Source: Clostridia bacterium | GTDB taxonomy: Bacteria; Bacillota; Clostridia; Oscillospirales; CAG-382 | NCBI GenBank assembly: GCA_017630915.1 | Contig: JAGBUH010000115.1 | Coordinates: 1-41,544, forward strand | Direction of reading: 5' to 3' | DNA length: 41,544 nt | In this document: piece by piece, positions 1 through 41,544 of the stretch | Layout of the letters: each line of letters starts with the position of its first letter | Numbering within the stretch: position 1 is the first letter of the stretch | The notes under the pieces: model-generated | The model's input: only the letters and a program-made list of their open reading frames with translations | Database searches by the model: none | Told to the model about the DNA's origin: nothing | Translations under genes and position numbers: made by a program

Positions 1-33
1 CATTTTTTACATACAAAATATGCTGTTCTTATA

Positions 34-62
34 TTGACAAAACAATATATTGTGTGTATAAT
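34..62 (+). promoter_or_regulatory. sigma-A promoter of pfl operon
   Basis: TTGACA (34-39), 17-bp spacer, TATAAT (57-62): perfect consensus immediately upstream of the riboswitch. Confidence 0.9.
40..55. promoter_or_regulatory. NrdR-box-like palindromic operator
   Basis: AAACAATATATTGTGT matches the NrdR consensus acaCwAtATaTwGtgt at 15/16 and fills the -35/-10 spacer. Confidence 0.55.
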
Positions 63-71
63 ATCAATAGA

Positions 72-145
72 GCTTTTACATAACTGACGGATTGTGCGGA
101 TAACCGCATGGGAATGTAAAAGTATATTGCCGACCGTCTGGGCAA
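72..145 (+). ncRNA. ZMP/ZTP (pfl motif) riboswitch aptamer
   Basis: P1 CTTTTACAT(73-81)/ATGTAAAAG(114-122); P2 GTGCGG(94-99)/CCGCAT(104-109); P3 TTGCC(127-131)/GGCAA(141-145); pseudoknot GACGG(86-90)/CCGTC(134-138); hallmark GCCGACCGTCTGGGCA; lies upstream of pfl. Confidence 0.95.
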
Positions 146-178
146 ATCAGTATAAAAGCTGGTTTGCCTTTTGTTTTT
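141..178 (+). terminator. Riboswitch expression-platform intrinsic terminator
   Basis: GGCAAATCAG(141-150)/CTGGTTTGCC(159-168) stem plus TTTTGTTTTT tract; the 5' arm overlaps P3, so the two structures are mutually exclusive. Confidence 0.9.
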
Positions 179-198
179 ATGAATGTGAGGTATTAGAC

Positions 199-2430
199 AT
201 GGAACATAAGAATTGGAACGGATTTAAAAAAGGAATATGGCAAGAAGAAATAAATGTTCGCGACTTTATTCAAACGAACTATAAAGAGTATGTTGGTGAC
301 GCATCTTTTCTCGCTGACGCTACACCGAGAACAAAGGCATTGATGGTTAAACTTCAAGCGCTTTTTGAACTTGAACGTCAACAAGGCGGTGTTTTAGATA
401 TCGATACTGCTACCGTTTCGTCACTTACAAGTTATCTCCCCGGATATATTGATAAAGAGAACGAAATTATTGTCGGTTTACAAACAAACCGTCCGTTAAA
501 GCGCGGTGTTAATCCCTTTGGCGGCATGCGTATGGCTAAACAGGCATGCGAAGCTTATGGATATAAATTGAGCAGTAAGATTGAAGAAGAATTTAAATTC
601 CGCACTACTCATAATGACGGTGTTTTCCGCGCCTATACAGAAGAAATGCGTGCAGCGAGAAAGAGCCATGTAATTACCGGTTTGCCCGATGCTTACGGTA
701 GAGGAAGAATCATTGGCGACTACCGTCGTGTTGCGCTTTATGGTGTTGAAAAACTTATCGCTGAAAAGAAAAAAGATAAGGCTAATCTTGCGAACGAAAA
801 TTTTAACGTTGACACCGTTCGTCTTGACGAGGAATTGTATCAACAAATTGCATTTCTTGGTTATATGAAAGAAATGGCAGCGATGTACGGATTTGATATC
901 AGTGAACCTGCATCAAACGCACGCGAGGCAATTCAGTGGACCTATTTTGCCTATCTTGCCGCCATAAAGGAACAAAACGGTGCGGCTATGTCTTTGGGTA
1001 GGGTGAGCTCTTTCTTCGATATCTATTTTGAACGTGATATCGAAAACGGTATTCTTACCGAAGAAGGCGCACAAGAGATTATGGACGATTTTGTCATAAA
1101 ACTTCGTGCGGCACGTCATCTCCGTACGCCCGAATATAACGAACTCTTTGGTGGTGACCCGATGTGGATTACCGAAGCGGTCGGAGGCATGGGTGAAGAC
1201 GGTAGGACACTTGTAACCAAGAGCAGTTACCGTGTGCTTAACACACTCTATACGCTCGGTTCTTCTCCCGAACCCAATCTTACGGTTTTGTGGTCAAACT
1301 CGCTTCCTGAACCGTTTAAACAATTCTGTGCAAAGGTTTCGATTGATACTGACTCGATTCAGTACGAAAACGATGATATAATGCGTCCTGTATACGGTGA
1401 CGATTATGCAATCGCTTGTTGCGTGTCGGCTATGAAGATTGGAAAGCAGATGCAATTCTTCGGTGCGAGATGTAACCTTGCAAAACTTCTGTTGATTGCA
1501 ATTAACGGCGGCTATGACGCCGACAGTGGTATTCATATCGGACCTCAAATGTCTGTAATGGATGTTGATAAACTTGATTACGATGAACTTGTGTCGAGAT
1601 TCGATATTTACGTCGCTTGGCTTACGCGTTTATATGTAAACACTATGAACGTTATTCACTATATGCACGATAAATATGCCTATGAAAAAACTCAAATGGC
1701 GTTGCATGATACAAATGTCGGCAGATTCATGGCTTTCGGTATTGCAGGACTTTCGGTAGTTGCCGATTCGTTGAGCGCGATTAAGTATGCATCTGTTCGT
1801 CCTATTAAAGATGAAAACGGTTTTGTAACTTCTTTTGAAACCGTTGGCGAATTTCCTAAATACGGTAACGATGACGACAGAGTTGACCTTATCGCCAAGG
1901 ATATGGCACATAAGTTCATTACTGAACTTCGCAAAACGCCGACTTACCGTAATGCGGAACATACACTTTCGGTGCTCACCATTACTTCGAACGTTGCTTA
2001 CGGCAAAAATACAGGCGCTACTCCCGACGGCAGAGGTGCCGGGGAACCGTTCGCTCCGGGTGCGAATCCGATGCACAACCGTGAGGAAAACGGCGCTCTT
2101 GCTTCGCTCAATTCGGTTGCTAAAATCAGCTATGACGATTGCCGCGACGGTATATCAAATACTTTTTCTATCACACCCGATGCTTTGGGCAAAGATGATA
2201 ACGAGCGAATTTCGAATTTGGTGACTATTCTTGATGGCTATTTCAAGAAAAAAGCACATCATATCAATGTCAACGTAATGAATCGCGAAACATTGTTAAA
2301 AGCATACGAAAATCCTGAGGCATATCCTAACCTTACTATTCGCGTTTCGGGTTATGCGGTTAATTTCTGCAAACTTTCGCGTGAACAACAACGTGAAGTT
2401 ATCAGCAGAACCTTCCACGAATGTGTATGA
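199..2430 (+). CDS. pflB: Pyruvate formate-lyase (formate C-acetyltransferase)
   Basis: [23 protein letters not shown] (Cys-Cys active site), RVSGYAV (glycyl radical); start moved from 94 to ATG 199, which follows a GAGGT RBS. Confidence 0.97.
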
Positions 2431-3131
2431 TAAAAGGTAGAGTTCATTCTTTTCAATCGCTTGGTACGGTTGACGGCCCGGGTGTTCGATTTGTTGTTTT
2501 TTTGCAAGGCTGTAATCTTCGTTGCGGTTGTTGTCACAATCCTGACACATGGAAAATTGATGACGGTAAAGTTTATTCATCTGACGATGTAGTCAATCGT
2601 GCCCTTCGATATAAAGAATACTTTGGTATTGAAGGTGGAATAACTGTTTCAGGCGGAGAACCCTTACTTCAAGCGGAGTTTGTGACTGAGTTGTTTCATA
2701 AGTGTCATGAAAACGGAATCAATACATGCCTTGATACATCGGGAAGTTTGATGAACGACAATATTAAAAAGCTTCTAACAGTAACCGACAGAGTGTTGCT
2801 TGATATTAAATATACCAATGATGAATCATATCAAAAATACGTCGGTTGCAGTATTGATAAACCGCTTAGCTTTTTGTCGTATCTTCAAAATATGAATATA
2901 CCAACGACTTTGAGGTATGTTGTTATTCCAACGCTTAACGATAACAAAGAGAGCGTTTTGAGGTTAAAAGAAATCGCACAAGCACATAGTTCCGTTGACA
3001 AAATCGAATTACTGCCTTTTAGAAAAATATGTCGGGTCAAGTATGACGATTTAGGGATTCCGTTCCGTTTTGCATCTATTCCCGAACCCCAAAAAGAAGA
3101 AATGGATCTTTTGAACAGTATACTGAAATAA
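2427..3131 (+). CDS. pflA: PFL-activating enzyme (radical SAM)
   Basis: [30 protein letters not shown] (CxxxCxxC), SGGEPLLQ; ATGA overlap with the pflB stop (alternative start 2421). Confidence 0.95.
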
Positions 3132-3167
3132 AAAAACGACGGTTGGTATAAAGCCAACCGTCTATTT
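3131..3167. terminator. Bidirectional intrinsic terminator between pflA and the CapA-family gene
   Basis: GACGGTTGG(3138-3146)/CCAACCGTC(3154-3162), with an A-tract on the left and TATTT on the right. Confidence 0.85.
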
Positions 3168-3170
3168 ACG

Positions 3171-4517
3171 TTATCTAAACTCTTCGGGAAGGAATTCCGC
3201 AGGAATATATTTGACCAACGTGTCGGTTAATGTTTGTTTTGAAAATTTGCCGTTTATAAGTGTTGTTCCGTGCGCAAGTTCATAAATACATACGCCGTGC
3301 GTTTCCGCTTGTTCTTGTGTATAATCTGATAAATAGCAAATTTTGAAATTTCTAAAACCTGTGTCATCAAAAGCAACTGCACTTTTTTTTTCGTAATGGG
3401 TTACAATCGGAATAAATAATGGGTTTTCGATACTAATAGCACCTGTTTCACCGTTTTTTACTATGTCAAGCGAAAGCATACCTGCAAGCATGTTCATACC
3501 GCCGACCATACCCGAAACAAAGTTCCCGAGAGAATAGACAACCAAGGTTTTCTTGCCGCTAACCGATGTCATCCATTCCATAGGTTGAATAACGTGAGGA
3601 TGCATACCGAGAACTACATCAACACCGAGTTCGCACATAAGTGTTGCATATTTCTTTTGCTCGCTGTTGACTCCAAAAGTATCTTCATAACCCCAATGGC
3701 AAGATGCAATTATAACGTCCGCAACTTGCTTGGCTAGTGCGACCTGCTTTTTAATAAGTGACTCGTTGAAAGTTGGTATAACAAATTGACTGTTTTGTGG
3801 AAGTGGAATTCCATTTGTGCCGTATGTGTAGGAAAGAAATGCGATTTTAATACCTTCGCGTTCGATAACGGTAATATTTTCGGTTGACGCTTCGTCGGGA
3901 TAATAACCAATAACATCAACACCTTTTTCTTCAAAAACTTTGTTGCAGTTTTCAAGATAGCGTGTATCACCCGAGTCAAGCATGTGGTTATGCGCAACAT
4001 TTACGATATCAAAACCGAGGTCAATAACCTTATCAGCAAGAGGTTTGGGCGAATTGAAGCAGGGGTAACCGCTGATTACACCACTTGTACCACCAATAAG
4101 TGTTTCCTGGTTTATATATGCAATGTCAGCGTTTTTTATTTCATCGGAAACGTTTTCGTAAATATAATTAAAATCATATTTGGCATTATGCAAATCCGAA
4201 TAATCTGTTTTTCTGTTATCATTTCTTGCCGCGCGTTCCAACGCGTCATAGTAAACAGAGGGATGAAAAATATTGTCGGGACAAGCAAGAAAACTCAGAA
4301 CAACATCTTGCGGTACAATACTCTCTTCTTCGGAGGATTCGCTAACAATAAAGTCTGATGAAATATTTTCGCTTTGTTGGGAATATACCTCAGAATTTTC
4401 TATCGAAATTACAGAAGTATTATCGGTAGGAATTTCGGTGCTACAAGACGAAACAAACGGGATTATTAAAAACAGTGAAAGAATAAGTGCTGTTGTTTTT
4501 AAGAATATTTGTGACAT
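3171..4517 (-). CDS. CapA-family (PGA_cap) metallophosphatase-like lipoprotein
   Basis: Lipobox SSC after a hydrophobic N-terminus, Ser/Glu linker, motifs NQET, AHNH, HWGYE, GMHPHV, YSLGNF. Confidence 0.88.
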   Translation of the reverse strand: MSQIFLKTTALILSLFLIIPFVSSCSTEIPTDNTSVISIENSEVYSQQSENISSDFIVSESSEEESIVPQDVVLSFLACPDNIFHPSVYYDALERAARNDNRKTDYSDLHNAKYDFNYIYENVSDEIKNADIAYINQETLIGGTSGVISGYPCFNSPKPLADKVIDLGFDIVNVAHNHMLDSGDTRYLENCNKVFEEKGVDVIGYYPDEASTENITVIEREGIKIAFLSYTYGTNGIPLPQNSQFVIPTFNESLIKKQVALAKQVADVIIASCHWGYEDTFGVNSEQKKYATLMCELGVDVVLGMHPHVIQPMEWMTSVSGKKTLVVYSLGNFVSGMVGGMNMLAGMLSLDIVKNGETGAISIENPLFIPIVTHYEKKSAVAFDDTGFRNFKICYLSDYTQEQAETHGVCIYELAHGTTLINGKFSKQTLTDTLVKYIPAEFLPEEFR

Positions 4518-4615
4518 GATTCAACCGCCTTTTATTTATTACAGGAATATTATAATACTTTTTAAAATATTATCAATAGTTTATATCATAAATTATAATG
4601 AAAAAACTCAAATGC

Positions 4616-4644
4616 TTGACAATACAATTAAAAGAATATATAAT
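4616..4644 (+). promoter_or_regulatory. sigma-A promoter
   Basis: TTGACA(4616-4621)-17 bp-TATAAT(4639-4644). Confidence 0.85.
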
Positions 4645-4667
4645 ATAGTAATATAAAGGAGATTGAA

Positions 4668-4871
4668 ATGGAAAAAAACTTTTTAAATATAATTGCATCT
4701 TTAAGCAAGTGGGTTATGGGGACAAAGATATCCACCTTCCTCGTTCTACAAGATTCGAATATTTGGAAGATTGGCTTTATATCTGTGTGCTTTTTGATTA
4801 TTATATCTGCAATAATTGTTTTACTTATAAAAATTAAAATGACTGAAAAAAAGAAGAGGGAAAGAAAATGA
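4668..4871 (+). CDS. Small single-pass membrane protein (67 aa), hypothetical
   Basis: AAGGAG RBS directly after a consensus promoter; one hydrophobic segment plus a KKKRERK tail; stop overlaps the next ATG. Confidence 0.6.
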   Translation: MEKNFLNIIASLSKWVMGTKISTFLVLQDSNIWKIGFISVCFLIIISAIIVLLIKIKMTEKKKRERK

Positions 4872-5767
4872 AAAAGACATTTGTTTTTATCTTTACGCTT
4901 ATGTTTATGATTTTATCGTGTGTTAATGTTTTGGCAGAAAGTAATGTTGATGCATCACTTGACGTTAGCTATTCTTACAACACCGAAACCGAAAGAATTG
5001 CAATTTCTGCTTTTTTGGTTGATATTAAGGCAGAAGAAGGCATTATAAGTGTGGAATATGATATAAAATACGATCCTAATGTTCTAAAACTTGTAAAAGC
5101 CGAAGCGGCTTATCCCGAAAGATGGGATAATTATATTAAAAACGGCTCCATTGAAGATTTATCGTATGATCAAGGAGGAGGCGTTTATAGTTGGATTTTT
5201 GTTGTAGCTCCTGTCGGAATCGGTATCACTGAAGATAATGAACTTGGCATCAATCTTGAATTTGAACCTATAAAAAAAGAAACTACCAAAGTTGAATTGC
5301 AATATAAGCATTTGTTAAGCGAAGAAACCGAAAACGGTATGGCAATTGATATGTTTGATATTTCTGGTAGCAACGCAACGATAAATATCAACTTTGATAA
5401 ACCTGCTGAACCTGATATTGAAAAAAGCGATATTTCTATTCAAGACCCAAACTCTTCCGAATCTGTAAATTCCGAAGGTACTTCTTCTGAATCAAGTTAT
5501 GTTCCGCCTATATCAAATGATCCTATAACAAGCGGGGATGCAAGCGGTGATAATTGGCCCTGGGATAGCGACGAGATGATTGTCATGCCGTCTATTGATG
5601 TTGAAATTAGTGCCGCGAATGGTAGTGAGATGAATGTTTCTTCTGCTGACAGTGCGGGTGAAGAAGATGCAAACGGTTGGTTGGTTTGGGCACTTGTTGG
5701 TGTTGGCGTTGTTGCTGTTGTAATAGCAACTGTTGTTATTATGAAATCCAAAAGAGGCAATAAATGA
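4868..5767 (+). CDS. Membrane-anchored cohesin-like surface protein
   Basis: Signal peptide; beta-sandwich-type domain with cohesin-like GIISVEYDIKYDPNVLKLV and ITEDNELGINLEF; Ser-rich linker; C-terminal TM helix plus KSKRGNK tail. Confidence 0.7.
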   Translation: MKKTFVFIFTLMFMILSCVNVLAESNVDASLDVSYSYNTETERIAISAFLVDIKAEEGIISVEYDIKYDPNVLKLVKAEAAYPERWDNYIKNGSIEDLSYDQGGGVYSWIFVVAPVGIGITEDNELGINLEFEPIKKETTKVELQYKHLLSEETENGMAIDMFDISGSNATININFDKPAEPDIEKSDISIQDPNSSESVNSEGTSSESSYVPPISNDPITSGDASGDNWPWDSDEMIVMPSIDVEISAANGSEMNVSSADSAGEEDANGWLVWALVGVGVVAVVIATVVIMKSKRGNK

Positions 5768-6372
5768 TTAAATTCATACGAGAAAATAGTGGTATTATTG
5801 TCAAATTTATGCTTACGCATCTTGTAATGTCGTTGCTTGGTTTGATGGTAGGTCTTGCTGTGCTTACCCTCGAAAGCGAAACGGTTGGTATCAGTTCTAT
5901 CGCTTTGATTGCAAGCGCATTTACAATCGGTTTGATGTGTTTTATGCACTATGATGATTCTTTTTTCTGCGCAGTTAAAGAGGGTATACAATTACGCGGC
6001 GAAGGCAAAAGGCCCGATACTTTCAAAGGCTTAAAAATTGCTTTGATTGGTTATTCGCCTGTGATTTTAATCGGCCTTGTCGCCGTCGGTGTTGTGATTT
6101 TTACTCCCGAGGGGCATGATGCCACGCCAATCCCCTTATTGCTCTTCTATTTCTGTCAAGGTAGTTTTTTGTGTTTATATAAACTTATCGATTATATTGG
6201 TATTATTGGTTATATCCTTGTTACTTTGTTGCCTGCGATAATATCGAGTACACTTGGATATGCAATCGGATCAAAAGACAAAACCTTACGCGGTATGTTA
6301 GGCATGAACGTGAAACCTCCGTTTGACGGGCCTTTGGAAAGAAAGCCCAAGAATAGAGATAAAGACGAATAG
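5764..6372 (+). CDS. Hypothetical multi-pass membrane protein
   Basis: 202-aa ORF with about 5 hydrophobic segments, translationally coupled (ATGA) to the upstream gene. Confidence 0.8.
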   Translation: MIKFIRENSGIIVKFMLTHLVMSLLGLMVGLAVLTLESETVGISSIALIASAFTIGLMCFMHYDDSFFCAVKEGIQLRGEGKRPDTFKGLKIALIGYSPVILIGLVAVGVVIFTPEGHDATPIPLLLFYFCQGSFLCLYKLIDYIGIIGYILVTLLPAIISSTLGYAIGSKDKTLRGMLGMNVKPPFDGPLERKPKNRDKDE

Positions 6373-6395
6373 CAAACGTTTAGTTTTCATATAAT
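6367..6395 (+). promoter_or_regulatory. Candidate sigma-E (mother-cell sporulation) promoter of cwlD
   Basis: GAATAGC(6367-6373)-14 bp-CATATAAT(6388-6395) fits the sigE consensus kmATAww-N14-CATAcaaT. Confidence 0.6.
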
Positions 6396-6424
6396 CTTAC
6401 AAAATTGTTTTATGTGAGGTTTAT

Positions 6425-7168
6425 ATGAAAACTACTGTTTATAAGGAAGCGCGAATAAGTATATATATACTTGCATTTGTTATAGCAGCGACTTTGCTGT
6501 TCTATATATTCGCATCTATGTTCACGTCGGTGGGATATAAAGGATTACGAAAGGCAAAGTCGGCAAATGCTGATGTCTATTCTGATGATATTACTATTAT
6601 TATTGATGCAGGACACGGCGGCGAAGATCCCGGTGCAGTTGATAATGGTTTAATTGAAAAGGAATTGAATTTAGATGTTGCGCTTGTTTTAAATAATATT
6701 CTCATATCTAACGGATATAAAACTGCTCTTACGCGTGATGAGGATATTCTTTTATATAGACAAGGCGAAGAAAATCGCAAAAAGCATTTTGATGTGCGAA
6801 ATAGAGTGGAGTTTGCCAACGAATTTGAAAAAGCTATTTTTGTTAGCATTCACATGAATAAGTTTCCAGCCACATATTGTCGCGGTTTGCAAACTTTTTA
6901 TTCGGAGAACAATGCACAAAGTAAAATATTTGCAGATTCAATACAAGAAAATTCGCGTTTGCTTCAAACCGATAATAAACGTCTTGTAAAATCCGGTAAC
7001 GAAACTATTTATCTTTTGGAAAACCTTGATATACCTGCTGTTTTGGTTGAGTGTGGTTTTCTATCTAATAAAGAAGAAGCCCAAAGGCTTTCTGATAAAG
7101 AATATCAAAAAGCACTTGCTTTTACAATCTATTGCGGACTTGTTGAATGTTTGGAGAAAATTGAATGA
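6425..7168 (+). CDS. cwlD: N-acetylmuramoyl-L-alanine amidase (Amidase_3), germination-specific CwlD-like
   Basis: N-terminal TM; IIIDAGHGGEDPGA, EKELNL, SIHMN, VECGFLSN..EA..L....YQ; sigE-type promoter upstream. Confidence 0.8.
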   Translation: MKTTVYKEARISIYILAFVIAATLLFYIFASMFTSVGYKGLRKAKSANADVYSDDITIIIDAGHGGEDPGAVDNGLIEKELNLDVALVLNNILISNGYKTALTRDEDILLYRQGEENRKKHFDVRNRVEFANEFEKAIFVSIHMNKFPATYCRGLQTFYSENNAQSKIFADSIQENSRLLQTDNKRLVKSGNETIYLLENLDIPAVLVECGFLSNKEEAQRLSDKEYQKALAFTIYCGLVECLEKIE

Positions 7169-8535
7169 AGACTGAATTTATATGCGAAAACTGTGGTTAC
7201 GTTGCTTCAAAATGGTATGGGCGTTGTCCTCAGTGTGGCGAATGGAATTGTTTTTCCGAACGTGAAAGCGAAGTTGCTGTATCGGTCAAAACAAAAAAAT
7301 CGCGTCCCAATAATTCAGCGACTACCGAAAAACCCAAATCTGCTCGTATTAAAGATATTTCATTCAATGAAAAGGAACGAACCGGTACGGGAATTGGCGA
7401 ATTTGACCGCGTACTTGGTGGTGGCATAGTCGCCGGATCGGTTGTTTTACTTTCGGGTGAACCGGGAATAGGGAAGTCTACCCTTTTGTTGCAGATATGC
7501 AGTCAACTTGGCAATCACGGCAAAGTTTTGTATATTACCGGTGAAGAATCATCGGCACAGATAAAGTTAAGATGTAGACGTCTTGGTGTTGATAACGATA
7601 ACGTATTTATTTTAAGCGAAAATAATATTGATAGTATCATAACGGAAATTAACACAATAGCTCCCGAAGTTGTAATTATCGACTCTATCCAAACTATGTA
7701 TGACGATAATTATCCTTCGTCGCAAGGTAGCGTTACACAAGTGCGGCAGTGTGCATTACGCCTTATCGGAAAAGCAAAGGAAGATGGTGTTTCAATGCTT
7801 TTGGTAGGGCATGTTAATAAAGAGGGTGCTATTGCAGGCCCCAAGGTGCTTGAACACATGGTTGACGCGGTTTTATATTTCGAGGGCGACAAACAACATG
7901 CGTACCGTATTGTGCGTGCCGAAAAGAACCGCTATGGTTCAACAAATGAAATCGGCGTTTTTGAAATGGGCGAGGAAGGTTTGACTGAAATAGAAAAACC
8001 TTCGGAAATGTTGCTCTCACAACGCCCCAAAGGTGTGCCTGGAAATTGTCCCGTTTGCGTGGTGGAGGGAAGTCGTCCCATTATTGCAGAAGTTCAATGT
8101 TTGGTCACTCCAACAGTATATCCAACGCCAAGAAGAATGTCATCAGGGATTGATTATAACCGTACAGCATTGTTGCTCGCAGTGCTCGAAAAACGCCTTG
8201 GTATGAAGTTTTCGTCACAAGACGTATATGTTAATGTGGCAGCAGGCATGCGTTTGATAGAGCCTGCTTGTGATGCCGCTTGCGCTATGGCGATGATATC
8301 GACATATAAAAACATACCGATTCCGGACGATTTGATTGTATTTGGCGAAATCGGACTTGCCGGTGAATGTAGATCAGTTTCGAATACCGGACAGCGCATA
8401 AACGAAGCGGTGCGTTTAGGATTTAAGAGAATTGCTTTGCCGTATCACTCGATAAAATCTATTAAGGCTGTCGAAGGTGTAAATATTATACCGCTTCGTG
8501 GCGTATTTGATTTACTAAAACTTTTAGACGAATAA
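7165..8535 (+). CDS. radA: DNA repair protein RadA/Sms
   Basis: N-terminal C4 zinc finger, GEPGIGKST Walker A, KNRYG motif, Lon-like C-terminal domain. Confidence 0.97.
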   Translation: MKTEFICENCGYVASKWYGRCPQCGEWNCFSERESEVAVSVKTKKSRPNNSATTEKPKSARIKDISFNEKERTGTGIGEFDRVLGGGIVAGSVVLLSGEPGIGKSTLLLQICSQLGNHGKVLYITGEESSAQIKLRCRRLGVDNDNVFILSENNIDSIITEINTIAPEVVIIDSIQTMYDDNYPSSQGSVTQVRQCALRLIGKAKEDGVSMLLVGHVNKEGAIAGPKVLEHMVDAVLYFEGDKQHAYRIVRAEKNRYGSTNEIGVFEMGEEGLTEIEKPSEMLLSQRPKGVPGNCPVCVVEGSRPIIAEVQCLVTPTVYPTPRRMSSGIDYNRTALLLAVLEKRLGMKFSSQDVYVNVAAGMRLIEPACDAACAMAMISTYKNIPIPDDLIVFGEIGLAGECRSVSNTGQRINEAVRLGFKRIALPYHSIKSIKAVEGVNIIPLRGVFDLLKLLDE

Positions 8536-8564
8536 ACGTTCATGATTTATTCCTATTTGATGTT

Positions 8565-9365
8565 ATGTTAAGAGAAAAGTATTGCGTACCTTTTTTGCCA
8601 CAAAATAAAGTCAAACGTGTGTTCGTGTCGGGGATAATGCCTCACGAACTTGTTGATGAACTTAAAAGTATGATGATAAAACCATACGTGCTTGGTAAAT
8701 CGAAGAATATGACCGGCGAACTTGCGTATCATCCTGATATATTAGTTAATAATTTTCGCAAGGGTTTTTGGCTTTGCGAAAATGATGCCGATTATCTTCC
8801 AAAAGGACTTCCGCCTAAATTATTTAGAGAATCTGAAACCGAACTGTCAAATTTATATCCGTTTGATTGTCCGTTCAATAATTTTCGCGCGGGACATGCC
8901 TTGGTATGCGGTAAAAGCGTTGATTATCTGATTAAAGCGTATGCTAATTATGAAGAATTGCTGAGTATATATGTTCCACAGAATTATGCAAAATGTTGTA
9001 CCGTGTTAGTTAATGAAAGCGCGGTTATAACAAGCGATTATTACATTGGAAAAACAATGCGAAAATATGGATACGATGTATTGACTATTACAGATAGTAA
9101 TGATATAGGTCTAAACGGATACAGTCACGGTTTAATTGGCGGTTGTGCAGGAAAAATCGCTGATAATCTTATAGCGTTTACCGGTGATTTGAATAAATAC
9201 CAATATGGTGAAGATATCAGATCTTTTTGTAATAATCATCATGTAGATGTAATGTCGCTTACAAATAAACCAATGTATGACTATGGTGGGATTCTTCCAA
9301 TAACAGAGATAACGTCAAATGTTGATGATGAAGATATCTCGGTAGAATTTATAACAGTTTCATAA
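8565..9365 (+). CDS. DUF6873-family (GME/amidinotransferase-like fold) protein
   Basis: LPQNKV, HPD, YP...FN, QNYAKC, ITSD, GYSHGLIGGCAG motifs; start uncertain (no clear RBS). Confidence 0.7.
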   Translation: MLREKYCVPFLPQNKVKRVFVSGIMPHELVDELKSMMIKPYVLGKSKNMTGELAYHPDILVNNFRKGFWLCENDADYLPKGLPPKLFRESETELSNLYPFDCPFNNFRAGHALVCGKSVDYLIKAYANYEELLSIYVPQNYAKCCTVLVNESAVITSDYYIGKTMRKYGYDVLTITDSNDIGLNGYSHGLIGGCAGKIADNLIAFTGDLNKYQYGEDIRSFCNNHHVDVMSLTNKPMYDYGGILPITEITSNVDDEDISVEFITVS

Positions 9366-9367
9366 AG

Positions 9368-9394
9368 AAAAAGACCTTATATGAGGTCTTTTTT
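9368..9394 (+). terminator. Intrinsic terminator
   Basis: AAGACCTT(9371-9378)/GAGGTCTT(9383-9390) hairpin plus T-tract immediately after the stop codon. Confidence 0.8.
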
Positions 9395-9413
9395 ATTTTA
9401 ATCCATTCCCTAT

Positions 9414-9441
9414 ATTGTATAAAATTTCTATTTTATACAAT
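9414..9441. repeat. Perfect 28-bp palindrome (11-6-11 geometry)
   Basis: ATTGTATAAAA-TTTCTA-TTTTATACAAT between convergent genes; the inverted repeat is certain, its function is unknown. Confidence 0.85.
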
Positions 9442-9483
9442 TGAGTATAAAATTTTGCAGGGAAAAGCTTACTCCCCATTTTT

Positions 9484-9514
9484 AAAGCCAACGTGAAAAT
9501 CACGTTGGCTTTTT
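9484..9514. terminator. Intrinsic terminator hairpin after the DUF624 gene
   Basis: AAAGCCAACGTGA(9484-9496)/TCACGTTGGCTTT(9500-9512), 13-bp stem. Confidence 0.8.
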
Positions 9515-9519
9515 GAATT

Positions 9520-10509
9520 TTATCCTCTATCTACAAATACAGGTTCTGTTGTGGACCAAGGGTCTTCGGGACGTTCATCGGGATGATCTTCATAATAAGG
9601 ATCAATTACATATCGTTTTATAATCGGATATGCGCAGTAAACTCCAATATATGTTAAGAATGAAAAAGCAAACATACATAACAGTAAAACAGAAAACTGC
9701 GGTAAAAGAATGTATGCATACAGGAATGCAAAAATAAAAGCAAGAGCGCCAATCAATCCGATGAAATTGCGCTTGAAGCCAAGCACAGTTAACAAAAATG
9801 CATTCTTAATCATCTTCCCTATTGTCATTTCACATGTTACAAGTTGAAGGTAGATGTAGAATCTCATTATATAATAAATAACTGCAAACACTATTGAAGC
9901 ATAGAAAAACACCAAAAATATAAATTCTGCAGATTCAGAACGATATGCAAAAATGTCATATACTAACAAACATATCAGCAAAGCGTCCATTATACCGATA
10001 ACGATACCTTGTTTAAAGTTTCGTTTTATAGAATAAAAGAAGTCGTTCCAAGTATCAACGTGTTCTCCGGTGCAAACATTTCTGATGTTATATACCATGC
10101 CAATGGTAGATAAGCCAAACGTAATGACCAATGTGAAAATGCTATACATCAAATAACGAGATATATCAGAAATTACTCTCCATTCGACCGATGCACAATA
10201 AATACTGTATAGTGATGCTATGGCAGGACTACTGTCATTCTTTGTTGCAGCGCTTATTTGCGTATATAGTGGATTTGCAGCGGTAGGAGCTGTATCATCG
10301 AGTATACCCGATAAACCAAACAACGCAACAAATAAAAATATATTACAAAGCGCAAATATCAAATTGGTTGCAGAGAACTTTCCTAACCTTGTTTTTAAAA
10401 GGCGAAAGAAAAAGCCCAAGCCTAATTTCTTATCAAATTCGACCTGTTTTTTTGTGACGCCTTTCCCGGATTTATTTGAACCGGAAAAAAAATCGTATAT
10501 CTTGCCCAT
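9520..10509 (-). CDS. DUF624/YesL-family membrane protein
   Basis: Multiple TM segments; WNDFFYSIKRNFKQG and KMIKNAFLL motifs typical of YesL/DUF624. Confidence 0.75.
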   Translation of the reverse strand: MGKIYDFFSGSNKSGKGVTKKQVEFDKKLGLGFFFRLLKTRLGKFSATNLIFALCNIFLFVALFGLSGILDDTAPTAANPLYTQISAATKNDSSPAIASLYSIYCASVEWRVISDISRYLMYSIFTLVITFGLSTIGMVYNIRNVCTGEHVDTWNDFFYSIKRNFKQGIVIGIMDALLICLLVYDIFAYRSESAEFIFLVFFYASIVFAVIYYIMRFYIYLQLVTCEMTIGKMIKNAFLLTVLGFKRNFIGLIGALAFIFAFLYAYILLPQFSVLLLCMFAFSFLTYIGVYCAYPIIKRYVIDPYYEDHPDERPEDPWSTTEPVFVDRG

Positions 10510-10518
10510 TATTTATCC

Positions 10519-11421
10519 TCATGCGCGTGGGTGGAATTTAATGTAACTGTTTTTCATTTTATCTTTAAGGAATTGAGCATAACGTTGCGTAGAAGCAATG
10601 TCGGAATGCCCAAGAATCACTTGAATATCATGTATGTCGGCGCCGTTTTCGAGCAAATGCGCCGCAAAAGAGTGTCTTAAAGTGTGCGGGGTTATGGACT
10701 TTTTTATGCCCGCCGACTGCGTGTAACTCTTTAAAATCTTCCAAAAACCCTGTCTTGTCATTCTTTCGCCGGTTACATTCACAAAAAGTGCTTTTTCGCG
10801 CGAATCTGAAACGAACATTTTTCTCGATTTATCCAAATAAGTGGAGACAGCTTTAACCGCAATAGGATAAATCGGGATAAAACGTTCCTTATCGTCAGAA
10901 CCGCAACGTATGAAAGAAAGTTGCGTATTTACGTCATCAATATTTAATCCGATAAGTTCGGACACTTTGATGCCCGTAGCATAAAGAATTTCCAACATTG
11001 CTTTATCACGCATACCTTTTATATCGGTTGTATCGGGTTGTGCCAACAATGTTTCGACCTCTTTGGATGTTAATACCATGAGTTCTTTCTTCTCTACCTT
11101 GTCATTATGAACCGCTTTTGCAGGGTTTGATTCACAAATGCCGTTAGATATTAAATATTGATACAAACTTCTCATCGATGACAACGTACGGCTGACAGAA
11201 GACGCAGAAAGACCTTTTGCGGTCAGATAACGCTTGAAATCGGCTACAGTATCGGAATCAACAGAAGAAAAATCATCAATACGTTCGTCAAGAGCATAGT
11301 CGAGAAACTTTTCGAGGTCGCGTCTATATGCTTGGACAGTATTATCAGAGGATTTTTTGACATCCCTTAAAAAACCGAGAAAATTATTAAGTTGTGAGGT
11401 TAGATTTTCACAACCAATCAT
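10519..11421 (-). CDS. xerD: XerD-type tyrosine recombinase with altered catalytic residues
   Basis: AYRRDL, RQGFW (XerD RQ signature), PHTLRHSFA, LGH, STQRY, C-terminal HPRA; spoIIM-xerD synteny; TGIKVSEL replaces TGxRVSEL. Confidence 0.9.
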   Translation of the reverse strand: MIGCENLTSQLNNFLGFLRDVKKSSDNTVQAYRRDLEKFLDYALDERIDDFSSVDSDTVADFKRYLTAKGLSASSVSRTLSSMRSLYQYLISNGICESNPAKAVHNDKVEKKELMVLTSKEVETLLAQPDTTDIKGMRDKAMLEILYATGIKVSELIGLNIDDVNTQLSFIRCGSDDKERFIPIYPIAVKAVSTYLDKSRKMFVSDSREKALFVNVTGERMTRQGFWKILKSYTQSAGIKKSITPHTLRHSFAAHLLENGADIHDIQVILGHSDIASTQRYAQFLKDKMKNSYIKFHPRA

Positions 11422-11426
11422 TTTAA

Positions 11427-12047
11427 CTATCCTACCATTAAAAAATTGATAATATAACTATAAGTAATTGATATTAAATAAGTATCAATACAAGAAAAAA
11501 GTAAAAATAAAACTATGGGTTTGGATTTTTGGTATGCACTCTTCCCTTTTGAGGTGAACTTTGCAAAGAGAAATGATTCACACAAAAGTATTATTACCAA
11601 AAAGGAAAAAACTGATAAGAGACATAAAAACAACAAATAAATCATTCTATCAGAAAAAGTAAAATATGAATGCATACTATATTGTATAACGCCTATAAAG
11701 AAAGCATACATACAACATAAGAATGCAGGAATGATTTTTCCAAAAATTGAAAACGACGAAAGTGTCGTAATCACCAAAGAGCCGATTAGGAAAATGAGCG
11801 TCGTTTCATCAAAAAGAATATCATAAACATAACAAAATACAAAACTGCTTTTAGCGGCAATGCATGAGCCTAAGAATATAAATAAAAAATATTCTATCAA
11901 AAAGAAAGATAGTAACCTACTTCGTTTTAAAAACAAAACTTTTAAAAGGTCATACAATTTTTGTAAGATATTTGTTACATATCCTTTGTTGGTGTTAGTA
12001 TCGCCGACATAGATCGTTAGTGCACGAGAAGTATTGTCCACATTCAT
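11427..12047 (-). CDS. Membrane protein, probable divergent stage II sporulation protein M
   Basis: About 5 TM segments, 206 aa, directly upstream of xerD as in the conserved spoIIM-xerD order; sequence motifs are weak. Confidence 0.5.
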   Translation of the reverse strand: MNVDNTSRALTIYVGDTNTNKGYVTNILQKLYDLLKVLFLKRSRLLSFFLIEYFLFIFLGSCIAAKSSFVFCYVYDILFDETTLIFLIGSLVITTLSSFSIFGKIIPAFLCCMYAFFIGVIQYSMHSYFTFSDRMIYLLFLCLLSVFSFLVIILLCESFLFAKFTSKGKSAYQKSKPIVLFLLFSCIDTYLISITYSYIINFLMVG

Positions 12048-12090
12048 TTTTTATCACCAATAAAGGTTTATGCGGACAAGTATAAAATAA

Positions 12091-12912
12091 TTACAGTTCT
12101 AACGCGATTTCATCAGCACGCTTTGTACACGCATTCATTGCCCTATCAATTGCGCCGCTGAAATCATCATCATAAAAAGAATTTAAAGCGGCGAGTGTGG
12201 TACCGTTGGGAGAAGCGACATTTTTGATTAACTGTTCAATAGAATCGCTGCTCTTTTCAATCATTGTAACTGAACCCTTAATTGTTTTTAAAATCAAAGG
12301 CAAAGCAACTTCGTTGGAAATACCTTGCTTTTCGGCTGCATCGAGCATGGATTTGACGAATAAATAAACATACGCAGGCGAAGAACCGTGAACAGAGATT
12401 ATAGGATTCATTTGCGCCTCGTCTATAATCGCAATATGCGAAATAGCTGACATCATTCTGCAAAAGAATTCAAAATCGCGTGTATTGACCAATTCATTAT
12501 GCGTAATTGCAAGAACGCCTTCACCTACCAAAATGGGTGTGCTGGGCATAGTACGAATGACTGCAATGTTACGACCTGCGGATTCGACGATATGCTTTAT
12601 GGAAACAGCAGCAGCAAACGAAACGAAAACCACACGTTCAAGCAGGTTATCAAATTCGCTCAACTGCTTCATAACACTTTTAACGATAGCGGGTTTAACC
12701 GCCAAGAAAACGATTTCGGCATCATTCACTGCAACAGAAAGTTCGGTGGTAGTGTTGATTCCTAACTCGTTGAATTTGGTGAATTTTGAAGCATCTATAT
12801 CATAAACTGTAACGTATTTTGCCGGTATCGTGCCAGAGGATACTAAACCACAAGCAACTGCACCGGCGATGTTTCCGCCGCCAATGAACAAAAGGTTTTT
12901 ATAATGCGACAT
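12091..12912 (-). CDS. proC: Pyrroline-5-carboxylate reductase
   Basis: FIGGGNIA, LAVKP, RTMPSTP, GSSPAY, VASPNGTT; start moved to ATG 12912, which follows a GAGGG RBS. Confidence 0.95.
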   Translation of the reverse strand: MSHYKNLLFIGGGNIAGAVACGLVSSGTIPAKYVTVYDIDASKFTKFNELGINTTTELSVAVNDAEIVFLAVKPAIVKSVMKQLSEFDNLLERVVFVSFAAAVSIKHIVESAGRNIAVIRTMPSTPILVGEGVLAITHNELVNTRDFEFFCRMMSAISHIAIIDEAQMNPIISVHGSSPAYVYLFVKSMLDAAEKQGISNEVALPLILKTIKGSVTMIEKSSDSIEQLIKNVASPNGTTLAALNSFYDDDFSGAIDRAMNACTKRADEIALEL

Positions 12913-12948
12913 ATTATGTCCCTCGCATTTCGAATTCGTGCAATATTT

Positions 12949-12977
12949 ATAATAATATAAATCTCTTATTATTTCAA
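12949..12977 (-). promoter_or_regulatory. Candidate sigma-A promoter for proC
   Basis: TTGAAA-17 bp-TATTAT on the minus strand. Confidence 0.55.
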
Positions 12978-13008
12978 GTGTTTTTAATAAAATAATCCAA
13001 AATTGTGG

Positions 13009-13046
13009 ATTATGTAGCATAATTATGTAAACATAATTATGTAAAC
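13009..13046. repeat. 14-bp tandem repeat CATAATTATGTAAA x2 plus a partial third copy
   Basis: Copies at 13018-13031 and 13032-13045; partial ATTATGTA at 13009-13016. Confidence 0.85.
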
Positions 13047-13090
13047 CATGTCAACGTGTGCCTTATTTGGTGTTGGCACCTTGCGAGTAT

Positions 13091-13104
13091 AACAATATAT
13101 TGTT
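13091..13104. promoter_or_regulatory. Palindrome AACAATATATTGTT (NrdR-box-like)
   Basis: Perfect 14-bp palindrome; shares the 13-mer AACAATATATTGT with positions 41-53. Confidence 0.4.
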
Positions 13105-13192
13105 TTTGTCAAAATATGACAGTTTTTTTATACCTATTTCGTCAAACGAAAAACAGCATTTTGCACAAATGCATTTTGGGTGAATTATTGTA

Positions 13193-13221
13193 TTGAAAAA
13201 AATTTCTTTCGATGTTATAAT
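13193..13221 (+). promoter_or_regulatory. sigma-A promoter (extended -10) for the RluA-family gene
   Basis: TTGAAA(13193-13198)-17 bp-TATAAT(13216-13221) with TG at 13213-13214. Confidence 0.8.
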
Positions 13222-13257
13222 ATTTACACCATTTTAAATTTATTTCGCGAGGTCAAT

Positions 13258-14205
13258 ATGCGAGAAATTAACATAGGCAAGAACGATGCAGGACAAAGAT
13301 TGGATAAGTTTCTTACAAAGAAATTTAAAAATCTTCCGATGTCTATGATGTATAAATTGATACGCAAGAAGAAAATAACAGTCAACAGAAAACGTGCAAA
13401 GGAAAACCAAATTCTTGTAGAAGGCGATTTGTTATTGATATTTGCACCTGATGATCTCTTTGATGAAAATTCTCCAAAACGTATTGTAACAAAAGGTATT
13501 GTAAACATCGCTTATGAAGATGAAAATATTTTAATAGCGGATAAAGAATCGGGGCTTCTCGTTCATTCTGATTCAAACGAAGAGGGCGATACTCTTATAG
13601 ACCGTATAACAGCTTATCTCATCGAAAAGGGTGAGTTTAACCCCGAAAACGAAAACAGTTTTGCCCCTGCCCTATGCAACAGAATAGATAGAAATACCGA
13701 GGGGCTTGTTATCGCCGCGAAAAATGCTCCTGCTTTACGTGAGATGAATGAGATTATCAAGGAAAGAAAAATTCAAAAAATCTACCTTGCAGCTGTGCAC
13801 GGTGTTATAATCCCCAAAAACGGCGAAATAAAACTTAATCTTCAAAAAGATTCAACGAATAATATTGTACGTGTTAAAGATAAAGAATCGCGCGATACGA
13901 AGTATGCAATCACTAAATATAACACAGTTTCTATTTCTCGTAACAAAGATTATTCTCTTTTGGAAATTGAATTGATTACCGGCAGAACGCATCAAATCCG
14001 CGCCTCTTTTGCTCATATCGGACACCCTCTGGTTGGTGACGGAAAATATGCGGTAAATAAAAAGGACCGTGAGATCGGTTATAAATCTCAGGCCCTATGT
14101 GCGTATTCTGTAACATTTATTGGTTGTAAAAAAAGCGCAACCCTTGGCTATCTTGACGGTTTAACCGTCAATGCAAAGAAACCGCGCTTTTTATCGCTAT
14201 TTTAA
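13258..14205 (+). CDS. RluA-family (RluC/RluD-like) 23S rRNA pseudouridine synthase
   Basis: S4 domain (GQRLDKFL), CNRIDRNTEG with catalytic Asp, TGRTHQIR, HPLVGDGKY; start at ATG 13258 after GAGG. Confidence 0.93.
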   Translation: MREINIGKNDAGQRLDKFLTKKFKNLPMSMMYKLIRKKKITVNRKRAKENQILVEGDLLLIFAPDDLFDENSPKRIVTKGIVNIAYEDENILIADKESGLLVHSDSNEEGDTLIDRITAYLIEKGEFNPENENSFAPALCNRIDRNTEGLVIAAKNAPALREMNEIIKERKIQKIYLAAVHGVIIPKNGEIKLNLQKDSTNNIVRVKDKESRDTKYAITKYNTVSISRNKDYSLLEIELITGRTHQIRASFAHIGHPLVGDGKYAVNKKDREIGYKSQALCAYSVTFIGCKKSATLGYLDGLTVNAKKPRFLSLF

Positions 14206-15497
14206 ATTTCGTTAGCTATAATATCTTCGTATGTTTGACGTTTAACAACAAGTCGTTCATTACCGTTTGATATAGAAACCATTGCAGGTTTAGGAACTCG
14301 GTTGTAATTTGACGACATTGCATAGTTATATGCGCCTGTAACAGCAACCGCGAGGATATCACCGCGAGAGAAGTTTTGAAGTTTGATTTCATCGCTCAAA
14401 ACATCTCCGCTTTCACAGCAACGGCCTGCGATGGTGCCTAATTCTTCGGGTTCGCTATTCGCATTACTTGCGTTGTAGAATGTATACTTTGATTGATACA
14501 ATGCAAATCTGGGGTTATCGCACATACCACCGTCAATGCAGACGTATTTCTTGTAACCCTTGATTTCCTTTACAGAACCGACGGTATAAAGCGTCATACC
14601 GGCATTTGCAGCAATGTATCTGCCCATTTCAAAAAGGAATATAGGTTTATCCAAACCTCTTTCGGAAACGAGCTCGTCGAGCTCGTTTTTAATTTCGCAC
14701 ATTATTTCATCAATATCGGACTTGGAATCGCTTTCTACGTAACGAACGCCAATACCACCGCCGAGATTGATTTTTTTGAACGAATAACCAAGTTCATTTT
14801 TGACCAATAATGCAAAGTCGAGCATATTCTTTGCCGCATCTGTAAACGGGTACTTATCAAAAATTTGGCTTCCGATATGGCAATGAATACCTTCAAGATT
14901 TATATTTTTACAATTAAGTGCCGCGCTTACAAATTCAAACGCTTGACCTGTTTCGATAGGTAAACCGAATTTCGAATCGACGTTACCTGTAACTACCGCG
15001 CGGTGAGTATGAGGATCTATACCGGGTGAGAGGCGAAGCAAAATGTTTTGCACCACTCCCCTTTTAGCCGCCTCGTCATTAAGGAAATACAACTCATCGA
15101 AATTATCAACAACGAAACAGCCAATATTGTTATCAAGTGCGTATGTAATTTCGAATTCGGTTTTATTATTTCCGTGGAAATATACTTTTTCAGCAGGAAA
15201 ACCAACACTTAGCGCGGTATAAAGTTCACCGCCCGAAACAACATCTATCCCTAACCCTTCGCTGTTGATAATACGATAAATGTCCTTATAACAAAGGGCT
15301 TTGCTTGCATACAGAGGTAAACTTTCCGAACCAAAATACTTTTCAACAGTCGACTTATATTTACGGCAGTTTTCACGTATTTTGTTTTCGTCGATAAGAT
15401 ACAACGGTGTACCGTATTTTTTTGCAAGCTCAACAACATCTGCATCTGCAAAAGCAAGATGTCCGTTATCTAATACAGATATATTATTGTGTATCAT
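14202..15497 (-). CDS. lysA: Diaminopimelate decarboxylase
   Basis: YGTPLY, YASKA (PLP Lys), DSKFG, HCHIGSQ, GRCCESGD, GAYNYAMSSNYNR; start 15497 after GGAGG. Confidence 0.96.
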   Translation of the reverse strand: MIHNNISVLDNGHLAFADADVVELAKKYGTPLYLIDENKIRENCRKYKSTVEKYFGSESLPLYASKALCYKDIYRIINSEGLGIDVVSGGELYTALSVGFPAEKVYFHGNNKTEFEITYALDNNIGCFVVDNFDELYFLNDEAAKRGVVQNILLRLSPGIDPHTHRAVVTGNVDSKFGLPIETGQAFEFVSAALNCKNINLEGIHCHIGSQIFDKYPFTDAAKNMLDFALLVKNELGYSFKKINLGGGIGVRYVESDSKSDIDEIMCEIKNELDELVSERGLDKPIFLFEMGRYIAANAGMTLYTVGSVKEIKGYKKYVCIDGGMCDNPRFALYQSKYTFYNASNANSEPEELGTIAGRCCESGDVLSDEIKLQNFSRGDILAVAVTGAYNYAMSSNYNRVPKPAMVSISNGNERLVVKRQTYEDIIANEI

Positions 15498-16116
15498 CAG
15501 TACCTCCAAGAGCCATTTCGATAATTCTTTGCCAAAGTGTATCTCTACCCGTTCCCTTTAAAGATGAATAGAGTATAACCTCGGTATTACTGCGCAAAAC
15601 ACCACTTGATAACAATTTTGCGCATGCCTCGTTAAGTTGGGTTTTGTTAAGTTTGTCACATTTCGTGGCAACAACCATATATGGAACATTATAATGGTCA
15701 AGATATCCCAACATCATCTTGTCGTCTTCTGTTATCCCAACACGGATATCAATAAGTTGCAACACGTATGTGAGCGCAGAATTATCAACAAAATAATGTT
15801 CTGTCAATGCAGACCACTTATTTATATCGCTTTTTGCGCGCCTTGCAAATCCGTAACCCGGAAGGTCTACAAGGCAAAGTTTATTGTCCACCTCGTAATA
15901 ATTCACGGTAATAGTTTTACCCGGCTCGGAAGATACTCTTGCGAGCTTTTTTCTGCCTAAAAGCGAATTTATGAGTGAACTTTTACCCACGTTAGAACGT
16001 CCTACAAACGCAATCTGAGGGATACCGCCTTTGATCAATTGCCACGGCAGTCCGGCAGTCATTTTTAAATCGGTTTTATGTAGGTTTAAACCACCAAAAG
16101 ACATTTCCATTTTCAA
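15484..16116 (-). CDS. engB: Ribosome biogenesis GTPase YihA/YsxC
   Basis: GRSNVGKSS, PGKT, DLPGYG, TKCDK; follows lon; start may be 16110. Confidence 0.95.
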   Translation of the reverse strand: MKMEMSFGGLNLHKTDLKMTAGLPWQLIKGGIPQIAFVGRSNVGKSSLINSLLGRKKLARVSSEPGKTITVNYYEVDNKLCLVDLPGYGFARRAKSDINKWSALTEHYFVDNSALTYVLQLIDIRVGITEDDKMMLGYLDHYNVPYMVVATKCDKLNKTQLNEACAKLLSSGVLRSNTEVILYSSLKGTGRDTLWQRIIEMALGGTDDTQ

Positions 16117-18443
16117 TTATTCAACGCGATTTCCAATACTTCCGATATATGTTTTACCGGAATAAATTGAAGCGCGTTTTTAACCTCCGAATCAAATTGT
16201 TCGATATCCGATTGGTTTTCAAACGGAATAATCACTTTGGTTGCACCGCATTTATATGCCGCCATTGATTTTTCTTTCAAGCCGCCTATTGGCAGAACTC
16301 TACCCGTTAGCGTTATCTCACCCGTCATACATACGTCACGTTTTACGCTCTTACCGGTGAGTTCGCTAACAAGCGCAGTAGCAATGGTAATTCCGGCAGA
16401 CGGACCATCTTTCGGAATTGCGCCTTCGGGTACGTGAATATGAATGTCAAGATTGGAGTAAAACATTTCATCTACTCCTAATTCATCACAATGCTTACGT
16501 ATATAGCTTACGGCGGCACGTGCGCTTTCTTTCATGACGTCGCCGAGATGTCCCGTAAGTTCGAGTTTACCGCTTCCCTTCATCGAGCTGCATTCTATTC
16601 TAAGCATATCACCGCCAAGATATGTCCACGCAAGACCGTTAACAATACCCACTTCATCGGTATCGTATATGCTATCGGGAATAAACTTTTGCGGACCGAG
16701 CATGGAACGAATCGTAGGAACGTTCACATTGACCTTGGTTTCACCCTCTACGATGCGTTTTGCACTTTTACGACATACTGATGCGATCTCGCGTTCCAAT
16801 CCTCTCACGCCGTTTTCGCGAGTGTAGGAGGTTATAAGCTCTTTGACAGCTTCTTCATTGAATCGACATTGCGAAGCTTTTAGTCCGTGAAGTTTTAATT
16901 GTTTCGGTATAAGATGATTTTGGGCAATAGAAAGCTTTTCTTTGTCCGAATAACTACCCATGTTGATGATTTCAAGTCTGTCGAGAAGGGGCGCAGGGAT
17001 AGTTTCGGTTGTATTTGCTGTTGCAATAAATAAACATTCCGAAAGATCTACCGGAATTTCAATAAAGTTATCGCGAAACGCATTATTTTGTTCAACATCG
17101 AGCACTTCTAACATAGCACTTGTCGGGTCACCGTGCGAATCTTTGGTGAGTTTATCTAACTCATCAAATAACATAACGGGATTTGACGTTCCCGCCAATT
17201 TCAAAGCATTTATAACTCTACCCGGCATGGAACCTATATAGGTTCTTCTATGACCTCTGATTTCCGCTTCGTCACGAATACCGCCGAGCGAGATTCGAAC
17301 AAATTTGCGGTTAGTAGCACGAGCGATAGATTTTACTATCGAAGTTTTACCTACACCAGGAGGGCCGACGAAACATAGAATTTGACCTTTTAAATCGGGC
17401 TTTAATTGCTTAACAGAAAGAAATTCAAGTATTCTTTCTTTAACCTTTTCTATTCCGTCATGGTCTTTATCAAGAATTTTCTTAGCAGCACTTATATCAA
17501 GCCTATCCTTGCTCTTTTTATTCCAAGGAAGTTCAAGACATGTTTCGATATAATTACGAATTACGGTCGCTTCGGGGGTTCCGAAAGGCATCTTTACCAA
17601 TTTAGAATTTTCGGAAAGCAATTTTTCCTCGATTTCATTAGGTAAATTAGCTGATTTGATTTTAGAGTAATATTCGTCGCTATCTTCGGTATCCTCATTA
17701 GTTGCATCTTCGCCAAGTTCGTTACGTATAGCGCGCATTTGCTCACGCAGATACATATCGCGTTGTTGTTTTTGAAGATTATGGCGTACCTTTTGTTGGA
17801 TATTATTTTCCAAATTAAATATTTCGATATCTTTTTCGAAAATTTCGCATAACTTTCTTATACGTTTGGTTGTATCATATTCTTCAAGTAAGATTTTACG
17901 TTCATCAAAATTTACAATGAAATTACTTGCAAGAAAGTCCGCTATTTGAGAAGAATCATGAAGTTTATTAACTTCCTCAACAATCTCTTCCGATGGTTTT
18001 GCAATATAGTTTAAATATTCTGTAAAAACTTCGAGAAGTTCTTTTGTTGCAATGCGTTCTTGCGTAAATGAAGATGTTCGTCTTAATTGACGTTCAACGA
18101 TTTCACAACTGATAAGGTCATCAGTGATAAAAGTTTCGCCGCGTTCTGCTCTTCTAATACCCTCAACGACAACCTGTATGCCGCCGTCTTTTAAACGTGC
18201 AGTATGAAGAATACGCGCAACAACACCCGTTTTCATCAAGTCGTTTGACTTGGGTTCAACAATGGAAGGATCTTCCTGCGTTACAAGGAACAACGGTGCG
18301 TCAGCATTTTCTGCATTTTTTAACGCGTTTATAGATATTTTTCTGCCTATTTCAAAACTCGCCGTTGTTCCGGGAAAAATAACTATACCACGTAAAGCAA
18401 TTGTATTTAAAATTTGTTTTTCTGTGTCTAAAATTAAAGCCAT
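16113..18443 (-). CDS. lon: ATP-dependent Lon protease
   Basis: GPPGVGKTS, RGHRRTYIGSMPG, PKDGPSAG (catalytic Ser), GGLKEK (catalytic Lys); start 18443 after GGAGA. Confidence 0.97.
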   Translation of the reverse strand: MALILDTEKQILNTIALRGIVIFPGTTASFEIGRKISINALKNAENADAPLFLVTQEDPSIVEPKSNDLMKTGVVARILHTARLKDGGIQVVVEGIRRAERGETFITDDLISCEIVERQLRRTSSFTQERIATKELLEVFTEYLNYIAKPSEEIVEEVNKLHDSSQIADFLASNFIVNFDERKILLEEYDTTKRIRKLCEIFEKDIEIFNLENNIQQKVRHNLQKQQRDMYLREQMRAIRNELGEDATNEDTEDSDEYYSKIKSANLPNEIEEKLLSENSKLVKMPFGTPEATVIRNYIETCLELPWNKKSKDRLDISAAKKILDKDHDGIEKVKERILEFLSVKQLKPDLKGQILCFVGPPGVGKTSIVKSIARATNRKFVRISLGGIRDEAEIRGHRRTYIGSMPGRVINALKLAGTSNPVMLFDELDKLTKDSHGDPTSAMLEVLDVEQNNAFRDNFIEIPVDLSECLFIATANTTETIPAPLLDRLEIINMGSYSDKEKLSIAQNHLIPKQLKLHGLKASQCRFNEEAVKELITSYTRENGVRGLEREIASVCRKSAKRIVEGETKVNVNVPTIRSMLGPQKFIPDSIYDTDEVGIVNGLAWTYLGGDMLRIECSSMKGSGKLELTGHLGDVMKESARAAVSYIRKHCDELGVDEMFYSNLDIHIHVPEGAIPKDGPSAGITIATALVSELTGKSVKRDVCMTGEITLTGRVLPIGGLKEKSMAAYKCGATKVIIPFENQSDIEQFDSEVKNALQFIPVKHISEVLEIALNN

Positions 18444-18456
18444 AATATCTCCATGT

Positions 18457-19407
18457 TTATTTGCCGAGTGAAGCTGCACCAATTATACCCGCATCATTTC
18501 CTAATTCTGCAACTTTTATAATAGTTTTCTTTTCGCAGAAACGCGAATACTGTTCTCTTTCAACAATTTCGCGAATGGGCGCAATAAGTTTTTCTCCTTG
18601 TTTGGAAATGCCTCCGCCTATGCTTAAAACCTCAGGCTGAAATATATTTATAAAAGTTGTTATTCCACTTGCCAAGTATTCAATATATTTATTATACACT
18701 TCAAAAGCGGATTGATCCTTTTCGAGCATAGCGTCAAAGACAGTTTTTCCATTCACGGCGTCAATATCACCATTGACTACCTTCCACAAAGCACTTTCTT
18801 TATCTTCAAGCATCTTTTCTTTTGTCTGCTTAATCAATCCCGTCGCGGATGCATAACATTCAAGACAGCCTCGTCTACCGCAAGAACAGTCTTCGCCGTC
18901 TTTAACTATAACGATATGTCCAAGTTCGGCACCCGAAAAATTAAAACCGGAATATACTTTGCCATCGATAATAATACCGCCACCAACACCTGTACCGATT
19001 GTAATGAACAGAGAATGTTTATATCCTTTTGCCGCGCCGTACGTTGCTTCGCCTTTTGCAGCGGCATTGGCATCATTGTCTATATAAATCTTTTTGATGC
19101 CGGTAAGTTCAGAAAGCTTTTGCGCTATTGGATAATTCAAAAAAGGCATCGTTGATGCATAAATAATAATGCCCTTTTCGTTATCAGCACTACCTGGCGA
19201 CGCAATACCTGCATATTCAATATCATCAACGGTAAGATTAGCATCGTTAATAACTTTAAGACATAACTTTGCCATATCGGTAATAATTCTATCACCGTCT
19301 TCATCGCGTACGGTCGGGCAAGTGTCTTTTATAAGAATTTTGCCGTTATCGTCGCACACCCCTGCTTTAATTGACATTCCGCCAAGATCTATCCCAAGAT
19401 AATACAT
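18457..19407 (-). CDS. glcK: ROK-family glucokinase
   Basis: GIDLGG, NDANAAAKGE, GTGVGGG, AELGH, CSCGRRGCLE; no HTH; start 19407 after GGAGA. Confidence 0.88.
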   Translation of the reverse strand: MYYLGIDLGGMSIKAGVCDDNGKILIKDTCPTVRDEDGDRIITDMAKLCLKVINDANLTVDDIEYAGIASPGSADNEKGIIIYASTMPFLNYPIAQKLSELTGIKKIYIDNDANAAAKGEATYGAAKGYKHSLFITIGTGVGGGIIIDGKVYSGFNFSGAELGHIVIVKDGEDCSCGRRGCLECYASATGLIKQTKEKMLEDKESALWKVVNGDIDAVNGKTVFDAMLEKDQSAFEVYNKYIEYLASGITTFINIFQPEVLSIGGGISKQGEKLIAPIREIVEREQYSRFCEKKTIIKVAELGNDAGIIGAASLGK

Positions 19408-19426
19408 ATTTTTTCTCCAAAAATAA

Positions 19427-20368
19427 TTATTCGAAACTTTTTGCCTGTTCTTGCAATCTTTTTTCAAATTCTGCTGCGGTATTGAATCCCATTTTCTTTT
19501 GGCGATGATTCATTGCCGCAATTTCTATAATTACAGCGAGGTTACGTCCCGGTTTCACGGGAACGGTTATAGAGGGAATTTTAATGCCTAAAATTTCGGT
19601 AAACTCGGAATCCAAACCGAAGCGGTCGTAAAGCTTTCCTTGCACCCAGTTTTCGAAGTTGATAATGAGGTCTATTTTTTCGGAGTCCTTAACCGAACCC
19701 ATACCGAATATACGGCGTACATCGACAATACCGATGCCTCGAAGTTCGATATAGTGTCTTATTAGTTCGGGAGCACTACCTACAAGTGAAATAGCGGATA
19801 CTTTTTTAATCTCAACTGCATCATCAGCGATCAATCTATGACCACGTTTTACAAGCTCGATTGCAGTTTCGCTTTTACCGATGCCGCTATCACCAAGTAT
19901 CAAAACACCTTCACCGTATACTTCGACAAGAACACCGTGTTGCGTTATACGTTCCGCCAACGAAACGTTTAATCCCGATGTAACCGCCGCCATTAGTTCG
20001 GAAGTTTGCTTTGTACTAGTAAACAAAGGTGTGTTGCTTAATTTTGCTTCTTCGAGCAATTCGGGAAATACTGTCAATGATGTTGTCACAATAACCGCTT
20101 TTACCGAACAAGCGAAGAATTTTTTTAGCGATTCGCGTCGTTCTTCATTGGAAAGCGACGCCAAGAAGCTATGCTCCATATTTCCGATAAGTTGAATACG
20201 TTCATTTTCAAAATTCGAAAAGAAACCTGCCAAAGGAAGTCCGGGACGGCTTAAATCCGAACGGAAAACAAGAATAGATTCATAGTTATCGGGAACATAA
20301 ACAATATCAAGATTATACTTTTCGGCAACTTCCGAAAGTTTTATACTATACGTTTTGCTTTGCATCAA
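19427..20368 (-). CDS. hprK: HPr kinase/phosphorylase
   Basis: RPGL, HGVLVEVYGEGVLILGDSGIGKSETA, LIADD, ELRGIGI, PVKPGRNLA. Confidence 0.97.
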   Translation of the reverse strand: MMQSKTYSIKLSEVAEKYNLDIVYVPDNYESILVFRSDLSRPGLPLAGFFSNFENERIQLIGNMEHSFLASLSNEERRESLKKFFACSVKAVIVTTSLTVFPELLEEAKLSNTPLFTSTKQTSELMAAVTSGLNVSLAERITQHGVLVEVYGEGVLILGDSGIGKSETAIELVKRGHRLIADDAVEIKKVSAISLVGSAPELIRHYIELRGIGIVDVRRIFGMGSVKDSEKIDLIINFENWVQGKLYDRFGLDSEFTEILGIKIPSITVPVKPGRNLAVIIEIAAMNHRQKKMGFNTAAEFEKRLQEQAKSFE

Positions 20369-21098
20369 TAATGTCTCCTATTTCCTCAGAAGAAGCATCT
20401 GCACTATTTTTCGATTTGTATGCAAGAGAACGATATGAGAAGTATCGTTGTAGGTTAAGAGCACCGAAGATTAACAATAAAATGGTTATAGGCGCAACAA
20501 TTGATATTACTGCAACCGCGTCGCTGTTGCCGAAAATGTTTGTCCAAATTTTAAAATATGCGTTTAACAGTTTAAAGAAAGCGTTCCCGAAGCCTTTTAA
20601 AATATTTACAACTCCATCACGTAAACCGCCGTCTTTTGAAAGTTCAAACGTTTTTTGTATAAAACCTTTGCCCTCATAGCCAACGCGTTCGAGAAAGCCA
20701 ATAGCAAAAATTTGGTATCCGCATACAACCGAACCGCAAATGGCAAAAAACAACATATACAACGCGCGCCAAAAATACGGTATTGAATTTTTTTTGTACG
20801 ATTCGGCAGACGGCGTAATAACACCATCATCTTTTGCAAAATAAGCCCAATTGCCAGAAAATGCAAAGGGTTTAATCCCCTCTTTTTCAAGGGATTTAAA
20901 ATACTTCATGGCGTCTTCGCTATTGGGCGAGAAACCAAGCTGTTGTATCGAATAATTGAATTTTTTGCCCTCGTGTTTTGTAAAAGTGTATTTAGAATCT
21001 TTTACACTTGTGAGAGAATAACCTTGCTCACCCATTGTATTAAGCCATTTTTCTTCACTGATTTTAGAAAAGAAAATTTTGAAAACAGAAGAATTCAT
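20346..21098 (-). CDS. DUF2812-domain membrane protein
   Basis: EEKWLNTMGEQGY..YTF N-terminal signature plus C-terminal TM helices; start 21098 after GGAGG. Confidence 0.7.
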   Translation of the reverse strand: MNSSVFKIFFSKISEEKWLNTMGEQGYSLTSVKDSKYTFTKHEGKKFNYSIQQLGFSPNSEDAMKYFKSLEKEGIKPFAFSGNWAYFAKDDGVITPSAESYKKNSIPYFWRALYMLFFAICGSVVCGYQIFAIGFLERVGYEGKGFIQKTFELSKDGGLRDGVVNILKGFGNAFFKLLNAYFKIWTNIFGNSDAVAVISIVAPITILLLIFGALNLQRYFSYRSLAYKSKNSADASSEEIGDIIDAKQNV

Positions 21099-21119
21099 AT
21101 AATCGCCTCCTATCTTATA

Positions 21120-21148
21120 ATTATAACCCAATAATATATAATTGTCAA
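21120..21148 (-). promoter_or_regulatory. sigma-A promoter of the DUF2812-hprK-glcK-lon-engB-lysA operon
   Basis: TTGACA-17 bp-TATAAT on the minus strand. Confidence 0.85.
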
Positions 21149-21182
21149 TCCAAAAACAATAAACATTTATTATAAAAAGCTA

Positions 21183-21211
21183 TTGAAAACTATCGGTTGA
21201 TGTGATATAAT
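21183..21211 (+). promoter_or_regulatory. sigma-A promoter (extended -10) of SRP RNA/dnaX
   Basis: TTGAAA(21183-21188)-17 bp-TATAAT(21206-21211) with upstream TG. Confidence 0.85.
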
Positions 21212-21230
21212 ACAAAAGAATGAGATATGA

Positions 21231-21507
21231 AATATGACCATACTGACCGGGGAGTTAGCGGTGCCTTGTACCCACAATCCGCTATAGTGGGGGTGAACAC
21301 CTATCGAGGGCACAGTTTGTGTCGTTGCGCCGAATGCACCTTGTTGAGAGGCGGGTCCTTGCGCAATTCGCACCTGCGAATTATGTCAGGTGGGGAACCA
21401 AGCAGCATTAAGCAGACCTGCGGATGTGCCGTAAGGGTGCCTGTCTTGAGAGGTAATTTCGGTTTCCGGGCGGAAGTTATGTTCGACATAGGGTGTATGG
21501 TCATATT
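21231..21507 (+). ncRNA. ffs: Signal recognition particle RNA, large (Alu-domain) bacterial type
   Basis: Alu-like GGGGAGTTAGCGGTGCCTTGTACCCACAATCCGCTATAG; helix 8 TCAGGTGG-GGAA-CCAAGCAGCA; closing helix AATATGACCATAC/GTATGGTCATATT; scr-dnaX-ybaB-recR synteny; exact ends approximate. Confidence 0.95.
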
Positions 21508-21545
21508 TTGTATCTCATAATTTTTAACATATGGAGGAATTCATT

Positions 21546-23069
21546 GTGTATCTTTCGCTATATAGAAAGTGGCGTCCGCGTACTTTTGATGAAATTTGCG
21601 GACAGGAACATATTACCTCCATTTTGAGAAAACAATGTGATACAAACAGAGTTTCGCATGCGTATCTCTTTTGTGGTACTCGCGGTACCGGTAAAACTTC
21701 TTCCGCGAAGATTTTAGCAAAAGCTGTCAACTGCGAGAATCCCATTAACGGCAATCCCTGTAATAACTGTTCATCCTGCAAAGCCATTGATTCTGGAAGC
21801 GCAACCGACGTTCTTGAAATCGATGCTGCAAGTAACAACAGAGTTGACAATGTGCGCGATTTGCGTGACGAAGTGGTATATCCCCCATCGGTATTAAAAA
21901 AGCGCGTTTATATCATCGATGAGGTTCATATGCTTACGGACAGCGCGTTCAACGCCCTGTTAAAAACACTTGAAGAACCGCCGGAATATGTTGTTTTTAT
22001 ACTCGCAACAACCGAAATCAATGAACTGCCGCCTACAATTATTTCAAGATGTATTCGATTTGATTTTTCGAGAATTGATACAGAGGCGGTTAATAAAAGG
22101 TTAGTATACGTTGCCGAACAAGAAGATATTCATCTTGCAGACGGCTCTGCCGAACTTTTGGCTCAACTTGCTGATGGTTCTATGCGTGATGCGTTATCGC
22201 TTTTGGAAGCCTGCTCCAACGGAAGCGTAGGTGAACTCACCACCGAAACGATACGTAACGTGTTAGGTCTTGCGGGTGACGAAACCATATATTCCCTGCT
22301 GTCTGCAATATCAGATAAAAACGTTCCTGTTGCCATGGATATCGTTGAACAAGTACACCGTTCTTCAAAAGATATTTCGGTATTTATTGATGATTTATCA
22401 TTAGCGGTACGAGATATAATTATAGAAAAGCAACTTGTTAAATTCGGAAAACGCGGAAAATTAAAATCCGAATATTTAAATGTATGCGAAAAATTCACTC
22501 CCGAACAATTATTTTATATAAGTTCGGTTCTTGAAGAAACTCAAAGTCGAATTTCGAGATATTCGGTGAATAAGCGTGTCGTTTTGGAAATGTCTGTAAT
22601 CAGAATGTGCGATAAAACGGTTTCTGACTCACCCAAAGCACTTGCAGCACGCATTTCCGAGCTTGAAAAAAGGTTAGCAGTTCTTTCTGCAACAGGTTTA
22701 AATAAAAATTTTATTGAAACCGAAAGTATAGTTGAAACTCCCGAAATAATAAAATCCGAGGAGAATGTTGCGACGAAGGATATCTCACATGAAAGAATAC
22801 CGTTTCCCAACATTTCAGAAATATACGAATTTATTTCGGACAACCCTTCCCTGCTTTCTTTTCTAAAAAAATCGAAAGTTTATTTGCAAGGCGACGTTGT
22901 AATAATAGCATCCGAGCAATTTACAATTGACATGATTAAAATTGAAAGCGGCAATATGCTTAACGATGCATTTGTTTCAACACTCGGCAAATCGGTAAAC
23001 ATAACTTTTGAAGAGGCGAAACAAGAAACAAAAAACGAAAGTCAAGTTTCATTCATGGATGAACTATGA
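21546..23069 (+). CDS. dnaX: DNA polymerase III subunit gamma/tau
   Basis: LYRKWRPRTF, GTRGTGKTS, zinc cysteines, IDEVHML, NALLKTLEEPP, GSMRDA; GTG 21546 after GGAGG is the likely start. Confidence 0.96.
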   Translation: MYLSLYRKWRPRTFDEICGQEHITSILRKQCDTNRVSHAYLFCGTRGTGKTSSAKILAKAVNCENPINGNPCNNCSSCKAIDSGSATDVLEIDAASNNRVDNVRDLRDEVVYPPSVLKKRVYIIDEVHMLTDSAFNALLKTLEEPPEYVVFILATTEINELPPTIISRCIRFDFSRIDTEAVNKRLVYVAEQEDIHLADGSAELLAQLADGSMRDALSLLEACSNGSVGELTTETIRNVLGLAGDETIYSLLSAISDKNVPVAMDIVEQVHRSSKDISVFIDDLSLAVRDIIIEKQLVKFGKRGKLKSEYLNVCEKFTPEQLFYISSVLEETQSRISRYSVNKRVVLEMSVIRMCDKTVSDSPKALAARISELEKRLAVLSATGLNKNFIETESIVETPEIIKSEENVATKDISHERIPFPNISEIYEFISDNPSLLSFLKKSKVYLQGDVVIIASEQFTIDMIKIESGNMLNDAFVSTLGKSVNITFEEAKQETKNESQVSFMDEL

Positions 23070-23095
23070 TAACGATATAATTAAGGAGAAACAAA

Positions 23096-23446
23096 GTGAA
23101 AGTAAGACTTCCCAAAGGTATGGGCGGCGGCCCTTCTGATATGAACTCCCTTATGCGTCAAGCACAAAGAATGCAAGAAGATATGGCGGCTAAACAAGCT
23201 GAATTGGAAGAAAAGGAATATGAAATCAGCGCAGGCGGCGGAGTAGTTAACGTTAAAATTAACGGAAAGAAAGAGATCTTATCTATTTCTATCGAACCCG
23301 AAATTATCGATCCCGACGATAAAGAAACTCTTGAAGATATATTGGTTGCCGCTGTAAACGAAGCGATTAAACGTGTAGAAGATACTAACTCCGACGAGAT
23401 GTCAAAAATCACCGGAAATATCCCCGGAATGAACGGTTTGTTTTAA
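23096..23446 (+). CDS. ybaB: YbaB/EbfC nucleoid-associated protein
   Basis: QAQRMQ, AGGGVV, DDKETLEDILVAAVNEA; dnaX-ybaB-recR order. Confidence 0.95.
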   Translation: MKVRLPKGMGGGPSDMNSLMRQAQRMQEDMAAKQAELEEKEYEISAGGGVVNVKINGKKEILSISIEPEIIDPDDKETLEDILVAAVNEAIKRVEDTNSDEMSKITGNIPGMNGLF

Positions 23447-23461
23447 TCGGAGGCTTTTTAT

Positions 23462-24049
23462 ATGACACCGTCACTCGAAAAACTCGTAAACAGTTTTGCT
23501 TCTTTACCCGGAATCGGCAGAAAGAGTGCCGCTCGCCTTGCTTATCGAGTTATCGAAATGAGCGAAGACGAAGTCAAAACATTTGTATCGTCAATAGTTG
23601 AAGCAAAAAAAAGTGTGCATCTTTGTTCGGTGTGTCAAGCATATTCTGAGGATGACGTATGTTCGGTTTGTTCTAATGAACATAGAAGTTTAGATACGAT
23701 TATTGTTGTCGAAGACAATAAAGCTCTTGAAGCTATTGAAGAAACGCATGAATATAACGGCAAATATCATGTGTTGCATGGTGTCATTTCTCCTGTTGAC
23801 GGAATCGGTCCCGAACAATTAAAAATCAAAGAATTACTTCACCGTTTAGATGATAATGTAAACGAGGTAATTATTGCCACGAACCCAAGCGTCGAAGGTG
23901 AAGCTACGGCTATGTATCTTGGAAGATTGATAAAGCCTTTTGAAAAAAAAGTAACGCGTCTTGCTTATGGTTTGCCCGTAGGCGGAACCTTGGAATATGC
24001 TGATTCCGTTACTTTGATGAAAGCAATTGAAGGCAGAACCGAAGTTTAA
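23462..24049 (+). CDS. recR: Recombination mediator RecR
   Basis: LPGIGRKSAARLA HhH, C4 zinc finger, YHVLHG, ATNPSVEGEATA Toprim domain. Confidence 0.97.
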   Translation: MTPSLEKLVNSFASLPGIGRKSAARLAYRVIEMSEDEVKTFVSSIVEAKKSVHLCSVCQAYSEDDVCSVCSNEHRSLDTIIVVEDNKALEAIEETHEYNGKYHVLHGVISPVDGIGPEQLKIKELLHRLDDNVNEVIIATNPSVEGEATAMYLGRLIKPFEKKVTRLAYGLPVGGTLEYADSVTLMKAIEGRTEV

Positions 24050-24055
24050 TTTAAT

Positions 24056-24097
24056 AAAAAATCAGCAGTAACAAATACTTGTTACTGCTGTTTTTTT
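24056..24097. terminator. Bidirectional intrinsic terminator
   Basis: CAGCAGTAACAA(24063-24074)/TTGTTACTGCTG(24079-24090) with A-tract and T-tract. Confidence 0.9.
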
Positions 24098-24099
24098 AA

Positions 24100-27000
24100 T
24101 TATTGAACTACATAAGATTTAAACGCAATACGTTTAAGCAAAAGAAAGTCAAATACATCTATTGTATCGTTTCTGTCGATATTACCTCTTGAATACTGAA
24201 CTTCATCAAATTGATATGTTTTGAAGCAATAACGTTTTAGCAAAAGGTAATCAAAAACGTCGATAACCTCATCGTCATTGATGTCTGCAAATTCTTTAAT
24301 TTTTGGATTGATTAAATGAGCATATTCGAGGGATTTGATAATTGGACGCAATTTAAAGATAGTGTCGGCGGCAGACAAATCGATGTTTGCAGAGTTGAGA
24401 ACATCTTGCAAATTATTCCATTCTGCTTCGCAGTATTCTTCTTTAACAAGGCTATTATAGATATCAATCCAACTTTCACATTCTTCCATGGCGACATCGT
24501 AGGTATATCCCCACAAAACAGTTGTATCGGAGCTGCCGAGCCAATACTCGCTAAATCCGTCAGGTTGAGCTTCTGCTTCGCAATAAATTTCTGTTAAATC
24601 AAAGCAACCGTTGAATGCATTTTGACCAATATTTGTTATAGATTTGGGAATAATTAGTGCGGCAATTTCAAGATTTTCGAAAGCATTGTTACGTATTTCT
24701 GTAACAGGTAATCCCATATAAACAGACGGAATTGTTACGTTGTTGTCTGTGCCTATATAACTGTCAATATAGCAATATGTTCCGTCTTCTCCTAATTTAT
24801 AAATGATACCATTTGTACCATGTTCCGGAACGGGATCGGGCGAAGTGTCGGTTGATTCTTTAACGGTTGCAGTTCCGTTAATACATGCACTATTGTCAGT
24901 AAGAACAACCTTGTCGAGAATCAATTTATCTCCAATTTTAAGCGCTCTGGCAACCGCTCTCGCTTCCCAATTTTCGTAAATTCCGTTATCGTCTTGCGGA
25001 CGGTCGCCAGCTGAATGAACAACTAATGCAATTTGCCCTTCTTTTAGATTCACGTTAGTATAGTCATGGTAAGGATTGTCAATAACACTGTTTACCGAAT
25101 AAACCATATCATTGATTCTATCAAGAATAATAGTTGTGGACCACATAGGATAGCAGGCATAATAAAAATCGTTAGAAGTAATAATTATGGTGTCTTCCCC
25201 ATAGATTATGCCGTTCACCGAATCAATATTAAATACAAAATCGTATACACTTATTTCTGGAATCTCCCATTCAGGTTCAGAGGAATCATCTGAGGATGTA
25301 TCATTGGATGATTCATTAGAAGAGGTATCTTCGGATACATCATCGGAAGATTCATCAGAAGAGGTATCTTCGGATACATCATCGGAAGATTCATCAGAAG
25401 AGGTATCTTCGGAGGACTCATCAGAGAAAACGTCATCCGAGGAGGTATCGCTTGAAATGTCTTCGGACACATCATCAGAGGATTCTTCAATAGAAGTGTC
25501 CTCGGAGATATCATCGCTTGAAACTTCGACAGAGGAATCATCGCTTGAAGTGTTTTCCGATATGCCATCAGAGGATTCTTCGGTAGAAGTGTCCTCGGAG
25601 ACATCATCGCTTGAAACTTCGACAGAGGAATCATCGCTTGAAGTGTTTTCCGATATGCCATCAGAGGATTCTTCGATAGAAGTGTCCTCGGAGACATCAT
25701 CAAAAGACTCGTCAGAAGAGGTGTGCTCGGAGGATTCTTCCGGCGGTGCAACCGAGGTTGGGTCATAAGTTACAATTGCGTATCCGCCGTTACCGTAAAA
25801 GAAATCCAACCCAACGTCATTATCATTCAATGCTGCTAAAATGCTATCGTTAGGAATATAAACACCGAAATCGTCATCTGCATCTTCGTTAGCGGTAAAG
25901 GTGAATTCAAATACAATAACATCGTCATCGGTAATAGAATCAAAGAATAGTGTCGAGGTTAAAACCGTAACATCAATAACTCCGTCATTTTCCGGAACCG
26001 CTTGAACCCCCTCCTTTAAATCAGCCGTTGTCAAATCTTTAAAGTTGCTCTTCACAATGACAAAACTTTCCCAATTGCCACCTAATTCATTGATATCAAT
26101 ACACACAAGAGAACCTTGGTCGCGTTCATTTATGTCATTTGTAAGCATTAGTTTCGTATTATCGTATTTGAACAAAAATTTAAGATAGTCAAGACCGTAC
26201 TCGGAAGTGATGTTGCGCACTGAAACAGTAATAACAATATCGTCGCCTGCTTTATAACTTTCAGGTGCGGTTATAACAAGATCAAACATAGGATTTTCAT
26301 TCGATGCGCCGACTAATCCAATAAGTTCATTTTCCAATTCTGGATTTACCGAAATATCAGAAGAAGTTTCGTCGCTTGAGTCGTTACTTGTATCGCTTGA
26401 TGTTTCACTTGATTCGTCACTTGAAGCATCAATAGAACTATCAGAAGATTCAGAAATAATATCCGAATCATCTAATGATCCGTCAGAAGAAATATCAGAA
26501 GAAATGTTCGACGATTGTTCGTCTGCGTCGCTTGAATCATCAAGGATTGACGTATCTTCGTTAATTATACAATAGCCTGCGTTTCCCTTAAATGTGGTAA
26601 AGCCACTATTGGTATTTACACCACCTTGAACACTACTATTAGGAATATAAATACCTACTTCGCCAGTTGCATCGTCATTTACTTTAAATGTAAATTCAAA
26701 AACAATAATATTGTCTTCTGTAATGGAATCAAATTCAATGCTTGTTGTTAAAATCGAAACATTAACAACGCCATCATTATACGGAACAGCTTGTACGCCT
26801 GCACGAAGTTCATCGGGAGTCAGTTCGGAATAATTGCTATGTATTTGGCCATAACTCTCCCAATTGCCACCCAAACTATTTATATCTATACAAACAAGAT
26901 TACCTTGGTTTCCCTCATCAATATCGTTTGTAATGAAGAGTTTAGTCGAATCATAATAAAAGTCAAAATAGACATAATCAATTGGAGCGTCATAGGCAAT

Positions 27001-27213
27001 ATTTACAACGCTGACAGTAACAGTAATATCGTCCCCCGCTCTATAATTTACAGGTCCTTCGATAAGTAAATCAAATTTTGAATCATCATTACGAACACCT
27101 ACTGATTCAATAAGTTCCTGTTCCAATTCAGAAGCCGAAGTGGCTAATAATGAGAACGAAACAAGAAGTGCTACCATAATGAAGGAAAGTACGCAAACAA
27201 GAATACGTTTCAT
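24100..27213 (-). CDS. Secreted scaffoldin-like protein: 2 cohesin-like domains, Ser/Asp linkers, unknown domain, BspA-type LRR, helical module, C-terminal dockerin
   Basis: Signal peptide; duplicated ~190-aa domain (aa ~29-218 and ~292-482; AGDDIxxTVSVxNI..YDxTKL..FEFTF); IPKSITNIGQNAFNGC LRR; dockerin duplication DINDDEVIDVFDYLLLKR/NIDRNDTIDVFDFLLLKR. Confidence 0.8.
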   Translation of the reverse strand: MKRILVCVLSFIMVALLVSFSLLATSASELEQELIESVGVRNDDSKFDLLIEGPVNYRAGDDITVTVSVVNIAYDAPIDYVYFDFYYDSTKLFITNDIDEGNQGNLVCIDINSLGGNWESYGQIHSNYSELTPDELRAGVQAVPYNDGVVNVSILTTSIEFDSITEDNIIVFEFTFKVNDDATGEVGIYIPNSSVQGGVNTNSGFTTFKGNAGYCIINEDTSILDDSSDADEQSSNISSDISSDGSLDDSDIISESSDSSIDASSDESSETSSDTSNDSSDETSSDISVNPELENELIGLVGASNENPMFDLVITAPESYKAGDDIVITVSVRNITSEYGLDYLKFLFKYDNTKLMLTNDINERDQGSLVCIDINELGGNWESFVIVKSNFKDLTTADLKEGVQAVPENDGVIDVTVLTSTLFFDSITDDDVIVFEFTFTANEDADDDFGVYIPNDSILAALNDNDVGLDFFYGNGGYAIVTYDPTSVAPPEESSEHTSSDESFDDVSEDTSIEESSDGISENTSSDDSSVEVSSDDVSEDTSTEESSDGISENTSSDDSSVEVSSDDISEDTSIEESSDDVSEDISSDTSSDDVFSDESSEDTSSDESSDDVSEDTSSDESSDDVSEDTSSNESSNDTSSDDSSEPEWEIPEISVYDFVFNIDSVNGIIYGEDTIIITSNDFYYACYPMWSTTIILDRINDMVYSVNSVIDNPYHDYTNVNLKEGQIALVVHSAGDRPQDDNGIYENWEARAVARALKIGDKLILDKVVLTDNSACINGTATVKESTDTSPDPVPEHGTNGIIYKLGEDGTYCYIDSYIGTDNNVTIPSVYMGLPVTEIRNNAFENLEIAALIIPKSITNIGQNAFNGCFDLTEIYCEAEAQPDGFSEYWLGSSDTTVLWGYTYDVAMEECESWIDIYNSLVKEEYCEAEWNNLQDVLNSANIDLSAADTIFKLRPIIKSLEYAHLINPKIKEFADINDDEVIDVFDYLLLKRYCFKTYQFDEVQYSRGNIDRNDTIDVFDFLLLKRIAFKSYVVQ
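25310..25413. repeat. 39-bp (13-aa) tandem repeat in the scaffoldin linker, about 2.7 copies
   Basis: GATTCATyAGAAGAGGTATCTTCGGA recurs at 25310, 25349 and 25388. Confidence 0.9.
25473..25701. repeat. 93-bp (31-aa) tandem repeat in the scaffoldin linker, about 2.4 copies
   Basis: GAGGATTCTTCrrTAGAAGTGTCCTCGGAGA recurs at 25478, 25571 and 25664; units are near-identical. Confidence 0.9.
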
Positions 27214-27243
27214 AATAACTCCTTGAATTTATAGTATATTTAT

Positions 27244-27272
27244 ATAATATCATTACTTTGTTCATAAGTCAA
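27244..27272 (-). promoter_or_regulatory. Candidate sigma-A promoter of the scaffoldin-like gene
   Basis: TTGACT-17 bp-TATTAT with extended TG on the minus strand. Confidence 0.65.
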
Positions 27273-27277
27273 GGAAG

Positions 27278-27307
27278 AAAAAATATCGGACAAACAAATC
27301 CGATATT
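27278..27307 (-). terminator. Intrinsic terminator after mntP
   Basis: AATATCGGA(27282-27290)/TCCGATATT(27299-27307); the A-tract gives a U-tail on the minus strand. Confidence 0.65.
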
Positions 27308-27314
27308 CTTTAAA

Positions 27315-27914
27315 TCACAAAATATTAAAATTAAAAAGGTGTTCTAATAATATTTTCACACCGAGTAAAATCAAAACCGCGCCACCAGCAATCTCGGCAC
27401 TCTTTTTGATTTTACATTCCAATAATTTGCCTAGCTTTACTCCTAGTGAGGATAAAATAAAAGTAACGCAACAAATAATTAAGCAAGAAGCGAAAACACC
27501 CATAATTGCGCCGTTATTTGCAAGTTCCATTCCGTCGCATGAAAATGCTATACCAACGGCAAGCGCATCTATACTTGTAGCGATGGACATAATAAGCAAA
27601 TTCCCAAAAGACAAAGCTCGGTCGTCATCTTTATCATCGTCGGGATTTATACTTTCGTAAATCATTTTACCGCCAATAAAAGCAAGTAAAACAAATGCTA
27701 TCCAATGGTCGTAGGCTTCTATGTAATCACGAAATGAATTTGCAAGAAAATATCCTATTAGCGGCATTAAACCTTGGAAAATCCCAAAGAATGCACCGAC
27801 TTTAAGGGCATCGACAGTTCGTGCCTTGACAAGCGCCGTGCCTTTGCATATCGCAACGGCAAAAGCATCCATAGAAAGACTTATTCCGTATGCCAAAATA
27901 GTTAAAATGTGCAT
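27315..27914 (-). CDS. mntP: Manganese efflux pump MntP
   Basis: LSMDAFAVAICKG, FQGLMPLIG, DHWIAF, ATSIDALAVG, AEIAGGAVLILLG. Confidence 0.92.
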   Translation of the reverse strand: MHILTILAYGISLSMDAFAVAICKGTALVKARTVDALKVGAFFGIFQGLMPLIGYFLANSFRDYIEAYDHWIAFVLLAFIGGKMIYESINPDDDKDDDRALSFGNLLIMSIATSIDALAVGIAFSCDGMELANNGAIMGVFASCLIICCVTFILSSLGVKLGKLLECKIKKSAEIAGGAVLILLGVKILLEHLFNFNIL

Positions 27915-27921
27915 AAATACC

Positions 27922-28794
27922 TCATAATCGTTTTTGGAAATTACCTGTTATGTCAATCCCATTTTTTATGGAAACAAAGGAGTTTGGGTCGATTTTTTTT
28001 ACAATTTTTTTGAGTTGCGATACTTCGTATTTTGAAACTACGACATATAAAACGTGATTGCTTTCACCCGTATATGCACCGTAACCTTCCCAATAGGAAA
28101 CTCCACGATGCATTTCGCGGATAATCGCTTCCTGAATTTCGGCATTTTTTTGTTTGGAAATTATTATAACCTCACTGTTGATATTCTGAATATGCATTCT
28201 ATCTAACGCTATTGTGCTTATAGAGGCATAAATTAAAGTATAAATAATTCTCTCTAAATCGTGCATAATTAAAAAAGCGCAACCATACACGAATATATTA
28301 AAAATCATACTTACTGTGCCGACGCTGTATGAACTCTTTTTTGCAAAATACATTCCAATAACGTCAACGCCACCGGTTGAACCGCCGTTACGTAACGAAA
28401 CCCCAACACCGAATCCGCACATTATACCGCCCACAATACATGAAGTAAGCGGGTCATCAATAATGGTGTTAATTGGCAACACAGAAAGTAAAACCGTTTG
28501 CACTACAATGCAAAACAAAGTTTTGAATATAAAAGTTTTGCCAACCGCTTTATAAGCAAAAATTAACAAAGGAATATTTAAGCCGAAAGAAATTATACCA
28601 GAAATATCAAACGGAAAGGACAATGCAAAGAATTCTTCCAAAACAGTACGTATAATCTGAGAAAAACCAAGTAATCCGCTTGTATATAACCCCGTCGGCA
28701 CAACAAAACAGTTCATACCAAAAGCATATACCAACGCACCGACAAATATACTTGATGCTTTCAAAAAGTCTACATAAGTGATTTTAAACTTCAT
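27922..28794 (-). CDS. YitT-family membrane protein (DUF161 + DUF2179)
   Basis: LNIPL, GGSTGGVD, RGVS..EGYGAYT, IDPNSFV. Confidence 0.9.
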   Translation of the reverse strand: MKFKITYVDFLKASSIFVGALVYAFGMNCFVVPTGLYTSGLLGFSQIIRTVLEEFFALSFPFDISGIISFGLNIPLLIFAYKAVGKTFIFKTLFCIVVQTVLLSVLPINTIIDDPLTSCIVGGIMCGFGVGVSLRNGGSTGGVDVIGMYFAKKSSYSVGTVSMIFNIFVYGCAFLIMHDLERIIYTLIYASISTIALDRMHIQNINSEVIIISKQKNAEIQEAIIREMHRGVSYWEGYGAYTGESNHVLYVVVSKYEVSQLKKIVKKIDPNSFVSIKNGIDITGNFQKRL

Positions 28795-28851
28795 ATTTAC
28801 CTCTAAGGAAATATTATAATGCTGCTTGAATAAAATGTATTGGGTGTTAAT

Positions 28852-29457
28852 ATGAAAAAAAGAATTAAAATTATTTTGTTTTCAATTGTATTAGTTCTGG
28901 TTGCTATAACTATGCATTTTTTAAGAAACTATCCCCTTGCATGTGACGTATATGCCGAAACAGGTATAAACGGCATTATAGCATCGGAAATCAATAAAAA
29001 TATATCCAATAAATTAAACAATAATATTGATGAATACTCTCAAATTGCAACCATAAACACAAACTCTGATGGTAGTATATCAACAATCACTATTAAATCA
29101 AGCATTATAAATAATATTGCATTAGGGTTGTCCGCAGATATTTATAATACTATTTCAGAATCAAATTATCAATTCGGAATACCTTTTGGAAACGTAATGG
29201 GTTACGAATTACTATCCGGAAAAGGGCCCAAAATTAACATAAAAATAAAACCTATTAGCGCGACTAAACACGAAATTAAAAGCGAACTTTTATCTAGTGG
29301 CATAAATCAATCCTTGCACCGCATCTTGGTATTATTCACTACTGAAATAATGTGTTTAGCGCCGTTTCACAAACACAAAAGTTTTATAGAAACCGAACTA
29401 ATCTTGTTCGAAACGTTAATAGTCGGAAAAGTACCTGAGGTTATAATTCAACGGTGA
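28852..29457 (+). CDS. yunB: Sporulation protein YunB
   Basis: N-terminal TM, IPFGNV.G..LLSGKGPKI, SSGINQSLHRI, ETLIVGKVPE. Confidence 0.85.
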   Translation: MKKRIKIILFSIVLVLVAITMHFLRNYPLACDVYAETGINGIIASEINKNISNKLNNNIDEYSQIATINTNSDGSISTITIKSSIINNIALGLSADIYNTISESNYQFGIPFGNVMGYELLSGKGPKINIKIKPISATKHEIKSELLSSGINQSLHRILVLFTTEIMCLAPFHKHKSFIETELILFETLIVGKVPEVIIQR

Positions 29458-30212
29458 AAATTTTCAAGTTTTCTTGCACATTCAAATGAAATTATCGAAA
29501 TTGCGCTACACGCAGGCAATGAATAATGACATTCGCGCGGATATTTAATTTTTATGCACAACTCGGCGATTTCGAGCGTTTCCTTGCTAATTCCTCGCTT
29601 TTCGCCACCAAAGACAACACAAAACGGGCGGGAAATCTTACAACGGTATAAATCTTTTGCTTTGGGCGTTTTAGCGGTTGTTGCAATAAAATATCCTTTA
29701 CTTTTTAGTACCTTACATGCTTCGGTAATATCCGGTACTGTACACGCTTTAATCAATTCAGAAGCACCCGCAGATGAACGAACAACCGTATCGCTTGCCG
29801 TAAAGAAATTTCTTTCGGGTACGATAACAGCATCAACTCCCGAAGCATAAAGCGAACGAAGTGCATAAGCAAAATTAAAGGGGTCTTCAATACCGTCAAG
29901 TATTGCTATGTACCCGTTCCGAATAGAAAATACTTCTTCGGACGGTGTAAAAATCCTTTCGCCGACCTCAGCGGCTATGCCACCTGCATTTGAATTCGGC
30001 ATGATTTTTTCAAATTCGTTAGCATCAACGAATGTATATTCCGAACCGCTGTTAATAAGGACAGAATACTGTCGTTGTTCGGGCACACGAAGGTCAGAAC
30101 TCAATATTTTATCATATCTGCTTCGTTCAATATAGATTTTATAAATATGTCGGCTTTTTGCCTCAATAATGCTTTTTACAGAAACAAAACCGCCAACAAT
30201 CGTTTTATTCAT
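29448..30212 (-). CDS. TrmH/SpoU-family RNA methyltransferase
   Basis: LDGIEDPFNFAYALRS, RSSAGASE, FGGEKRGIS SPOUT motifs; start 30212 after GGAG. Confidence 0.9.
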   Translation of the reverse strand: MNKTIVGGFVSVKSIIEAKSRHIYKIYIERSRYDKILSSDLRVPEQRQYSVLINSGSEYTFVDANEFEKIMPNSNAGGIAAEVGERIFTPSEEVFSIRNGYIAILDGIEDPFNFAYALRSLYASGVDAVIVPERNFFTASDTVVRSSAGASELIKACTVPDITEACKVLKSKGYFIATTAKTPKAKDLYRCKISRPFCVVFGGEKRGISKETLEIAELCIKIKYPRECHYSLPACSAISIISFECARKLENFHR

Positions 30213-31449
30213 TGTTATTATCTCCGATAAAGTTATTAAATGCAGGAATATATTCACCGCTGATTGCATTGGTTGAATAACACATGGTTATGCAATCATC
30301 ATATTCACGTTCAGAAAGAAATTCGTTTAAAGGTTTATCAAATTTACGAGGGTCTATTATATCGATTTTACTGTAATGGGTTGCTAAAAAAGGAACAATA
30401 GGATGTGCGCTTGTGTCGCCGATTATAAGAACCGAACCACCTTTTGAGGTAGTATTGATTTCATAACGAGCCGCACTTCTGCCGAGAAAAACATTATAGC
30501 CTGAATATAAGGACACCTTGTTATTACAAAGCGCATAATCAGAATACACCAATTCGCCGTCATAAACTGTAAGTGAAGTCTTAACGGTTGGTAATGTTGA
30601 ATAACAAACCAAACTATCGGGAGATTCATACATCGAGGATAACTTTGTGGCATGATAAAAACTGCCTAAATAGTCACCCATATCTCTTTTAACATAATTT
30701 TCGATAGAATAAGAATCGAATTCCGCATTTTCACAAAATGCTCGATATGCGTAATATGCGGCAAGCGAAGTCCAGTTTTTATCGGTTTTAAAGAACAAAT
30801 ATTCATCGTTATCGTAGTGTTCTTGAAGCAACGAAACAATAGGAATATCAATAATTTTTTTATTATTTTTAGATGCAACCGTCGATACAAAAGCCGATTG
30901 AGATTGATTATAAAAATTATCGTTCGTATATATTTCCCGCGGTATCGATGCAAAGGTAGAACTAACGGGTACGGTGATATTGAAAATGCGTGTCTGTTCC
31001 GGCAAAACGTTGACAAGATTGTCGAAACTATTTATATATCTTTCTAATGCAGACGTTTTAAAATTAAATTGTTCGAATCCGCAACCATTGTAAACATAAG
31101 TGTAACCGTATTCGTTAATTATCCAGCCGTGTGATATTTCTTCGTCAACATTTGATTCATTTGTACTGTTTTCAACGCTATTATCGCTTGAAAGAGTTGA
31201 TTCGGCAAACACATCGGAAACATTTGCATTTTCATTAACATTCTCAATAGATGAATTCTCGATATGGTTTTTCGACGTTTCTACCGAATTATTCATAATT
31301 GTTGACATATCCGAATTATCATTTTTATCATCAGGCAAACGCCTAATTGCAAAAGAAACTATTGCTAAAATCAACGATGTAATAAGGATTGCAGATAACG
31401 ATGCGATTGTTATTGTCTTGCGTGTAAAAGAGAATTTTGTTTGTTCCAC
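30205..31449 (-). CDS. DHHW-family (AlgJ/AlgX-like SGNH) membrane-anchored protein with degenerate catalytic motifs
   Basis: N-terminal TM plus Ser/Asn linker; YLFFKTDKNWTSLAAYYAY (family TDHHWT), YLGSFY, LIIGDTSAH..VPFL, IDPR. Confidence 0.8.
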   Translation of the reverse strand: MEQTKFSFTRKTITIASLSAILITSLILAIVSFAIRRLPDDKNDNSDMSTIMNNSVETSKNHIENSSIENVNENANVSDVFAESTLSSDNSVENSTNESNVDEEISHGWIINEYGYTYVYNGCGFEQFNFKTSALERYINSFDNLVNVLPEQTRIFNITVPVSSTFASIPREIYTNDNFYNQSQSAFVSTVASKNNKKIIDIPIVSLLQEHYDNDEYLFFKTDKNWTSLAAYYAYRAFCENAEFDSYSIENYVKRDMGDYLGSFYHATKLSSMYESPDSLVCYSTLPTVKTSLTVYDGELVYSDYALCNNKVSLYSGYNVFLGRSAARYEINTTSKGGSVLIIGDTSAHPIVPFLATHYSKIDIIDPRKFDKPLNEFLSEREYDDCITMCYSTNAISGEYIPAFNNFIGDNNNE

Positions 31450-31507
31450 TTAAATTACCTCCAATAATACTATTACGATAATTGACACTTTGAAAATAAT
31501 TTATGCA

Positions 31508-31547
31508 GAAAATTACTCTGTCACAAGCATTCGTATGTGACAGAGTA
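31508..31547 (-). terminator. Intrinsic terminator after ftsH
   Basis: TACTCTGTCACA(31514-31525)/TGTGACAGAGTA(31536-31547), 12-bp stem. Confidence 0.75.
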
Positions 31548-31560
31548 TTTTATTTATGAT

Positions 31561-33630
31561 TTATTTAAAAATATCGTCAGAGAATAAATCATCTTTATTA
31601 TCGTTAATATCAGACGAACTGATTTGCGATTTATCTTCATCATTGTTTTTATTATTTTGCTTGTTTGCAAGCTCTTCCTTGCGATTCTTATTTTCAGCTT
31701 CGTTAGCTTTCTTTTTGCGCTCGGAAACAGCATCAAGCATTTCTTCGGTTACGCCTTCGGTGAAGCAAAGTTCAAACTGTTCAGCGTCCATAATTTCGTG
31801 CTTAACAAGATAGTTGGCAATAAAAATCATAATATCCTTATTTTCTTCCAAAATCTTTATTGCGCGTTCATAACCGCTTGTAACGAATTTATAAACTTCT
31901 TCATCAATTTGAATTGCAACTTTTTCTGAATAATTCTTGGTTGTACCAAAATCCTTGCCCAAAAAAACTTCGTTGTTTTCAGCGGAGTAAACGACAGGAC
32001 CAAGGATATCGCTCATACCAAGTTTTGTAATCATCTGTCTCGCGATGGTCGTAGCGCGTTCCATATCGTTTGAAGCACCGCCCGAAATATCGTCGCACAT
32101 TATTTTTTCGGCAGCACGACCGGCAAGCAAAATACAAATCTCATCAAGCAAGCCTTGCTTGTATACACTCATTCTTTCTTTTTCGGGGAGCGAAAGCGTG
32201 TAACCAAGCGCTCTGCCACTGGGAATAATAGAAATTTGGTGTACAGGGTCTTGATTGCCGAGTTGACGTGTAACAATAGCGTGACCTGCTTCGTGATAAG
32301 CGGTTTTTAGTTTTTCCTCAGGAGAAATAATCTTCGATTTCTTTTGAGGTCCAACAATAACTTTAATTGTTGCTTCTTCGATATCATCGGTATTGATAAC
32401 CGATTTTTTCTTTCTTGCTGCCAAAAGCGCCGCTTCATTCAAAAGGTTTGCAAGGTCTGCACCTGTAAATCCTGCGGTGGATTTAGCGATGGTTGAAAGC
32501 TCAACGTCACTTCCCAAAGGTTTGCCCTTTGCGTGAACCTTTAATATCTCTTCTCTGCCCTTAATGTCGGGATGATTTACTGTAACTTGTCTGTCAAATC
32601 TACCGGGACGCAACAATGCAGGGTCGAGGATATCAGGTCTGTTCGTCGCCGCAATAACAATTACACCGTCATTAACGCCAAAACCGTCCATTTCAACAAG
32701 CAATTGGTTTAATGTTTGTTCGCGTTCATCATGTCCGCCACCCAAACCTGCTCCTCTGTGACGTCCGACAGCGTCGATTTCGTCGATGAATATAATACAA
32801 GGCGCGGTTTTCTTAGCTGTTTCAAAAAGGTCACGAACACGCGAAGCGCCGACACCGACGTACATTTCAACAAAGTCAGAACCCGAAATTGAATAGAACG
32901 GTACTCCGCTTTCACCTGCAACGGCTTTCGCTAAAAGTGTTTTACCTGTACCGGGAGAACCGACAAGTAATACCCCCTTGGGAATTCTTGCACCAAGACT
33001 TGAAAATTTGTCGGGATTGCGCAAAAATTCAACAACTTCTTGCAATTCCTCTTTTTCTTCATCTGCGCCTGCAACGTCACTGAAAAGAACCTTTTTCTTT
33101 TCATCGCTGCCGAGTTTTGTTCTCGCTTTGCTAAACGAATTCATCTTGCCGCCAAGGCCGATACCACCGCCACCGCCGTTTTTAGAAGTGCGTGATACAA
33201 ACAACCAAAATACGACAACTAAAATAATAATTACAATAAAATAAGGCAGATATGCCGCCCACCAAGGAATGGTATCGGGTGCTTGATAATCGTATGCAAC
33301 AAGAATTCCTTCCTCAGTTTGTGCGAATATCAATTCCCCAAGGTCGCCCCTGAATTGTTCGATATCAGCAAGATTGTGGTAATATTCAAATGTGGAAAGG
33401 TCAACCTTTTCGGTTTCTTTTTCCAATTCGTTTTTAGAAAGATAAAGTGTGCCTGTGTTATCAACGTAATACCGCTTTACCTCTTCGTTTTGGAACATAT
33501 TCACAACTTTGCTGTATTCAAGTTCCTCTTGATTTTTATTACTGCCGTACATTGCGTTAGCGACAATAATTATTATAAGAAAAAAGATTAAATAGAAAAA
33601 TATAATTTTTCCGGGGCCTTTATTTTTCAT
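31561..33630 (-). CDS. ftsH: ATP-dependent zinc metalloprotease FtsH
   Basis: Two TM segments, [29 protein letters not shown]; start 33630 after AGAAAGGTGG. Confidence 0.97.
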
Positions 33631-34993
33631 AGGCGTTAGTCCACCTTTCTTTTTCAATAGTATTAAATATTGTTGTTATATATATTGTATCGTTATTTTC
33701 TTTTTGTATAACTCTGTCAGCAACCCCGACAAAAGGTACATATATTATTCCCTCTTCATCAAATATAATAGGTATAATATTTCTGTATTCTTTTGGGACT
33801 TTTTTATCAATAAACAGCTTTTTTAAAGTTTTATTCATGCCTTTGATGAAAATTTTATCGCCGACACGCCTATTTCGAACTTTTAACTTTCCAATTATTT
33901 TATCTTCCGATATATAAGCATTGGTGGATAAATTGTTAAAATTCCCCGATGATTTATTATTAGATATATCAATAATAACCCTATCACCGAACACTTTATT
34001 TGTACCGTTTTGAAGTTCTTGAAAGTCATATTCTAATAGTGGGTTTTCGCTTTTGTTAAAAAATTGCACATTTCCATTATTTATCACGGCTTCTGTATGG
34101 TCAAACAACGGAACACAAACACGTTTTTCAGAAAATAACGCTCGATCGATATCAGATACCATGTTGCTGTTTAGTGATTGTCCAGAAAACTCTTTATATT
34201 TCTTCATAAGCACTCGATTGCGCAGGGCTTTCGGCAATAATCTTAAATCCGTATCGAGATTTTCATTTATTACTGCTTCAAAATATTCCCTGTCGCTTCT
34301 GCAAGAAGCAGAATATCTTGACAATGCTTCAACAACAGACGGATTAAGTTTACACATATCAGGAATGATAACATTGCGAACGTAGTTGCGTGTATAATCA
34401 TTACACAAATTAGTACTGTCTGTAACGTATGTCTGTTCGGATTCAGAAAGAAATTCTTCTATTTCCTGTCTGCTGATTTCCAAAAGCGGTCTTAAAATTT
34501 TATCCTTATACGGTGCAATTGATGATGCTCCGTACGAACCGCTTCCGCGAATTAAATTTATAAGCAAAGTTTCGGCGTCATCATTCATATTATGCGCAGT
34601 AACACAATAATCAACTGTGTCTTTTGAGCATATACGTTCAAAGAACGCATATCGGCAACTACGTGCCGCTTCTTCAATCCCGATATTGTATCTCGACGCA
34701 TAAGCCGGAACGTCGTCTCTACCACAAAAAATCTTTATATTATGGTTCTTACAAAGTTGTTTGCAAAATTCTTCATCCCTGTCTGCTTCGTCGCCGCGTA
34801 TCATGTGATTAAAATGACATGCAGAAATATTAAAGCCAAATGTTTCTGAAACTTCTGCCATTCCAAGAAGAAGTGCAACTGAATCGGCGCCTCCTGAAAG
34901 AGCGATACACAACCCTTTTTCTTGAACCGAAAATGGCAGATTTTCAAAATATTTGCTTAATTTTCGGATGAAACTAATTCTCGCCCGATTCAT
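33620..34993 (-). CDS. tilS: tRNA(Ile)-lysidine synthetase
   Basis: SGGADS PP-loop, [32 protein letters not shown]. Confidence 0.95.
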
Positions 34994-36347
34994 GCAAAAT
35001 ATTATCCTCGATACTCATAAACTTATAGTATTTACCTACCCAAGCAAGTTTAACAACGCCTGTACTACCATGACGGTTTTTAGCAACATTACATTCAGCA
35101 AGAATATAATCGGAGTTCTCGTTTTGTGCCTCGGGCGCTTCTCCGTCTTTACGTTCGTAATAGTCACTTCTGTAAATAAACAAAACAATATCAGCGTCCT
35201 GCTCAATCGCACCCGAATCACGAAGGTCAGAAAGCATCGGCTGACGGTCTTTACGGTTTTCGCTAGCTCTTGCCAACTGCGAACAAAGAATTATCGGAAT
35301 TTCAAATTCTTTTGCCATCAATTTAATCGAACGAGTGATATTAGCAACGTCTAACACACGGTTATCGGTGGGAACATCAGGGTTCATAAGTTGTAAATAG
35401 TCGATGATAACTAAACCAAGATTATCCAATCTGCGCAATTTGGATTTCATTGCGGTCGGAGTTGTATTGGGATTTGGGTCTATATAAATGTTTGTGTTGG
35501 ATAGCACACTTGATGCTTCGGCAAGATGACGCCAGTCGTCATCCGATAACTTACCGGTTCTCATATTCGCGCTATCAATCAAAGCCTCGCTGCTCAACAT
35601 TCTCGAAACTAACTGTTCCGAAGACATTTCAAGCGAAAATACCGCAATATTCTTATCAGTAGTTTTTGCAACGTTTGTAGCTACGTTCATACAAAAACTT
35701 GTTTTACCCATACCGGGACGGCCACCAACAACAATTAAGTCGCCCTTACCCATACCGATAAGAACCCTGTCAAGAGAATCAAATCTTGTAGGGGTACCCG
35801 CAAGCGCCTCAGGGTTTTCTTTGAGCAATTTTAAGGTCTTGTAATGCTCCACAATAACATCACGAATCTTATCAAAGCCGTCTTGATATTTATCCTGTGA
35901 AATTGAATAAATCCTTTGTTCTGCGTAATTTACAGCATCACCGACCTCGCCTTTTTCGCTATATGCAAGGTCAGAAATATCTCTCGATGCTTCGATAAGC
36001 GATCTAAGCATCGCTTTATCGCGCACAATTTTAGAATATTCCTCGATATTCGCGGCATCAGACGCCAAATCAACCAGCAATTTAATATATTTAGCAGCAT
36101 CACCCTCGGTATATGTACCCATTTGGGTAAGCGCGTCAATAAGAGTTACCGGATCGATAACTCTGTTTTTATTAAACATATCGCGCATTGCAGAGAAAAT
36201 CTGTTTGTGCTGTTCAAGATAGAAATCATCATCTTTTAAAGTAGCAACGTCAACAAATTTTTCCGAATCGACAATAACCGTACCCAATATTGCCTGCTCC
36301 GCTTCGAGCGAAAACGGCATTTTTCTTATGCTGTCAAATTCAGCCAT
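34974..36347 (-). CDS. dnaB: Replicative DNA helicase
   Basis: EAEQAILG, RPGMGKT, FSLEMS, IDYLQL, SQLAR, LSDLRDSGAIEQDAD, KNRHG; no intein. Confidence 0.97.
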   Translation of the reverse strand: MAEFDSIRKMPFSLEAEQAILGTVIVDSEKFVDVATLKDDDFYLEQHKQIFSAMRDMFNKNRVIDPVTLIDALTQMGTYTEGDAAKYIKLLVDLASDAANIEEYSKIVRDKAMLRSLIEASRDISDLAYSEKGEVGDAVNYAEQRIYSISQDKYQDGFDKIRDVIVEHYKTLKLLKENPEALAGTPTRFDSLDRVLIGMGKGDLIVVGGRPGMGKTSFCMNVATNVAKTTDKNIAVFSLEMSSEQLVSRMLSSEALIDSANMRTGKLSDDDWRHLAEASSVLSNTNIYIDPNPNTTPTAMKSKLRRLDNLGLVIIDYLQLMNPDVPTDNRVLDVANITRSIKLMAKEFEIPIILCSQLARASENRKDRQPMLSDLRDSGAIEQDADIVLFIYRSDYYERKDGEAPEAQNENSDYILAECNVAKNRHGSTGVVKLAWVGKYYKFMSIEDNILHESGEN

Positions 36348-36368
36348 ATCTAAGCCTCTAAAAATTTA

Positions 36369-36812
36369 TTATGCTTCAACTACAAGTTTGAGTTCGGCAG
36401 AAATGCCTTGAAACAACTTGATTTTTACGGGATAAACACCTGCGGTTTTTATGGTGTCGGAAATAGATATATTACGTTTATCTATTTTCATACCAAGTTC
36501 TTTTTCTATCTTTTCGCTAATATCTTTGGTGGTAACTGCACCGTAAAGTCTTCCGTCAGCACCGCCTGTGGTTTTAAATACAATTTGCTTGTCGGAAAGA
36601 AATGACTTCGTTTCTTCTGCCTTCTTCTTTTCTTCTGCAAGGTGGAAAGCTGCGCTTTCTTTCTTCATTTCTATTTCTTTAATCGAACCTGCATCCGCCG
36701 GTTTTGCAAGTTTGCGAGGGAAAAGAAAATTACGTGCATATCCGTCGGAAGTATTGATGAGTTCGCCTTTTTTTCCTTGTCCCTTAACATCTTCTAACAA
36801 AATCACTTTCAT
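36369..36812 (-). CDS. rplI: 50S ribosomal protein L9
   Basis: [33 protein letters not shown]. Confidence 0.98.
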
Positions 36813-38848
36813 TTATTCAAACCTTCTTTCGAAATACCAATATAATTGTCAATAGCTTCTTTTAAAATGCATTCAGCCTTATCGACATCTAAAACGACAT
36901 TACCAAGACCGTTTTCATCGCTTTCGCGGATAAGCGCGCCTGCCGATTGAAAATGTCCGCCACCGCCAAGCATTTTTGCTATGTTGATAACGTTTATCGA
37001 ACCGTCGCTACGTGCAGAAAGGTTAATACCGTTATCAAGCGAATACAATACGAATGACGCGGAAATGCCGTCGATGTCAACCAAGCGATCCGCTGCTTTT
37101 GATGCGGTGACCTTATTTTCGGGATCATTATTTTCAACATAGGTCGAAATCGCAAACTTATCACGATAAACTTCCATGTTTTGTTCAATTCGTGCGATAC
37201 GCTTGAATTGCTTCATATCCGACTTAAACAAATTCTTTGCTTTTCCTGCATCTGCGCCTGCATTTTTAAGAAAAATACAAGCAGAATATGTTCTTGTGCC
37301 CGTGTCACGAGCAAAGAATTGTGTATCCAACAAAATACCCGCAAGTAAAATCTGAGCCTCTTCGGGTCTTAATGCATTAGGACTTAACGAAAGTTCAAGT
37401 ATTTCGCAAACAAGTTCTGATGCACTCGAAGCGGTCGGATCAATATTTGTCGGTTGCAACACCTGATCACCGAGCATTTCTTTAATTGCATGGTGGTCGA
37501 TAACAACAACTTTACTCGCGTTTTCATATACACCCCTTGCCGCAAACAACTCAGGGTTTGAAGCATCGGTAATGATAACCAAGGTATCGGGTGTTAATAA
37601 TTCCTGTGCATAAACTGCATCAACAAACACAGTATCGTATTCTTCAAATTCAGAAATCGACTCGATAATTTTCGAAATGTTTTTATCGTTTCTGTCAGCA
37701 ACTATGCAATATTCTTTGTTAAATGATTGAACTAGTTTAGCAATACCGATATTTGAAGCAATCGAGTCAAAATCAGGACGTAAATGCCCCATGATAATTA
37801 CGTTGGAACATTTAGGGAGTTGTTCAAAAAGTAAATCGCGGCAAAGTCGAGAACGTATCTTTGTTTGACGTTGTACGGCTTTGGTTTTACCGCCATAGCT
37901 ATCTTCACCGTCTTCGGTACGTACAACCGCAAGTGCACCGCCACGCTGTAAAGCTGAGCGCAAAGCAGTTTGGGCCGATTCACGTTTATCGCTGAGTGTA
38001 CCGTTAACAGTTGAAACACCGATTGAAATGGTAATCGGAACAGGCGATTCTCCCAACGAAGCCTCGACGACTTTATCAAGAATGTCAAACCGATTATCCG
38101 TCATTTCCTTTAAATAACGGTTTTCGAAATACATAACATACTTGTCGCGGTCATACTCGGTGAGCATTGCATTAAAACCGTTTGCCCAGTCGGTGAGCAA
38201 TTTATTTACAGTTGCCGACCCAAAACGGCGGTTTTCCTGGATTTCCTGAGAAACTTCGTTAGAGTTGTCAATAACTATATATGCAACTCTTATAGCACCG
38301 TCATCGATTTGCTTTAATAGGCGCTTTTCATTATCTCGACTGTACCAAACTCCTGCAAAAAGTTTTTGTTTTCCGTATTCAAGCGGAAAAACTCGAACCT
38401 CATAAAAAGATTCATTAGATTCCACAGAAATGAAATCGGTATATTCTTCATACGCTGTCGAAAGGTTGGAGAAAGAAACTTTTCCCTCAAACAATTTACC
38501 CGCGCCCGAAGTGATGTTTTGATCGGCAGCTTCGACAAGAGAATAAAACTCATCGTTGCACCAAACAATTTTGTTGCTTTCATTTACAATCATAACAGGA
38601 GAATCGATTTTCTCCATCAAACCTGAAATAAGCGGAGAAAAACCGCTACCGTCACGATCTACTTTAATGTTATTCTTGCTCGTGTTATAAAGTATCAATA
38701 ATACTATTGCATATACAAGTGCACCGATAATAGCAATGAAACCGGCAAGTTTATTTACAAATAACAGAAGTATAGCTACTACGGTAAAAATAGCAAGTCC
38801 AATAAGTTCATAAGTAAATCCTTTAAAAAACTTACGTAGATTTTTCAT
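36809..38848 (-). CDS. gdpP: Cyclic-di-AMP phosphodiesterase GdpP (TM-PAS-GGDEF-like-DHH-DHHA1)
   Basis: Two N-terminal TM segments, [37 protein letters not shown]; upstream of rplI-dnaB. Confidence 0.93.
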
Positions 38849-38871
38849 TGCCTCACCTCACTAACCAATAA

Positions 38872-38900
38872 ATTATAACACCAATCGAACCACTTGTCAA
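38872..38900 (-). promoter_or_regulatory. sigma-A promoter of gdpP-rplI-dnaB-tilS-ftsH
   Basis: TTGACA(38900-38895)-17 bp-TATAAT(38877-38872) with extended TG; the -35 overlaps the topoisomerase stop codon. Confidence 0.85.
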
Positions 38901-41125
38901 TCAAGAAGTGTTTGTTGTGTTATTTCGGGATCAATATCTTCAAAAATCACACCCGAAGCAGGAAGTTTGCTCTTTCTGTAACGCGATTCCTTTAACAGTT
39001 TGTTCACTTCGGGATTATAGGGTACAACAGAAATGATTTTTCTTCCCTTTTTTAGAGTAAATAACTGGCTTCCGCATGATGTTTTGGTCGATTTTTCGAG
39101 CACTTGGCTTTCTTTAATCAGCAACGCTCTGTCATCATCGGAACGAACAAGAAATTCGCCGTTGCCGTTTGACATAAATACGCCGACAGCGGGACTACCG
39201 CCAAAGAAAGCGTTTGTCAACTTCTTACGGTTTGTCTTTGTAGCGTAAGAATCAAGCGGAACCGAAACGGCTTTACCATTTTCAAAGAAAATCAAAATTC
39301 TGCCTGTGTATTCGCGTAGACATATTGCAGAAATGACTTTTTCATTTTCATTGAATTTAAGTTTTCCTGCGACGTATTCGCCTAACGCGCTCGCCTTTGA
39401 ATCCTCAAAATCATCAAGACGCGATTTATAGACTTGTGCATCAGACGTAAAGAATAACACTTCTTCGTTGTTATTAGTTTCAAATCTTGTACGAAGAGAA
39501 TCGTTTTCTTTGAATTTTTGCACGTCATTACCGCGAAGCGAAGCAAGAGTACACTTCTTAAAATAACCTTCCATACTCAAAAATGCTTCGCACGGATATT
39601 CTGCAACGGGTTCTTCGGTATCTTCAACAGAAATTTCGTTTTTGTCGATAATATAGGTTTTTCTCGGCATACCGTACTTATCGGCGATTTCCGAAAGTTG
39701 CTTTATAATACGTGTTTTGATTCTGCGTTCACTCGAAATAAGAAGTTTTAGTTCTTCAATATCTTTTTCAAGTTGCTCAATCTCTTCAATGCGTTTCAAA
39801 ATATACTGTTTGTTAAGATTACGCAACTTTATATCGGCAACATATTCTGCTTGAACTTCGTCAATCGAAAAGCCGGTCATCAGGTTGGGAACAACATCTT
39901 TTTCGTTTTCAGTTCCGCGAATAATCGCAATTGCCTTGTCGATATCAAGCAAAATCGAACGTAAACCAAAAAGCAAATGCAACTTATCGCTTTTCTTTGC
40001 AAGGTCGAACATATATGTTCTGCGCAGACATTCAACGCGGAAAGCAGACCATTCTTCAAGAATCTGCTTAATTCCCATTGTTTGAGGAACACCGCCGACA
40101 AGTATATTAAAATTGCACTTGAAATCATCTTCAAGTTTTGTTAACCTAAATAGTTTTTGCATCAACTTTTCCGGATCAGCACCGCGTTTGAGGTCAATAG
40201 CCATTTTAAAGCCATTGATATCAATTTCATCACGTACGTCCGAAACGTCTTTTATCTTCCCTTCTTTGACAAGTTGAATCATACTTTCGCGTATCTTTTC
40301 AAGCGTTGTGGTATAAGGGATTTGCAAAACTTCTATTCTGTTTTCGCTCTTGTCATATACATATTTTGCGCGTACTTTTAAAGAACCGCGACCTGTTTCA
40401 TAAACTTCGCGAATTTTGTCTTTATCATAAATGAGCAAACCGCCCGTCGAGAAATCCGGGGCTTTGAGAATGTCCATGATTTCTTCGGTAGAAATATTTT
40501 CGTTACGAAGATATGCACACGTAACTTCGCATACCTCACGAAGATTAAACGAACAAATATCGCTTGCCATACCTACCGCGATACCCGAATTGGGAGAAAC
40601 AAGTATGTTAGGAAAGCTTGTAGGAAGCAACACGGGCTCTGTGGTAGTGCTATCGTAGTTATCTACAAAATCAACAGCATCTCTGTCGATACCGTCGAAA
40701 ATCTCCTCGCTGAATTTTGCGAGTTTACATTCAGTATAACGAGAAGCAGCATACGCCATATCGGAATATTGTTTGCCGAAACTTCCCTTTGATTCTATAA
40801 ACGGATGCAACAAAACCTCTTTGCCCGTAGTAAGACGAACAAGCGTTTCATAAATCGCGGCATCGCCGTGAGGGTTTAACACCATGGTTTGTCCTACGAC
40901 TTTTGCGCTTTTTTGTTTTGCGCCCGTCAACAAACCCATTTTATACATAGTATATAAAAGTTTTCTGTGAGCAGGCTTAAATCCGTCGATAGCAGGAATC
41001 GCACGTGAAACGATAACCGTCATCGCATAGGGCATATAGTTCGTTTCAAGTACGTTAGTTATGCTAACATCAATAGGCTCGGATATTATCTCGGGTTCTA
41101 CAACCTTTGTTTTCTTTTTTGCCAT
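38897..41125 (-). CDS. parC: Type IIA topoisomerase A subunit (ParC-like; no GyrA box)
   Basis: DGFKPAHR, PHGD, AASRYTE (catalytic Tyr), GIAVGMA, PDFSTGG; short CTD; start 41125 after GAGGT; parC versus gyrA assignment is inferred. Confidence 0.8.
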   Translation of the reverse strand: MAKKKTKVVEPEIISEPIDVSITNVLETNYMPYAMTVIVSRAIPAIDGFKPAHRKLLYTMYKMGLLTGAKQKSAKVVGQTMVLNPHGDAAIYETLVRLTTGKEVLLHPFIESKGSFGKQYSDMAYAASRYTECKLAKFSEEIFDGIDRDAVDFVDNYDSTTTEPVLLPTSFPNILVSPNSGIAVGMASDICSFNLREVCEVTCAYLRNENISTEEIMDILKAPDFSTGGLLIYDKDKIREVYETGRGSLKVRAKYVYDKSENRIEVLQIPYTTTLEKIRESMIQLVKEGKIKDVSDVRDEIDINGFKMAIDLKRGADPEKLMQKLFRLTKLEDDFKCNFNILVGGVPQTMGIKQILEEWSAFRVECLRRTYMFDLAKKSDKLHLLFGLRSILLDIDKAIAIIRGTENEKDVVPNLMTGFSIDEVQAEYVADIKLRNLNKQYILKRIEEIEQLEKDIEELKLLISSERRIKTRIIKQLSEIADKYGMPRKTYIIDKNEISVEDTEEPVAEYPCEAFLSMEGYFKKCTLASLRGNDVQKFKENDSLRTRFETNNNEEVLFFTSDAQVYKSRLDDFEDSKASALGEYVAGKLKFNENEKVISAICLREYTGRILIFFENGKAVSVPLDSYATKTNRKKLTNAFFGGSPAVGVFMSNGNGEFLVRSDDDRALLIKESQVLEKSTKTSCGSQLFTLKKGRKIISVVPYNPEVNKLLKESRYRKSKLPASGVIFEDIDPEITQQTLLD

Positions 41126-41136
41126 TTTTAACCTCA

Positions 41137-41544
41137 TCAATAATCAGCGAGTTCAAGGTACTTAGCACCATTTTGGGCTATAAAGTCCTTTCTTCCGCTA
41201 ATATTATCGCCAAGCAGAATATCAAACATTTCGTATGTTTTTTCTTCATCTTCTGGCGAAATTCTGACCAACTTGCGTGTTGCGGGTTTCATCGTCGTAA
41301 GGCTCATCATGTCGGCATCGTTTTCGCCAAGACCTTTCGAACGTTGAATAGTGAATTTCTTCTCGCCGAGTTTTTCCAAAATAACGTTCTTTTCGGCTTC
41401 GCTGTATGCAAACATCGTTTCGCCACCGCTTGTTATTTCATAAAGAGGAGTTTCTGCGATATAAATTCTTCCCTCTTTAATAAGTGTAGGAAGCAAACGG
41501 TAAAACATCGTAAGAATAAGCGTTCTGATTTGGTAGCCGTCCTC
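41137..41544 (-). CDS. parE: Type IIA topoisomerase B subunit (ParE/GyrB-like), 3' part; the start lies beyond the window
   Basis: Frame is open to the window edge: EDGYQIRTLILTMFYR (Toprim), PLY, QRSKGLGE, RKDFI. Confidence 0.8.
   Translation of the reverse strand, partial: EDGYQIRTLILTMFYRLLPTLIKEGRIYIAETPLYEITSGGETMFAYSEAEKNVILEKLGEKKFTIQRSKGLGENDADMMSLTTMKPATRKLVRISPEDEEKTYEMFDILLGDNISGRKDFIAQNGAKYLELADY

Follow-up and report, generated by a model that had tools for sequence, protein, structure and literature searches.

The stretch analysed here (the window) comprises 41,544 nt of contig JAGBUH010000115.1 (GCA_017630915.1) from an uncultured animal-gut Clostridia bacterium (Oscillospirales; CAG-382), whose 1.9 Mb genome assembly is 82% complete and split into 256 contigs. 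[quoted passage not shown] This helix is apparent from the hydrophobic sequence, spans aa 272-295 in the predicted model and is kept in all three homologues compared, while no LPXTG motif was found in the sequence preceding it. A promoter-like site (TTGACA-17-TATAAT; 4616..4644, forward strand) lies 224 bases upstream of the gene and agrees with all 12 consensus positions; it is a consensus match only, and the sole perfect one among 16 such sites in the region, with 12.2 expected from shuffles. Directly downstream, the start of P0122 (5764..6372, forward strand), a polytopic membrane protein of 202 aa and unknown family, overlaps the P0001 stop by four bases.

The Pfam Cohesin profile scored only 16.3 bits on P0001 (17.5 bits in the six-frame genome search), a marginal value under the cut-off of 24.1 that counts against a cohesin. 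Nevertheless, hhalign, Foldseek and the ESM Atlas place the domain among cohesins. The predicted model had cohesins as its best Foldseek matches (2vo8, 3.6e-6; 5lxv), and a few chains of leukocidins ranked further down, although the model is a weak one, built on four sequences and with a mean pLDDT of 62.7 (58–93 in blocks of the domain). In the Atlas, Cohesin clusters made up 23 of the best 30 feature matches of aa 25-192, and a precomputed Pfam annotation assigns Cohesin to the homologue P0005. Judged by profile comparison and predicted fold, the P0001 domain is a cohesin, and together with the signal peptide and the C-terminal helix this bears out the initial annotation, which had described a membrane-anchored protein with one cohesin.

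P0002 (24100..27213, reverse strand, as are all its features; 1037 aa) is a secreted divalent adaptor scaffoldin that has a signal peptide but lacks any membrane helix. Two cohesin repeats, each followed by a linker rich in Ser and Asp, precede a domain of unknown family, an LRR_5 unit, a helical region and a dockerin. Repeat 1 (aa 30-220; 26554..27126) and repeat 2 (aa 290-490; 25744..26346) are 54% identical and reached 21.1 and 26.6 bits, respectively, with Pfam Cohesin in the six-frame search, while hmmscan of the whole protein reported no Cohesin at E ≤ 1. A 28-sequence profile of the repeat family matched solved cohesins (5nrk_A, 4.8e-5; 6kg8_A, 6.2e-5; 5lxv_A, 3e-4), and repeat 2 has 104 relatives among 1.84 billion representatives. 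Its AlphaFold2 model (pLDDT 95.6) found the ScaC cohesin of Ruminococcus flavefaciens as best Foldseek match (5lxv, E 1.5e-7), and the PDB matches listed were cohesins or cohesin-like interaction modules, except for rank 26 (9ifr, a CLIPPER domain). According to this model, the P0002 cohesins of ~190 residues have a helix at the N-terminus and a helical loop as an insertion, neither of which is present in classical 140-residue modules. Profiles and predicted structures thus support the cohesin fold for all three domains of the two proteins, with Pfam alone being marginal, and the P0002 repeats are identified as cohesins on these grounds. The motifs quoted initially were all recovered in the translations, i.e., DIKAEEGIISVEYDIKYDPNVLKL (aa 52-75), WDNY (86-89) and ITEDNELGINLEF (120-132) in P0001, and ITEDNIIVFEFTF (164-176), NITSEYGLDYLKFLFKYDNTKLML (334-357), WESF (381-384) and ITDDDVIVFEFTF (427-439) in P0002.

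Further towards the C-terminus, the domain at aa 650-790 (24844..25266) has no Pfam match at E ≤ 0.1 and is present in the orthologue P0006, whereas P0007 and P0008 lack it. The BspA-type LRR unit follows at aa about 795-900 (24514..24831; Pfam LRR_5 32.9 bits, cut-off 27.7), and the C-terminal 200 aa share 40–43% identity with four ORFs elsewhere in this genome that combine LRR_5 with a dockerin. The dockerin itself (aa 975-1037; 24103..24291) comprises two EF-hand-like loops, each with a helix (DINDDEVIDVFDYLLLKR, NIDRNDTIDVFDFLLLKR). In both of its repeats (together aa 977-1028), a 12-residue D/N-x-D/N-x-D/N...D loop leads into a helix, and the alignment with 54 further dockerins from this genome stays in register and needs no gap within either repeat. 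Dockerin_1 scored 20.8 bits by hmmscan, below the cut-off of 22.9, and 26.3 bits, above it, in the six-frame search. The proposed architecture of a secreted protein with two cohesins and a C-terminal dockerin is therefore supported by signal peptide, profiles and predicted fold. At the putative recognition positions, both repeats feature Val-Phe, a combination unique among the 55 aligned dockerins, 46 of which have Ser at the first position of both repeats; this would fit a separate specificity. All three cohesin-bearing dockerin proteins belong to the nine deviating from Ser, which may hint at a hierarchy of scaffolds. The orthologue P0006 (71% identity) keeps Val-Phe twice, but P0007 and P0008 have different residues at these positions, which counts against such a reading.

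According to the initial annotation, both genes carry the same divergent cohesin-like domain. Both encode cohesins by profile, but we found two different subtypes instead of a single shared domain. BLASTP of P0001 against P0002 detected no similarity (best E 2.5), and the hhalign comparison of P0001 with the P0002 cohesin family (probability 97%, E 1.2e-10, 167 columns, 15% identity) produced an alignment which also spans the signal peptides. The genes lie 19 kb apart with housekeeping genes between them. As this spacing recurs on one contig of another genome (G129), which contains one P0002 orthologue of 39% identity, their nearness reflects synteny and no functional operon, and conserved housekeeping synteny is the only link between them.

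A six-frame search of the genome yielded 63 Dockerin_1 matches (62 above the cut-off) on 62 ORFs including P0002; at least 25 of these ORFs run off a contig end. Outside the window, 58 of 61 dockerin ORFs scored again at E ≤ 1e-4. Their most frequent partner domains are F5_F8_type_C (21 ORFs), Glug (7), LRR_5 (6), SH3_3 (4), Metallophos, GDSL and DUF4855 (3 each), and GDPD and DUF4886 (2 each), while NAGPA, CHAP, M23, Glucosaminidase (GH73), transglutaminase, Cthe_2159, beta-helix plus SLH, cadherin-like and Flg_new domains occur once. The six LRR_5 ORFs support the suggestion that BspA-type LRR proteins are dockerin clients. Two ORFs bear cohesins, and in 11 the dockerin is the sole domain, six of these being fragments of < 120 aa. 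Three further cohesin proteins are encoded in the genome: P0120 (contig C118), with choline-binding wall repeats and a cohesin that shares 51% identity with repeat 2 of P0002; P0009 (C197), with a dockerin and one P0002-type cohesin (47% identical to repeat 1); and P0121 (C145), with two Pfam cohesins and a dockerin.

In relatives, dockerins were found in all 47 genomes from the genus and in 144 of 150 from the family, and P0001-like ORFs, mostly of 250–300 aa, in 33 and 53 of these, respectively. The protein search returned three full P0002 orthologues (P0006, P0007, P0008). Since P0001-like genes are far commoner than full P0002 orthologues, P0001 cannot depend on this adaptor.

In the mechanism we propose, P0001 would be exported via its signal peptide and retained in the membrane by the C-terminal helix, holding its lone cohesin outside the cell on a stalk of ~90 acidic-rich residues; because of this single extracellular cohesin on a membrane-held stalk, we consider P0001 a monovalent anchoring scaffoldin. 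Cohesin-dockerin pairs bind in a calcium-dependent manner, and each of the two cohesins of secreted P0002 would accordingly take up one dockerin-tagged protein, with the roughly 58 other dockerin ORFs as clients. The LRR unit may contribute adhesion, and the C-terminal dockerin would dock the loaded adaptor into another cohesin. That this is the cohesin of P0001 we suggest only tentatively, regarding it as possible but doubtful. The same system could be wired differently, an option that is possible but short of probable: the P0002 dockerin would bind cohesins of the P0002 subtype, whether in P0002 itself, in P0009 or in wall-bound P0120. P0002 would then polymerise or be attached to the wall, and ordinary client dockerins would bind straight to membrane-anchored P0001. 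P0120 represents a ready alternative anchor, as it joins a cohesin of the P0002 subtype to wall-binding repeats, the different frequencies of P0001-like genes and P0002 orthologues point the same way, and in the Limousia mucinolysome, both the anchor and their own cohesins are predicted partners of the scaffoldin dockerins (PMC12997984). On the other hand, the P0002 dockerin departs from the 46 Ser-type dockerins in both of its repeats, precisely at the putative recognition positions, and it can be argued from these residues that its partner differs from that of the bulk clients.

Two further explanations concern the nature of the system. P0001 could resemble scaffoldins in fold only and, instead of receiving dockerins, work with P0122 and the neighbouring Amidase_3 in cell-envelope biology, which we consider improbable. 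Consistent with this idea, the triad of P0001, P0122 and Amidase_3 is kept in all seven related loci, with P0122 (65–75% identity) directly downstream of the P0001 orthologue; in addition to the four-base overlap and the sub-threshold Pfam score, cohesin-like beta-sandwich profiles are described to also catch non-cohesin folds (bioRxiv 10.64898/2026.02.05.704116). However, Foldseek and Atlas group the P0001 domain with cohesins and not with other beta-sandwiches, the homologue P0005 has its Pfam Cohesin annotation, and P0001 diverges fast (26–41% identity) beside slow neighbours, like exposed binding proteins. Moreover, the genera rich in dockerins have P0001-like genes (g1, 33 of 47 genomes; g2, 8 of 10), while none were found in the sampled genomes of g5 (0/14), g9 (0/13) and g11 (0/10), most of which have few dockerins; in these counts, related genomes are non-independent and divergence may hide homologues. 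Finally, we regard it as very improbable that the system is a cellulosome or amylosome of the ordinary kind, with glycosidase clients that fall into the unassembled 18% or into client parts left unannotated by Pfam. The fragmented assembly, the dockerin ORFs reaching contig ends, the 11 ORFs lacking another Pfam domain and the long unannotated stretches in many others leave some room for it. Yet GH48, GH9 and GH5 had no match in the 1.9 Mb, a blank that is weak for GH48 because the control search found it in none of 14 control genomes; the two GH13 ORFs are outside the dockerin set, so that the assembled genome fits neither a cellulosome nor an amylosome. GH73 Glucosaminidase is the only Glyco_hydro family on the 58 dockerin ORFs, on a Pfam basis that leaves about half of many client proteins unannotated, and four large clients matched PDB sequences through their dockerins only. 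The clients are hence not the GH48/GH9 cellulases that would have marked an ordinary cellulosome, and the initial remark that the window holds no GH or CBM is valid for the remaining 32 ORFs, which were scanned with a threshold of E ≤ 0.001.

The initial view of an undescribed system does not hold, as publications on Ruminococcus difficilis, Lachnoclostridium sp. MSJ-17 and further bacteria already describe single-cohesin scaffoldins anchored by transmembrane helices, alongside adaptor scaffoldins, LRR modules and sets of dockerin proteins that are for the most part not glycosidases (PMC11557425; bioRxiv 10.64898/2026.02.05.704116). As far as the report on R. difficilis and related ruminococci describes them, these gut Clostridia with small genomes likewise feature anchoring scaffoldins held by C-terminal transmembrane helices, cohesins too divergent for routine annotation by sequence, LRR, Ig-like or mucin-binding modules on scaffoldins, and about 80 dockerin proteins with very few dockerin-fused lignocellulases (bioRxiv 10.64898/2026.02.05.704116). 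Their seven amylase-dockerin fusions and CBM26 scaffoldins were read as starch-oriented, whereas here both GH13 ORFs lie off the dockerin set, no CBM26 was seen, and clients are mostly F5/8-type-C modules, phosphoesterases, Glug and LRR proteins. Another report covers non-cellulolytic “scaffoldin-containing” microbes, e.g., MSJ-17, and also the non-SLH anchoring scaffoldins of H. luporum and C. cibarium; as outlined there, proteins with one cohesin and a transmembrane helix at the C-terminus also occur alongside a two-cohesin, dockerin-bearing scaffoldin, and dockerin proteins number in the dozens (39 in MSJ-17), with only one dockerin-fused lignocellulase and binding partners left open, as here (PMC11557425). 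These systems belong to another lineage, the MSJ-17 scaffoldin has its dockerin at the N-terminus, unlike P0002, and that report proposes no LRR-module adaptor.

The Limousia mucinolysome, whose hosts were listed in source databases as Anaeromassilibacillus or Acutalibacteraceae sp., is likewise a cellulosome-like complex of gut Clostridia with a non-cellulose target; by its published outline, the C-terminal dockerins of multi-cohesin scaffoldins have a monovalent anchor on the cell surface as predicted partner, and clients include peptidases and other non-glycosidase domains (PMC12997984). Its anchor cSca5 is however sortase-linked (LPXTG) in contrast to transmembrane P0001, and its clients comprise mucin-active glycosidases (GH2, 20, 29, 84, 95 and others), none of which Pfam recognised here. 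The Ruminococcus bromii amylosome is described as another non-cellulolytic cohesin-dockerin system of gut Clostridia with a small genome, but with GH13 amylases as clients (PMC4611034), and no dockerin-fused GH13 was found here. Structurally, the model of P0002 repeat 2 is closest to R. flavefaciens ScaC (5lxv), itself a cohesin-plus-dockerin adaptor like P0002, and that of P0001 to non-cellulosomal cohesins of Clostridium perfringens (2vo8, 2jh2), at only 11–18% sequence identity and TM-scores of 0.5–0.75.

The analysis shows what each domain is (by profile and predicted fold), which topology signals the two proteins carry, how large the dockerin repertoire is and what it contains, and that the adaptor dockerin has unusual recognition residues, while binding throughout the system is what we infer. 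With regard to the assignment of components and system, P0001 and P0002 are probably structural parts of a genome-wide, non-cellulolytic cohesin-dockerin system for surface display.

At the level of its parts, the window very probably encodes a non-cellulosomal cohesin-dockerin surface assembly consisting of an anchor and a branching adaptor. The anchor protein P0001 (4868-5767, + strand; 299 aa) features a signal peptide, a beta-rich domain (aa ~28-190), a Ser/Asp/Glu-rich stretch modelled as disordered (pLDDT <50, aa 194-280) and a C-terminal helix (aa 272-295) ending in the basic tail KSKRGNK. Its build is hence that of one cohesin with a signal peptide and a C-terminal transmembrane (TM) helix, lacking LPXTG or SLH, and this single-cohesin/TM-helix layout was repeated in three of three homologues. 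Sortase anchoring was ruled out, as no LPXTG is found ahead of the helix, despite the presence of four sortase-like ORFs in the genome. Against Pfam Cohesin (PF00963), P0001 scored 16.3 bits by hmmscan and 17.5 bits in a six-frame search, both below the curated cut-off of 24.1, and only three relatives of similar length were present in a collection of 5.8 billion proteins (55, 50, and 41% identity), one of which bears a precomputed Pfam Cohesin call. The P0001 family profile gave no match among PDB sequences at E <= 1. A structural model based on four sequences (mean pLDDT 62.7, domain blocks 58-93) retrieved cohesins as top Foldseek matches, i.e., 2vo8 (3.6e-6) and 5lxv (8.5e-6), with some leukocidin chains lower down. 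Consistently, Cohesin clusters accounted for 23 of the best 30 Atlas feature matches of aa 25-192, and the Atlas structure TM values of P0001 were 0.63-0.70 against its listed clusters, most of which belong to the Cohesin family.

The adaptor P0002 (24100-27213, - strand; 1037 aa) carries a signal peptide and two cohesin repeats of ~190 residues each (aa 30-220 and 290-490), which are 54% identical, with long Ser/Asp linkers between. These are followed by a 140-residue domain (aa 650-790) to which Pfam assigned no family, one BspA-type LRR unit (Pfam LRR_5, 32.9 bits), a helical stretch and a two-repeat dockerin (aa 975-1037). In the six-frame search, Pfam Cohesin scored 26.6 bits on repeat 2 and 21.1 bits on repeat 1 (cut-off 24.1); hmmscan of the whole protein reported no Cohesin despite the former value. 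A phmmer search with repeat 2 against 1.84 billion representatives yielded 104 relatives at E <= 1e-3, including 60 at E <= 1e-10, and a profile built from 28 of them matched the solved cohesins 5nrk_A (4.8e-5), 6kg8_A (6.2e-5), and 5lxv_A (3e-4), as well as solved dockerins via the tails of its many ~350-residue members. The AlphaFold2 model of repeat 2 reached a pLDDT of 95.6; its top Foldseek match was the R. flavefaciens ScaC cohesin 5lxv (E 1.5e-7), and all PDB matches listed were cohesins or cohesin-like modules except rank 26 (9ifr, a CLIPPER domain). The sequence motifs quoted in the initial annotation for the two proteins were all recovered at the positions it had given. Its further claim that both genes carry the same divergent cohesin held with respect to cohesin identity and failed with respect to sameness: BLASTP detected no pairwise similarity between P0001 and P0002, and their family profiles aligned at 97% probability (E 1.2e-10, 15% identity) with the signal peptides inside the alignment, so that both proteins are cohesins of different subtypes. 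In the predicted structures, the domains of both proteins have the cohesin jelly-roll fold, a flattened beta-sandwich.

Apart from its cohesins, P0002 resembles a set of proteins encoded elsewhere in the genome. Its C-terminal 200 residues, comprising the LRR unit, helices and dockerin, share 40-43% identity with four LRR_5-dockerin ORFs, and in view of this resemblance P0002 looks like an LRR client that took up two cohesins. Among its orthologues, P0006 is ~70% and P0007 and P0008 are 46-47% identical. P0008 (locus L108) contains about five Cys-rich repeats (HWKxCECG) in place of the 140-residue domain of P0002; the cohesin-to-LRR segment is therefore swapped between species. The linkers of P0002 (aa 222-290 and 490-645) are very long, Ser/Asp/Glu-rich and built of near-repeats, and its paralogue P0009 has perfect SSDVVEE/D repeats. 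Since sequence of this kind easily collapses when metagenome bins are assembled, the linker lengths of P0002 may be inexact. A different build is seen in P0010 (1085 aa) of another organism, a membrane-anchored divalent scaffoldin whose two cohesins are of the adaptor subtype; it has a transmembrane helix at its C-terminus, and Pfam scores the repeated domains at its N-terminus as Sortase (37.3 bits).

The genome to which the window (contig C181) belongs (1.9 Mb in 256 contigs, 82% complete) encodes three further cohesin proteins. P0120 (contig C118:6524-10010, 3' end open) combines two ~220-aa N-terminal repeats, which have no Pfam match, with a cohesin that is 51% identical to repeat 2 of P0002 and with choline-binding wall repeats; it is predicted to be an anchoring scaffoldin of another kind than P0001. 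In P0009 (contig C197), a dockerin is joined by a weak F5/8-type-C match and by a single cohesin of the P0002 subtype, which likewise shares 51% identity with repeat 2. P0121 (contig C145) features two Pfam-positive cohesins and a dockerin, and the P0001 profile found nothing significant in it. Together, the five proteins thus constitute a multi-scaffoldin system with at least two surface attachments, i.e., the membrane helix and the wall-binding repeats.

The candidate clients are numerous. Dockerin_1 matched the genome 63 times, in 62 cases above the cut-off; the matches are spread over 62 ORFs including P0002, of which at least 25 run off contig ends. A Pfam rescan of the 61 dockerin ORFs outside the window and one cohesin-only ORF confirmed the domain in 58 of the 61 (E <= 1e-4). 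These 58 ORFs featured F5_F8_type_C (21), Glug (7), LRR_5 (6), SH3_3 (4), Metallophos (3, two with a purple-acid-phosphatase N domain), GDSL lipase/esterase (3), DUF4855 (3), GDPD (2), and DUF4886 (2), as well as one each of NAGPA, CHAP, Peptidase_M23, Glucosaminidase (GH73), transglutaminase core, Cthe_2159, beta-helix with SLH, cadherin-like, and Flg_new; two carried cohesins and 11 a dockerin only, six of the latter being fragments of <120 aa. Four large unannotated clients (L055, L064, L074, and L079) matched PDB sequences through their dockerins only. The ORF with the beta-helix (L042, contig C111:1-1670, - strand) joins a dockerin at its N-terminus to a pectate-lyase-like beta-helix and an SLH domain. 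Such a protein would be a wall-bound plug instead of a socket and could tether cohesin proteins in reverse.

The composition of this set argues against a cellulosome. Standard GH48/GH9 clients, named in the initial annotation as the finding that would speak against its proposal, were not seen, and its non-cellulosomal reading is supported for the assembled genome: GH48, GH9, and GH5 had no match in the 82%-complete genome, the GH48 blank being weak since its control matched no control genome, and none of these families was fused to any of the 58 dockerin ORFs. CBM3 was likewise not reported on P0001, P0002, P0009, P0120, or P0121. Besides GH73, Pfam detected no glycoside-hydrolase family on the 58 ORFs, including those acting on mucin glycans (GH2, 20, 29, 84, 95, 101, and others), and 21 of these ORFs carry the CBM32-like F5/8-type-C module. 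No dockerin-fused GH13 was found in this incomplete genome, and its two GH13 ORFs (contigs C193 and C230) lie outside the 62 dockerin ORFs.

Directly downstream of the anchor gene lies P0122 (5764-6372, + strand), a 202-aa polytopic membrane protein whose start overlaps the P0001 stop by four bases; Pfam assigned it no family at E <= 0.1, and the Atlas clusters that it matched are all "hypothetical". The gene order P0001 orthologue, P0122 orthologue, Amidase_3 was observed in all seven related loci (L101-L107), with identities of 65-75% for P0122, 56-59% for the amidase and 26-41% for P0001. The anchor gene thus evolves fast amid stable neighbours. Upstream of it, all 12 positions of the sigma-70 consensus (TTGACA-17-TATAAT) are matched at 4616-4644 (+ strand), as at no other site in the 2.9 kb scanned; this identifies the promoter-like site by consensus only. 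The 19 kb between P0001 and P0002 harbour the housekeeping genes radA, a XerC/D-type recombinase, proC, a pseudouridine synthase, lysA-like, a GTPase, lon, a ROK kinase, hprK, dnaX, ybaB, and recR. A genus search with the P0002 C-terminus drew overwhelmingly LRR and dockerin paralogues and gave one clear full-length orthologue, in genome G129, where the P0001 and P0002 orthologues also lie ~19 kb apart on one contig; the linkage therefore represents conserved synteny in a housekeeping region and not an operon. The related-locus search of genome contigs gave no locus with P0002 and one (L108) with P0008. The window opens with an ordinary pair (94-3131, + strand), a glycyl radical enzyme resembling pyruvate formate-lyase and the radical-SAM activase belonging to it. 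The GC content of the window is 34-42% in 2-kb windows. Several metagenome studies of animal and bovine guts contain DNA of the region; no RNA runs containing it were listed.

How the adaptor is wired into the system depends on its dockerin, which scored 20.8 bits by hmmscan and 26.3 bits in the six-frame search against Dockerin_1 (PF00404, cut-off 22.9). It consists of two tandem ~22-residue segments, in each of which a helix follows an EF-hand-like calcium loop, and 54 further dockerins from this genome align with it in register. In 46 of these 55 aligned dockerins, Ser opens the two-residue site before the conserved D-Y in both repeats, SV/ST being the commonest residue pairs (19 times); we take these two residues to be the cohesin-contacting positions in clostridial dockerins. 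Val-Phe in both repeats is found in P0002 alone among the aligned dockerins of the genome, and all three cohesin-bearing dockerin proteins (P0002, P0009, and P0121) are among the nine non-Ser deviants, the pattern expected if scaffoldin-scaffoldin specificity differs from client-scaffoldin specificity. Val-Phe also occurs twice in P0006; P0007 and P0008 carry other residues at these positions. Two SH3_3-dockerin proteins (L086 and L092, contigs C115 and C157) share an odd dockerin variant with Val-Gly in repeat 1, Ser-Leu or Val-Phe in repeat 2, and M/VRR replacing VKR, which may represent a third specificity group.

Binding of the P0002 dockerin to the P0001 cohesin, the central step of the wiring proposed in the initial annotation, appears rather unlikely. 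In favour of this pairing, the P0001 cohesin is of a subtype distinct from that of P0002, P0009, and P0120, and the P0002 dockerin is itself distinct from the bulk of the genome's dockerins. Binding to cohesins of the P0002/P0120 type is slightly more probable, though still less likely than not; the wall-bound P0120 would offer another anchor. Moreover, ORFs like P0001, mostly of 250-300 aa, were present in 33 of the 47 genomes sampled for the genus and 53 of 150 of the family, whereas clear P0002 orthologues are few, which speaks against an exclusive P0001-P0002 pairing. Complex prediction for P0001 aa 26-192 with P0002 aa 905-1037 gave 0.08 in both runs (mark 0.32) and, with 4-row alignments and no controls, is neutral on binding. 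The remaining probability falls to another partner or to none.

Non-cellulolytic cohesin-dockerin assemblies are established, namely the amylosome of R. bromii (PMC4611034), the mucinolysome of Limousia (PMC12997984) and the cohesin modules of C. perfringens, which appear by PDB title among our Foldseek matches. PMC11557425 describes single-cohesin proteins with a C-terminal TM helix as possible non-SLH anchoring scaffoldins in H. luporum, C. cibarium, and Lachnoclostridium sp. MSJ-17, the last of which, a non-cellulolytic organism, additionally encodes 39 dockerin proteins and a scaffoldin with two cohesins and a dockerin. For R. difficilis, a preprint (bioRxiv 10.64898/2026.02.05.704116) reports two transmembrane-anchored scaffoldins with cohesins seen by structure prediction only, scaffoldin modules of LRR, Ig-like, and mucin-binding type, and 80 dockerin proteins, hardly any of them lignocellulases, together with transmembrane-anchored single cohesins in several rumen ruminococci. 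P0001 shares the single-cohesin, TM-anchored, LPXTG- and SLH-free layout of these systems, P0002 and P0121 match the multi-cohesin, dockerin-bearing scaffoldin, and the 58 dockerin ORFs, on which no cellulase family was found, fit their dozens of dockerin proteins with few or no lignocellulases. As TM-anchored single cohesins, LRR scaffoldins, and non-lignocellulase dockerin sets are already in print in these two sources (PMC11557425; bioRxiv 10.64898/2026.02.05.704116), the suggestion of an undescribed system is not supported. It is the client set that differs here: no amylase-dockerin fusion, CBM26 or, by Pfam, mucin glycosidase was found in it, and it instead has many CBM32-like modules, phosphoesterases, and wall hydrolases.

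The recognisable catalytic clients are glycerophosphodiesterases (GDPD), purple-acid and metallophosphatases, an NAGPA-type phosphodiester glycosidase, DUF4855, and GDSL esterases, and most of them carry a fused F5/8-type-C module, which is CBM32-like; beside them stand CHAP, M23, and GH73 peptidoglycan hydrolases with SH3 modules. A bolder and, in our view, improbable reading is that the complex is aimed at phosphodiester-linked glycopolymers or bacterial cell walls, rather than plant fibre, starch, or mucin. Membrane anchor and LRR adaptor would then hold a surface machine that could strip neighbouring microbes or host glycans of teichoic acids, capsules, or phosphoglycans; if true, cohesin-dockerin assemblies would gain a new class of substrate. 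Since the logic of anchor, adaptor, and clients has already been described, the value of the finding is incremental unless the substrate proves new. In this context, the non-cellulolytic cohesin-dockerin systems, growing in number, gain a lineage and a client set (CBM32-like, phosphoesterases, LRR, Glug, and wall hydrolases). Dockerins were found in 144 of 150 family genomes and 47 of 47 genus genomes sampled (<=39 scored per genome). An uncultured, small-genome family of animal-gut Clostridia devotes ~60 genes per 2-Mb genome to dockerin-tagged proteins, with the membrane-embedded single cohesin as one surface anchor used repeatedly across the family.
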